Source of the DNA: Squalus acanthias | Taxonomy: Eukaryota | DNA: 64,000 bases | Assembly: GCA_030390025.1 (NCBI GenBank) | Contig: CM059431.1 | Location: 137,394,001 to 137,458,000, forward strand | Direction of reading: 5' to 3' | Notes under the pieces: model-generated | What the model saw: only the letters and a program-made list of their open reading frames with translations | The model's database searches: none | Told to the model about the DNA's origin: nothing | Made by a program: the position numbers and the translations under genes | Shown: piece by piece, positions 1 to 64,000 of the stretch | Numbering within the stretch: the first letter of the stretch is position 1 | Layout of the letters: each line of letters opens with the position of its first letter

Positions 1-3000
1 CCCGCGAAAGTGAGTTCAAATACTCACAGCACCTCACAGCACCTCCGGTCTCGTCGCTCCCGACAACAGCCTGTGAAGAAAAGCCCGCGAAAGTGAGTTC
101 AAATACTCACAGCACCACACAGCACCTCCGGTCTCGTCGCTCCCGACAACAGCCTGTGAAGAAAAGCCCGCGAAAGTGAGTTCAAATACTCACAGCACCT
201 CACAGCACCTCCGGTCTCGTCGCTCCCGACAACAGCCTGTGAGGAAAAGCCCGGGAAAGTGAGTTCAAATACTCACAGCACCTCCGGTCTCGTCGCTCCC
301 GACAACAGCCTGTGAAGAAAAGCCCGCGAAAGTGAGTTCAAATACTCACAGCACCTCACAGCACCTCCGGTCTCGTCGCTCCCGACAACAGCCTGTGAAG
401 AAAAGCCCGCGAAAGTGAGTTCAAATACTCACAGCACCTTACAGCACCTCCGGTCTCGTCGCTCCCGACAACAGCCTGTGAAGAAAAGCCCGCGAAAGTG
501 AGTTCAAATACTCACAGCACCTCACAGCACCTCCGGTCTCGTCGCTCCCGACAACAGCCTGTGAAGAAAACCCCGCGAAAGTGAGTTCAAATACTCACAG
601 CACCTCACAGCACCTCCGGTCTCGTCGCTCCCGACAACAGCCTGTGAAGAAAAGTCCGCGAAAGTGAGTTCAAATACTCACAGCACCTCACAGTACCTCC
701 GGTCTCGTTGCTCCCGACAACAGCCTGTGAAGAAAAGCCCGCGAAAGTGAGTTCAAATACTCACAGCCCCTCCGGTCTCATCGCTCCCGACAACAGCCTG
801 TGAAGAAAAGCCCGCGAAAGTGAGTTCAAATACTCACAGCACCTCACAGCACCTCCGGTCTCATCGCTCCCAACAACAGCCTGTGAAGAAAAGCCCGCGA
901 AAGTGAGTTCAAATACTCACAGCACCTCACAGCACCTCCGGTCTCGTCGCTCCCGACAACAGCCTGTGAAGAAAAGCCCGCGAAAGTGAGTTCAAATACT
1001 CACAGCACCTCCGGTCTCGTCGCTCCCGACAGCAGCCTGTGAAGAAAAGCCCGCGAAAGTGAGTTCAAATACTCACAGCACCTCACAGCACCTCCGGTAT
1101 CGTCGCTCCCGACAACAGCCTGTGAAGAAAAGCCCGCGAAAGTGAGTTCAAATACTCACAGCACCTCACAGCACCTCCGGTCTCGTCGCTCCCGACAACA
1201 GCCTGTGAAGAAAAGCCCGCGAAAGTGAGTTCAAATACTCACAGCACCTCACAGCACCTCCGGTCTCGTTGCTCCCGACAACAGCCTGTGAAGAAAAGCC
1301 CGCGAAAGTGAGTTCAAATACTCACAGCACCTCCGGTCTCATCGCTCCCGACAACAGCCTGTGAAGAAAAGCCCGCGAAAGTGAGTTCAAATACTCACAG
1401 CACCTCCGGTCTCGTCGCTCCCGACAACAGCCTGTGAAGAAAAGCCCGCGAAAGTGAGTTCAAATACTCACAGCACCTCACAGCACCTCCGGTCTCGTCG
1501 CTCCCGACAACAGCCTGTGAAGAAAAGCCCGCGAAAGTGAGTTCAAATACTCACAGCACCTCACAGCACCTCCGGTCTCGTCGCTCCCGACAACAGCCTG
1601 TGAAGAAAACCCCGCGAAAGTGAGTTCAAATACTCACAGCACCTCACAGCACCTCCGGTCTCGTCGCTCCCGACAACAGCCTGTGAAGAAAAGTCCGCGA
1701 AAGTGAGTTCAAATACTCACAGCACCTCACAGTACCTCCGGTCTCGTTGCTCCCGACAACAGCCTGTGAAGAAAAGCCCGCGAAAGTGAGTTCAAATACT
1801 CACAGCACCTCCGGTCTCATCGCTCCCGACAACAGCCTGTGAAGAAAAGCCCGCGAAAGTGAGTTCAAATACTCACAGCACCTCACAGCACCTCCGGTCT
1901 CATCGCTCCCAACAACAGCCTGTGAAGAAAAGCCCGCGAAAGTGAGTTCAAATACTCACAGCACCTCACAGCACCTCCGGTCTCGTCGCTCCCGACAACA
2001 GCCTGTGAAGAAAAGCCCGCGAAAGTGAGTTCAAATACTCACAGCACCTCCGGTCTCGTCGCTCCCGACAGCAGCCTGTGAAGAAAAGCCCGCGAAAGTG
2101 AGTTCAAATACTCACAGCACCTCACAGCACCTCCGGTCTCGTCGCTCCCGACAACAGCCTGTGAAGAAAAGCCCGCGAAAGTGAGTTCAAATACTCACAG
2201 CACCTCACAGCACCTCCGGTCTCGTCGCTCCCGACAACAGCCTGTGAAGAAAAGCCCGCGAAAGTGAGTTCAAATACTCACAGCACCTCACAGCACCTCC
2301 GGTCTCGTTGCTCCCGACAACAGCCTGTGAAGAAAAGCCCGCGAAAGTGAGTTCAAATACTCACAGCACCTCCGGTCTCATCGCTCCCGACAACAGCCTG
2401 TGAAGAAAAGCCCGCGAAAGTGAGTTCAAATAGTCACAGCACCTCACAGCACCTCCGGTCTCGTCGCTCCCGACAACAGCCTGTGAAGAAAAGCCCGCGA
2501 AAGTGAGTTCAAATACTCACAGCACCTGACAGCTCCTCCGGTCTCGTCGCTCCCGACAACAGCCTGTGAAGAAAAGCCCGCGAAAGTGAGTTCAAATAGT
2601 CACAGCACCTCACAGCAACCTCCGGTCTCGTCGCTCCCGACAACAGCCTGTGAAGAAAAGCCCGCGAAAGTGAGTTCAAATACTCACAGCACCTCCGGTC
2701 TCGTCGCTCCCGACAACAGCCTGTGAAGAAAAGCCCGCGAAAGTGAGTTCAAATACTCACAGCACCTCACAGCACCTCCGGTCTCGTCGCTCCCGACGAC
2801 AGCCTGTGAAGAATAGCCCGCGAAAGTGAGTTCAAATACTCACAGCACCTCACAGCACCTCCGGTCTCGTCGCTCCCGACAACAGCCTGTGAAGAAAAGC
2901 CCGCGAAAGTGAGTTCAAATACTCACAGCACCTGACAGCTCCTCCGGTCTCGTCGCTCCCGACAACAGCCTGTGAAGAAAAGCCCGCGAAAGTGAGTTCA

Positions 3001-6000
3001 AATACTCACAGCACCTCACAGCAACCTCCGGTCTCGTCGCTCCCGACAACAGCCTGTGAAGAAAAGCCCGCGAAAGTGAGTTCAAATACTCACAGCACCT
3101 CACAGCACCTCCGGTCTCGTCGCTCCCGACAACAGCCTGTGAAGAAAAGCCAGCGAAAGTGAGTTCAAATACTCACAGCACCTCACAGCACCTCCAGTCT
3201 CGTCGCTCCCGACGACAGCCTGTGAAGAAAAGCCCGCGAAAGTGAGTTCAAATACTCACAGCACCTCACAGCACCTCCGGTCTCGTCGCTCCCGACAACA
3301 GCCTGTGAAGAAAAGCCCGCGAAAGTGAGTTCAAATACTCACAGCACCTGACAGCTGCTCCGGTCTCGTCGCTCCCGACAACAGCCTGTGAAGAAAAGCC
3401 CGCGAAAGTGAGTTCAAATACTCACAGCACCTCACAGCACCTCCGGTCTCGTCGCTCCCGACAACAGCCTGTGAAGAAAAGCCCGCAAAAGTGAGTTCAA
3501 ATACTCACAGCACCTCACAGCTACTGCGGTCTCGTCGCTCCCGACAACAGCCTGTGAAGAAAAGCCCGCGAAAGTGAGTTCAAATACTCACAGCACCTCC
3601 GGCCTCATCGCTCCCGACAACAGCCTGTGAAGAAAAGCCCGCGAAAGTGAGTTCAAATACTCACAGCACCTCACAGCACCTCCGGTCTCGTCGCTCCCGA
3701 CAACAGCCTGTGAAGAAAAGCCCGCGAAAGTGAGTTCAAATACTCACAGCACCTCACAGCACCTCCGGTCTCGTCGCTCCCGACAACAGACTGTGAAGAA
3801 AAGCCCGCGAAAGTGAGTTCAAATACTCACAGCGCCTCACAGCACCTCCGGTCTCGTCGCTCCCGACAACAGCCTGTGAAGAAAAGCCCGCGAAAGTGAG
3901 TTCAAATACTCACAGCACCTCACAGCACCTCCGGTCTCGTCGCTCCCGACAACAGCCTGTGAAGAAAAGCCCGCGAAAGTGAGTTCAAATACTCACAGCA
4001 CCTCACAGTTCCCCCTGGTCTCATCGCTCCCGACAACAGCCTGTGGAGAAAAGCCCGCGAAAGTGAGTTCAAATACTCACAGCACCTCCGGTCTCGTCGC
4101 TCCCGACAACAGCCTGTGAAGAAAAGCCCGCGAAAGTGAGTTCAAATACTCACAGCACCTCACAGCACCTCCGGTCTCGTCGCTCCCGACAACAGCCTGT
4201 GAAGAAAAGCCCGCGAAAGTGAGTTCAAATACTCACAGCACCTCACAGCACCTCCGGTCTCGTCGCTCCCGACAACAGCCTGTGAAGAAAAGCCCGCGAA
4301 AGTGAGTTCAAATACTCACAGCACCTCCGGTCTCATCGCTCCCGACAACAGCCTGTGAAGAAAAGCCCGCGAAAGTGAGTTCAAATACTCACAGCACCTC
4401 ACAGCACCTCCGGTCTCATCGCTCCCGACAACAGCCTGTGAAGAAAAGCCCGCGAAAGTGAGTTCAAATACTCACAGCACCTCACAGCACCTCCGGTCTC
4501 GTCGCTCCCGACAACAGCCTGTGAAGAAAAGCCCGCGAAAGTGAGTTCAAATACTCACAGCACCTCACAGCACCTCCGGTCTCATCGCTCCCGACAACAG
4601 CCTGTGAAGAAAAGCCCGCGAAAGTGAGTTCAAATACTCACAGCACCTCCGGTCTCGTCGCTCCCGACAACAGCCTGTGAAGAAAAGCCCGCGAAAGTGA
4701 GTTCAAATACTCACAGCACCTCACAGCACCTCCGGTCTCGTCGCTCCCGACAACAGCCTGTGAAGAAAAGCCCGCGAAAGTGAGTTCAAATACTCACAGC
4801 ACCTCACAGCACCTCCGGTCTCGTCGCTCCCGAATACAGCCTGTGAAGAAAAGCCCGCGAAAGTGAGTTCAAATATTCAGAGCACCTCACAGCACCTCCG
4901 GTCTCGTCACTCCCGACAACAGCCTGTGAAGAAAAGCCCGCGAAAGTGAGTTCAAATACTCACAGCACCTCACAGCACCTCCGGTCTCGTTGCTCCTGAC
5001 AACAGCCTGTGAAGAAAAGCCCGCGAAAGTGAGTTCAAATACTCACAGCACCTCCGGTCTCATCGCTCCCGACAACAGCCTGTGAAGAAAAGCCCGCGAA
5101 AGTGAGTTCAAATACTCATTGCACCTCACAGCACCTCCGGTCTCGTCGCTCCCGACAACAGCCTGTGAAGAAAAGCCCGCGAAAGTGAGTTCAAATACTC
5201 ACAGCACCTCACAGCACCTCCGGTCTCGTCGCTCCCGACAACAGCCTGTGAAGAAAAGCCCTCGAAAGTGAGTTCAAATACTCACAGCACCTCACAGCAC
5301 CTCCGGTCTCGTCGCTCCCGACAACAGCCTGTGAAGAAAAGCCCGCGAAAGTGAGTTCAAATACTCACAGCACCTCACAGCAACCTCCGGTCTCGTCGCT
5401 CCCGACAACAGCCTGTGAAGAAAAGCCCGCGAAAGTGAGTTCAAATACTCACAGCACCTCACAGCACCTCCGGTCTCGTCGCTCCCGACAACAGCCTGTG
5501 AAGAAAAGCCCGCGAAAGTGAGTTCAAATACTCACAGCACCTCACAGCACCTCCGGTCTCGTCGCTCCCGACAACAGCCTGTGAAGAAAAGCCCGCGAAA
5601 GTGAGTTCAAATACTCACAGCACCTCACAGCACCTCCGGTCTCGTCGCTCCCGACAACAGCCTGTGAAGAAAAGCCCGCGAAAGTGAGTTCAAATACTCA
5701 CAGCACCTGACAGCTGCTCCGGTCTCGTCGCTCCCGACAACAGCCTGTGAAGAAAAGCCCGCGAAAGTGAGTTCAAATACTCACAGCACCTCACAGCACC
5801 TCCGGTCTCGTCGCTCCCGACAACAGCCTGTGAAGAAAAGCCCGCAAAAGTGAGTTCAAATACTCACAGCACCTCACAGCTACTGCGGTCTCGTCGCTCC
5901 TGACAACAGCCTGTGAAGAAAAGCCCGCGAAAGTGAGTTCAAATACTCACAGCACCTCCGGTCTCATCGCTCCCGACAACAGCCTGTGAAGAAAAGCCCG

Positions 6001-9000
6001 CGAAAGTGAGTTCAAATACTCACAGCACCTCACAGCACCTCCGGTCTCGTCGCTCCCGACAACAGCCTGTGAAGAAAAGCCCGCGAAAGTGAGTTCAAAT
6101 ACTCACAGCACCTCACAGCACCTCCGGTCTCGTCGCTCCCGACAACAGACTGTGAAGAAAAGCCCGCGAAAGTGAGTTCAAATACTCACAGCGCCTCACA
6201 GCACCTCCGGTCTCGTCGCTCCCGACAACAGCCTGTGAAGAAAAGCCCGCAAAAGTGAGTTCAAATACTCACAGCACCTCACAGTTCTCCCTGGTCTCAT
6301 CGCTCACGACAACAGCCTGTGGAGAAAAGCCCGCGAAAGTGAGTTCAAATACTCACAGCACCTCCGGTCTCGTCGCTCCCGACAACAGCCTGTGAAGAAA
6401 AGCCCGCGAAAGTGAGTTCAAATACTCACAGCACCTCACAGCACCTCCGGTCTCGTCGCACCCGACAACAGCCTGTGAAGAAAAGCCCGCGAAAGTGAGT
6501 TCAAATACTCACAGCACCTCACAGCACCTCCGGTCTCGTCGCTCCCGACAACAGCCTGTGAAGAAAAGCCCGCGAAAGTGAGTTCAAATACTCACAGCAC
6601 CTCCGGTCTCATCGCTCCCGACAACAGCCTGTGAAGAAAACCCCGCGAAAGTGAGTTCAAATACTCACAGCACCTCCGGTCTCATCGCTCCCGACAACAG
6701 CCTGTGAAGAAAAGCCCGCGAAAGTGAGTTCAAATACTCACAGCACCTCACAGCACCTCCGGTCTCGTCGCTCCCGAGAACAGCCTGTGAAGAAAAGCCC
6801 GCGAAAGTGAGTTCAAATACTCACAGCACCTCAAAGCACCTCCGGTCTCATCGCTCCCGACAACAGCCTGTGAAGAAAAGCCCGCGAAAGTGAGTTCAAA
6901 TACTCACAGCACCTCCGGTCTCGTCACTCCCGACAACAGCCTGTGAAGAAAAGCCCGCGAAAGTGAGTTCAAATACTCACAGCACCTCACAGCACCTCCG
7001 GTCTCGTCGCTCCCGACAACAGCCTGTGAAGAAAAGCCCGCGAAAGTGAGTTCAAATACTCACAGCACCTCACAGCACCTCCGGTCTCGTCGCTCCCGAC
7101 AACAGCCTGTGAAGAAAAGCCCGCGAAAGTGAGTTCAAATACTCAGAGCACCTCACAGCACCTCCGGTCTCGTCACTCCCGAAAACAGCCTGTGAAGAAA
7201 AGCCCGCGAAAGTGAGTTCAAATACTCACAGCACCTCACAGCACCTCCGGTCTCGTTGCTCCCGACAACAGCCTGTGAAGAAAAGCCCGCGAAAGTGAGT
7301 TCAAATACTCACAGCACCTCCGGTCTCATCGCTCCCGACAACAGCCTGTGAAGAAAAGCCCGCGAAAGTGAGTTCAAATACTCATTGCACCTCACAGCAC
7401 CTCCGGTCTCATCGCTCCCGACAACAGCCTGTGAAGAAAAGCCCGCGAACGTGAGTTCAAATACTCACAGCACCTCACAGCACCTCCGGTCTCGTCGCTC
7501 CCGACAACAGCCTGTGAAGAAAAGCCCGCGAAAGTGAGTTCAAATACTCACAGCACCTCACAGCACCTCCGGTCTCGTCGCTCCCGACAACAGCCTGTGA
7601 AGAAAAGGCCGCGAAAGTGAGTTCAAATACTCACAGCACCTCACAGCACCTCCGGTCTCATTGCTCCCGACAACAGCCTGTGAAGAAAAGCACGCGAAAG
7701 TGAGTTCAAATACTCACAGCACCTCCGGTCTCATCGCTCCCGACAACAGCCTGTGAAGAAAAGCCCGCGAAAGTGAGTTCAAATACTCATTGCACCTCAC
7801 AGCACCTCCGGTCTCGTCGCTCCCGACAACAGCCTGTGAAGAAAAGCCCGCGAAAGTGAGTTCAAATACTCACAGCACCTCACAGCACCTCCGGTCTCGT
7901 CGCTCCCGACAACAACCTGTGAAGAAAAGCCCGCGAAAGTGAGTTCAAATACTCACAGCACCTCACAGCACCTCCGCCTCGTCGCTCCCGACAACAGCCT
8001 GTGAAGAAAAGCCCGCGAAAGTGAGTTCAAATACTCACAGCACCTCACAGCACCTCCGGTCTCATCGCTCCCGACGACAGCCTGTGAAGAAAAGCCCGCG
8101 AAAGTGAGTTCAAATACTCACAGCACCTCACAGCTCCTCCGGTCTCGTCGCTCCCAACAACAGCCTGTGAAGAAAAGCCCGCGAAAGTGAGTTCAAATAC
8201 TCACAGCACCTCACAGCACCTCCGGTCTCGTCGCTCCTGACAACAGCCTGTGAAGAAAAGCCCGCGAAAGTGAGTTCAAATACTCACAGCACCTGACAGC
8301 TCCTCCGGTCTCGTCGCTCCCGACAACAGCCTGTGAAGAAAAGCCAGCGAAAGTGAGTTCAAATACTCACAGCACCTCCGGTCTCGTCGCTCCCGACAAC
8401 AGCCTGTGAAGAAAAGCCCGCGAAAGTGAGTTCAAATACTCACAGCACCTCACAGCACCTCCGGTCTCGTCGCTCCCGACAACAGCCTGTGAAGAAAAGC
8501 CCGCGAAAGTGAGTTCAAATACTCACAGCACCTCACAACACCTCCGGTCTCGTCGCTCCCGACGACAGCCTGTGAAGTAAAGCCCGCGAAAGTGAGTTCA
8601 AATACTCACAGCACCTCACAGCACCTCCGGTCTCGTCGCTCCCGACAACAGCCTGTGAAGAAAATCCCGCGAAAGTGAGTTCAAATACTCACAGCACCTC
8701 ACAGCACCTCCGGTCTCGTTGCTCCCGACAACAGCCTGTCAAGAAAAGCCCGCGAAAGTGAGTTCAAATACTCACAGCACCTCCGGTCTCATCGCTCCCG
8801 ACAACAGCCTGTGAAGAAAAGCCCGCGAAAGTGAGTTCAAATACTCATTGCACCTCACAGCACCTCCGGTCTCGTCGCTCCCGACAACAGCCTGTGAAGA
8901 AAAGCCCGCGAAAGTGAGTTCAAATACTCACAGCACCTCACAGTTCCCCCTGGTCTCATCGCTCCCGACAACAGCCTGTGGAGAAAAGCCCGCGAAAGTG

Positions 9001-9866
9001 AGTTCAAATACTCACAGCACCTCCGGTCTCGTCGCTCCCGACAACAGCCTGTGAAGAAAAGCCCGCGAAAGTGAGTTCAAATACTCACAGCACCTCACAG
9101 CACCTCCGGTCTCGTCGCTCCCGACAACAGCCTGTGAAGAAAAGCCCGCGAAAGTGAGTTCAAATACTCACAGCACCTCCGGTCTCGTCGCTCCTGACAA
9201 CAGCCTGTGAAGAAAAGCCCGCGAAAGTGAGTTCAAATACTCACAGCACCTGACAGCACCTCCGGTCTCGTCGCTCCCGACAACAGCCTGTGAAGAAAAG
9301 CCCGCGAAAGTGAGTTCAAATACTCACAGCACCTCACAGCACCTCCGGTCTCATCGCTCCCGACAACAGCCTGTGAAGAAAAGCCCGCGAAAGTGAGTTC
9401 AAATACTCACAGCACCTCACAGCACCTCCGGTCTCGTCGCTCCCGACAACAGCCTGTGAGAAAAGCCCGCGAAAGTGAGTTCAAATACTCACAGCACCTC
9501 ACAGCACCTCCGGTCTCGTCGCTCCCGACGACAGCCTGTGAAGAAAAGCCCGCGAAAGTGAGTTCAAATACTCACAGCACCTCACAGTACCTCCGGTCTC
9601 GTCGCTCCCAACAACAGCCTGTGAAGAAAAGCCCGCGAAAGTGAGTTCAAATACTCACAGCACCTCACAGCACCTCCGGTCTCGTCGCTCCCGACAACAG
9701 CCTGTGAAGTAAAGCCCGCGAAAGTGAGTTCAAATACTCACAGCACCTCACAGCACCTCCGGTCTCGTCGCTCCCGACAACAGCCTGTGAAGAAAAGCCC
9801 GCGAAAGTGAGTTCAAATACTCACAGCACCTCACACCACCTCCGGTCTCGTCGCTCCCGACAACAG
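1..9866. repeat. Tandem satellite array, 83-bp monomer with a 73-bp variant, about 120 copies, running off the left edge
   Basis: Unit is CCCGCGAAAGTGAGTTCAAATACTCACAGC(ACCTCACAGC)ACCTCCGGTCTCGTCGCTCCCGACAACAGCCTGTGAAGAAAAG. The 10-bp sub-unit is present or absent, and point variants are few. Confidence 0.98.
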
Positions 9867-10185
9867 AGTTGACACCCACCCGATTGCCCAACTGATCGAC
9901 GCCACCAACAGGTAATGAAGCTCATCAGAGGTGAAAGGTGAGGCGGGGGGCGGGGGCGGGGGGAATTGGCAGGAGGTGTAGGAAGAAAATAAGATCGTCT
10001 TAAGTCAAGATTAATACAACGCCGCTGGTAGTTTATTTCAATCGTTTAAACAGCACGTGCATTACTTCATCAAAGATCAACAACGTTGTTCACTGGAGAA
10101 AGTACAATGATCCAGATCTGGTAACTGTTGTATTCCATGGTGATTTTTCCCAATATGAACCGTTTTAACTTGTCTTAAATTTCTC

Positions 10186-10191
10186 TTTATT
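10186..10191 (-). promoter_or_regulatory. Probable polyadenylation signal (AATAAA) of the minus-strand MS4A-like gene
   Basis: 10140-10318 is the inverted homologue of about 54960-55120, which holds AATAAA at 55096. Confidence 0.55.
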
Positions 10192-10315
10192 CTGTTTATT
10201 TATAAGTTGATCTTTCAGGTAATGCTTTTAGCTTCACACGTGTTGTTCGATGGAAGAATAACGTCATTCATGAACTGGATTTAGACGCCACTGCACCAAA
10301 TGGTCTTCTTGCTGA

Positions 10316-11130
10316 ATCATAGAATCACAGAATGATACAGCACAGAAAGAGGCCATTCGGGCCATCGTGCCTGTGCTGATTCTCTGACAGAGCGATCCAA
10401 TTACACCCACTCCCCTGTTCTTTCCCTATAGCCCGGCATATTTTTCCATTTTAAATTTCTTTCCACTTAACTTTTGAAAGTAACAATTGAATCTGCTTCC
10501 ACCGCTATTTCAGGCAGTGTGTTCCAGATCACAACAACTCGCTGCGTAAATACATTTCTCCTCATCTCCCCTCTTGCACTTTTACCAATTACATTAAATC
10601 TGTATCCTCTGTTTACCAACTCCTCTGTCAGTGGGAATAGCTTCTCCTAATTTATTCTATCAAAACGGCTCATAATTTTGAACACCTCTAATGAATTATC
10701 CTTCCCTGGTCTAAGGAGTATAATCCCAGCTTCTATCGGCTCTCCACATAACTGAAACCCCTCATCCCTGCTAACATTCTAGTAAATCTCCTCTGCACCA
10801 TCTCTAAGGTCTTGATATCCTTCCTAAAGTGTGGTGTTCAGAATTGGAAACAATGCTCCAGTGGAGGCTTAATCAACGATTTACAAAGATGGAGAATAAC
10901 TTCCGTGCTTTTGTACGCAATGCCTCTATTTACAAAGCAAATGACCCCGTATGCTGTTAACAGCTATATCAGATGTCCTGCCACCATCAAGGTTGTGTCC
11001 CCCTGAACCCCCAGGTTCCTGCACCCAATTTAAAATTGTACTATTTCGTTTATAAAGATTCTCCTCATTCTTCCTTCAAAAATTCATCAATTCCCACTTC
11101 TCTATGTTAAATTTCAACTGTAATATATCA
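10316..11130 (-). mobile_element. 5'-truncated CR1 LINE fragment splitting the 3' UTR of the minus-strand MS4A-like gene
   Basis: CR1 3' tail (ATTCTATG-type repeats) and a decayed RT C-terminus. The flanks rejoin into sequence colinear with the paralogous 3' UTR. Confidence 0.8.
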
Positions 11131-11175
11131 CATTGTACGATCTCCATTGAAAACCATTCTATAACGGTGGTGGTA

Positions 11176-11250
11176 TCAGACTGTTGTAGGTTGGACCTTG
11201 GGGATTGTTGTTTGAGACGTGTTGTCCTGATCAATAGGCTCATGGGAAGG
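11176..11250 (-). CDS. MS4A-like copy A last exon ([24 protein letters not shown]), frameshifted relative to copy B
   Basis: TTTCTTTCTCAG acceptor; homologous to 54844-54957. Confidence 0.7.
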   Translation of the reverse strand, partial: PSHEPIDQDNTSQTTIPKVQPTTV

Positions 11251-11400
11251 CTGAGAAAGAAAACAGAATTGTCGGAAAACAGTAAATAAATAAACAAATA
11301 TATAAACATGCAAACAAACAAACTGAGGTAAACGATGATGATTTGCTCCACTAATGTTTGAAATTCCTCGATAAATGACAATCGCGGTACACGTTATAAT

Positions 11401-13915
11401 GGGCTGGAATTTGCTGTCAAAATAATTGTGAGGCTAAAAGCACTCACTGTTATTTCTTCTCAAATCGGACAGCTACTTTCAGCCAGCACAGTTGCACATT
11501 CAACACAAAAAACCTGGAGTTACTGTCCGAGATCCACCGCTATTCTCTAAGCTGCTCGAAAATAGCCTCTCGCTGGCTGGCTCCCCATTCAAATGTACTG
11601 AGCTGCGTGAATTTTCTATACTTGCCCGGTAGAGAGGGAATAATCTCGCCACAGAAAGTGAGGGATTGTCCATATCAGTCGAAGTAGCATTTTTAAAAGC
11701 GTGATCATTTTTAATTACTGACAAACAACCTCTCCAGCACTAATAATTAACTTTTACGAATGTGGAGTCTCATTCCTTCAGAATTTACATGTTCACGGAG
11801 ATTATTTTAAACATTAAAAATGTAAACAAATAGCTTATCTTTCTTCTGTCTCTTATTTCGATCTCTGAATCCAACCTTTCTTTTGCTTTCTCTATTTAGC
11901 TTTCAATACATGATTTGACATTGAATTCACTATGCTAACTTCCACTTCCACTTGCAGAATCTGCGCTGTTCCCTACTTCAATCCTTCAATATGATTGGTG
12001 AAGGGAATAAACAGTTTCTTGTTCTGTTCACACAGGTCCCAGATGCCCTGTAGAGAGTGCCGCAACATTTGTATCTCTTACTTACTGCAACTTCAAGTAC
12101 AAAAGGATATAGAAATTAAATGGACATCCACATCCTCAATGATGGCGCAGCCCAGTACACGAGTGCAAAAGACAAGGCTGAAGTTTTTGCAACCATCTTC
12201 AGCCAGAAGTGCCGAGTGGAAGAACCATATCAGTCTTCTCCTTAGTTCCCCACCATCAGAGAAGCCAGTCTTCAGCCAATTCAATTCATTCCACGTGAAA
12301 TCAAGAAACGGTTGAGCGCACTGGATACAGCATGCACCCCGACAACATCCTGGCTGTCGTGCTGAAGAGTTGTGCTAAAGGCCTAGCCGCGCCTCGAAAC
12401 AAGCTATTCCATCCGACAATGTGTAAAACTTCCCAGGTATGTCCTGCCCACAAAAAAGTAGGACAAATCCAATCCGAACAATTATAGCCCCATCATTTTG
12501 CTCACAATCATCAGCAAAGTGATGGAAGCTGTCTTCGATAGTGCTATCAAATGGCATTTGCTCGCCAATAACCTGCTCACCGAAGCTCAGTTTGCGTTCT
12601 GCCAGGACCACTCGGTTCCAGACCTCATTACAGCCTTGTTCCAAACATGGACAAAATAACTGAATTCCAGAGGTGAGCTGAAAGTGACTTCTCATGACAT
12701 CAAGGCAGCATTTGATCGAGTTTGACATGAACGAGCACTAGTAAAATTAAATTCAAAGCAATTCAGGGTGGGGGTGGAAATCTCCATTGTTTGGAGTCAT
12801 ACCACGCACAATGGAAGATGGTTGTGGTTGCTGCAGGTCAAACATCTCAGCCCCAGGACATTGATGCAGGAGTTCCTCAGGGCAGTATCCTAGGCCCAAC
12901 CATCTCCAGCTGGTTCATCAATGAACTTCCCACCATCATAAGGTCAGAAGTCGGGATGTTCGCTGGTGATTGCACGATGTTCAGTTCCATTCGCAACTCC
13001 TCGTATAAAGAAGCTGTCCATACAGGCATGCAGCAAGACCTGGACAGCATTCAGGCTTGGTCTGATAAGTAGCAAGTAACTTCCGTGCCACACAAGTGAA
13101 AGACAATGACTATCTCCAACAAGCGAGAATCTAACCACCGCACCTTGACATTTAACGGCATAATAATAGTCGAATCCCCCACCATCAACATCTTGGGGGT
13201 CACCATTGACCAGAAACCTAACTAGACAGTCACATAGATACCGTGGCCACAAGAGCAGGTCAGAGGCTGGATATTCTGCGGTCAGTGTCTCACCTCCTGA
13301 CTCCCCAAGGCCATTTTAACCATCTAAAAGGCACAAGCCGGGAGAGTGATGGAATACCCCACACTTGCCTGAATGAGTACAGCTCCAAAAACACTTAAGA
13401 AGCTCGACCCCATCCAGGACAAAGCAGCCCGTATGATTGACACCAAATACACCACATTAAGCATTCACTCCCTCCACCACCGGCGCACCGTGGCTGCAGT
13501 GTGTACCATCTACAAGATGCACTGTAGCAACTTGCCAAGGCTTCTTCCACAGCACCTCCCAAATCAGCGACTTCTTCCACCTAGAATGACAAGGGTAGCA
13601 GGCGCATGCGAACACTATAAACCGCAAGATCCCCTCCAAGTTACATACCATTCTGACTTGGAAATATATCGCCGATCCTTTATCGTTGCTGGGTCAAAAT
13701 CCTGGGACGCCCTCCCTAACAGCACTGTGGGAGTACCTTCACTACGCATACTGCAGCAGTTCAAGAGGGCAGCTCACCACCACCTTCTCAAGGGCAATTA
13801 GGAATGGGCAATACATGCTGGCGTTGCCAGCGACGCCCACATACCAGGAACGAATAAAAAAAGACGAACAAATGGTGGGCGCGGTTAGTCCGCTGGCTAC
13901 AGTAAATCCTAGCGC
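11401..13915. mobile_element. Non-autonomous DNA transposon (PIF/Harbinger-like) with a nested LINE
   Basis: Imperfect TIRs GGGCTGGAATTTGCTGT / ACAGTAAATCCTAGCGC, flanked by a 3-bp AAT duplication. Confidence 0.6.
12133..13862 (+). mobile_element. Decayed 5'-truncated CR1/L2-group LINE (RT region and 3' end)
   Basis: RT motifs GVPQGSILGP and FAGD (from FADD), many stops and frameshifts, A-rich 3' end. Confidence 0.85.
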
Positions 13916-14029
13916 AATATTTCAAATTGCAATACCTTTGCGTGCTATAAACCAATCTCCGATTTTTAAGAGTCAATATTCAGCAAAGGCGGACATATTG
14001 ATTTGTAATTTGGTCTTGTATCTACAAAC

Positions 14030-14155
14030 CTTATTGGCATGTATTTTGGAATGGTTCCACAACTCCTTGCCCTCGAAAATGGAAACGATAATTGATAACA
14101 ACAGATCCAATACTGCCAGCGGGTCGACAACGAGTACGACACTGAAAGGGTATAT
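14030..14155 (-). CDS. MS4A-like copy A exon 5 (TM4): IYPFSVVLVVDPLAVLDLLLSIIVSIFEGKELWNHSKIHANK
   Basis: CCACAG acceptor, AAG|GTTTGT donor, 126 nt, homologous to 53903-54028. Confidence 0.8.
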
Positions 14156-14829
14156 CTGTGGATCAGTGGCAAGAATATTTTCAGGGCAGTCAGAAATAAT
14201 ACGACTTCAGGCAACAAGAACTGTCGTACACACAGCGACAGCACAATTGAAGACGAATCTCAAAGAGAACTTACGAATTCTGGGCCAACAAAGAATATTG
14301 GGAGCAGAATTGATCTTCGCCAGTAATGCTAAACGGGCATCGGAAACCCGTTTCATGCTCCTCCGGATTTTCCTCTGCGATTGAAAAGAAAATCGGGAGG
14401 AGCGTAACACAGACTAATTTCACCCCCATTTTCTCAATATTAGGCGACCGCCGACAGGGCATCAAGAATATGTCTTCAGCTGAAAGCATATTTCAGTGTG
14501 GGGGAGGGAAATAATGGACCAGGGCGTGGAAATGTTAGTCAGCCCCTGTTTGCAAGTCTGACATTTGCATTTAGATAACAAATTGACTGCAATGTTTGAA
14601 GTCTGGAAGAACATTTCATTGAAGCTTCTCTGCACTCCATTCTGAGAAGGGAGCAGCCGCAAAACACAGGAGCTACAGCGCCGCCATAGGCAGGCGGGTG
14701 TAATTACAGCATAAACTCTGCTCGTTACAAAAGTGAACAAATGGAAATGAAATTGGAAAAGTTATAGCAGGTTGTACACATATTATGTCCGAACAGGTCA
14801 AAGTTACTTTAATATCCGCAGTACCAATT

Positions 14830-15180
14830 CATAGAATGATAGAATGATACAGCAGAGAAGGAGGCCATTCGGCCCATCCTGCGTGCGCTTGCACCTTGAA
14901 AGAAATATCCAAATAGACACACGCCCCTGCGCTTTCCCCATAGCCCCGCATTTTTTTACATTCAAGTATTTATCCAATTTCCTTTTGAAAATTAGAATTT
15001 AATCTGCTTCCACCATGCTTTCAGGCAATGCATTCCAGATCATAACAAGTCGCTGTGTAAAAAAACAATTCTCCTCATCTCCCCGCTGGTCCTTTTGCCA
15101 ATTACCTTTAGACTGTGTCCTCTGATTACCGACCCTCTGCTACTGGAATCAGTTTTTCATGATTTATTCTATTAAAAAAA
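14830..15180 (-). mobile_element. CR1 LINE 3' fragment
   Basis: Same 3'-end type as the fragment at 10316; boundaries approximate. Confidence 0.7.
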
Positions 15181-15609
15181 CATGATTCACATGACCAAAG
15201 AAATAAATCATATTGTTAGCTATTTGGAGATTTTGAGCAAGTTTATACTGCCTCTTTAAATATTTATATTAACTTCAAGCTTGTTTCCTGTATACATGAC
15301 TTCACAGGATGTCCGTTCATCCCATTGAAACGCTGAATTGACAGTGTATTAAGGTTACACTTCGTAAGATAAAAACCCAGAGCGGTCTTAGAACGCCTCT
15401 TAAAGGGATTTCTCACTGCTTCTCTCTCAAGTTGATCCGCCGACCATTGGGTTTATTACGCCTGTGTGTGCCTGGGAAATGCAAAGCGACGCAAAGCTGA
15501 ACTGTGAAGGGTAATCTCAATTGTTTTTATATGACTTTATTTATTTGTGCAATCAACCATAACACGGCCAGAGGGAGTGCTGATTTGAAACTGTTATTCA
15601 TGTATTAAG

Positions 15610-16040
15610 GGAGCTTTGCTAACGCTGTATAACACAGTGCTTATGCTTCAGTTGGAGTACTGTGGCCAATACTGGGCACCACAATTTTGGAATGATGTCA
15701 AAGTCTTAGAGAGGGCGCAGATTAGATTTTATAGAAAGTTACCAGGGATGAAAAACTTCAGTTACGTGGATAGACTAGAGAAACTGGGGCTGTTCTCCTT
15801 AGAGCAAAGAATGTTAAGGGAAAATTTGATCATGAAGGCGTTTGATAGATAAATAAAAGAGAAATCGGTTCCAATTGCAGAGCGGTCGGTACCCAGACCC
15901 ACAGATTTAAGGTAATTGGAAAATTAACCAGAGGCGACCTGAGTACAAAAGATATGCAGCGAGTTGTTGTGATCTGGAATGCACTGTCTGAAAGTGCGGT
16001 GGAAGCAGATTCAATAATAACTTTCAAAGGAGCATTGTAT
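15610..16040 (+). mobile_element. CR1 LINE ORF2 C-terminal fragment
   Basis: Translates to LYNTVLMLQLEYCGQYWAP...[13 protein letters not shown]. Confidence 0.75.
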
Positions 16041-16060
16041 AAAAACAGTTCTATACTTAC

Positions 16061-16205
16061 AGCCAAAGTAAAACACCAGAATCACAGATACAACCAGAAG
16101 GCAGAGAATGAGTGGGGTCCTAACCTGGATGTAAATGAACAACAGGACCAGACTGGCTGCACCAAGAAGGGCACTCATTGCACTCAGCGCCAGACAGGTC
16201 GCCAC
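16061..16205 (-). CDS. MS4A-like copy A exon 4 (TM3 and loop): VATCLALSAMSALLGAASLVLLFIYIQ...
   Basis: TTATTCTTCGAAG acceptor identical to that at 52683; GTAAGT donor; 145 nt (off-phase). An internal in-frame CAG|GTTAGG donor lies at 16125/16124. Confidence 0.75.
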
Positions 16206-17256
16206 CTTCGAAGAATAAGCAAAAGATTACTAAAATATTTGAATTTGGTGAGATCTTCACAATGCCATTAGTTGTCTTGGTGGAAAATCTCATTCAAAGC
16301 ACCCATCTAAAGACATTAATGAGTTCCAAATTCCATACAAAACGGATTTATTGCAATAAAAATAGTACCATAAAAGCTTACAGCACACAGTGCGGCCATT
16401 CGGTCCATAATGGCGGTGCTGGCTCTTTGAAAGAGCTCTCAAATTAGAGTTTTTTTTTCCTGGAAATAACATTTAACCTATAATGTCAGGATCTGTAGTT
16501 GGCATAAAGGACAAACCGAAGAATTGGTATTTATTTCAATCTAATTTGTAGAGGAAAGCGTTTTTTCTATTTTGGATTTCGCAGAGCAATCTGAGCAGTG
16601 TGAGTAGTGGGAAACTGCAACTGATCAGGGGTAGAGTCAAATGAACAAACAATGAAATATTTACATAGAAAATCTCGTCTAGACAGTCATGAGGAACACA
16701 GGAACTTAGGAACGGGAGTAGGCCATTCAGACCCTCGAAACTGTTCCGCCAATCAATTACATTATTTCTGATCTTCAGCTAACTACACCTTTCCGTCTTG
16801 GTTCCAAAGAGCTTTAATACTCCTGCCCAGTAAAAGTGTAATGAGAACAAGTGTCTAGAAATACAACTGGGCCTAGTGGGTAAAACACTTTGGGGTAGAA
16901 CTTAAAACGAGCTGCCGACTCGCTATCACTCGTTTTACTGTCAACGAGGTCTAAATTGAGCCCCATTGAAGGTAAAAAAGACAATATCGATGATGAATTC
17001 AATGGAACTGAATACTGGGCCGGACGTCTAACGGACGACCGATGCACTACCGCTTGCTTTTCCAAGCTGCAATTCTCCAATTTCATCCCCCAAACCTACC
17101 CAATTATAAGGGTTAACACATATCTGAACAATCCCAGTTAAAGTTTCTTTTCCAATACGTCCATAAACAGCTCAGCAACCAGAATGTCAAATTAGAGCAG
17201 TATTCCGTGCAATGGACTGTGGTGTTTAAATGGGGCGTCATCGTGGAGATACTTAC

Positions 17257-17313
17257 AAGGCCTGTAGATGATGTCTTTTCCACAATACACCACAGGCTCC
17301 CAGAAATAAGAAA
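17257..17313 (-). CDS. MS4A-like copy A exon 3 (TM2): FLISGSLWCIVEKTSSTGL
   Basis: TTCCCAG acceptor, GTAAGT donor, 57 nt; FxISGSL is the MS4A TM2 signature. Confidence 0.88.
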
Positions 17314-17779
17314 CTGGGAATGAAACGTGAAATATCAATTCCACATGATAAAGCCTGAGTATAATTAATGTAATACAGAATGATGACTAGCTCATTCAGC
17401 CTCTCGAGCCTGTTCCGCCGTTAATTAGATTATGGCTGATCTGTAACTTGACTTCATCTACTTGCCTTGGTTCCGTAACCCTTAATAAACGCATTTAACA
17501 TACATCTAGCAGCCTCAGTTTTGAAATTTCCAATTGAACCCTACCCTCAACAGCTATTGGAGGGAGACAGTACCAGATTCCCAATATCCTTTACGAGAAT
17601 AAGTGCTTTCTGACATAACTCCTGAATGGCCTACTACTAATTTTAAGGTTATGTTCTGGACTCCCCCACACGAGGAAATAATTTCTCTGTATCAACCATA
17701 TTATATACTGTCATCATCTTAACCACCTCAGTTAGATGACCCCTTAATCCTCTATACTCTTGAGCACGTAAAGCAAGGA

Positions 17780-18133
17780 TGACACTCCAGTGCAGTAATG
17801 AGGGATTGCTGTCGGAGGTGCCGTCTTTCGGATGAGACATTAAACCGCCCTCTCAGGTTGACGTAAAACATCCCGTGGCACTATTTCGGAGAACAGCAGG
17901 GGAGTTATCCCCGGTATCCTGGCCAATATTTCTCCCTCAAACAACATAACCAAAACAGATTATTTGGTCATTATCACATTGCTGTTAGTGGGAGCTTGCT
18001 GTGCGCAAATTTGCTGCTGCGTTTCCCACATTACAACTGTGACTCCACTTCAAAAGTATTTCATTGGCTGCAGAGCGCTTTGAGACGTCCGGTGGTCGGG
18101 AAAGGCGTTATATGAATGCAAGTCTTTCTTTCT
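17780..18133 (+). mobile_element. Deu-domain SINE (SacSINE1/AmnSINE1-like), 5'-truncated
   Basis: Deu core GGAGGTGCCGTCTTTCGGATGAGAC...GTAAAACATCCCGTGGCAC and a tail ending GCAAGTCTTTCTTT; related copies occur elsewhere in the window. Confidence 0.75.
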
Positions 18134-18611
18134 CGAGGGAATGCAAGTCTGGTCTATGCAACCCGTCCACGTAATTAAAATTAATTTAACCCCGGTATAA
18201 TTCTGGTGAACTATAATATCTGACTTAAATTCTGAAACATAATTTTCTGACTAATTATTCACAGACCATCAAAAGTTCAATACGATAGCAATTAACAAAT
18301 AACAATATCGATACATAAAGATTTTAAATGAAGCTGGGTGCAGATATTATTATTTTTGCCTTTACCTTCGGAATTTTCGTTCGTCTGACATCCCGTTTGT
18401 TCGCTATTGTAACGGGAATGTTATTCGGTTTAGAATAGTTGATGCCTCCGATAAAATAGCGAGAATCAGAAGAATATTATAGCGAGGCGCTACACTTCCA
18501 TGCATAAAATTGTAAAAAATAAGTCGTCTGACAGCTCATCTAATCAATTCTAACCAAATTTAAATTCCTCCAAACTGATTCTACTATAGTCTTTAAAGGA
18601 CGGAAACTCAC

Positions 18612-18722
18612 CGACAGCCCGCTGCACAAGAGTACTCTGTGTCCTCCTGCCATCGATATCGAATTCAGAATTAAAGGCGACCAGATTATTAGTAAAAATA
18701 TTCCCAACAGAATCTGCATAAC
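18612..18722 (-). CDS. MS4A-like copy A exon 2 (TM1): VMQILLGIFLLIIWSPLILNSISMAGGHRVLLCSGLS
   Basis: CTCTTTTAG acceptor, GTGAGT donor, 111 nt, homologous to 42779-42889. Confidence 0.88.
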
Positions 18723-19183
18723 CTAAAAGAGAACAGGTATCGCACTGTGGAAAACAAGCTAACATGTAGAAAATCATACAAAATAGAACCGTGTGTGTGA
18801 GAGCGAAAGAGCCGGGTAGTGAGAGAGAGGAGAGAGAGATCAAGGTAAGAGACAAGTAAAACTTAGTTGAACGCTGATTGAGATGATTCGATTAGCACAT
18901 TGTTAGAAAGCTTTAAGATCATTAAATGGTCAAGGTGTCCCACTATTCTCCCATTAGTATATTTAGTGTTAGACCAGATGTGGGAGAAAGGGGAACTTGA
19001 CTCTTGTATGAACAATAAACAGTTTGGAAACGCAAAGACACAAATTGATACAAACCCAGCTCAAGTAACAGGCTGAAAAGAGATTAGTTGCCAAGACACC
19101 ATCTACCACAGTAAAACATAAACATGGACCTACTTACTGCATTATAAACAAAGTTTGTGGAACAGAGGCCAGGTCCGAATAAT

Positions 19184-19345
19184 GGCCTAGAAATTCACTC
19201 CGGCGGTGAGGCAAAATGGGCGGTATCGGATCGGCTGCCCAGATATCCCCAGTTATATTCAGTCCTATTGACCGGCGCTGTGAATAGCAGCCCCCTACCC
19301 GATACCGCCTGTTTTGCGCCAGCGCCCGAGACGAATTTCTAGCCT
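19184..19345. mobile_element. Short palindromic MITE (Harbinger-like)
   Basis: TIRs GGCCTAGAAATTC / GAATTTCTAGCCT; a related relic lies at about 54096-54188. Confidence 0.55.
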
Positions 19346-20020
19346 AAAAAGCGGGGTAAACACCTGAAAAAGTGGCCTCGGCAAAACGTGCAACTGTATA
19401 TTACGTAGGCTCAGGCCAAGCTTGTATTATAGTAAAAAAATAGAAACTGTTTGTCCCCAAGGCTGAGCGTTCTCGGGTTGGTCAGGAGCCACGCAGCCAC
19501 AGGGGTATCCTGGAGGGATGGCGCTGGTCGCTCCATGCCTGGGAAACATGGGCTGCGTGGTTCTCTTGGCGGTGGGTGCGCTCTCAGGGTCAGTCGTAGA
19601 CATGCAGGCAACCTAGAGCCGAAAGTGATAACTCCGGGCCGGGAAACCAGTTTGTTTACTTTGCATGTCATCTTGTCATTAAATTTAACACTGCAGAACA
19701 GTTATATAAAATCTAATACTGTTATTATTCAATGTAATAAAGTTTGCTATTATAAAAAAACTAATTTGTTCATGAACCATGAGCTGAGTTATTGTCGCCG
19801 GACTAACAACCCTTTGTTACGACGATAACCACGGGGGAAATTCTCCAACAACCTATCCCCGTGGACCATATTAAACATTCACTCCCTTCACCACCGGCGC
19901 ACCATGGCTGCAGTGTTGCACCATCTACAGGATGCACTGCAGCAACTCGCCAAGGCTTCTTAAACGGCACTGCCCAAACCCGGGAACTCCACAACCCAGA
20001 AGGACAAGGGCAACAGAGAC

Positions 20021-20381
20021 GGGGTGGAGCAACAGCGGCGAGGCGGCGGCGGTAAAAGGCGGCAGCGACCAGGTAGGCCCACAGAGGCGGCGGACCTGGG
20101 TGGAGCAGCAGCGGCGAGGCGGCGGCGGTAAAAGGCGGCAGCGACCAGGTAGGCCCACAGAGGCGGCGGACCTGGGTGGAGCAACAGCGGCGAGGCGGCG
20201 GCGGTAAAAGGCGGCAGCGACCAGGTAGGCCCACAGAGGCGGCGGACCTGGGTGGAGCAACAGCGGCGAGGCGGCGGCGGTAAAAGGCGGAAGCGACCAG
20301 GTAGGCCCACAGAGGCGGCGGACCTGGGTGGAGCAACAGCGGCGAGGCGGTGGCGATAAAAGGCGGCAGCGACCAGGTAGG
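20021..20381 (+). repeat. GC-rich 76-bp tandem repeat (about 4.7 copies) at the CR1 5' end
   Basis: GGTGGAGC recurs ending at 20030, 20106, 20182, 20258 and 20334. Confidence 0.95.
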
Positions 20382-20597
20382 CTTTCACCAAGCCGAGAGC
20401 AGGAGAGAGGTAAAAAATAATCGAAGTGTGACGTCACCAGAAAGCAGGTAAGTCATTGGTTGATGAGTATTTCTCATTTTTTTATACAAAACTTCAATTC
20501 CATAGTTTATAGTTTCTCGGGTATCTGTGGTGTAGCGGAGACTGCTGGCATAAATTAACTGAAGGGTAAATAATAAATTTTTAATTAATTACATAGA

Positions 20598-21554
20598 ATG
20601 GGAGAGCAGGTGATGTGTTACTGCTGCAATATGTGGGAGCTGGTGGACACCATTGATGTTCACGGTGAACACATTTGCAGTAAGTGTTGGCTGCTCGAGG
20701 AACTCCGGCTCCGTGTTGATGAGCTGGAGTCCGAGCTTCAAACACTGCGACACATCAGGGAGGGGGAGAGTTACCTGGACTCCGTGTTTCAGGAGGTAGT
20801 CACACCAATTAGAGTAAGTAATTCAGAAGTAGCCCGTGGTCAGGGACAGGAAGGTGTGACTAAGAGTGAGGCAGGTACAGGGATCCAGGAGGTAGTGTTG
20901 GAGGAGCCGCAGCCCTTGCTCTTGTCCAACAGGTTCGAGGCTCTTACTCCCTGTGTGGATAGGAGCGGGGACTGCAGGGAGGATGAGCAACCTGGCCACA
21001 GCACCGTGGTAAGGGGGGCCATTCAAGTGGGGGGAGTAAAAAGAAATGTTGTAGTGGTAGGGGATAGTATCATTAGGGGGATAGATAGGGTTCTTTGCAG
21101 CCAAGAGCGAGAGTCCCGAAGGCTGTGTTGCCTGCCCGGTGCCAGGGTTAAGGACATCTCCTCTGGGCTGGAGAGAAACTTGGAGTGGGAGGGGGAGGAT
21201 CCAGTTGTCGTGGTCCATGTTGGTACCAATGACATAGATAGGACAAGGAAAGAGGTTCTGCTGAGGGAGTTTGAGCAGCTAGGGGCCAAATTAAAAAGCA
21301 AAACCTCGGTGGTAATAATCTCTGGATTACTACCTGAGCCACGAGCAAATTTGGCTAGGGTAAATAAAATCAGGGAGTTGAATGTGTGGCTCAAAGACTG
21401 GTGTGGGAAAAATGGGTTTTGCTTCTTGGGACACTGGCACCAGTACTGGGGCAGGAGAGAGCTGTTCCGTTGGGACTGACTTCACTTGGCCAGTGCTGGG
21501 ACTAGTGTCCTGGCGAATCGAATAACTAGGGCTGTGGAGAGGGCTTTAAACTAA
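20598..21554 (+). pseudogene. CR1 ORF1 (zinc finger/leucine zipper plus SGNH/GDSL esterase), one premature stop at 21477
   Basis: CxxC...CxxC, a coiled coil, VVGDSII, CLPGA, HVGTND and D*LHL (from DGLHL). Confidence 0.9.
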
Positions 21555-21669
21555 TTAGTGGGGGGGAGGTTTCAAGAGAGCAAAAAATAAAAATGACAAC
21601 AGAGAGGGTCATAGACATAGGTAGCAGTAGGGGAACCACAAATCAGAGCGTGGCAGGAAGGGACAGAGT

Positions 21670-24543
21670 GTGTGGAGTAAAGGTAAAGTGGTAAAAAGTG
21701 AAAAAGCAGGAACTAAGTGCCACAAAGCATATTTGAAAGTTCTCTATCTGAATGCACGTAGCATTCGTAACAAAATAGACGAGTTAATGGCACAAATAAT
21801 TACATATGGTTATGATATTGTGGCCATTACAGAAATATGGCTGCAGGGTGACAATGCCTGGGAATTAAACATACCAGGTTATTTAACGATCAGGAAGGAC
21901 AGGCAGGAAGGAAGGGGAGGTGGGGTGGCTATGTTAATAAAGGAAGGAATCACTGTAATACAGAGTAATGATATTGGGTCAAAAAATCATGATAATGAAA
22001 CAGTTTGGGTGGAGATAAGGAATAATAAGGGGAAAAAAACACTAGTGGGCGTAGTCTATAGGCCTCCAAACAGTTGCAACTCTGTTGGACGGAGTATCAA
22101 TCAGGAAATAGTTGAGGCATGTAATAAGGGAACATCTATAATAATGGGGGATTTTAACTAGCATATTAATTGGACAAATCAAATGGGGCAGGGCTGCCTT
22201 GAGGATGAGTTCATTGAGTGTATTAGGGATGGGTTTCTTGAGCAGTATGTAACTGAACCGACCAGGGGGCAAGCAACCTTAGATCTGGTCCTGTGTAACA
22301 AGACAGGATTAATTAAAAATGTCCTAGTAAAGGATCCCCTTGGAATGAGTGACCATAACATGGTTGAGTTCCATATTCAATTAGAGGGTGAGAAGGTTGG
22401 ATCTCAAACAAGCGTGCTAAGCTTGAATAAAGGAGACTATGAAGGTATGCGAGCGGAATTGAGTAGAGTGGATTGGGAAAATAGATTAAAGGGTAAGACG
22501 ACACATGATCAGTGGTGTACATTCAAGGAGTTATTTTACAACTTCCAAAAAATATATATTCCACTGAAAAGAAAAGGGTGTAAAAGAAAGGACAGTCATC
22601 CGTGGCTAAGTAAAGAAATTAAGGATAGCATTCGACTAAAAACAAGGGCATATAAGGTAGCGAAATCTAGTGGGAGGATAGAGGATTGGGAAAACTTTAA
22701 AAGGCAGCAAAAAATAACAAAAAGATTGATTAAGAAAGGGAAGATAGATTGTGAAAGTAAATTAGCAAAAAATATAAAAACAGATAGTAAGAGTTTTTAT
22801 AGTTATATAAAAAGAAAAAGGGTGGCTAAAGTAAATGATGGTCCCTTAGAGGATGAGACCGGGAAATTAATGGTGGGAAATATGGAGATGGCAAAAACAC
22901 TGAATGAATATTTTGTATCAGTCTTTACAGTAGAGGACACTAAGAATATCCCAACACTGGACAAATAGGGGGCTATAGGGGGAGAGGAGCTAAACACGAT
23001 CAAAATCACTAAGGAAGTGGTACTCGGTAAAATAATGGGACTCAAGGCGGATAAATCACCTGGACCTGATGGCTTACATCCTAGAGTCTTGAAGGAAGTG
23101 GCGGTAGGGATTGTAGATGCATTGGTAATAATTTTTCAAAACTCCCTGGATTCCGCTAAGGTCCCTGCAGACTGGAAAACTGCTAATGTAACACCCTTAT
23201 TTAAAAAGGGCAGTGGACAGAAGGCTGGTAACTATAGACCGGTTAGCCTAACATCTGTGGTAGGTAAAATTTTGGAGTCCATTATTAAGGAAACAGTAAC
23301 AGGACATTTGGATAATCATAATTTAAGAGGACAAAGTCAGCATGGTTTTACGAAGGGGAAGTCATGTTTGACAAATTTGCTGGAGTTCTTTGAGGAAGTA
23401 ACATATAGAGTGGATAAAGGGGAACCAGTGGACGTAGTGTATTTAGACTTCCAAAAGGCATTTGACAAGGTGCCACACAAAAGATTATTGCTTAAGGTAA
23501 AAAATCACGGGATTGGGGGTAATATTCTGGCATGGATAGAGGATTGGCTATCTAACAGAAAGCAAAGAGTTGGGATAAATGGTTCATTCTCAGACTGGCA
23601 ATCAGTAACTAGTGGTGTTCCACAGGGGTCAGTGCTGGGTCCCCAACTCTTTACAATCTATATTAACGATTTGGAGGAAGGGACCAAGTGTAACATATCA
23701 AAATTTGCAGATGATACAAAGATGGGAGGGAAAGTAGTGAGTGAGGAGGACATAAAAAACCTGCAAGGGGACATAGACAGGCTAAGTAAGTGGGCAGAGA
23801 TTTGGCAGATGGAATACAACACTGGAAAGTGTGAGGTGATGCACTTTGGCAGGAAAAATCCTACAGCAATTTATTATCTTAATGGCAAGAAACTGGAGAG
23901 TACTGAAGTGCAAAGGGATCTGGGGGTCCTGGTGCACGAAACTCAAAAGGTTAGTATGCAGGTGCAGCAAGTGATTAAGAAGGCAAATGGAATGTTGGCT
24001 TTCATTGCTAGGGGGATAGAATATAAAAATAGGGAGGTATTGCTTCAGTTGTACAAGGTATTGGTGAGACCGCACCTGGAATACTGCATACAGTTTTGGT
24101 GTCCTTACTTAAGGAAAGACATCCTTGCTCTCGAGGCAGTGCAAAAAAGGTTCACTCGGTTAATCCCGGGGATGAGGAGGTGGTCATATGAGGAGAGGTT
24201 GGGTAGATTGGGACTTTACTCATTGGAGTTCAGAAGAATGAGAGGCGATCTTATTGAAACATATAAGATTGTGAAGGGGTTGGATCGGGTGGATGCGGGG
24301 AGGATGTTCCCGATGAAGGGTGAGACTAGAACTAGGGGACATAGTCTTAGAATAAGGGGCTGCTCTTTCAAAACTGAGATGAGGAGGAACTACTTCACTC
24401 AGAGGGTGGTAGGTCCATGGAATATGCTGCCACAAAAAGCTGGAGAAGCTACATCATTAAATAAATTTAAAACAGAAATAGACAGTTTCCTAGAAGTAAA
24501 GGGCATTAAGGGTTACGGGGAGCGGGCAGGAATTTGGACATGA
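21670..24543 (+). pseudogene. CR1 ORF2 (APE endonuclease plus reverse transcriptase), stops at 22159 and 22966
   Basis: [51 protein letters not shown] and FADD. Confidence 0.95.
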
Positions 24544-25286
24544 GTCTAGGTTCGGATCGGTCATGGCCCTGTGGGTAGTGGAGCGGGCCCAGGGACCGTG
24601 TGGCCTGATTCTGCTCCTATTTCGTGTGTGCAATTCTGTTAGATGCAGGAGATGGTTCTGTGATAGTAGATTGGCGGTTAGGATCAGATCAGCCATGATC
24701 TTATTGAATGGCGGAGCAGGCTCGAGGGGCCGATTGGCCTACTCCTGCTCCTATTTCTTATGTTCTTATGTTCTTATGGGAACACCATAAACTCCGCTCC
24801 AAGTCACACACCACCCTGACATGGGCAGATATCCGCCGTTCCTTCATCGTCACTGCGTCAAAACCCTTGCGATCCTTGGCTGACAGCACTGTGGGAGCAC
24901 ATTCACCACATGGATTGTAACTATTCAACAAGAAGGCGAACCATGATTTTCTCCAGGGGACATGGTCTGGGAAATAAATGCTGACCTTGCTGGCGAGGCC
25001 TATATCCCCAGAATTCATTTTAAAAGTATAGCTCAGACATGTACTCATGAATATATTTCCCGGTTGGTAGTCCCAGTGAAATTTTACATGTGATCACAGT
25101 GAAGTTATTTATAATTTCGCTACTAGTAGCGACGGGAACTAACCTCCATCAGCTAATTGATGATATCCCTACACATAGCGACTGGAACCCTTTTACTCAA
25201 GGCGTGTTGAAACTAAAGCATTGCATGTTGAAATTGTGATCTATTTGAGAAGGAATAAATGAATAAAAGAAATGCTTTAATCTTAC

Positions 25287-25451
25287 CCCCAGAGCTTTCG
25301 CGTTTCCCATCTGAATTCCTGGACTGTTTACTCTTCTGATTGGTGAATGAGTCTGGTAGCCTCCCCGTCTCACTAGGGCTTCCCTTGCACCAGATTGTGG
25401 GTTAATATAGGGACTGATGACGCTCCCTTCAGTGCCCAGTGAAGTTGCCAT
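25287..25451 (-). CDS. MS4A-like copy A first coding exon: MATSLGTEGSV...QMGNAKALG
   Basis: AACATGG start context, GGG|GTAAGA donor, 165 nt, homologous to 41165-41329. Confidence 0.85.
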
Positions 25452-27354
25452 GTTCCAAATTAGGACTGGTCACTCGACCCTTAGTGAATAAGAAGATGGT
25501 TCCACAGACATTAGAATGCCAACATTTCACTTAATAGTAACTAAACAGTACTCTTTATAGGATTATAATCTGACAATGGAAATTTGTAACATGTTAGCCA
25601 ACCTGGCAGCGAATCTTTAACTATTTTCTACGAATTCAATTCATTTCGGTTGAACCCATCAATTTGCCACGTTCGTGTCATGTTCATAAGGTTCTTTTCT
25701 TTGAATCTTGAGAAGTGCTTCGTTTTCACGAATCACATGTTGGAGATTTTAATAATTCGGTTATAAAAATCTAACAAGCTAAACCTCTGAAGGAAATTTT
25801 CTACCCAATGTTGAAATTTAATCGGGGCAATGGATTTGGGCCAAATCAATGGCCATATTTTTCCTGCGGTGATGAAGTGCTTTGTTCTGTCTGATATTCG
25901 TTCTGAAATCGCAAGCATCTGTTTTTAATTCTGAATGTCGCTATAATTACAAACCGAAATAACTTTTCCATGCACACCTAGGCAATTCTTTCAATACAGC
26001 CTAGCGAAAATCTTCCCATTTAAGTTTCATCCCGTTCTCTATATTTATAACAATAAAGCACTCAATAAATATGTTATTAATGAGGAGGTTACACTAATCA
26101 TTGAACTAAAAAAAGAAAAGTAATTGCATCAATGTAAAAATGAGTGTCTTATTTCGGCTGAAAAACGACATAGTTTTAATTCTGCATTTTGTTAAATGCA
26201 AATTGATTAATCAGTTATTAAAAATAATCCAACGGGACATGTTCCTTGTGTTTGTCGAACAGACACATATTTCGGTGCCAATATCTTCACTCTCTTCTAA
26301 TTTCAGAATGCAACATTACCTCAAGCAGGCATTGAAATTTACTTCTGTCGTTACAAAGGACATTGCTGCAATAACCAGATAGAGGAAAATAATGCATAGA
26401 AATTACAACACAAAAAACAGGCCAGTCAGCCTAACAAGGCCCTGTCTGTGTTTAACCTTGAAACGAGCAAATTACGGAAAAAAAATTGAGCGAAAATAGC
26501 AGGTTTGAAACCTGATAGTTACGTTCAGTGTATCTACATCTGATCCATACATTCAGGATCCAGCGCAGACACGATGGGCTGAATGGCCTTCTTCTGTGCT
26601 GTACTATTCTATGATTCTATAAGCGGTTGTGAAGTTTACAGCCACAGATCGGAATTTCTATCCATAATTATTAGCGCAAGAAATTCTTATCAGTTCACAT
26701 GGGATTTTTCCGTCTGATCCCCTGGACTGCTATTGATCGACGGAGGGGGCCGCAGAGGGGTTTTCCAGCTTATGATTTCCTTATTGGCCCTGAGTTTTTT
26801 ACTCTGGCTATTCTGCCTCTCCCAGGAGATTACATGGCTGCCGGGGTGGGAGGTGGGGACGTGCGATGATGCTCCGGCCAACGTGGTGTGGGGAATGCTT
26901 GACGCAGCAGCTGGTCTCTTCCTGCCCACACATTCCGTATGTTGGTGTGATATTGTCTGTAATGGTTGGATTGCATTTGAGGACAGGACCTCAACTGACA
27001 AATTCGGACTAAAGATATTCATCATTCCGAGCAGATACTGTAATATGTATGCAGATAAACATGTTACAATTCTGCACATTTTGGTTGCGTAAAACGGGCG
27101 ATTTTCTGCCCTCGCCAGATTTTCCCTTCAATGGATCTCAATGGAAAGGAACATCTGGCGGGCGTGAAACGGGGGCTAATTCCACATCGCCCATTTCACA
27201 CCATCGTCCAGGGTTTAAATTGTCCACATTGATCTCAACAATAGCCATGACTCTGGTAAAATGAATTACATGGACAATATGAAGTCGGCTTAACTTACCC
27301 GTGAGGATCGGTCACCGATCGGAACTCTGCGCCCACCTTCAGAGCTCGCGAAAT

Positions 27355-27449
27355 AACAACAGAAAACGCTGGAAAAACTCAGCAGGCCAGGCAGCATCCG
27401 TGGAGAGAGAAAGAGAGTTAACGTTTCAGGTCGATGACCTTTCATCACT
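27355..27449 (-). mobile_element. Penelope-like element fragment (single arm)
   Basis: Matches the left arm of 33950-34189. Confidence 0.6.
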
Positions 27450-27904
27450 CGCGAGCCTTTCTGACGGGACACTTGAGTAACACTGCGGGGTGTGTCTGAT
27501 ATAACCGGTTAGCCGGGGGTGGAGTTTGGCCCTGTTCTCTCACTAGCTTCTCAAAAGAGCAGTCCAACCATTTTATCTTTTCTGCAGCTGTTTTCGTCAG
27601 TTCAGTTCCGAGGAGAACAGCTGATATTTGTAGGATAGAATGCGGAAATGCTGACCTGCAACGTGAGTCTAGATATTACACTTGGTCCTATAAGTGGAGA
27701 GACGTTTCCTGTGTCCGTACTGATGGTTATTTTATCGGAAGGTTCAACGTTTGAAGTGAAGGAATAGGCGCTAAAGTTGGACAGTAGCTTTTCAAGAATC
27801 ACTGATTAGTCAATTATCCCAAAAGAATCTCCAAGCGATAATTTCTTATCTTGTTCATTGTCTCCTGAAACCTAGTAACAAATTACCATATTAATCGGTT
27901 CAAT

Positions 27905-28290
27905 TGTTTTTATTCATTCCAGGCATGTGGGCGGCGCTGGCAAGGTCGGCATTTAATGCCCATCCCTAGTTGTCCTGGATACAGCTGACAGGCTCGCTAG
28001 TCCACTTCAGAGGGGCCGTTAGGACTCAGCCACCTTGGTTTGGGACTGGGGTCACACAGAGGCCCAGACATGGTAAGAAATGTAGATTTCCTTCTCTAAA
28101 GGACATCAGTGAACCAGTTGCGTTTTAAGACAACCCGACAGCTTCATGATTGGTTTTACTGATGCCAGCCTTTTATTTCCAGAACTTTTCAGAAACCGAA
28201 TTCAAATACTCAAGCTGGCATGGTGGGATTTTAACTCACGTTCTCTGGATTATTACTCGAGGACACCAAGTCAGTATTCCAGTAGAATAA
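27905..28290 (-). mobile_element. Short interspersed repeat sharing its 3' end with the 12133-type LINE (second copy about 42145-42610)
   Basis: Two similar copies in the window; the terminal motif matches about 13800-13860. Confidence 0.55.
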
Positions 28291-28744
28291 GCATGACATT
28301 ACCATACCCGATAAAATTGGTTGAATTGTGATATTATTCTTCAAACACCAGAACTCGTGGCCCGTGTTGACTGATCTTATGATATTGCGAGATTCTGAGT
28401 TATGAATTATGTGTATATAAATCCCAAACACATTCTCTGTACACGGGTTAACGAATCGGCGAGACATAGGGAGCAGGGGAACTTTTGGAGATTGCATATA
28501 ACTGGTTATGTGTCCTTCCTACTATTGATCTAGAACAGAACGGTGATGACTGCGGTCTGTTCCTACTCGGACCGCGGGCTAACAGTGCAATTATCATTGT
28601 CGGTGTCAATGCAGAATGGAAATTTGCACAGATTTACACAAACATTTGACAGAAATGTAGTTGGGGACGATTAATGTATTTACCTTTCGGGCCTGGATGG
28701 AAGAAGGAAATCAGGGCGTTGAATTCCCTTCTCTCCCTCTTTAG

Positions 28745-29690
28745 TGTCAGCCGCGGCTCAGCTGGTCACTCCCTCGCCTCTGAATCAGAAGGTTATCGGT
28801 TAAAATCCCAATCCAGAGACTTGGGCAGAAAAATCTTGGCTGACACTCCAGTGGGGTGCTGCACTGTCGGAGGTGCCTTCCTTCAGATGATACTCAGGCT
28901 ACATAGGATATATGGCACAGAAACAGGCCATTCGGCCCAACCAGTCCAAGCCGGCATTTATACTCTGCTCGAAACTCCTCCCGTCTTTCATCAACTAAAT
29001 CTATCAGCACATCCCTCTATTCCCTTCTCCCTCATATGATTGCCTAGCCTTCCCTTAAAAGCATCTATACTATTGGCTTCAACTACTCCCTGTGGTAGAG
29101 AGTTCAATATTCTCACCACTCTCTGGGGAAACAAGTTACTTCTGAATTCACTAATTGATTTCTTTGTGACTATCTTATACTCTTGGCCTCAGTTATGCTC
29201 TTCCCCACAAGTGGAAACAATATTAAGTGGATACGTTAGCCCGAGGCCCCTTCAGCCCTCTCAAATGACGTAAAATATGCCTAAGCGCTATTTGGAAGAA
29301 GAGCAGGGGATAGGGTGGGATATGCAGGCTCGATGGGGATTCTGTGTGAGGGGGCAGGGACAGGGTACTGGATTTGGATGATCAGCCATGATCGTATTGA
29401 ATGGTGGAGCAGGCTCGACGGGCCGAATGGCCTACTCCTGCTCCTAGTTTCTATGTTTCTATATCCCCGTGTCCTGGCCAATATTTATCCCTCAATCAAC
29501 ATCACTGAAAATAGATTATCTGGTCATTATCACATTGCTGTTTATGGGAGCTTGCTGTGCGCATATTGGCTGCCGCCGTTCCTAAATTACAATGGCAACT
29601 ACACTTGAAAAAAAACATTTATTGGATGTAACGCGCTTTGGGTCGTCCGGTGGTGGTGAACGGTGCTATATAATACAAGTCTTTCTTTTT
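28745..29690 (+). mobile_element. Deu-domain SINE interrupted by two CR1 3' fragments
   Basis: tRNA-like head, split Deu core, and the same tail as the 17780 copy. Confidence 0.7.
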
Positions 29691-29899
29691 GTTTCCTTTT
29701 TTTCTGCCCGGGCTGTTGTTGGAAGTTGGTTTCTAACAGCCTGAGTTCAGATGGTCGATTATCTCAGTGTATTTCAGAGAAATGGGCTGTTCAGAAAGCT
29801 GCCGCTGCATTTCACTTCGGCAGTTCAAGCAGGTCAAGTGGAGAATATCACAGTGGGGGAGCATCTCTGAAATATTCATCATAGTACCATAATGTTTAG

Positions 29900-32800
29900 A
29901 TTAGCTATTGAGAAGGACACTGAGCAATACAGAATAAAAAAAACTTAACTGGAGGAGGGCTATTTTCAGCGAATTGAGGAGCTATCTGTCCCGGGTAAAC
30001 TGTGGTCAAAGACTGGCAGCAGAAATGTAATGGAGCAATGGGCGGACTTTAAAGAGGAGATGGTTCGGCCGCAGTTTAGGTACATTCCCACAAGGGAGAA
30101 AGGGAGGACAGCCAACGCTGGAGGACGAAGGGGTTAGAGTAGGATGAAGCATAAAACCGGGCGTATGCCAGATATCAGCTTGATAATACAAGCGAGAATC
30201 AGGCTGAATATAAAAAAGAAAAATGGACAAGTTAAAAAGGAAGTAATAGAGGAAAAGTGAAGTACGAGAAAAGATTAGCGGCTAACATAAAAGGGAATCC
30301 GAAGGGCTTCTATCGGCATACTAACAAAAAAGTTATGTCATATAGTGGGGTCAATTGGGCAAAAATGTTGATTTATTGGTAGAGGCAGAAGGCATTGCTG
30401 AGGCACTAAATGAGTACTATGCATCAGTGTTTATCAAGAGGAGGACTTTGCCAAAGTTTCGGTAAACACGAAGGTTGTCGGGATACTGGATGAACTAACA
30501 TAAATAAAGAGGATGTACTCGAAAGGCTGGCTGTAGTTAAAGTGGATATGTCAGCCGGTCTGGATGGGATCCATCCTAGGTTGCTGAGGGAAGTAAGGTA
30601 GAAATTGCCGCGTTGTTGGCCACAATTTTCCAATCCGCATTAGATACATAGAATCACACAATCATAAAAAATTACGGCACAGAAGGAGGCCATTTAGCTC
30701 CTCATTTCTCTGGGGCCAAAAAAGAGCTATCCAGCCTAATCCGACTTTCCAGCTCTTGGTCCCTAGCCTTGCAGGTTACGGTACTTAAAATGCATATTCA
30801 AGTACTTTTAAAATGTAATGGGGGTTTCTGCCTCTACCATCTTTTCAGGCAGTGAGTTACAGACCCCCACTGCCCTCTGGGTGAAAAAGGTTCTCATCAA
30901 CTCCCCTATAATCCTTCCACCAATTATTTTAAACCTATGCCCCCTGGTTATTTACCTCTCTGCCGGGGAAATAGATCCTTCCTTTATGCTCGTTCTAGAA
31001 CCCTCATAATTTTATATACCTCAATTAAGTCTCCCCTCAGCCTCCTCTGTTCCAAAGACAACAACCCCAGCCTATCCAATCTTTTCTCATAGCTAAAGGT
31101 CTCCAGTCCTGGAAACATGCTCGTAAACCGCCTCTGTGTCCTCTCTAGTGCAATCATATTTTTCCTGTAATGTGCTGATCGGAACTGTACGCAGTACTCC
31201 AGCTGTGGCCTAACCAGTGTTTCATAAAGTTCAAGCATAATCTCCATGCTCTTATATTTAATGGTTCGGCTAATAAAGGAATGTATCCCGTATGCCTTCT
31301 TAACCGCATTATCTACCTGTTCTGCTACCTTCAGTGGTGTGTGGACATGCACTCCAAGGTCCCCTGTTCCTCTACGCTTCTCAGTATCCTACCATTTATT
31401 GTGTATTTCCTTGCCTTGTTAACCCTCCCCAAATGCATTACCTCACACTTCTTCGGATTGAATTCCATTTGCCACTTGTCTGCCCAGCTGACGAGCCATT
31501 GATATTTTCCTTCAGTCTACGGCGTTTTACCTTACTATTAACCACACGGCCATTTTTTGTATCATCTGAAAACTTCCTAATCATACCCCCTAAATTGAAG
31601 GATAAAATATTGATATATAACACGAAAAGCAAGGGATCTATCATTGAGCCCTGCCGAAACACACTGGAACCAGACATCCAGTCACAAAAACATCCGTCGA
31701 ACATTACCTTTTGCTTCCTACCACTGAGCCAAATTTGGATCAAACTTGCCAGATACAGGGGTGGTGCCAGAGGACAGGAGGATCGCAAATGTTGCATCCT
31801 TGTTCAAAAAAGGGAGCAGGATGGCAATTACAAAGAAGTCAGTTTAATGTCGGTGGTGGTGAATCCGGGAGATGATTAACAGCCGCTTGGACAAACATGG
31901 ACTAATAAAGGAGAGCCTGCACGGATTTGGTAAGGGCAAATCGTGTTTGACTCAACTGATTACGTTTTTTTATGAAGTAACGCAGAGTGTGGATGAGGGC
32001 AGTGCAGCTGATGTTGTATATCTGGGCTTTCAAAAGGCTGTGAGAAATAATACATATTAGTCTTGTTAGCAAAACTGAAGCACATGGGATAAAGGGCAGT
32101 GGCAGCATGGACACAAAACTGGCTGAGGGATAGAAAACAGAGAGTTGTGATGAATGGCTCTTCTTCGGAATGGAGGCAGTTATACAGTGTTGTTCTCCAG
32201 GGTTCAGTACTAGGACCACTCCTGTTTTTGATATACATTAATGACTTGGACTTGGGGTTACTGGATTCAATGTCGAAATTTGCAGCTGGCACGAAACTTG
32301 GACGTGTAGTAAACAGTGAGTAAGATAGTAATAGACTTCAAGAGGACATAGCCATGTAACAATGTTAAAGGGGGTGCAGGAACAGAGAGTCCTGAGCGCA
32401 TTTGGGCACAACTTTTTGAAGGCGGCAGATTAGGTAAAAAACGCAGTTAATAAAGCATATGGGATCCTGGGTTTTATAAATAGAGTCATAGAGTACAAAG
32501 GTCAGGAAGTTATGCTAAATCTATATAAAACACTCGTTCGGTCCCAGCGTGAACATTGTGTACAATGCTGGGCACAACACGTTAGGAAGGAGCTGAAGGC
32601 TTTGTGGAGGGTACAGAAGAGCTTTACTAGAATTGTTCCAGGAATGAGGGATTACAGTCAGGTGGGCAGACTAGAGAAGCTGGGGTTGTTCTCCTCAGAG
32701 CAGAGAAGGCTAAGCAGAGATCTGGTAGAGGTATTTAAAACCATGAAGGGTTTAGAGAGAGTAAATAAACAGCAACTGCTGCCAATGAATTATGTATCGA

Positions 32801-33090
32801 TAACCTAAGGGCACAGATTTAAGGTAATTGTCAAAAGGACCAGAGGCGGCATGAAAGAATACGTTAATGCAACACGTGGTTAGGATTTGGAATGCACTGC
32901 CTGATAGGGTGGAGGAAACGCACTGAATCGTAGCCTTCAAAAGGAATTTGACAAATACTTGAAGGAGAAAGAATTGCAGAGATATGGAAAAAGAGCGGGG
33001 AGTGGGAATAACTGGATTGTTCTTCGAAAGAGCCGGCACAGACTGGATGGACCGAATGGCACCCCTCTATGCTGCACTATTCTATGAGGC
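29900..33090 (+). mobile_element. Old decayed CR1 ORF2 fragment with a nested antisense CR1 (about 30650-31750)
   Basis: RT remnants HGFGKGKSCLTQL and QGSVLGPLLFLIYINDL on +; RPQLEYCVQF on -. Confidence 0.8.
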
Positions 33091-33117
33091 TATTCAAATT
33101 TAAACGTCCATTGAAAT

Positions 33118-33530
33118 AAAGACATTGGATTTCTATAGCTCCTTTCACGACCTCGGGACCAACGCGCGTTACAGAAAATTAAGTACTTTTGAAAAAAGGA
33201 CACTGTTGTAATGAAGGAAAGGCGGCAGCTAATTTGGGCACAACAAGGTCTCATGAACAGCAATGTGATAATGACCACGTTAACTGCTTTTTAGAGATCT
33301 TGATTGAGGGGTAAACATTGGTCCCAGGACAGCGGGGAGAAATCCTCTGCTCTGCTTCGATATAGATGGAGCCTTGGTTCAACGTCTCTTCCGAAAGACG
33401 GCAATGCCGACACTGCAGCGTTCCCTCATTACTGGCACTGGGAGAGTCAGCCTGCATTTTGTGCTGGAGAGGGAATCTAGCCCTCAATCTTCTAACTCAA
33501 CGGTGAATATGTAATCACTGCCCAAATGCT
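33118..33530 (-). mobile_element. Deu-domain SINE, decayed
   Basis: Reverse-complement similarity to 17780-18133. Confidence 0.6.
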
Positions 33531-33949
33531 GACTCTTAATTACCGAGAACGCGAAATAAACGACCTCTCCCTTTTCAGCAGCTAAAACGTGCGGCCAATG
33601 CGACTCTCGATGGGCCCAGTACGCTGTAGGTAGATAATGGCGGAGTTCAAGGGGTCAGCTGTCTGACACTGACGCAATACTGGCGTATTCGTTTCGTTAT
33701 TTATTTCTCATAACAGAATGTGACAGATATCTGCCGGCACGGGCACGATCGGCCGAATGGCCTCCATTTGTGCTGCACCATTCTCTGAATCCATTTAATT
33801 GGGGAATAATTCTGACTGTGCCCGAGTGGTGAACCTTATACAGGGATGTTTTTACCAAATAATTGTCTGATTATGAGAACGAGTAAATGTATATTTTCTT
33901 GCTCCCTGTTCTCACCTTCACTCGCTACATCCAACCACTCAATAACCCA

Positions 33950-34189
33950 GAAAAAGCTGGAAATACTCAGCAGGTCAGGCAGCATCTGTGGAGAGAGAGA
34001 GAAACAGAGTTAATGTTTCAGGTCGATGACCATTCGTCAGAACTGTTCTGACGAAGGATTATCGTCCTGAAACGTTAACTCTGTTTCTCTCTCCACTGAT
34101 GCTGCCTGACCTGCTGAGTATTTCAAGCATTTTCTGTTTTTATTTCAGATTTCCAGCATCCGCAGTATTTTACTTTTGTGTTGTTCTAA
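33950..34189. mobile_element. Palindromic Penelope-like insertion with minimal hammerhead-ribozyme motifs
   Basis: About 95-bp inverted arms; CTGACGA-stem-GAAAC on both strands; 11-bp TSD TCAATAACCCA at 33939-33949 and 34190-34200. Confidence 0.75.
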
Positions 34190-34199
34190 TCAATAACCC

Positions 34200-34380
34200 A
34201 TCTGGGTTTAGGTGGTGATCGATAATGTGATTCTAAGACGGCGGGACACGCACGTCCGCATGACATTATCTGGGTCAGGTCTGTGCTTTGCAGCAGTTTC
34301 TGCACATTGTCAATTTCAACCGAACCACAGCCAGTGGTTTCAGCAGCTGCACATCTGTGGGATGTTTGCAATTTGAGTTT
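34200..34380 (-). promoter_or_regulatory. Candidate promoter/first-exon block of MS4A-like copy A
   Basis: Inverted homologue of 38370-38552 with CAGCTG, TGTGGTT and AGATAA conserved; AAG|GTGAGA donor at 33916/33915. Confidence 0.5.
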
Positions 34381-34819
34381 AAGTTGTGTCGAGTTTATTT
34401 CCGCCAAAAAAACAGCGAAGCAGAGGGATGGTTACTACTTTTTGTTCATTTCTGTGGAGTTGAATTAGTTTTGGTCCTGTCGAGACACTGCAAGGATTTC
34501 TGTTTATTGCCGATTTTGATCTTTGTCTCATTTTGAGCCCATCTCCGAATGTGGGTCGCTGGGGTTTAATCTGAACTTTGCGCCAATCTGTAACCCGAGT
34601 ACAAAAGTCAGTTGTTGGACAAACTCTTGAAATCAAAAATTCGAGATAAAATTAGTGAGGATTCAAAAATGCACGGGTTAATTTAAGGGCTGGCTGCATG
34701 GATTTAAGAAAGTCAAGTCATGTTTGATAACTTGTACAGAATCCTTTATAAAGTAATCGATTGTACAGATGGAGGCTATTAAGTAAATACATAACATTTT
34801 TATCAGGTTTTTAATAATG

Positions 34820-35600
34820 TTTTCCACAAACGACTTGTTAGGAACATATGAAACATGGCGGACAGGAAGCGACCTATTGGTCCATCCAGCCTGTCCCATG
34901 CAGTTGTGATGCCTCGTGCTTCCCAATAAATAAACTCGTCTCCCCACCCAAAACCATGTGATCTACTGGAAGGGGCGACAAGACAGATCAAAACCCAGGA
35001 CCATGAGTGGTCAAAAATCTGCAAACTTCCTCTCCGAACTCTTTAGGTGATTAAAATCAGTCCATGAGATCACACTGGCCCGGATTAACGTTGCCAGTTA
35101 CCTTCCCGTTGTACGAGGTGACCTCCGTACCAGTCCACAGCAGATCCAGATCTGATGGAATTCAGCGACTTGGCATACACCGCACAAGGCAACAACCAGT
35201 TACACAGAAGCACTATCATTTAAGAAAGAACTACCTCCTGAAATATTAGCTAGATCTGTCAGGATGCAACTTGCGATTCTGATCCCTGGTCCCCTGCAAC
35301 CTATTTAGTTGAAGCATTTTGTCTAGAAAAAGGCAATTTAATCCCAACATCATCTTATAAACCTTAAACAATTCACCACTAAGTCTACGCTTCTCCAAAG
35401 TGTACAGACTAATCTCTTAGAGTCTATCTTATTAACTAGGATGCTTCAAACAGGGTATTAGTCTAGTGGCCTTCCTCTGCACCTATTCTATCCTTAATTT
35501 CGCCCATCCTGTGAGGAGACAAAATTGGACACCGTTTCTATCTGAGACCTGACCAAGGCCTTATACAAGAACACAATAGTTGGCTGGTTTTTATAGTTAA
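34820..35600 (-). mobile_element. Decayed CR1-type LINE 3' fragment
   Basis: Tail-like start (GGAACATATGAAACAT) and a decayed RT C-terminus on -; boundaries approximate. Confidence 0.55.
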
Positions 35601-36684
35601 TTGTCTTCTAACTACGCCCTAGAACAATCAGATCTTTTGGATAAGAGCAGATGTAGCAGCGTAGATATGACGGCGGCTGATGGACGGTCAGCTTCAACTG
35701 ATGGTAGTTGGAATGTGGAAGCTTGGAGCTGGGTTCGAAGTGTGCCACAGGAATCCAGTTTCCTGCTTTGTCTATTTGCAGGTAGCAAGAACAATCTCGA
35801 AATTTTCTTACAACACGTAAGTTAGGGATTTGTTAAACAGCGATCAGGACTGTCAGCACCTTCAGGAAAATAGGTTGGACAAATGGGGAAAGAGATGGCA
35901 GCTGGTGTTTAATATGGGTAAGTGAGATATCATAGATTCCGTCAGGAATGATCGCATATATTTAATGGAACGATACTGAATGATGTAACTGAAAAAGAGA
36001 AACCAAATGTTCTAAGACATAATACCTTCGAAGTACCCATGTAGGTAGATAAAATCATGAAAAAAGAAGAAATGCATTTTGGATGTAGGGATATAGGGAA
36101 AGAATGAGGCCATTTAATCCCTGGAACCGTATCCACAATCTCATTAAATATTGGCTGATCTGTATCTGAACTCCATCCACCCGTCTTGGATCTGTAACAC
36201 TTAATACCGTTGTTAACAAAAATCTATTAATCTCAGTTTTACATTTTGAATTGACCCCCAGTCTCATCAGCTTTTTGGGGGAGAGTGTTCCAGAATTCCA
36301 CTACCCTTTGAGTGAATAATTACTTCCTAACATCAATCCTAACGTACCCAGCTCTAATTTTAAGGCTGTGCCCAACCAGATTATATTTTTTATTTCTATC
36401 TACCCTATCAAATACTTTAAGTAGCTTAAAAACTCAATTGGATCACCCTTCTTCACCTTCTATATTCAAAGGTTTAGATTCCGAGAGTTGCGATTTCAGC
36501 ACATATGGACGCTGACTCCAAGTTTTCAGATGATGTCACGAAGGGGCAGTTATGAATGAGGAAGAGGAGAGAGCGAAGCTTAAATCTTTGGGGAATCTCC
36601 AAAATGTAGAGTTTCGCAATTATCACGATTCAACATAACATGAGAGAAGCAGATTCAATTAATCAGTTTTATTAAACGAAATGC

Positions 36685-38273
36685 TGTCCTGATAATAAAG
36701 GACACAGAAGCCTTTAAAATGGCCGCCGCGCATCGTGGCAGAAGCTTCCAGAAACACAGTGGGCAGACAAGATGGCGTCGAATATACATTCAGTATGAGA
36801 TTGGATCATACTCGGTACACATTGATAAAGACAGGATGCAACCCGTTTGCATTTTGAACAATAGCAATGATATAAGTGCTGGAATCGTTTTCCTATGCAC
36901 AGTAAGGATCATTGAACTGGGTAATCGAAGGCCCATCCAGACACATCAATACACAAATACCCCCCCGGCTCAACAATGAGAGAGACATTGGCGGGTGATT
37001 AAGCCAGTATTCGGGGGGCCCCAAAACCAGTCGAGGAGACGATTCATACACATCCTGGCTGGCTCAACAATGGGGAAGACATTAACGGATAGTTGGCCAG
37101 TTTCAGGTGCTACCGAAACCCGTTAAGAAGATAATCGCCCCATGCTGGGAGTTTTAAGCGCCAAAATCACACAAAAGATAAACATTTAGATTTGAGCGGG
37201 AGATAAAGCGGACACAACAGTATAACTATAGAGGACAAATGTCCATCGGTCTCTTGTATCTCTCTCTCCTGAGCTGTCAGCCTCTTGACTCGCTCGGGCT
37301 CTTCCTGAACTCGCTTGACTTTTGGGCTCTTGATTTTCTCTCTGGACTCTGTTGACTCTTGACTCTTAGCCGTACTGGTCGGTTATTCGAGTGTTGGGTG
37401 GAGCTCAATCGGAACGAGCCGCCTCGACCCGGGCAAGTAACAGGGCACACCATCCCGAGTTTCGGTGAACGGTGTCTGGACCCGGAGGCCCGAGAAGATG
37501 AGAAGAGAAGAAGACGAGAAGAAATTCCACAAGCTGCCACGGTCAGTAAACCCCGACCGCGCCCGAATATATAACGACAAGAACTTTCCTTTGAGTTCTA
37601 CCGACTTCTACATGTACCGTAACACAGGAAGATCCTTCTTTGAATTCTAAGACGGTTTGAGTCCATCGACTGCTTCATGACAACAGGGAGTCTGGCCTGC
37701 TTTTCGCAGCAGCGAAAGTAAACAAGTGGGGTGCAGAAACCCTTCCAAACACGTGACAGTCAGGCGCTGCAGCGAAACGAGCTGAGTGCCTCACTTCAAA
37801 ATCTCCGAAGTAAGCCGAGTGGTGAGCATGTTTTCCGATCCTACAAATCCAGACGTAGTTTAGGTATTGTTAAGGGAGGGTGGTTTTTAATAAGGTTAAG
37901 GTATAATGTGCTCCCCTTTTTACGATGTGCCGTGTGTTCTCCATTTCCATAGACCAAGCTTTATGAATGTGTGTATACTTGTACTCTCTTTGATTGGCGC
38001 CTATGACATGTATTTCATGATTTTAGATGCCATGCAATAAAGATTTTCATTTCGTGCTATTCAACCGGGTCTATTTGAGTTTTTCTCTGCATTATTGCTC
38101 CTTGCATCTAAGTCCAGGTGTCAGAACCGTAAGGGCGAGTGGGTCGAACCACTCACAGGTGCTTATTGCAAAAAGGCTGGCCGGAGACCAGAGCAAGCAA
38201 TAGTATAGGCAACGAAGGCCTAACCTCGCACCAGCACCGTTTGAGACACGCCCCCCACTTCCAAAAAGTAACA
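36685..38273 (+). mobile_element. Solo LTR (about 1.6 kb)
   Basis: TGT...ACA termini with a near 4-bp TSD (ATGC/GTGC); internal ~95-bp repeats at about 36870-37140; TATA-like motif near 37221; AATAAA at about 38036; no coding remnants. Confidence 0.65.
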
Positions 38274-38369
38274 GTGCTGGGACAGGGAGAGAAGCCATTG
38301 CTGGAGACACTGCGGCTATATTTGTATACATAAGAATGGAATCAAGCGGGTGCAGTCCCATTATGCTGG

Positions 38370-38575
38370 AATCGCAAACTCCACCAAAATGTGCAGCTGT
38401 TGAACTACTGGCTGTGGTTCGGTTGCTATTGACAATATGCAGAGCTAACTACAAAGCACAGTCCTGACCCAGATAATGTCATGTGGACGTGCGTGCCGCG
38501 CCGTCTTATACGCACATTGTAAATTACCACCTAAACCGAGATGGGTTATTGAATCGTCAGATGCATGGAGTGAAT
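38370..38575 (+). promoter_or_regulatory. Candidate promoter/first-exon block of MS4A-like copy B
   Basis: E-box, RUNX and GATA motifs conserved with 34200-34380; GTGAGA donor at 38576. Confidence 0.5.
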
Positions 38576-39272
38576 GTGAGAACAGGAAACAAGAACATGA
38601 ACATTTACTCTCTCTTGCAGTCATGCACATATTTGATAGTCAACTTTATATCCACAACTTAATATATCACATTTTATTATGAACACTAAACAAAACTCAT
38701 ATGGTGTCAGTAGCAGAGTGCTGACTCCTTTATCTCTACCTAGAGTGTACTCAGCCAGGGAGCGGTCGATTATCTGCATATTTTAGCCATTGTGAAGGGA
38801 GAAGTCGTTCACTCTGTAGAATTGAAACACAGTGGGTCAACGCTGCATATTCGGGTCATTCATATAAAAATCCGCTTCCCATTTTTAGTGTGGGTACCAA
38901 ATGCTTTCCTTGTCATGTTTAACATTACGATAAAATTACCATCGGATGACTATCATAAGGGCACGCGCAGGGAATGAAAATGGCCCTGGTCGGGAATGGA
39001 AAACAGGTGGTATTGCATGTGTCGCCTGATATATGTTGCACCCGATATTCAGTCCCATTGACTTCTCCCTTTACAATGGTTAAACTATGCAGATCATCGA
39101 CCTCTCTCTGCGCTGAGTACCCTCGAGGTAGAGATAACTGGGTCAGCACTCTGCTACTGACAGCATATTAGTTTTATTTAGTTTGCATAACAAACTGAAA
39201 ATCAGGCGTGTCGTATAGCAGTCCGGAAATGGGATTCCGCCTGATTTGTTCACCTCACGTGTTCTATTTCAG

Positions 39273-39328
39273 CCCGAAGCGTCTCTCCTCTGATAGGACG
39301 AAGTGTAATTTCCAGACTCACATTACAG
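39273..39328 (+). other. Candidate 5' UTR exon of MS4A-like copy B
   Basis: CTATTTCAG acceptor and CAG|GTCAGT donor; the donor is conserved in the paralogue at 27656. Confidence 0.4.
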
Positions 39329-41164
39329 GTCAGTATTCCGGCGATATTGCTTTCAAATACCTGTTGTTGGCCTCTGAATCGAACTGTTTAGAACAGTTCC
39401 AGAGACGATAAAGGGATTGGACTCATGCTGTGAGATACTAGTGACCCAACGAATGGACAGAAGTTACAACATAAAAGCAGGCCAGTCGGCCCAATGAGTC
39501 CGAGTCACAGTACTAGTGAACATGAACCAAACCGTCCCCGAACGCGAGCCAATCGCTAATTTCCGTTAGATCCAGCAGTATTGCCTAAGTGTCCGGTCAT
39601 AAAGTCTCTCGGGCTCTAAAACAGGACCCAGAGTCCCGAGCGGTGATCGATAATCTCGGGTAAGTTATCGAAGAGGCATGGCTCTTGTTAGGAACAATGC
39701 GGGTAATTTTATCTCTGAGCGATGGTGTTTAATGGGCGATATGGAATTAGCGCCCGTTAGATGTCCTGTGTGATTTCCCTTCCATTGAATTCCATGGAAG
39801 GGAAAATCTGGCAGGTTGATGTCAAAGCCTATTCGATATCGTCCGTTTTGAGCTGTCGCTCAACGTTAAAATATATGTAGAAATTTGATAAGTTTATCTG
39901 CATAAATAGTGCAGCATCTTCTCGGATTGTTGCATATCTTCAGTCTGAATGTTTCAGTGAAGCTCATGTCTTAAATGTACAATATTGCGTGTGTACTGAT
40001 ACGAATTTTCTGTGCTAACATTTAATATAGAAATTACAAGCTGTGGTTGATTAGTTCTCAACCGGCTCGGTAGTGAATATCAGTACAAGCTTTTAAACAA
40101 GGTCCTATTTCTCAAATTGTATTTTCGGTAATTTGCTCGCTTTGACGTTAAACGCCAGCAGTGACTTGTTCGGCCGACTGGCCTGTTTTATTGTGTTGTA
40201 ACTTCTAGGCCTTTCAATTTCTATATCTGTTTGTTGGATGATTGTTGTTTGGAACGTCAGCAGTGAATACAAATGGATGCTTGAGGTGACGTTGCATTTT
40301 GTAATTAGAAGAGAATGAAGCTATTTGCACCGAAATCTGTGGCTCTTCGGCAAACAGAAGGAGCTTATCCCATCAGTTTATTAGTAACAACTGATTATAC
40401 AATTTGTACTGATCACAACGTAGAATTAAAACAATTGTCTTAACTTGTATACATTCAACCGAATTAAGACATTAATGTTTACATTGATGCAATTCTGTTA
40501 ATTTTTATTTCAATGGACAGTGTAGCCTCATACATTAATATTATTAATTTTTTAAGTGTTTTATTATTATAATGATAGACAACAGGATGTAACTTAAGTG
40601 GGAAGATTTTCGCTTGGCTGTATTGGATGATTAACTAAAATATGCCCCGGGAAACATTATTTTGGTTGATAATTGTAGTGAAATCTCATTTCAAAACACC
40701 ATACTTGCGATTTCAGGATGAATACCAGACAGAAAAAAACATGAATGCAGCAACAATATGCTGATCAATTGGGGCATAAATCATTCCCTTGACTAAATTT
40801 CAAGTCTGGGGAAGAGTGTTTTTTTCCCAGAAATTCGTTTTTTCGGGTTTTGTGAACTGAAATACTAAAATCCACCGCACCTGATTCGTGAAAAGAAGCA
40901 CTTGTCAAGATTGAAAGAAAATAACTTCATGAACATGACGTAAAAATATCACAATGATAACTTCAATAGAAATTTATTGAGTTCGAAATATATATTTATA
41001 GATTGGGTGCCAGTTTGGTTAAAGTGTCACAAATTGCCATTGTCAGACTGTAATATCATAAAGAATATTGTTTAGTCAGTATAAAGCGAAAATTTGCTAT
41101 ATTAATATGTGTGACATTTCCTTCTTATTCACAATGTGTTTATTGCCCAGTCTTTACTTGGAAC

Positions 41165-41329
41165 ATGGAGACTTCACTGAGCACTGAAGGGAGCGTCATG
41201 AGTCCCCATATTAACCCGCAATCCGATAGAAGGGAAGTCCCAGTGAGACGAGGAGGCTCCCGGACTTATTCACTGAACAGAAGAGTAACCGGTCCCGGAA
41301 ATCAGATGGGAAAACCAAAAGCATTGGGT
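41165..41329 (+). CDS. MS4A-like copy B coding exon 1: [11 protein letters not shown]...QMGKPKALG
   Basis: Acceptor at 41150, AACATGG start context, GGT|GTAAGA donor. Confidence 0.88.
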
Positions 41330-44300
41330 GTAAGATAAAAACATTTCTATTATTCTTTTTTCCCTTCTCAAGTAAATCACAATTTCAGTTGGCAATGGTC
41401 TACTTTCAAGGCGTCTTGAATAAAAATGGTTCTGGTCACTAGGGATAAGGACATCATTAATTAGCTGCTGAAGATTAATTCCCATCTCTATTTCTGCCGA
41501 AATTGATGTAATTAATGAGAAGCTAGATAAGTACCTGGCGGAGGAAGGGATTGAAGGTTATGTTATTAAGTTGGGATGGAAAGGTATGGTTGGGGTGGAC
41601 CATAAGGCCAGTTGGGCAGAATAGTCTCCCTCTGTGCAGTAGACGCTATGTAATTCTATATAATGTAAATTGTAAACACCATTAGTATGATCGCATGCAC
41701 GATTTCGCTAGGGATGCTAACTGGGAAATATTTTCCTGAGTGCATTTTTGAGTTTTCAGTGTCAGTCTCAGGATATGGGGATCGCTGGATTGCTCATCTC
41801 TAGCTGCCCTTTAGTAGGTGGTGGACCATCTTCTTGATCCTCTGCATTCCATGTGGTGAAGTTACTCCCACGATGTTGCTAGGTAGGGAGTTCCAGGATA
41901 CAGCGACTATGAATGAGCGGCGATATATTTCCAAGTCGGGTTGCTGGTTGACTTGGAGAGGGACTTAGCGATGATGGTGTACCCATGCACCTGCTGCTCT
42001 TGTCCTTCTGGTGGAGATCCCGGTGTGACAGCTGCTTTTGAAGAAGCCTCAATGAGCTACTGCAGTACATCCTGTACATGGTACACACTGCTTCCACGGT
42101 GCGCCGGAGGTGGAAGGAATGCGTTCGCCCAAGTATGTAGGCGTTTCTTTTTTCTTTTTCCTTATTCGTTCACAGGATGCGGGTGTCGCTGGAATGGCCA
42201 GCATTTATTGCCCATCCCTAATTGCGCTTGAACAGGTGGTGGTGAGCCACTTTCTTGAACCGCTGCAGTAACGATTTGGTACAACTGAGTGGCTTGCTAG
42301 TCCATTTCAGAGGGCAGTTAATATCAACCACATTGCTGTGGGTCTGGAGTCACATATCGGCCTCACCGGCTAAGGACTGCAGCTTTCCTTTCCTAAAGGT
42401 CATTAGTGAACCAGATGGGTTTTTACGGCAAGCCGGTAGTTTCAATGGTCACCATTACTGATACTCGCTTTTTATTCCAGATTTATGTATTTTACTGAAC
42501 TTAAATTCCCCGGCTACCGTGGTGAGATTTGGAGCTCATGTCTCTGGATCATTAGTCCAGGACTCTGGATTACTAGTTTATTAAAATAACCACTATGCTA
42601 CCGTACCCCTTATCCAGTGATCTCAATCACTTTTCATGGAAGTTTTATTTGTCTCGATCCTTGATCTCTCGCTCTCTTTGCCACCCCCTCTCCCTCTCTC
42701 GCACACGCACACTAACATGTTGGTTGATTTTATATAGTTTACCTTTATTTTGCACAGTACGATATTGTTCTCTTTTAGGTCACTCACATTGTGTTGGGAA
42801 TATGTTTTATAATATTCTGGACGCCATTAATTCTGAGTCCGATATCGATACCAGGAGAACACAGAACACACTGGCGGAGCGGTCTGTCGGTGAGTTTACA
42901 TCCAATGTCCTAAGTAGAACACGCTTGGAGGAATTTCACTCTGCTTAGAATTGACTAGATGAGACGGGTGTATTTCTTTGCCCTTTTTTGCACAGAAGGC
43001 TTGCTATAATATTCCGCTGATCGTCGTTATATCATCGGAGGGGTAAACTTTATTTTAAAAATATTAATGTTTCCGTTAAAATAGCGAACAGATGGAATGT
43101 CAGACTAACGAGATTTCCGAAGGTGAAATCAGAAACAATAAATTCCAGAAGTCGATTTATTTAAATTCGTTGGTTGTATAGAGATCGCTTATTGTGTATT
43201 GTTTTTTGTCCGAGGTTTGATGGTCGGGGAGCACAGGAACAAATGGAGGCGATTCAACATCTCCAGGCTGTTTCGCTTTTCAAGTGGCTGATCTTTACCT
43301 CAACTCTATTTACCTGCCTTGATTCATTATATTCATTAATACCCTTACCCAGCAATAATGTAGCTATCTCAGTCTTGAAAATGTCTTTCGACTTAACCTC
43401 GACAGCTTCTAGGGTGGGAGATTCCAGATTGTCACTATCCTTTGTGTGAAGATGTGCTTCCTTGCATCACCACTGAAACTGTACATCTCTAATTTGAAGG
43501 CTGTGTCCCCTAATTCGGGACTTCCCCACCAGAGGAAATTAGTGTCTCTCTAGCACAGCAAATCCTTTAATCGTTCTATCCACCTCAATCAGATCACCTC
43601 TTCATCTTTCACATTCAAGCGATTACAAGGCTAGTCTATGCGAACTGTCCTAGTTAGTTACACACTTTACGTCCAGGTAGAATTCTGGTGAATCTGCGCT
43701 GCAACCCATCCAAGACCAATATATCCTTCCTGAGGTGCGGTGCCCGGAACTGTGAGCAGTACTCCAGTTTGGGTCTGCCCAGATATTTAAACTGTAGAAT
43801 AACTTTCATCCCTTTGGATTCCGGCTCCCTTGAGATTAAAGCTAACATTACATAAATTATCAAGAAGTATTTTTTTCATAGAGATCCATATTACATAGAA
43901 TTACAGAACAGAAACAGGCAATTTGGCCCTACTGGTCTGTGTTTATGCTCTGCACGAGCCTCCTCCCACCCTTATAAATGTAACCCTATTATTCTATTCC
44001 TGTTCCAGTCTCCTTCATGAATTGATCTAGCGTTCCCTTAAATGCATCGATGCTAATCGCCTGAACTACTCAATATGTAGTAAGTTCCAAATTCTAACCA
44101 CTCTCTGGGTAAATAAGATTCTCCTGAAATCCTTTTGGATTTATTGGTGAATATCTTTTATTTATGACTACTAGTTTTTGACTCCTCAAATCTTCTCGAC
44201 GTCTACCCTATCAAAACCCTTGTTAATTTTAAAGAAATCAATAGGACACCGCTCAGCCGTCACTTCTGTTCACTCTTTCCTGATAGTTATAAACTCTCAG

Positions 44301-47300
44301 TTCTGGTATTATTCTTGTACCTCTTTATTGCACTTTCTCCAGAGCCGCTATATCCTTTTTGTAATATGGAGCCCGGAACACTCCACAGTATTCTATGAGT
44401 CGTCTAACAATGCTTCTATATAAGTTCAACATAAACTCTCTTCTTTTCAATACTATTCCTCTAGAAATGAAATCCAGTGCTATTCCTCTACAACTGAAAC
44501 CCAGTTCTCTGTCTGCATTTTAATAGACTTCTTAATCTGCGTCTCTACTTTTAATGATTTATGAATCAGTACCCCTAGATCTCTTTGATCCTCTACCCCA
44601 TTCAGACTCTTATTTTCCTATCAGTTTATGGCCTCCTTATACCTCCTACCAAGATGTACCAGCTCACACTTATCTATATTTAAATTAATTTACCAACTGC
44701 CCGCCCAGTGTGCAAGCTTATTAACGTCTTCTTGTATTTTGTCGCAGTTTTCCTCAGTATTAAGTTTATCCCCCAATTTGATTCACTCCAGAAATTTTGA
44801 AATTGTACTTCCGATCCTGGGACCAAATCATTTATGTAAATGATTATATAACTGCTGTTCCCGTTTTTCGTGATTTCACTACGCGGAGCCCTAAATCTCT
44901 CTGCTCCTCCACAGTGCAAACCTTCTCACCATTTAGAAAATACACTGATCCATTTTCTCAGGTCCACAGTGAATGCACTGTGCCACAGTTTTGCCCACTC
45001 ACTTAATTTATCAATGTCCCAGTAAAACTTTCTGCCCCCATTTCCAAAATTTACTGTGCCACCTAACTTGTTGTCGACAGTAAACTTGTTAACATGGTTC
45101 TCTATTCCTTCATCTAAGGCATTGATAGATATAGTGATAAGCTGAGGCCTCAGCCCAGATCCCTGGGCGACACCACTAATCACAGCCTGTGAAGGTTCAA
45201 ACAGAAAGAAATGTTTCATAGTTTTAGAGCGTTGTTATAATTATAGACAGGCTTTATCATCAGAAGTTGATATGTCACATTTTTTTCAGTTTATAATTTG
45301 TTGGTGCATATGGTGTGTTCTGGAAAAGACAACATCTACAATCCTTGTAAGTATCTCCATAATGGCTTTCCACTTCAACAAAGCTCTCCATTGCAAGAAG
45401 TAATGTTTCATCTTGAAATTCTGGTTACTGGGCTGATTATGTGCATATTAGCAAAGTAACCGTCAACTGGGATTGTTCAAGCAACTATTAGCCCCTATAA
45501 TGAGGGTGGATCTTGACTTTGTGCGATAGTGTCAAAGTAGTGGTAGCCAGTCAGCAGCCCATCTTACATCTCCCCCTATTTATATTTCCATTGACTGCAA
45601 TGGGATGGAAATTGGGGCGGGGTTGATAAAATGGGCGGTTAAATCGACATCACTTGTTTTACACGATTGTCGAAATTAAAAATTAGACTCAATGGGACTA
45701 TATGTTGACTTTGTGCGATAGTGTAAAACGTGTGATAGCGAATCTGCAGCACATTTTACCTTTCTACCGTATAACATTTCTAGAGGAATACAACTCAAAA
45801 GCAGAGAGTTTATATTAAACTGATACAAAACCTTGGTTAGACCACACTTAGAGTATTGTGCACTATTCTGATCTCCATATGACAAAAGGGTTATAGAGGC
45901 ACTGCAGAAAGTAACAAATACAAACAATTTACAAGGATGATGGCAGAAAAGAATGGTTACAACTATCAGAAAAGACCGAGAAGGCTGGATATATTTTCGC
46001 TTGAAAAGAGCAAAATGTGAGATGAATTGAAATTACGAAGAAGTTCGCTATGGGAGACGTAGAGAAAATGATTCCACTTGTGTGTGGGGGGAAGGGGGGG
46101 TCCACCAAAACTAAAGTCTTAAATATAAGACAGTCACTACTGAATCCAATAACGAATTAATGAGATGCTTCTTTACTCAGAGAGTGGAGAGAAATAATTG
46201 CATTTATGTAGCGCCTTTTCTACAATTCTACAATTGATGCATGTAACGGGAAGCTGTATACGTACATGAGGGAGAAAGGAAAAGAAGGATAGTGTGAGAT
46301 GAATTATGTTGGGAGAGGCCTCTGTGGAGCATCGACATGTTGGTGTGGTGTAAAATTCTATGTAATTCTAAGTAATATATATCTTCAGAGGACTTCAATA
46401 GAAAGGGGGAACCAGTCCCCGAACTCGTAGGGAGGGAGAGAGGTAAAAATAATCGAGGTGTGACGTCACCAGAAAGCAGGTAAGTAATTGGTTGGTGAGT
46501 ATTTCTCTCTTTTTAAACTTAAACTCCGTGGGGGAAAAATTCAGTCGCGCCCCGTTTGGGCCGCAATTATCGGCCGGGCGCAAAGATTAGCGCCTGGCGC
46601 TAATTATCGCCACCGACTGCAAATTTGGCTTTTATCACCCCTGGAGGTGATTGCAGCGCTAAATCAGGCGCTTCACACCTGTTTTATGGCGCAAAGGCCG
46701 AGGAGCGAGGCGCTACCTCAGAGTGCTGGCGAAGCTCATGTAATGTCAGTCAGTAATGGAACACACACACAATGGCACGGGCCAGTTCTTAAAGGGGATG
46801 GTTAATCTTGCTTTCCATCCACATCCTACTCATTGTAGCCTTGAATCTCGGCCTGGAGAGACCTGCACATCAAATGTGCTGGAAAGAACAATGGAGAGTA
46901 CCAGGCAAAGAGCTCAGAGTGCAGCCCCCCACAGTCTCTGCTAAAACGAAAAAGGAATGGCAAATCAACATGAACCTGCAAAGTGCTGCTCAATACCCAA
47001 AACTCCTTCACACAACGTTGAATCTCTCCAGAAGTCTCTCCCTCTCTCTCTCAGAATGCGTAGTTCAAAAATGGCACCAACAATAAAAGGCAGGAAGCGG
47101 TCACCTTTAAATAGTGCTCCCCCTTTCCCTTCATGACTGCAGAACGCTCCCCTCAACCTGTCATTGCTAGCGTCAGGCGGTAAGGCAGGGGGCGCCACTC
47201 AATATCCGCTCCGGGGCGATACCGGGGCGTTGCGCACTCGAGTGACGTCATGATCTGCTGGCGCAGGAGATCGTGGCGGTAGTGTTTAGCGCCGCTGCAA

Positions 47301-50300
47301 AATGTCTAGTTAAGTTCGCGAGCGGCGCAAACATCGCTGCGCCCGGGCGCTAGCTGCTTTGCGCCCCATTAGCGCCCTCTTAAGGCGCTAATGGGAGGTG
47401 CAACCAACTGAATTTTTCCCCCTGTGGGTTGTAGTTAATAAGGCCTTTCTGGTGCAGAGTGACTGTTGGTAAACCATTTAACTGGTGTAATTTAGAGGGA
47501 TTGATTTAATTTAAATCTAATTAATTAGAGGGGATACTAGCATCTATAATCGGGCAGATGGACCCCATTGAGGCTCACAGTGATTACATCTGTGACAAGT
47601 GTCTGCTGCTACAGGAACTCCAGCTTCGTATTGATGAGCTGGAGTCTGAGCTTCAGACACTGCAACACATCAGGGTAGGGGAGAAGTACCTGGACTTTGT
47701 GTTTCAGGAGGTGGTCACACCTATGAAGTTAATTAATTCAGATGTAGCCCATGCTCAGGGACAGGACGGTGTGATTACGAGTGAGGCAGGTACGGGGATC
47801 CAGGAGGTAGTGTTGGAGGAGCCGCAGCCCTTGCTCTTGTCCAACAGGTTCGAGGTCTTACTCCCTGTGGGGACGGGAGCAGGGACTGCAGGGAGGATGA
47901 GCAACCTGGCCACAGCACCGTGGAACGGGGGGCAATTCAAGAGGGGGGAGTAAATAGAAATGTTGTAGTGGTAGGGGAATAGTATTATTAGGGGGATAGA
48001 TAGAGTTCTCTGCAGCCGAGAGCGAGAGTCCCATAGGCTGTGTTGCCTGCCCGGTGCCAGGGTTAAGGACATCTCCTCTGGGCTGGAAAGAAACTTGCAG
48101 TGGGAGGGGGTGGATCCAGTTGTCGTGGTCCATGTTGGTACAAACGACGTAGATAAGACAAGGAAGCCGCTTCTGTTAAAGGAGTATGAGCAGCTAGGGG
48201 TCAAATTAAAAAACACAACCTCAAGGGTAATAATCTCTGGATTATTACCTGAGCCACGAGCGAATTTGGCTCGGACAAATAAAATTAGGGAGTTAAATGA
48301 GTGTCTCAAAGATTGGTGTGGGAAAAATGGGTTTTGCTTCCTGGGACACTGGCACCAGTACTGGGGCAGGAGGGAGCTGTTCCATTTGGACGGGCTTCAC
48401 TTGGCCAGTGCTGGGACAAGAGTCCTGGCGGATCATATAACTAGGGCTGTAGAGAGGGCTTTAAACTAACTAGTGGGGGGGAGGTTCCTAGAGAGCAAAT
48501 AAAAAAAATGACAACAGAGAAGGTCATAGACTTAGGTGGCAGTGGGGAAATTAAAAACCAGAGTGTGTCAGGAAGGGGCAGAAGGTATGGAGTAAAAGGT
48601 AAAGTAATAAAAAGGGCAAAAGCAGGAACTAAGTGTCACAAAACATATTTGAAAGTTCTCTATCTGAATGCACGTAGCATTCGTAACAAAATAGACGAGT
48701 TAATGACACAAATAACTACATATGGGTATGATCTTGTGGCTATTACAGAAAAATGGCTGTAGGGTGACAATGCCTGGGAATTAAACATACCAGGTTATTT
48801 AACGATCTAGAAGGACAGGCAGGAAGGAAGGGGAGGTGGGGTGGCTATGTTAATAAAGGAAGGAATCACTGTAATACAGAGAAATGATATTGGGTCAAAA
48901 GATCAGGATAATGAAACAGTTTGGGTGGAGATAAGGAATAATAAGGGGGAAAAAACACTAGTGGGCGTAGTCTATAGGCCTCCGAACAGTTGCAACTCTG
49001 TTGGACGGAGTATCAATCAGGAAATAGTTGAGGCTTGTACTAAGGGAACATCTTTAATTATGGGGGATTTTAACTCCCATATTAATTGGACAAATCAAAT
49101 TGGGCAGGACTGCCTTGAGGATGAGTTAATTGAGTGTATTAGGGATGGGTTTCTTCAGCAGTATGTAACTGAACCGACCAGGGGGCAAGCAACCTTAGAT
49201 CTGGTCCTGTGTAACGAGACAGAATTAATTAAAAATGTCCTAGTAAAGGATCCCCTTGGAATGAGAGACTATAACATGTTTGAATTCCATATTCAATTAG
49301 AGGGTGAGAAGGTTGGATCTCAAACAAGCATGCTAAGCTTGAATAAAGGAGACTATGAAGGTATGCGAGCGGAATAGAGTAGAGTGGATTAGGAAAATAG
49401 ATTAAAGGGTAAGACGATACATGATCAGTGGTGTACATTTAAGGAGTTATTTTACAACTTCCAAAAAATATATATTCCACTGAGAAGAAAAGGCTGTAAA
49501 AGAAAAGACAGTCATCTGTGGCTAAGTAAAGAAATTAAGGATAGTATTCGACTAAAAACAAGGGTGAATAAGGTAGCCAAATCTAGTGGGAGGATAGAGG
49601 ATTGGGAAAACTTTAAAAGACAGCAAAAAATAACAAAAAGATCGATTAAGAAAGGGAAGATAGATTATGAAAGTAAATTAGCAAAACATAGAAAAACAGA
49701 TAGTAAGAGTTTTATATAAAAAGAAAAAGGGTGGCTAAAGTAAATGTTGGTCCCTTAGAGGATGAGACCGGGAAATTAATGATGGGAAATATGGAGATGG
49801 CAAATACACTGAATGGATATTTTGTATCAGTCTTTACAGTAGAGGACACTAAAAAATATCCTAACACTGGACAAACAGGGGGCTATGGGGGGGAGGAGCT
49901 AAACACGATCAAAATCACTAAGGAAGTGGTACTCGGTAAAATAATGGGACTCAAGGCGGATAAATCACTTGGACCTGATGGCTTACATCCGAGGGTCTTG
50001 AGGGAAGTGGCAGTAGGGATTGTGGATGCATTGGTAATAATTTTCCAAAACACCCTGGACTCAGCAAAGATCCCGGCGGCAGACTGGAAAACTGCTAATG
50101 TAACACCCTTATTTAAAAAGGGCAGTAGACAGAAGGCTGGAAACTATAGACCGGTTAGCCTAACATCCGTGGTAGGTAAAATGTTGGCGTCCATTATTAA
50201 GGAGACAGTAACGGGACATTTGGATAATCATAATTTGATAGGACAAAGTCAGAATGTTTTTATGAAGGGGAAGTCATGTTTGACAAATTTGCTAGAGTTC

Positions 50301-53300
50301 TTTGAGGAAGTAACATACAGGCTGGATAAAGGGAACCAGTGGATGTGGTGTATTTAGACTTCCAAAAGGCATTTGACAAGGTGCCACACAAAAGATTATT
50401 GCTTAAGATAATAAATCACGGGATTGGGGGTAATATTCTGGCATGGATAGAGGATTGGCTAACTAACAGAAGACAGAGAGTTGGGATAAATGGTTCATTC
50501 TCAGACTGGGATTCAGGAACTAGTGGTGTTCCGCAGGGGTCGGTGCTGGGTCCCCAACTCTTTACAATCTATCTTAACGATTTGGAGGAGGGGACCGAGT
50601 GTAACATATAAAAGTTTGCAGATGATACTAAGGTGGGAGGGAAAGTAGTGAGTGAGGAGGACATAAAAAATCTGCAAAGGGACATAGACAGACTAAGTAA
50701 GTGGGTAGAGATTTGGCAGATGGAATGCAATACTGGAAAGTGTGAGGTTATGCACTTTGGCAGGAAAAGTAGTAGAGCAAGTTATTATCTTAATGGCAAG
50801 AAACTGGAACATACTGAAGTACAAAGGGATCTGGGGTTCCTGGTGCACGAAACTCAAAAGGTTAGTATGCAGGAGCAGCAAGTGATTAAGAAGGCCAATG
50901 GAATGTTGGATTTCATTGCTAGGGGGATAGAATATAAAAATAGGGAGGTATTGCTTCAGTTGTACAAGGTATTGGTGAGACCGCACCTGGAATACTGCAT
51001 ACAGTTTTGGTGTCCATACTTAAGAAAAGACATACTTGCTCTCAAGTCAGTACAAAGAAGGTTCACTCGGTTAATCCCGGGGATGAGGGGATGGACATAT
51101 GAGGAGAGGTTGGGTAGATTGGGACTATACTCATTGGAGTTCAGAAGAATGAGAGGCGATCTTATTGAAACCTATAAGATTGTGAAGGGGTTGGATCGGG
51201 TGGATGCGGGGAGGATGTTCCCGATGATGGGTGAAACTAGAACTAGGGGGCATAGTCTTAGAATAAGGGGCTGCTCTTTCAAAACTGAGATGAGAAGGAA
51301 CTACTTCACTCAGAGGGGGGTAGGTCCATGGAATATGCTGCCCCAAAAAGCTGTAAAAGCTACATCATTACATTAGTTTTAAACATAAATAGACAGTTTC
51401 CTAGAAGTAAAGGGAATTAAGGGTTACGGGGAGCGGGCAGGAATTTGGACATGAGTCTAGGTTCGGATGGCCCAGTGGGTAGCGTAGCGGGCCCAGGGGC
51501 CGTGTAGCCTGATCCTGCTCCTATTTCGTATGTCCAATTCTGTTAGGTTCAGGAGATGGTTCTGTGATAGTAGATTGGCGGTTAGGATCAGATCAGCCAT
51601 GATCTTATTGAATGGCGGAGCAGGCTCGAGGGGCCAATTGGCCTACTCCTGCTCCTATTTCTTATGTTCTTATGAAATAAAAATGGGGATAAATGAAAAC
51701 GTATTTCCGACTCGCTACCACAGTTTTACACTAGCGCCCAATGTCAAGATCAATCCCACTGTGTTTTACTCATTAGCAGTAGCTGTACTCCTAAACACTT
51801 CTTCTAATTGCTTCCTAGATTGCATTAAAGGTTAACTAGAAAATATTCATCTTTGTAAATATTATGTTATCTGTTCATTTTATTGATCAATATAGTTTTC
51901 TATTTCATACTACATATTTACTCCCTAGAAAACCGTTTCTCCAACAAATTAGAATTATAGAACAATATGCACAGGAGGAGGCCATTCTGCCCGTCGAGCC
52001 TGTGCTGGCTCTTTGAAAGAGCTATCCAATTATTCCAATTCCCCCTGTTCTTTCCCCATTTAGCCGTGTATTTTTGTTCCTCTTTAAGTACATATAGAAT
52101 TCCCTTTTTAAAGTCACTATTGATTCTGTTTCCATCATCCTTTCAGGCAGTGTATTCCAGATTGTAACCAATTGTCATAAATATGAGCTCTCTGGTTACC
52201 ACCCTTATGCCAGTAGAAACAGTCTCTCCCTATCTACTCAAAACAATTCCTAATTTCGAACACCTCTATTATATCTACCCATAAGCCATCTATTCTGAGG
52301 AGAACAATCCCAGCTTCTCCAGTGTCTACACATAACTGAATTCCCTCATCCCATGCACCATTCTGGTAAATCTCCTCTGCTCCGTTTCCAAGGTCTTGAG
52401 ACCCTTCCTAAAGTGTGGTTCCTAGAAATTAGATTGAACAATTCTCAGTTCCATTGTTTATGCTTTATGCTAACCATATGTCCTACTCTGCTGGGTCAAA
52501 AGCCATTCCTAAAAATAAAATGTATTTCTTAATTTTGGAAAATTAGTATTGGATGGAATTTCAAACCCCTTCCCATCTTGAGACAAATGCTTTGAATGAG
52601 AATTTTTGCAAACATTGTTGCAAGTTTTGTGAAAATACAACCAACTACATATATCTGAATAAACTACTGCTTATTCTTCGAAGTTGGCGGCGTATCTGAT
52701 GCTGAATATGATCAGTGCCCTTATTACCATAGCGAATCTGGTCCAGCTTTCCATTGGAAGTGTCTGCGATTCTTGGTCCATTACTTTGGATGTAAGTACA
52801 GAATTGCAATCTTAATACGTGACTAACATCTTTAAATCAACGAAGACTCAATTTGCATCTGTTCTGATTTTTTTTAAGAGAATGTACAGCACAGAAAGAG
52901 GTAAATGTGCCCCAGCAGATCTATTTAGTGTTTATGCACCGCACGGGCCTCCTCTCACCTTACTTCATCTAACCCTATCAACAGAGGCAGATTTTCTTTT
53001 ACCCTCATGTGTTTATCTCACTTCCACTTAAATACTTCTATAATATGCACCAGAACCTTTCCATGTGGTAGCGAGTTCCACATTGTCACAACTCTCTGGT
53101 TAAAAAGATCCTGCTGAATTATTTGTTGAATTTATTCGTGACTAACTTATATTTATGGTCCCTAGTTTTGGACACCTCTACACGTGGAAACATCTCTACA
53201 TCTAACCTGCCTTAATTTTAAAGACCTCTATTAGGTCACCTCTCAGCCTTCTCTATTCTAGAGAAAAGAGCCCACCTTAACAGTCTGTGACGCATTCTCC

Positions 53301-54957
53301 GACAAAATTGCCAAAAGCATCTTGCTTGAATTGCCTGAAAGGGCAGTGGAAGCAGATTTAAAAGTAACTTTCAAAATGGAATTGGTTAAATACTTGGAAA
53401 GGATTAATTGCAGGTCTATGGAGAAAGAGCAAAGGGGAGTGGGAGAAATTGCACAGCTCCTTCAAAGAGCCGGCACAGGCACGATAGGCCGAACGGCCAC
53501 CTTCTGTGCTGTATGGTTCTATGATTCACATCCTAGTCCAATATTTCCATCCCCCGCCCTCGAACAACCCTTCATCTGAAGAATTATTCTTGACTCCCTG
53601 TGGCTGGTCGCCTAGTATTAAAACAAGGGGGGTGAAATTGATTTGCAGCAAAGCGCCTGATGTTCTGCTCAATTGAACTCAATTGGAAAGGAAATCGGGA
53701 TGAGAGTAAAATGGGCGTCCGATAGCGAAGACCAATTTCAATCCCAACGTTCGTCATTGGCCCAAAATTGTCAATGTCTAATCCTAAATTTCAACGTGAG
53801 TTTCTCCTTCAATGGTGCTGTCGCTGGGAGTTGCACCATTCTCCTTGCAAGAAGCAGTCTTAGTTCCGATTGTCTTAACATATTCTTGCAACTGATCCAC
53901 AGAGATACCGTTTCGGCCTCGTACTCGTTCTCTTCCTCCTGGGGCTGTTGGAGCTGTCAGTATCAATCGTCGTTTCCATTTTCGGATGCAAGATGTTGTG
54001 GAAAAATTCTAAAATACAATTCAATAAGGTTGGTAGTTACAATGCCACATTGCCAATCAATATTTCCGGTTCAGCTGCTTAGAAAGAAAGACCTTGGGTG
54101 AGAAATTATTTTCAGGCGGTGGCGCAAAACGGGCGGCCGATCCGATCCGCCCATTTTGCGCCACATTCCGAGACGAATTTCTCGGCTCTTGCATTTATAA
54201 AGTGCAGATCAAGACCCCGGGACGTCCCAAAGTGCTTGACATCCAATGAAACACTTTTAAACTGTAGTTAAGGCTGTAATGTTGGAAACTCGGTAGTCAA
54301 TTAGTGCACAGCAAGTTCCCATAAACATCAATTTTATAAATGAGCCGGATACCTGATTATTTTATGTTACACTTTCAGAGATAAATATTTGTCCCGGAAA
54401 CGCGGGAGAACTTCCCTGCCTTACTTCTAAATAGTGCCATGGAATCTATTGCATCCACCTGAGAGAGCAGATTCGGCCTCGGTTTAACTTCTCATCCGAA
54501 TGATCACACCTCTGACAGTGCAGTGCTTCCTGACTACCGCACCAGGACTGTCATCTTACATTTTGCTGCTGAAGTCTCTGGAGTGGGATTCTGAACCCAC
54601 AACATTCTGACTCAGAGGCGAGCGAGCTATCACCTGAGCCAAGGGGGGCACACTATAGCTATTTGATCAATTCAGAATTTGGTGTTCACTTCCCAAAGTC
54701 TTGCAATGAGAAATCTCGTAACGTACCCTGCAATACATCTGGCATGGAGGAAATGATCATCATTTATGTCAGTTTGTTTGCGTATAATTAATTATTTGTT
54801 TATTTATTTAATATTTAGACATCAATTCAGTTTTCCCTTTCAGCCTCCAAATAAGCCTACTGATCAGGACAACACCTCTCAAACACCGATACCCCAAGGT
54901 CCGACCTACAGCAGTCTGATGCCTCCAACACCGGTGTACAATGGATTTCAATTATAG
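41165..54957 (+). CDS. MS4A-family (CD20/FcεRIβ-like membrane-spanning 4-domain) gene copy B, intact, 226 aa
   Basis: join(41165-41329, 42779-42889, 45290-45346, 52684-52791, 53903-54028, 54844-54957). All introns are GT-AG phase 0 with no stops. Four hydrophobic segments carry MS4A motifs ([38 protein letters not shown]). Orthology not assignable by eye. Confidence 0.88.
42779..42889 (+). CDS. MS4A-like copy B exon 2 (TM1): [37 protein letters not shown]
   Basis: CTCTTTTAG acceptor and GTGAGT donor. Confidence 0.88.
43225..45190 (-). mobile_element. Cluster of nested decayed CR1 fragments
   Basis: Minus-strand RT remnants ([20 protein letters not shown]) and CR1 tails at about 43225 and 43890. 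Confidence 0.7.
45290..45346 (+). CDS. MS4A-like copy B exon 3 (TM2): [19 protein letters not shown]
   Basis: TTTTTTTCAG acceptor, GTAAGT donor, 57 nt, homologous to 17257-17313. Confidence 0.88.
46400..51673 (+). mobile_element. Near-full-length decayed CR1 LINE (copy 2), sense orientation within an intron of MS4A-like copy B
   Basis: 5' UTR core shared with copy 1; ORF1 about 47558-48469 and ORF2 48508-~51450 with stops and frameshifts; (TTCTTATG)n tail. Confidence 0.93.
46530..47422. mobile_element. Non-autonomous PIF/Harbinger-like transposon nested in the CR1 5' UTR
   Basis: Perfect 16-bp TIR GGGGGAAAAATTCAGT / ACTGAATTTTTCCCCC, GC-rich subterminal arms, flanks CGT/TGT. Confidence 0.8.
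52684..52791 (+). CDS. MS4A-like copy B exon 4 (TM3 and loop): [36 protein letters not shown]
   Basis: TTCTTCGAAG acceptor, GAT|GTAAGT donor, 108 nt. Confidence 0.85.
53903..54028 (+). CDS. MS4A-like copy B exon 5 (TM4): [42 protein letters not shown]
   Basis: CCACAG acceptor, AAG|GTTGGT donor; LE...FGCK is the MS4A TM4 signature. Confidence 0.9.
54190..54645 (-). mobile_element. Deu-domain SINE
   Basis: Reverse-complement similarity to the 17780 and 28745 copies, including the tRNA-like head. Confidence 0.65.
54844..54957 (+). CDS. MS4A-like copy B last exon: [37 protein letters not shown]
   Basis: TTTTCCCTTTCAG acceptor, TAG stop, AATAAA at 55096-55101. Confidence 0.85.
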   Translation, partial: PPNKPTDQDNTSQTPIPQGPTYSSLMPPTPVYNGFQL

Positions 54958-55139
54958 AGTGGGAGATTGAGCAGGAAGACTAATTGTTGCCGTGGAGTAT
55001 AAGTCCAGTTCATGACTGACCTCGCTTACTTTAATACAACAATGCATGTGAAACCAAGGGCTTTACCTGAACAAAAGCAACTAATAGATAAACAGAATAA
55101 AGAGAAATGTGAGAACTGAGCAATAAATCAACGAACATT

Positions 55140-56205
55140 TCAGAACATGAGGCAATTCGGCCCATAGTGCCTGTGCCGGCTCTTTGAATGAGCTATCCAA
55201 TTAGTCCCTCTTCCCTGCCTTTTCCCCGTAGCCCTGCTATTTTCCCCTGCCAGTATATATCAAATTCCCTTTTGAAAGTAGCTATTGAATGGGCTTCCAC
55301 CACCATTCAGGCAATGCATATTGTTCATCGCTTATATAAGAACATAGGAATTAGGAGCAGGAGTAGGCCATACGGCCCCTCGAGCCTGCTCCACCAGTCA
55401 GTAAGTTTATGGCTGAACTTCTGCACCAACTCCAATTTACCGCCTGATTCCCATATCTCATGATCCCATTAGTGCCCCAAAATTTACCAGTTTCAAACTT
55501 GAACATACTCATTGAATGGACATTCACAACCCTCTGGGGTAGACAATTCCAAAGATTCACAATACTCTGAATGAAGAAATTTCTCTTTGTCTCAGTCCTA
55601 AATGACCGACCCCTTATCATGAGTCTGAGCCATAGTTCTACACTCTCTAACCAGGGGAAACCCTCTCTCAGCTTCTACACGCTAAGAATGTGGACGTCAA
55701 TATAAGATAACCCAACACTCTTCTAATCTCCAGAGAATATAGGACCATTCTACTCAATATCTCCTCAGAGGACAGCCCTCTCATCCCAGGAGTCAATCTA
55801 GTGAAGGTTCGTTACACCCCTCTATGGCAAGTTTATCCTTCTTTAGGTAAGGAGACCAAAAATTTGCACAGTACTCCAGGTGTGGTCTCATCAAAGCCCT
55901 ATACAACTGTAGCAAGACCTCCTTAATCGTACACTCCAACGCACTTGCAATAACAGCAAACGTAGCATTGTCCTTCCAAAATGATTGCTCTAACTCCTTG
56001 TTAACGTTCTGTGATTCGTGTACAAGGGCAGGCAAATGCCTTTGAATAAAAACAAAGGTCTCTCACCTTTTATAAATACTCTGATTTTCAATTCTTCATA
56101 CCAAGCTGGGGTGATTGTACATAGATCATTAAAATGTCCTGGACAGGTACAGCTGTCCTTTGTACCGAGAGGACTAGAATACAAGGGAGTATACACCTGG
56201 AGTAC
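55140..56205 (-). mobile_element. CR1 fragments, mostly minus strand
   Basis: CR1 tail at about 55335 and an LLQLYRALMRPHLEYC remnant. Confidence 0.7.
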
Positions 56206-56207
56206 TG

Positions 56208-57117
56208 TGTACGAAAGACTGGTATTAGAGATTCTTAGTAGATGGGAATCATATATGTATACATTGAAGTGTAGCCATTGACCAACTAATCTTACCCATG
56301 ATTCTCTGAGTATGAAATGCTAAAGACTGTTCGAATGTAGCCATGAAGACAGTTAAAAAGCAGTTTTGACTAAGCTCAGATAACAAACAGCCACAGGCTG
56401 CGAGTGAAGGTTAAATTGTTATATAACATATTATAGTACTCATAACATATTATAATGCTAAGTAGGAATTAGAGTTCGCTTAACAAAACTAATTGCAAAT
56501 ATATTTAAAAGATAATTAGTATAAAAGATGTAAAATGAAAGAGATCTTGGGAGTTAAATTATCTACTTGGTAGATCAAAGTGAGGTAGTCAGAACACCGT
56601 CAAGGTAAAGGAGACCGCTCCGACATGGGCCCCTTGGGATTAGGCCGTATACTGCTTGTAACAGGGAAGTTAGAATAAGAGAGATAAGATAAGTTCCAAT
56701 AGAGTAGAGTTATTGGAAAAAAATACTGAGCCAGGAGGAGTCAAGATGCAGCCCTTAGTCTGAGGGACAGATGGTATTTTGAGCATTAGAACCTATGAAA
56801 AAGGTGATTTTTTTAAAGACCATATACGGACACTGGCCAAATGAACTGTTGATAAGAAAAGGGTTACAACCCCGATACTAAAAGAGTAACTTCCCACAGA
56901 ACTGCTGCGAAGGCAAAGCAACAGATTGAAGACGACGTCACCTGTGTCTGAGAGGTTCCAGAGACCTTGGGCTGTGAGCTACTTGTTAAAACTATCCCCT
57001 ATTGTTAAGTATATTACGCTGTAAGCTTAATAAATCTTGATCTATTGCTCAAACATACTGGCTGCTGCCTATTGGTGTCTTGCCCAAGAAATCTGAGGGA
57101 TAATTTAAGATTTTACA
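56208..57117 (+). repeat. Putative 5' LTR
   Basis: TGTA...TACA termini, AATAAA at 57029, followed by a PBS. The left boundary is uncertain because the 3' LTR is outside the window. Confidence 0.65.
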
Positions 57118-57120
57118 GAT

Positions 57121-57138
57121 TCATACCCCAGATGGGAC
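57121..57138 (+). promoter_or_regulatory. Primer-binding site, tRNA-Arg-like
   Basis: TCATACCCCAGATGGGAC versus TGG(C/T)ACCCCAGATGGGAC, the complement of the vertebrate tRNA-Arg(CCT) 3' end as recalled. Confidence 0.6.
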
Positions 57139-57161
57139 AAGACAAATCGACTAGTATTGTG

Positions 57162-57375
57162 AGAAGTCGCACAACACTAGGTTATAGTCCAGCAGTTTTA
57201 TTTGAAATCACAAGCTTTCGGAGCGGCTGCTCCTTCGTCAGGTGACTTCACCTGACGAAGGCGCAGCCGCTCCGAAAGCTTGTGATTTCAAATAAAACGG
57301 TTGGACTATAACCTGGTGTTGTGCGACTTCTCAGTTTTGTCCACCCCAGTCCAACACCGGCATCTCCACATCATT
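57162..57375. mobile_element. Palindromic Penelope-like insertion with hammerhead motifs in the ERV leader
   Basis: About 86-bp inverted arms; CTGACGA-AGGAGC/GCTCC-GAAAGCTT; 12-bp TSD ACTAG(T/C)ATTGTG at 57150-57161 and 57376-57387. Confidence 0.78.
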
Positions 57376-57522
57376 ACTAGCATTGTGTAATAGATCGGAC
57401 CTCGAAAGTAGCTTCCTGATCAGCTGCTGCTCTTGAGGAGGATTTAACCCCTCGTGGGGAATGCCCGTGGATTGCTCGCTGATAGTTACTAATTTTAGAG
57501 GTTTGTTAAGAAAATCATAAAA

Positions 57523-58705
57523 TGACTAGCAATAGTTTCATTAACGCATAGAAGAGTAAGTTAGACAGAGGTGCCTGTGAGGAGGAAGTACAGGTATTAT
57601 TAACGGAATCTTTAACCAAAGGAGACCGAATCCCCTTTGAAGAAGTGATAAACTTTATTCAGGAAAGTTTGAATCTAAAAAAATAATAAAAGTGATAAGG
57701 TTACCAGGCAACTCGCCTATGCAGTATTTAACTGTGCTCAAAGAGATGATGAGTATTGTAAGAAACAAAGTAAAGAGATAGAAGAGCTAAAAGCACAACA
57801 CAATGAGTTAGAAGAAAAACATATTCAGGAGGCAGAGGACTTTAAAAAGCAGCAAGAGCTGGAGATCGAACACATAAAAGGAAAGCAAGGTTCAGGAATT
57901 GGGAGAGTTGAAAAGGCGATTTACCGACTCAGAGAGCCAGAGCTCTCAAGCTGCGGTAGTTCCACAACAACAGAGTGTGTGCGCGGTCCAGGCAGGGGGC
58001 GCTATGCGCGGTCCAGGCAGGGGGCGCTATGCGCGGTCCAGGCAGGGGGCGCTATGCGCGGTCCAGGCAGGGGGCGCTATGCGCGGTCCAGGCAGGGGGC
58101 GCTATGCGCGGTCCAGGCAGGGGGCGCTATGCGCGGTCCAGGAAGGGGGCGCTATGCGCGGTCCAGGCAGGGGGCGCTATGCGTGGTCCAGGCAGGGGGC
58201 GCTATGCGCGGTCCAGGCAGGGGGCGCTATGCGCGGTCCAGGCAGGGGGAGCTATGCGCGGTCCAGGCAGGGGGCGCTATGCGCGGTCCAGGCAGGGGGC
58301 GCTATGCGCGGTCCAGGCAGGGGGCGCTATGCGCGGTCCAGGCAGGGGGAGCTATGCGCGGTCCAGGCAGGGGCCGCTATGCGCGGTCCAGGCAGGGGGC
58401 GCGATGCGCGGTCCAGGCAGGGGGCGCTATGCGCGGTCCAGGCAGGGGGCGCTATGCGCGGTCCAGGCAGGGGGCGCTATGCGTGAACTAGCTGAAACAA
58501 ACAGGCGTTACAATCTTGTGCTCTCTGCAGCCCCCCTTTCCCACGTCGATTCGAAGGAAATTGTTACAACTGTGGGAAACCTGGGCACTATTCAAAAAAT
58601 TGTAGGAAACCTCGACAACAGGGCCTACGGTCCCCTCCCTTTCGGGGAAATCCACCCCCACACGCGATAATATCAGCTAATCCTCTGGAGCCCAAGGTAG
58701 ATCAA
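57523..58705 (+). pseudogene. gag: ERV gag remnant (coiled-coil N-terminus, CCHC knuckle), internally deleted
   Basis: KEIEELKAQHNELEEKH coiled coil; CYNCGKPGHYSKNC at about 58562-58603; stops and frameshifts. Confidence 0.7.
57981..58484 (+). repeat. 25-bp G-rich minisatellite, about 20 copies, inside gag
   Basis: Unit GCGCGGTCCAGGCAGGGGGCGCTAT. Confidence 0.97.
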
Positions 58706-58711
58706 TTGGCC

Positions 58712-61700
58712 TGCCCCACTCCTTTGTTAAACAGTACCCATTTCCCAAAGAAAGTCATCCCTATATTGGAGATGTCATCGACTCCCTCTTAAAACAGGGC
58801 ATTCTGAGAACTGGCACTTTCACGACCAATTCACCGGCTTGGCCAGTTTGGAAGTTGGACGATAGCTGAAGGCTCACTATTGATTACCGAAGCCTTAACA
58901 AGGTTAAGCCCAAGAGCGGCCCTATTGTTACGGATGCTCCAACCTTATTATCAGAACTCCTGAAAGACTCTAAATATTACTCCACCCTAGACATTGCGAA
59001 CGGCTTTTGGAGTATTCCCGTCAGAACAGAGGATCAACATAAATTTGCTTTCACCTTTGAGGACCAGAGGTACACATGGACGTGCCGACCCCAAGGTTTC
59101 CACAACGCCACGACCATCTTCCATACCAGAATGCTACGGATCCTGAAAACTTTTTCTAAGCCCCAGTGTCTGCTTCAGTATGTCGAGGACTTGCTACTGG
59201 CTACTAGTACAATCGAAGAACACCTTGAACTGCTAGATGAACTATTAACACTGTGAAGCAGTGCAGGCTTGAAAATTAACCCTCGAAAAGTTCAGCTTTT
59301 GCAGGAACAGGTCACCTATTTGGGAGTGACGATCTCTCCGCAGGGTCTAATTCCCGATGAACACAAGATAGAGGTAATTCAACGACTCCAGCTATCTGTG
59401 TCCAGGACAGCACTCCGATCGTTTTTGGGACTAGTGGGATACCAGCGTAATTTTATTCCTGGATTTGCAGAACTTGCAAAGACCATCTATGAACTGTTAA
59501 AAGGAAAAGAGGATCAAATCTCCTCCCTGTGGGGGCCAGATCACACCGCTGCAATTGAGAAATTGAAACAGGCTGTTATGCAGACTACCTGTTTGATATC
59601 GCCCGACCCGACACAGCTATTCCATCTCGAGGTCGCATCCATCGACCATAGTCTGACTGCGGTCCTATGCCAAGAACGACTGCACAGGTTGGCACCTATT
59701 GCATATGCCACACGGGTTTTGCAGGGGGCAGAAATGACTTATTCAGCGTGTAAGCGCCACCTACTGGCGACGTTCTGGGCCACCCAACACTTTACCTACA
59801 TTACGGGCTTACAGAGGATTATTTTACATTCCCCTCACAACCCATTGAACCTCCTTATCAAACCAGGCAATTCTTTGATCTCATCCCAACGCATCAGTAA
59901 ATTGACTTTGGAACTATTACAAAGGGACATTGATATAACATCCAAACAGACTACTCTTTTACCACTGATGCTTGCGTAGGAGGGACACCCTCACAAGTGT
60001 CCACTACCTCTAATAGACTTTGAGTCCCGTCCTGATTTGCGATCACCAATAGAAGGAGCCTCTGAAATATACATGGATGTCTCCTCCTAACACATACAGG
60101 GCTCACCCCATACCGGATGTGCTGTGGTCCTACCCAAGAAGACTTAAGTTTAAAAGTTTACAAACACTCAAGCCAAAATGCAGGATTTTGGTCCTCCTCA
60201 TCGCCGTTCAAGAAACTTCGAGCTACCGGCAAACATTTTGTCTGACAATGCCTATACCATTAATACCATGCTGTCCCTTCCCCTTTACCAGAAGAATTCC
60301 TACTTCTCGTCAGACGGTAAATCCCTAATCCATGGGCCTTGGCTACGTCTCCTATGGCAGGCCCTGAAGGCACCACAGAATTCCTGTCACATTGGCAAGG
60401 TTAATGCCCATAAGAGAGACCTGTCCGCTCGCACACTGGGGAACAAGGCGGCAGATGAATCTGCTAAAGATGCGGCCCTGGCCGGTGATTCCCTCCCTCT
60501 ACAACTTGAGGAGGTAATCCCATTTGCTGCAGTTAGCTCAGCTCGCGATCTGGCTTCCCTTCAGACAGAGTATAGCCCTATCAAACGGCCATCAATTGGC
60601 ATGAACAAGGTAAGCCCTTACCGGCACCCACCAGATGGGCCTCCAAGCCCCTCTTTACCACAATGTCTCAGATAAGTATCCGATTGTCTGTATTACCCCA
60701 AACCTGGCAGACGAGCTCTTGTTCCTATTTCACTCCCACACTGTAGGAGGTCATTACTCAGCAGACGTCACTTTCGAAAAATTGCCTCCACGGCCTGGTG
60801 GCCTAATATGAAGGAAACTGTAAATTTATATGTTTCACGATGCATACCTTGTTTGTAGCAGAAACCCTCCCCTTGTTCCAACCTCCTTCGAAGTCAGCCA
60901 GGCCCTGATGGGCCCTGGACCCATGTTCAAATTGGTTTTATTGGTCCCCTCCCGCTATCGCAGGGTAATTATAAAAACGGCATCATTGTTATCGACCAGT
61001 TCACTAAATGGATCGAGGCCTTCCCCTCCCGATCCAACACTGCGCTTACTGCGGCCAAGTTGTTATTGAGTGAGGTGTTCTGTAGGTGGGGACTGCCACT
61101 TCAAGTTGATAGCGATCAGGGCACCCACTTCACTGGTGAAGTCTTTTCCAACTTACAGGAAATTATGGGAATTAAACATAAGCTACATATAGCTCATCAT
61201 CCCCAATCGTCCAGGATAGTGGAAAGAGGGTACACTGAAATCCTTGTTAGGAAAAATGTGTACAGGACACTCCACTCAATGGGTCAACATGTTACCCATG
61301 AGTTTAACGGCAATTCGGTCCACGCTACCTAGGATCATGGGGATATCACCTTACCAGGCAATGACTCGGAGGTTGATGAGGACTCCAGACCATCTAACTT
61401 TGACTGGCACTACCCCCTGACGCAACAACCATGGAACCACTCGTAGTTGGAGCGCACATTAGAGCATATTAATGAAGTTAACCGACACGTGGCAAAGAGT
61501 TCAGGGAAATCTAAAAAACAAATCAGGAAATATTTTGACCAGAAGGTTCGAACTTTCAAGTATCAGATCGGTGATCGAGTCATGTTACGAAATTATGGGA
61601 AAAAGGAAAATGCGATTGACCCCAAGTGGAACGGACCCTACTCGATGGTGGATAAATTGAATCCAGCCATGTATCTGGTTCAGTACACTAAAGGGAGAGT

Positions 61701-61761
61701 GGAAAAGAGAAAAGTAACTAAATCGTACCATATCAATCAGTTAATGACGGTGAAAGAATAA
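58712..61761 (+). pseudogene. pol: ERV pol remnant: RT, tether/RNase H-like, RNase H, integrase (no protease visible)
   Basis: RT: KQYPFP, IDYRSLN, LDIANGFWSIP, PQGFHN, QYVED. Tether: PIAYATRVL. RNase H: IYMDVSS, KVNAH, GNKAADESAK. Integrase: HHCC, VDSDQGTHF, HPQSSRIVER, PKWNGPY. Confidence 0.92.
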
Positions 61762-64000
61762 ATGCTGCACTCTTTATTCCTCCAAGTTGCCAAAATGGTA
61801 GGACTCAAACGCATAGTGGGACTTCTGATGCTTGTTGGTATCAACCAGACTTCAAACGTTATCATCATCCAGAATGGAATAAAGATGCCAACCGACGATA
61901 TACCGTCGTTAGAATGGGGAGCGGCTTCAGGAGACGGAAGCGACATGACCGTGTACTGTGATTATTGTGAACACGAAAATACGACCGATGGGACTTTGTA
62001 TTTCCGGGCCAGAGAGGGCGAACGGGTTAAAATAGAATGACTATGTACTAAAGACAATGTTCCAGTAACTCCAAAGTTTCAATTAGGAAAAGGAAAGTTT
62101 GTAGATCTAGGATTTGGGTTAACATAAGAACATAAGAAATAGGAGCAGGAGTAGACCAATCGGCCCCTCGAGCCTGCTCCGCCATTCAATGAGATCATGG
62201 CTGATCTGATCCAACCTCAACTCTAAAGAACACAAGAAGTAGGAGCAGGACCAGGCCACTCGGCCCCTGGGCCCGCTCCGCCACCCACAGGGCCTTGACC
62301 GATCCGAACTCAAACTCACGTCCAATTTCCAGCCCGCTCCCCGTAACCCCTGATTCCCTTTACTTCTAGGAAACGGTCTATTTCTGTTTTAAATTTATTT
62401 AATGAAGTAGCTTCCACAGCTTCCTGGAGTAGCAAATTCCACAGACCCACTACCCTCTGAGTGAAAAAGTTTCTCCTCATCTCAGTTTTGAAAGAGGAGC
62501 CCCTTATTCTAAGATTATGTCCCCTAGTTCTAGTTTCACCCATCATTGGGAACATCCTCACCGCGTCCACCCGATCAAGCCCCTTCACAATCTTATATGT
62601 TTCAATAAGATCGCCTCTCATTCTTCTGAACTCCAATGAGTAGAGTCCCAATCTACTCAACCTCTCCTCATATGTCCACCCCCTCATCCCCGGAATTAAC
62701 CGAGTGAACCTTCTTTGTACTGCCTCGAGAGCAAGTATGTCTTTTCTTAAGTATGGACACCAAAACTGTATGCAGTACTCCAGGTGCGGTCTCACCAATA
62801 CCCTATACAACTGCAGCAATACCTCCCTGTTTTTATATTATATCCCCCTAGCAATAAAAGCCAACATTCCATTGGCTTTCTTGATCACCTGCTGCACCTG
62901 CATACTAACTTTTTGATTTTCTTGCACCAGAGAAGGTTCTTGGGTTCAACGAAATGGTTAGCATTACACCAAATAGTTTGGGGATCCCATATCTGGATAC
63001 ACTGAATTAGCCCAAAATAGGTAGAAGACACAGGGGAATGGTAGGATGCTATGATGCACAGCCAGGAAAGAGACCCAGGCAAGGACAAATGCAACAGCTT
63101 GAGATCAAGGGAAGAACGGAGGGGATAATGTTACAAAGGAAAAGTGACAAGCATAAAAATAAGAAATGCACATTATTAACAAAAGGACCATAAAACGGAT
63201 TGGTTATCACCCGTAGCTATAAACAATTGTATAGTGACGTTCGGTACGAAATTATTCCGGTAATATTTAATGTTACAGTTATTCCCTTTCCCCGAAATTT
63301 ATGTCCTAAAAGACACTGCCGATATTATGACCACTTGGGGAGGAAAATGGTAAAGGACATTTAGGATAAAAACCATGCACAAGACAGATGGAGTTCATGG
63401 GATGTCGGACAGACTTACGTAATGGTCAACATTTCAGACCATAATAGCAACCATTTGAATATAAAAAGAGGCTCGGGGTAATGGTTAGGTATAGGAGCCA
63501 CTGCGGGAACCACTGCCTTGAATAGAGTAGATATAGAGACTGTGTGGGAACACGACGAGGTAATTTGGAGTCAGTTGAAAGGCCTGCTATCCAATATGAA
63601 TAAGGGAGATTCAGACACCATACTGGAGTTAGAGAATATGCTGATGAAACAGAAATACACAGACAAATTCAGGATCACTTTAACAATGCGACAAAAGGGA
63701 TTAATAGAAGAGAATAAAACATCTCAAGAGATATGGTACGCTCCATTTACGGGAGTTACATGATCGATCAATTAATGGCAGGATTAGGTGAAATAGAACG
63801 CAACCGGGTCCCCTCATTTGTCAATGATTCCATGATTAGGAAATGGCTTCATTATGATAAGGACTATAATGTAAAAGGGACAAGGAAGCAGGGATTAGTA
63901 TATTTGGTAAGAGGAAATGGGGATTATGACAGCCAGCTGATTAATCGAAATGATACATGGGACAGTCCAAATATGGGGTGCTGCACCAAATACAGTGGGG
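61762..64000 (+). pseudogene. env: ERV env-like glycoprotein remnant interrupted by a CR1
   Basis: ATG abuts the pol stop; signal-like hydrophobic stretch; N-glycosylation sequons; IKR|GSG*WLGIGATAGTTALN cleavage/fusion-peptide-like segment at about 63460-63525, followed by a helical heptad-like region. Confidence 0.7.
62122..62926 (-). mobile_element. Young 5'-truncated CR1 inserted in env
   Basis: Open ORF2 C-terminus (62316-62819) close to copies 1 and 2; (TTCTTATG)n tail. Confidence 0.93.

Follow-up and report, generated by a model that had tools for sequence, protein, structure and literature searches.

Motifs reported for MS4A proteins include LGxxQI, GYPFWG and FIISGSLS, and two cysteines in the second outer loop are described for most members, with human exceptions noted (PMC11663944). 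Mouse Tmem176a and Tmem176b are duplicated, oppositely oriented and co-regulated (PMC4806298), and TMEM176A/TMEM176B has been placed among divergently paired, co-expressed gene pairs (PMC12672016). For zebrafish, 21 MS4A genes have been counted, in a survey that knew three from sharks, as ESTs, and did not see immune restriction (PMC2826416). Ascidian MS4A clades are described as being under positive selection (bioRxiv 10.1101/2022.08.15.492342).

The window analysed here, 64,000 nt of Squalus acanthias DNA, contains two genes, A and B. They resemble TMEM176A/TMEM176B in being MS4A-related paralogues in opposite orientation after a duplication (PMC4806298). However, the latter are a single pair with reported co-regulation, whereas A and B are part of an amplified cassette. 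Like the zebrafish and ascidian expansions as described in the above sources, the family of A and B consists of clustered recent paralogues with site-level positive selection. It differs from them in that its loop exon is being lost and its duplication unit is an inverted pair. In the ascidian clades average ω stays below 1 and selected sites lie in outer loops, whereas the shark family shows ω of about 1.2 and selected sites in the N-terminus and membrane exons.

The preliminary description had proposed inverted homologues at about 10.1-34.4 kb (minus strand) and 38.4-55.1 kb (plus strand). This was borne out by collinear inverted self-BLAST blocks, from an outermost pair (10173-10318/54965-55114) to the innermost one (Table 1), with one matching block around each coding exon of both genes. 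The proposed origin by inverted duplication is supported, the non-coding distance between A and B being 0.28. Comparison of exon boundaries confirmed six matching coding exons, and the splice sites said to be conserved are GT-AG in all ten introns. The stretch aligned at 25.5-26.5/40.1-41.1 kb is indeed similar (block 25113-26481/40122-41504; 1393 columns, 75%, E reported as 0), but its place is before the exon with the ATG, probably within an intron of the 5' UTR. By contrast, the upstream interval of about 4 kb that the genes were thought to share is just the non-duplicated centre; the conserved candidate 5'-UTR donors are 12.4 kb and the ATGs 15.7 kb apart. An Rfam scan of the window gave no match.

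Table 1. Features of the A and B arms in the window (coordinates from its first nucleotide).
Feature	Position	Strand	Basis or remark
A arm, inverted duplication (gene A and upstream blocks)	10173..34373	-	self-BLAST
A last coding exon, 75 nt	11176..11250	-	ends T-T-V
A exon 5, 126 nt (TM4)	14030..14155	-	exon-boundary comparison
A exon 4	16061..16205	-	matching donor gives 145 nt and a frameshift, internal donor after 16125 gives 81 nt, in frame
A exon 3, 57 nt (FLISGSL)	17257..17313	-	exon-boundary comparison
A exon 2, 111 nt (TM1, first loop, start of TM2)	18612..18722	-	exon-boundary comparison
A coding exon 1	25287..25465	-	ATG at 25451, acceptor 14 nt upstream; 165 coding nt, ending KALG
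Candidate 5'-UTR splice donor of A (GTAAGT)	27293..27298	-	GT in 21/22 aligned copies
Innermost conserved non-coding block, A copy	34190..34373	-	p-distance to B copy 0.16 vs 0.24 for pooled non-coding
Non-duplicated centre, 4.0 kb	34374..38369	.	self-BLAST
B arm, inverted duplication (gene B and upstream blocks)	38370..55114	+	self-BLAST
Innermost conserved non-coding block, B copy	38370..38552	+	self-BLAST, cassette comparison
Candidate 5'-UTR splice donor of B (GTAAGT)	39660..39665	+	copy alignment
B coding exon 1	41151..41329	+	165 coding nt from ATG at 41165; acceptor 14 nt upstream
B exon 2, 111 nt	42779..42889	+	exon-boundary comparison
B exon 3, 57 nt	45290..45346	+	exon-boundary comparison
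B exon 4, 108 nt	52684..52791	+	in frame, 39 nt below 147-nt form; one of two loop cysteines gone
B exon 5, 126 nt (LE...FGCK)	53903..54028	+	exon-boundary comparison
B last coding exon, 114 nt, with YxxL	54844..54957	+	exon-boundary comparison

The B exons (165/111/57/108/126/114 nt) form an open frame of 226 aa. The range of 108-145 nt given earlier for exon 4 was found (B 108, A 145), but 145 is not divisible by three, so that A spliced at the matching donor runs in the wrong frame to a first stop at codon 201. Two ordinary tetraspan genes, as first assumed, are therefore unsupported. A is open only if exon 4 is cut at an internal donor (204 aa) or left out altogether. Its last exon carries a 1-nt deletion relative to B that is common to all A copies and removes the tail tyrosine. 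Of the quoted family signatures, KALG occurs in both genes, QI and FxISGSL only in A, and LE...FGCK only in B, which has unusual residues in place of FISG and PWW and carries HI and FIICWCI. The hydropathy profile of B shows four peaks, of which the second is low (1.5). With the internal donor, A has TM3 and TM4 merged, and its TM4 contains Asp and Pro. An ITAM in B was considered and rejected: the second tail tyrosine codon, at whose position most A copies and the C205 B copy have TAG, replaces a stop, and NGF instead of xxL/I comes after it.

A and B are members of a divergent lineage of shark MS4A (CD20-family) genes that carries just the label 'uncharacterized' in three other sharks. The MS4A identity proposed earlier is supported by profile searches, shark protein matches and a tree of shark MS4As plus two other CD20-family proteins; the closest proteins were shark models, in agreement with the suspected cartilaginous fish. 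LOC119966860 (Scyliorhinus canicula, XP_038654752.1), LOC122544136 (Chiloscyllium plagiosum, XP_043539111.1) and LOC132834492 (Hemiscyllium ocellatum, XP_060709394.1) are 44-50% identical to B over 199-218 residues and fall into one clade with A and B (support 100/100). The bamboo-shark models share with B-type copies a tail tyrosine and a T-x-V/L end. Among the best 8000 candidates, these orthologues form one 90%-identity cluster per species or genus and have the full two-cysteine loop. In S. acanthias the lineage has about 45 copies, arranged in head-to-head cassettes, and its loop exon is mostly broken. The sister clade comprises shark MS4As named 'high affinity immunoglobulin epsilon receptor subunit beta-like' (XP_038673191.1, XP_072110571.1) and the C5 gene of S. 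acanthias, which groups with these Pfam-CD20-positive proteins. The two named proteins score above the Pfam CD20 cut-off (53-58 bits) and retain PWW, but are only 27% identical to B. The C5 gene is 62% identical to CD20-positive XP_038673191.1 and matches the window family in its phase-0 exons (165/111/57/147/126 nt) and in the acceptor 14 nt upstream of the ATG. As to the time of the duplication, the best tree groups B and the galeomorph orthologues together (support 85-90), while a single clade of A and B survives the AU test (p 0.09).

With the Pfam CD20 profile (PF04103; cut-off 27.9 bits), 11 single-exon peptides from the window gave no CD20 match, and the window cluster was absent from the nine matches in the genome. 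Orthologues matched nearly the whole profile below the cut-off, at 23.7 bits (E 5.6e-5) and 19.3 bits (E 1.3e-3). A home-made profile of four CD20-positive proteins gave 38.1 bits for B, 19.0 for A (internal donor), 48.4 for an intact A copy and 12.3 for the best shuffle; these values depend on the shark sister clade, without which scores are 9.4-9.6 bits. A combined profile matched FceRI-beta (E 6e-14) and CD20 (E 1.5e-9), while a profile of this lineage alone ranked CD20 (E 0.011) below a dopamine-receptor match (0.006). Word-indexed searches of proteins, using exon 1 either of the family or of the C5 gene, gave no matches; relatives were recovered by an exhaustive exon-5 profile search. For orthologue P0005 the predicted structure (pLDDT 65) is a bundle of four helices that aligns with FceRI-beta (Z 11.7, rmsd 4.1, 144 aligned) and CD20 (Z 11.1, rmsd 3.0, 133 aligned), values with which unrelated bundles tie. 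A single-sequence model was poor (pLDDT 56), and its Foldseek search was empty. LG-x-x-QI and FxISGSL are found in A and most A copies, and PFW/PWW is replaced family-wide. Loss of loop cysteines, both in A (internal donor) and one in B, does not bar the genes from the MS4A family, since human exceptions are noted (PMC11663944).

In the genome, 45 exon-1 loci were found (25 A, 20 B), and all 19 head-to-head pairs within 40 kb consist of one A-type and one B-type copy. A and B copies separate in the tree with a bootstrap of 100. The A+B block has thus been amplified by segmental duplication to about 20 copies, some unplaced ones of which may be alleles. Eight of the cassettes share a 7-Mb cluster with pyrin-domain exons. 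Most B copies have lost exons 4-6 and the first acceptor: exons 4-5 are kept at 5 of the 20 B loci, one of three scored complete copies is open, and the acceptor at -14 is retained in 4/18 B as against 12/12 A copies. The copying of the cassette about 20 times, with frames kept and the loop exon repeatedly lost, suggests a fast-changing gene family and not the one old pair described before.

Selection on the frame was examined in 22 copies over 191 codons. Nonsense events numbered 7-8 against about 23 simulated (0-1 against about 11 on inner branches); under neutral simulation eight or fewer stops occurred in at most 1/2000 runs and one or none on inner branches in 0/2000. On terminal branches the deficit was non-significant (P about 0.08). 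Splice dinucleotides were altered 8 times, each time in one copy only, against about 22 expected, and exons 1, 2, 3 and 5 had one indel against about 37 at the rate of the non-coding flanks, which may be overstated. The lengths 165/111/57/126 are constant in all copies but one case. Across the 22 copies ω was 1.16-1.22, not clearly different from 1 (log-likelihood gain 1.0-2.0). In site tests M2a was preferred over M1a (LRT 18.1, p 1e-4; loop half of exon 4 left out, gene conversion and CpG effects ignored), and the seven highest-ranking sites map to the N-terminus and the membrane exons. As a weak control, the truncated B copies showed two exon-1 indels in 13, against none in 11 A copies of similar tree length. 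Statistically, the A lineage stayed under selection for frames and splice sites, while its amino acids changed as fast as neutral sites or faster.

The exon for the outer cysteine loop, exon 4, is broken in 16/18 A copies, and its loop half has been disrupted repeatedly in the A lineage. Both loop cysteines are present in copies with a 147-nt exon 4 and in the orthologues; B retains one and A (internal donor) none. An insertion in exon 4 of A was rejected, as 147 nt is the in-frame form and B has the deletion. Ten A copies have a frameshift in exon 4 in common; all ten keep the internal GT, and their first 81 nt are undamaged, while the old donor has lost GT in two and has altered +5/+6 bases in two more. 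Among 16 fully scored A copies, one is open with full exon 4, seven with the internal donor and ten with exon 4 skipped. Downstream of the shift this clade has one stop against about 10.6 expected (stop deficit alone borderline, P 0.03-0.07) and no indels in exon 5 and the first 45 nt of exon 6 against about six expected.

We consider it reasonably probable that A and B belong to an MS4A family that evolves by birth and death and is drifting toward proteins without the loop, most of its B copies being truncated and its A lineage having stayed under frame selection. An ancestral shark MS4A gene, whose orthologues persist in catshark and bamboo sharks, underwent the inverted duplication that placed a conservative B and a derived A back to back, as seen in the window; the whole block was then multiplied by segmental duplication to about 20 copies. 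An array that was dead from the outset, formed when a broken inverted duplicate was multiplied neutrally, would fit the indecisive ω and the similar divergence of exons and non-coding DNA. It is extremely improbable and already largely refuted by the near-absence of so few stops in neutral simulations and the constant exon lengths; the restriction of -14 acceptor decay to B copies also counts against it. A family that was alive during expansion, with window A and most or all copies now pseudogenes, the deficits reflecting past selection and the internal donor being incidental, is possible, if somewhat unlikely. Lesions lie mainly on terminal branches, no splice model opens 6/16 fully scored A copies and 2/3 complete B copies, and the near-twins of both window genes on C867 have disabling changes (a stop in exon 2 of the copy 99% identical to B). 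Window A against window B gives dN/dS 1.01 (dN 0.26, dS 0.26), as dead DNA would show, which counts against the reading of a family under frame selection as well, as do the unusual residues replacing FISG and PWW in window B, the Asp and Pro in TM4 of window A and the low score of A on the home-made profile. However, in window A the ten matching splice dinucleotides, the -14 acceptor and the upstream and internal donors are all intact, there is no stop outside the shifted frame, and in its clade exons 1-3, 5 and 6 stayed clean over a tree length of 0.51 after the frameshift.

It is quite unlikely that A and B form an obligate co-regulated pair with a shared divergent control region, comparable to TMEM176A/TMEM176B, and that this pair is the functional unit amplified. 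Co-regulation of mouse Tmem176a/b (PMC4806298) and the retention of inner non-coding blocks and the 5' donor on both arms, truncated-B cassettes included, would agree with such a pair, as would the pairing of A with B throughout. Yet the latter is an automatic outcome of copying a single block; the first-exon donors are far apart, and with so few intact B loci most cassettes are unable to make both proteins.

For the favoured birth-and-death family, window B is predicted to yield a four-pass protein of 226 aa whose outer loop is shortened and whose tail carries a tyrosine, and window A, via the internal donor, probably a four-pass one of 204 aa with a T-T-V end and neither cysteine loop nor tail tyrosine. 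By analogy with other MS4As, they may act as oligomerising partner subunits in the membrane or as channels, and not as receptors that bind through the loop. A wider proposal, unlikely as it stands, is a diversifying loop-less four-pass family arising from the head-to-head cassette, in which loop loss was repeatedly favoured, A proteins would have exchanged the tyrosine tail for a PDZ-type T-T-V end and be variable partners or modulators of tyrosine-bearing B, and the 7-Mb cluster with its pyrin-MS4A genes would be a locus of innate immunity or sensing that has not been described. With about 45 copies, a single lineage forming paired cassettes beside pyrin-domain MS4A genes would reopen the role of MS4A in the earliest jawed vertebrates. 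As the outer loop is the site of diversification in other MS4A families, a family keeping its frames and dropping the loop is a natural test of a loop-less MS4A; if A is dead, the locus is a well-documented birth-and-death cluster and little more.

No pyrin exon was found upstream of A or B: PF02758 matched at seven places on C7 and none in the window, and three pyrin peptides gave a best E of 0.37 against the window. No RNA set was listed for 52640-55130, but three contig sets of guessed kind from one study were; over 52000-55400 these covered old repeats and neither exon 4 nor exon 6 of B; trace depth over exon 5 came from one run and no exon joints were among the rows listed, which is neutral on expression. 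In most other cassettes the inverted inner blocks are about 2.3-2.7 kb apart, against 4.0 kb in the window. C867 looks mosaic.

Self-comparison of the window revealed two collinear, inverted homologous arms whose outer limits are 10173/55114 and whose inner limits are 34373/38370. Matching blocks surround all six coding exons, and the ATG exons lie within 1.4 kb at 75% identity. Gene A (minus strand) and gene B (plus strand) are thus inverted homologues with six matching coding exons, as the preliminary description had proposed, and all ten introns have GT-AG boundaries. Spliced B has an open frame of 226 aa. In A, exon 4, which encodes the outer cysteine loop, measures 145 nt to the matching donor, and the frame is broken; use of an internal donor (CAG/GTTAGG, after 16125) gives an open frame of 204 aa. 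The last exon of A carries a 1-nt deletion relative to B. The MS4A signatures quoted for the pair are present but divided between the genes: QI and FxISGSL are confined to A and LE...FGCK to B.

Upstream of both genes lies a candidate GTAAGT splice donor whose GT is kept in 21 of 22 copies, which points to a non-coding first exon 1.5-1.8 kb upstream of each ATG exon. The proposed sharing of a ~4-kb upstream interval was not supported as worded: the 4-kb centre (about 2.3-2.7 kb in most cassettes, that is, A+B blocks) is simply unduplicated DNA, and the two donors are 12.4 kb apart. Judged from sequence, a shared A/B promoter is possible.

None of 11 single-exon peptides of the window matched the Pfam CD20 family. 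A search of 1.84 billion representatives with an exon-5 profile returned eight proteins at E ≤ 0.001; all eight match Pfam CD20, five above the cut-off. Three RefSeq 'uncharacterized' models (catshark, two bamboo sharks) show 44-50% identity to B and form a single clade with A and B; the two that were scanned were both under the CD20 cut-off. The sister clade unites shark models labelled 'FceRI-beta-like' with a gene from contig C5 (exons 165/111/57/147/126). A profile built from both clades matched the FceRI-beta structure (E 6e-14) and the CD20 structure (E 1.5e-9), while that from the A/B lineage alone matched weakly (CD20, E 0.011). The predicted orthologue fold is a four-helix bundle, which fits MS4A and is not specific to it. 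Since the shark sister clade bridges them to CD20/FceRI-beta, A and B are filed as divergent MS4As, in agreement with the earlier assignment; the comparison covered shark MS4As and other CD20-family proteins. Their closest relatives also identify the source of the window as a shark.

A genome search with exon 1 gave 47 rows and, after two split matches were merged, 45 loci (25 A-type, 20 B-type); type was verified at the DNA level in 30 of them, and the search counts are lower bounds. There were 19 head-to-head pairs within 40 kb, each combining A with B at an ATG-to-ATG distance of 11.5-28 kb, and seven unpaired loci. As B remnants adjoin two of the unpaired A copies, contig C7 (137.4-144.6 Mb) is counted as holding eight cassettes, plus two lone A exon-1 loci. 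Thirteen pairs are on unplaced contigs, among them near-identical twins that may be alleles. Both the family identity and the amplification of the cassette are near certain. The cassette on contig C867 is possibly recombinant or converted. B-type exons 4 and 5 were recovered at only five loci, and the acceptor 14 nt upstream of the ATG is kept in 4/18 B versus 12/12 A copies; most B copies are therefore truncated relics. That A and B form an obligate pair is unlikely, because B is dead in most copies.

Selection was assessed in 22 of the 45 copies (18 A, 4 B; likely twins and truncated B copies left out) over 191 codons (exons 1, 2, 3 and 5 complete, plus the initial 23 codons of exon 4 and 15 of exon 6). 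Between A and B, dN and dS are both 0.26, close to the non-coding distance of 0.28, and the family omega of 1.16-1.22 does not differ clearly from 1. Taken alone, these values suggest dead DNA. However, disabling changes are rare across the 22 copies: 7-8 nonsense events were seen versus 23 simulated (inner branches, 0-1 versus 11; a non-significant deficit on terminal branches, P about 0.08), 8 of 211 splice dinucleotides are altered versus about 22 expected, each change being confined to one copy, and exons 1, 2, 3 and 5 contain one indel, where the flanking rate predicts about 37. It follows that the lineage was translated during its diversification, and past selection on the reading frames is very probable. 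In a purpose-made site-class test, a model that includes a class at omega about 2 fits better (p 1e-4; fixed tree, conversion and CpG unmodelled). Whether the window's A is expressed today is, from its sequence, an even call.

In-frame exon 4 comprises 147 nt and encodes two loop cysteines. It is whole in two of the 18 A copies and frameshifted in ten (146 or 145 nt); four copies yielded no exon 4 in the search (sequence-confirmed for one), one has lost the acceptor and one combines a stop with loss of the donor. All four B copies carry deletions (108, 108, 136, 139 nt). In all ten frameshifted A copies the initial 81 nt are intact, as is the internal GT, and the old donor is decaying; these copies contain one stop versus about 10.6 expected, and neither exon 5 nor the beginning of exon 6 has an indel versus about 6 expected. 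Among 16 fully scored A copies, one is open with full exon 4, seven with the internal donor and ten with exon 4 skipped; six are broken under every splice model. On the simplest reading, A genes would splice around the loop. Two database models of the sister subfamily lack an exon in frame, P0006 exon 4 and P0002 exon 2; skipping of exon 4 thus has precedent among predicted isoforms.

A last-exon deletion common to all A copies removes the tail tyrosine. Fifteen of 17 A copies end in [S/T]-x-[V/I/L], presumably a class I PDZ-binding end. Substitutions breaking it numbered 0 versus 3.9 expected (P 0.02, post hoc, two indel-loss copies set aside). Reading in the other frame, the bamboo-shark orthologues end in T-T-L and a B copy on contig C205 in T-P-V; neither the window's B nor the catshark protein has an end of this type. 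By analogy with the MS4A functions described in PMC11663944, the proteins would most likely serve as channel subunits or as membrane partners that oligomerise.

Expansions of MS4A genes are already known, and so, separately, is an MS4A-related pair in head-to-head order; the literature compared comprised PMC2826416, PMC4806298, PMC12672016, PMC11663944, PMC7776563 and bioRxiv 10.1101/2022.08.15.492342. In the literature searched on MS4A in sharks, elasmobranchs or chondrichthyans, and on three LOC identifiers, no description of the A/B cluster was found; subscription papers or supplements may contain one. The cassette, inverted, amplified and repeatedly deprived of its loop exon, is real and apparently undescribed in print.

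Positions of features in the window (plain numbers) and elsewhere in the shark genome (G000)
Feature	Position	Remarks
Satellite	1-9866	83-bp unit, about 122 copies, 92% match; extends past left window end; ends 300 bp from A 3' homology
Tandem array	20022-20382	G+C-rich, 76 bp, 4.8 copies, 97%; directly before LINE, A first coding intron
LINE copies	20644-24770 (+); 47559-51674 (+)	4.1 kb, 92% identical; GDSL-esterase-like ORF1, reverse transcriptase
Candidate GTAAGT donors	27298 (-); 39660 (+)	
LTR-type element, broken	57679-61332 (+)	reverse transcriptase, RNase H, integrase in separate stop-bounded frames
Tandem array	57980-58483	25 bp, 20 copies, at broken LTR-type element
B copy	G000:C7:141412831-141431742	exons 3-5 duplicated in tandem, 15 kb apart
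Pyrin-domain exons (L158-L162)	G000:C7:141955629-144493317	seven, interspersed among A/B cassettes
Pyrin exons	C7, 144363497 (-); 144401882 (+)	likewise directed away from one another
Gene with MS4A-type exon	C7, 144.40 Mb	114-nt exon; lineage different from A/B
Canonical MS4A (L154, L156, L157)	G000:C5:5.771-5.781 Mb	open stretch of five exons
Canonical MS4A (L148-L150)	G000:C2617	three exon-2-type matches
Cassette	G000:C867:722178-759652	B closest to window B, A closest to the C7 copy of A at 141.39 Mb (bootstrap 91)

A domain search found no pyrin domain within the window; the seven pyrin exons are inside the same C7 cluster as the cassettes. The two LINE copies occupy different introns in the same orientation and were thus inserted later than the inversion. 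To judge by exon 1-2 spacing (about 1.8 kb versus 6.6 kb), the LINE of A is absent from its two nearest paralogues.

Follow-up and report, generated by a model that had tools for sequence, protein, structure and literature searches.

Introduction

Which retroviral lineage left the dead provirus that lies on the plus strand at positions 56208-64000 of a 64,000-nt stretch of the Squalus acanthias genome (the window), and what kind of envelope protein was combined with its polymerase? The original prediction, made from the sequence alone, had named a basal endogenous retrovirus (ERV) of a loki/SnRV/class III-like lineage with a fusion-protein-like env, possibly undescribed in this host group. The question touches on the history of retroviral envelopes, for which Wang & Han 2021 (PMC7947760) set out four scenarios of origin; in a later paper (Wang & Han 2022), independent Env origins are favoured because no similarity had been seen between the Env of lokiretroviruses and canonical retroviral Env.

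Results

Layout and decay of the provirus

The element has the order LTR-gag-pol-env (Table 1) and extends beyond the window, env ending at the window-equivalent position 64666 and the 3' LTR starting at 64730, after a gap of 63 nt. The transmembrane segment of Env (TM) and its 25-aa tail are encoded past the window end, and the 3' LTR is truncated there, with about 243 nt left. The 5' LTR is 92% identical to the start of this 3' LTR over 245 nt and is also matched by the LTRs of sister copies.

The window copy is without function now. Two stops interrupt the 415-codon frame of reverse transcriptase (RT) and tether and five the frame of RNase H and integrase, in addition to frameshifts. About 960 nt of gag, with most of the capsid region, have been deleted near 58520; a sister copy keeps this stretch, which there resembles the Gag portion of the coelacanth sequence P0005 (E=4e-05). 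Another deletion of about 690 nt near 58710 has removed the protease, which lies in a stretch that is kept in all nine other insertions examined and is gone here and in a near-identical duplicate (L002/L012). Two non-viral sequences have been inserted. Alignments with sister copies stop at 57161 and restart near 57374, on either side of a palindrome that was also found in other loci. A LINE fragment, presumably of CR1 type by the C-terminus of its ORF2, splits env and is absent from the sister copies. The original prediction had mentioned neither the two deletions nor the CR1 fragment in env nor the continuation past the window.

Table 1. Features of the provirus in window coordinates
Feature	Position	Strand	Remarks
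5' LTR	56208..57117	+	910 nt, TG...CA, AATAAA near 57029
PBS, tRNA-Arg(CCT)	57121..57138	+	decayed in window copy; 15/18 to 3' end of host tRNA gene
Palindromic insertion, non-viral, later	57160..57374	.	86-nt inverted arms; inverted repeat I21
gag 5' part, coiled-coil region	57522..57979	+	from translations; stops and frameshifts
25-nt tandem repeat within gag	57980..58483	+	20 copies; expansion
Single CCHC zinc knuckle (NC)	58562..58603	+	PF00098, E=8.1e-07
Reverse transcriptase	58732..59529	+	altered catalytic motif, in-frame stops
Tether (degenerate first RNase H)	59530..59916	+	PF17919/PF17917
Second RNase H, retroviral type	60064..60477	+	PF00075, E=2e-06; stops, frameshifted stretch
Integrase: H2C2 finger, core, C-terminal GPY motif	60700..61761	+	stops and frameshifts
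env 5' piece: signal-peptide-like hydrophobic stretch, first half of probable Ig-like domain	61762..62120	+	
Presumed CR1-type LINE 3' fragment in env, non-viral	62121..62930	-	90% to other CR1 copies of the window
env 3' part	62930..64000	+	rest of probable Ig-like domain, F2-like segment, Cys-rich region, heptad helix
Decayed basic cleavage site in env	63461-63478	+	
Fusion-peptide-like stretch in env	from 63482	+	

Copies, primer site and age of the family

The family is multi-copy and decayed, and some of its copies later became more numerous through segmental duplications in the host genome. A search of the 3.7-Gb genome with pol DNA gave at least 49 matches at 83-100% (40 of 755 candidates scored), and a search with the env protein at least 149 matches at 38-100% (140 of 6099 candidates scored), a range that points to several related families in the genome. 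Contigs 85-99% alike in two other organisms covered all 30 bins. Target duplications of 4 bp were found in two sister copies.

The predicted tRNA-Arg primer binding site (PBS), decayed in the window copy, was recovered in the sister copies. Among eight sister loci with a 5' LTR, four match the tRNA at 18 of 18 positions, one at 15 and two at 14, and the eighth carries a small insertion in the site; ARAGORN called a tRNA-Arg(cct) in five of the six loci fetched.

The distance between the two LTRs (K2P) is 0.061 for the window copy (240 nt) and 0.062 for its near-identical duplicate, 0.014-0.046 in four more copies, and 0.15 and 0.28 in the remaining two, all eight pairs being retained. The upstream host flank is about 90% common to the window copy and two copies 4 Mb away, which identifies the latter as segmental duplicates of one insertion, and one of these gives the value of 0.15. 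The age is therefore loose: distances of 0.06-0.15 correspond to about 14-35 My at a mammalian rate, which is borrowed, and the ages are ten times higher at the rate that Han 2015 (PMC4422223) took for sharks, likewise borrowed.

The coiled-coil/CCHC gag that had been predicted is borne out by the zinc knuckle and by weak matches of the N-terminal gag region of one sister copy to coiled-coil families (E=0.004-0.02); a search of gag against stored proteins returned zinc-knuckle matches only, among the matches listed. For the family protease, a weak aspartyl-protease (retropepsin) match was obtained in one of the two copies scanned with Pfam, and the scan gave no match to the spuma A9 protease family.

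The envelope

As far as can be judged from its sequence, Env appears to be a non-gamma, F-like protein resembling loki Env, with weak computed support for an F fold. Its relatives are few, five among 1.84 billion representatives, and the three that are named (from Chiloscyllium, Pristiophorus and Rhinoraja) are all chondrichthyan, which by itself suggests a cartilaginous-fish host; the env 3' part is 33-34% identical to a bamboo-shark protein of 739 aa (E=5.4e-27). The gamma-type motifs ISD and CX6CC were found in none of nine env regions and none of three relatives. The fusion-peptide-like stretch is preceded by R-x-K-R in three sister regions, and each of the three relatives has an R-x-K/R-R site. 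The parts of a loki-type Env (signal peptide, RXKR, fusion peptide, coiled coil and TM) are all there, some of them recognized from secondary structure only. Comparison by eye with published loki Envs yielded ordered, collinear matches that span about 500 residues and extend to the cysteine spacing. From the N- to the C-terminus, the shared motifs are a GP-x-G-hydrophobic strand, G-x-x-D/E-x-x-x-x-R-I/V-P after the first helix, an L-L-x-x-P-I/V strand, W-x-x-P-x-L-x-x-C, C-G-x(7-10)-C and V-x-x-G-x-x-x-L-x-P-V.

It should be noted that every computed test for an F protein was blank or ambiguous. A Pfam scan of the env pieces and their relatives revealed no fusion family and no PF00523, and the PF00523 profile matched nothing anywhere in the genome, controls included. 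A word-indexed homologue search with env retained 0 of 975 candidates, and nothing significant was found in PDB sequence searches with the relative P0235 and with the env profile. AlphaFold prediction of a full-length natural Env relative reached a pLDDT of 38 and gave no usable model; when that model was submitted to Foldseek, two paramyxovirus F0 proteins appeared at ranks 10 and 13, with E about 0.01 and TM below 0.1, and such ranks for such a model are no evidence for an F fold. These results speak for a reading in which Pol is placed correctly (see below) and Env shares with loki Env and F only generic class I features (cleavage site, helices, TM), being homologous to neither. We consider this improbable, however, in view of the collinear loki Env matches with their cysteine spacing and of the ESM neighbours of Env, which are viral fusogens: at 0.93-0.94, the features of the Env core fell into clusters of viral class I fusogens, including Fusion_gly (10% of members) and Baculo_F. 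Of the fusion-protein-like env that had been predicted, the non-gamma character and the likeness to loki Env by eye hold up, and Pfam, PDB and AlphaFold give no support for an F fold.

Compared with loki Env, the protein is extended at its N-terminus by about 190 aa, which form an additional, probably Ig-like domain. Two relatives with env-like tails, P0003 and P0122, give weak Ig_3 matches (E=0.06 and 0.012), and P0235 bears the UniRef name 'Ig-like domain-containing'. All ten weak sequence matches of the head profile in the PDB fall in the Ig superfamily (E 0.09-0.67), and the majority of the 50 listed fold matches of the head are Ig domains, with none at E<=0.001 in a Foldseek search of the head-domain model. 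Ig-fold receptor-binding domains occur on the SU of gamma-type Env according to Hotzel (bioRxiv 2024.03.17.585361). The arrangement is alike in that an N-terminal Ig-like domain sits on a retroviral SU, but there it is carried by gamma- or alpha-type Env and not by an F-like core.

Phylogenetic placement of Pol

The Pol domains named in the original prediction were all located. The RT contains LDIANGFWSIP (58987-59019) and QYVED (59176-59190) and matches RVT_1 with E=2.7e-18. The first RNase H-like domain (PF17919, E=7.6e-22; PF17917, E=1.3e-15) is without the catalytic acidic residues that are present in three Gypsy RNases H of the same alignment and was therefore classified as a tether; it is followed by the second, retroviral RNase H. 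The integrase matches H2C2 (E=2.4e-07) and rve (E=1.2e-10) and contains WNGPY (61627-61641), its match to MLVIN_C (E=1.2e-4) lying under the curated cut-off.

For the phylogenetic analyses, 226 RT rows entered the full comparison once rows covering <200 aa as well as P0001 and P0003 had been dropped, and the RT trees and AU tests were run on hand-picked subsets of 51, 53, 38 and 35 rows. Missing domains removed 9 of 54 references from the integrase tree and 2 of 39 from the RNase H tree. The loki references (P0134, P0136, P0138, P0139, P0141-P0145, P0155 and P0178) were labelled by eye for their resemblance to published loki RTs, P0129 was recognized as SnRV by three exact motifs in the RT alignment of the Wang & Han supplement (PMC7947760), and the labels 'epsilon_like', 'gamma_like', 'bird_ERV' and 'gypsy' were set by domain content and source names.

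In the database, Pol is closest to sequences of Xenopus tropicalis (59%), of the coelacanth and of frogs. Whether the top matches are the published Loki-Xtr/Lch was considered and rejected, since the sequences differ. The RT is 57% identical to X. tropicalis P0002 versus 35-39% to loki. Over the N-terminal part of the RT, where eight computed comparisons span 33-57%, residue matches number 76/134 for the best database match, 68/134 for SnRV and 54-55/131-132 for two loki Pols. An element of elephant shark, CmiERV scaffold 2, exceeds all eight computed comparisons with 81/134, a count made by eye from a supplement. Its gag, tether and integrase motifs, also compared by eye, are collinear with those of the window copy, and it is absent from the trees.

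In three IQ-TREE RT trees, the window RT is sister to P0002 (97/92, 99/95 and 100/98) and is included among the non-loki retroviruses (100/97, 99/97 and 100/99), with loki as a separate clade at 100/100 in each. The one of these trees that was built from RT plus tether resolves the group as a basal grade, SnRV lying further inside (93/97). Uniting the wider group with SnRV is not rejected (p-AU 0.57 and 0.31), with no supported branch joining them in the RT trees. Pol is best filed with an early-branching non-loki group that comprises CmiERV lineage I and ERVs of Xenopus and coelacanth and that is SnRV-related, 'clade Huo' and class III-like. Of the original proposal, the broad class of a basal, non-Gypsy retrovirus stands and the loki part does not.

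The exclusion of loki deserves a closer look, because the element could be a divergent lokiretrovirus, or belong to a sister group of loki, and would then represent a loki lineage in cartilaginous fish. It shares with lokiretroviruses the dual RNase H, the Env motifs seen by eye and a coiled-coil gag N-terminus like that of loki smc-gag, and the wider group tends towards loki in its RNase H and integrase. In the RNase H tree (150 columns, with a long-branch warning), the loki side holds the window copy together with six relatives and two further ERVs (99/99). In the integrase tree, which included no CGIN1 sequence, the sister group of the loki integrases consists of the integrases of four members of this RT group (97/98), and the P0002 integrase reaches about 200 bits with most loki Pols versus 94 with SnRV; nor is a union of the wider group with loki rejected (p-AU 0.115 and 0.107). 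Nevertheless, the AU test rejects the union of the window RT itself with loki (p-AU 0.02), all three RT trees place this RT outside loki with strong support, in line with the RT identities, and the window integrase is unplaced and not with loki. Furthermore, the CCHC knuckle has no counterpart detected in two loki polyproteins. A loki origin is accordingly quite improbable, though Env seems to have functioned in the manner of a loki Env. In Wang & Han 2021 (PMC7947760), loki is recorded in none of six chondrichthyan genomes.

Foamy viruses also have to be weighed, as their Env is an F-like protein of subclass Ib with an added receptor-binding module (Fernandez et al. 2024, PMC11468914), and a foamy Pol is the best PDB sequence match of the RT (E=4.6e-40). 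However, MLV RT scores almost equally (E=2.3e-39 to 1e-38). The group with foamy is not rejected (p-AU 0.27), the foamy references being foamy-like loci of the same genome only and unjoined to it in the tree; that same-genome family shares only about 38% identity with P0002 and forms a long branch by itself. Neither Pol nor Gag of the window family appears to be foamy: the CCHC knuckle is unlike foamy Gag, which is described in PMC8278194 as being without a Cys-His box, and the protease matches point, weakly, to retropepsin and not to spuma A9. In the foamy Env, moreover, a large receptor-binding domain lies between the subunits, whereas the extra domain here is N-terminal and small. A foamy-like ERV of clade Tu is thus very unlikely. 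An env-bearing Gypsy element of errantivirus type can practically be dismissed, for although F-type env is widespread in Gypsy elements (bioRxiv 2023.10.26.564294) and database names read 'Gypsy integrase-like', the family has a tether and a second RNase H, and its RT lies outside Metaviridae, split from Gypsy at 100/100 in all trees.

Discussion

The combined evidence is best explained by a dead germline copy of a simple, non-loki retrovirus of the SnRV-related group whose ancestral Env was of the paramyxovirus F type and homologous to loki Env, a reading to which we assign a probability of roughly 0.72. The ancestral virus would have used Arg-primed reverse transcription and then integrated with a 4-bp duplication. 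Its Env would have acted as a class I fusogen, cut at a furin-like R-x-K-R site ahead of the fusion peptide and folding back through two helices, and the N-terminal Ig-like head probably bound a cell-surface receptor, by analogy with the Ig-fold receptor-binding domains of gamma-type Env. After entry into the germline, the copies would have decayed and some would have been multiplied along with host DNA. In itself, the locus is no more than a dead provirus of an ordinary kind.

As judged by eye from the sequence, CmiERV lineage I of elephant shark, which clusters with SnRV (Han 2015, PMC4422223), is the closest described family. The lineage is therefore not new to cartilaginous fish, as the original prediction had thought possible. 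Of the findings that would have spoken against that prediction, an RT belonging to a described ERV family is largely what was seen, while an RT within Gypsy and a gamma-type TM in Env were not. CmiERV lineage I and the window family have in common a close Pol, a coiled-coil gag with one CCHC knuckle, a simple gag-pol-env layout and the cartilaginous-fish host. Two differences are seen in CmiERV scaffold 2. Its Env is of gamma type, with CXXC, ISD and CX6CC recognized by eye, in contrast to the non-gamma, F-like Env with an Ig-like head, and its PBS, which we take to be of serine type, differs from the Arg site of the window family.

SnRV is primed by tRNA-Arg, as is the window family, and also shares the dual RNase H, the GPY-type integrase tail and 51% identity over 134 aa of RT. 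Across the whole RT, however, the identity is just 41%, and the integrase is distant. In addition, the 205-codon 3' ORF of SnRV cannot fit into the env-LTR gap of the window family, and its Env tail has 136 aa, versus 25 aa. The wider clade Huo infects all major vertebrate lineages (Xu et al. 2018). ERV3 and ERV4, which according to Chong et al. 2014 have a 5-bp target duplication and neither a zinc finger nor GPY/F, are unlike the window family with its 4-bp duplication (two copies), CCHC knuckle and GPY motif.

The presence of a gamma-type Env on the closely related Pol of CmiERV lineage I implies that Env was exchanged at least once within this Pol clade, the F-type Env being either the ancestral state or derived from a loki donor. 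We found no account of a non-loki Pol paired with a loki-type Env in the literature covered, largely open-access articles and preprints. The pairing of Env and Pol thus appears to be undescribed, while the Pol lineage is already known from cartilaginous fish.

That a single Pol clade of cartilaginous fish carries Env of two classes, one of them combining a probable Ig domain with a core of the F type, is of interest for the origin of retroviral envelopes. A Pol from the canonical side combined with an Env homologous to that of loki would be a direct test case for independent Env acquisition: an Env tree that tracks the Pol tree would indicate ancient shared ancestry, and an Env nested within loki Env would indicate a swap between lineages. 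A bolder and, in our view, doubtful proposal is that the family is a fossil of the ancestral retrovirus design, with a basal non-loki RT, an F-type Env, a loki-kind RNase H and, in its relatives, a loki-kind integrase. If this were true, and given that foamy Env is F-like as well, an F-type Env would already have been present in the ancestor that loki shares with all other retroviruses, and the independent-acquisition scenario of Wang & Han 2022 would be wrong. The gamma-type Env would be a later replacement, even within a single Pol clade of sharks, and the Ig head would have come from the host as a receptor-binding module joined to a minimal F core.

Duplicated host flank and neighbouring repeats

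Comparison of the host flank (window 46000-56207) with three loci retrieved from the same genome (L014, L016 and L012) revealed a duplicate of about 90% identity located 4 Mb away. This distant duplicate is itself a tandem pair, and its two members do not differ (100% identity) in the stretches covering gag and the protease. A second duplicate of this flank lies on a small contig and matches at 98%; it is probably an allelic duplicate. The repeats in and near the window are listed below. The LINE fragment within the proviral env is 90% alike to the two long CR1-type LINEs, in one of which a stretch of ORF2 is open for 524 codons.

Repeats and LINEs in and near the window
Feature	Location	Description
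Satellite array	window 1-9866	83-nt unit, ~122 copies; higher-order period 322 nt
GC-rich tandem repeat	window 20022-20382	76-nt, 4.8 copies; immediately upstream of first CR1
Long CR1-type LINE	window 20589-24772	
Long CR1-type LINE	window 47525-51674	
GC-rich minisatellite array	L011:2525-4850	directly downstream of the truncated 3' LTR of the provirus

A region of contig C27 of the host genome, at ~20.86-21.18 Mb, holds some 60 clustered sites that match the 3' end of tRNA-Arg(CCT) exactly, and the single match retrieved from this cluster (1 of ~60) is a tRNA-Arg gene.

Relatives of the Env and other retroviral families

A protein search of the host genome (140 of 6099 candidates scored) recovered several further env families that are more distantly related (38-50% identity) and share this core, and thus this Env type is diverse in the genome. 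In Chiloscyllium punctatum, an annotated protein of 739 aa (P0235, GCC29952.1) is homologous to the Env of the window provirus across most of its length; it may belong to a provirus of recent origin, or it may be an env gene that has been co-opted. The amphibian Pol gene models P0003 and P0122 continue at their C-termini into env-like tails with Ig-like domains, and the domain in the Pyxicephalus tail of this set looks like a V-type adhesion-molecule domain.

The host genome also harbours a foamy-like ERV family (L037-L041), which combines a protease of spumavirus type with a foamy-like RT; Pfam family PF03539 has 49 matches in this genome.

Elsewhere in the genome, a broken integrase (L042:2098-3168; core G000:C5:70071172-70071816) shares 79% identity with the loki-type coelacanth protein P0178 and about 49% with teleost loki Pols. 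No RT match was found in the 2 kb upstream, and no RT match >39% was found when 58 of 24038 candidates were scored in a search of limited depth. This integrase looks like a true lokiretrovirus remnant. Wang & Han (PMC7947760) found lokiretroviruses in 0/6 genomes of the chondrichthyan host class.
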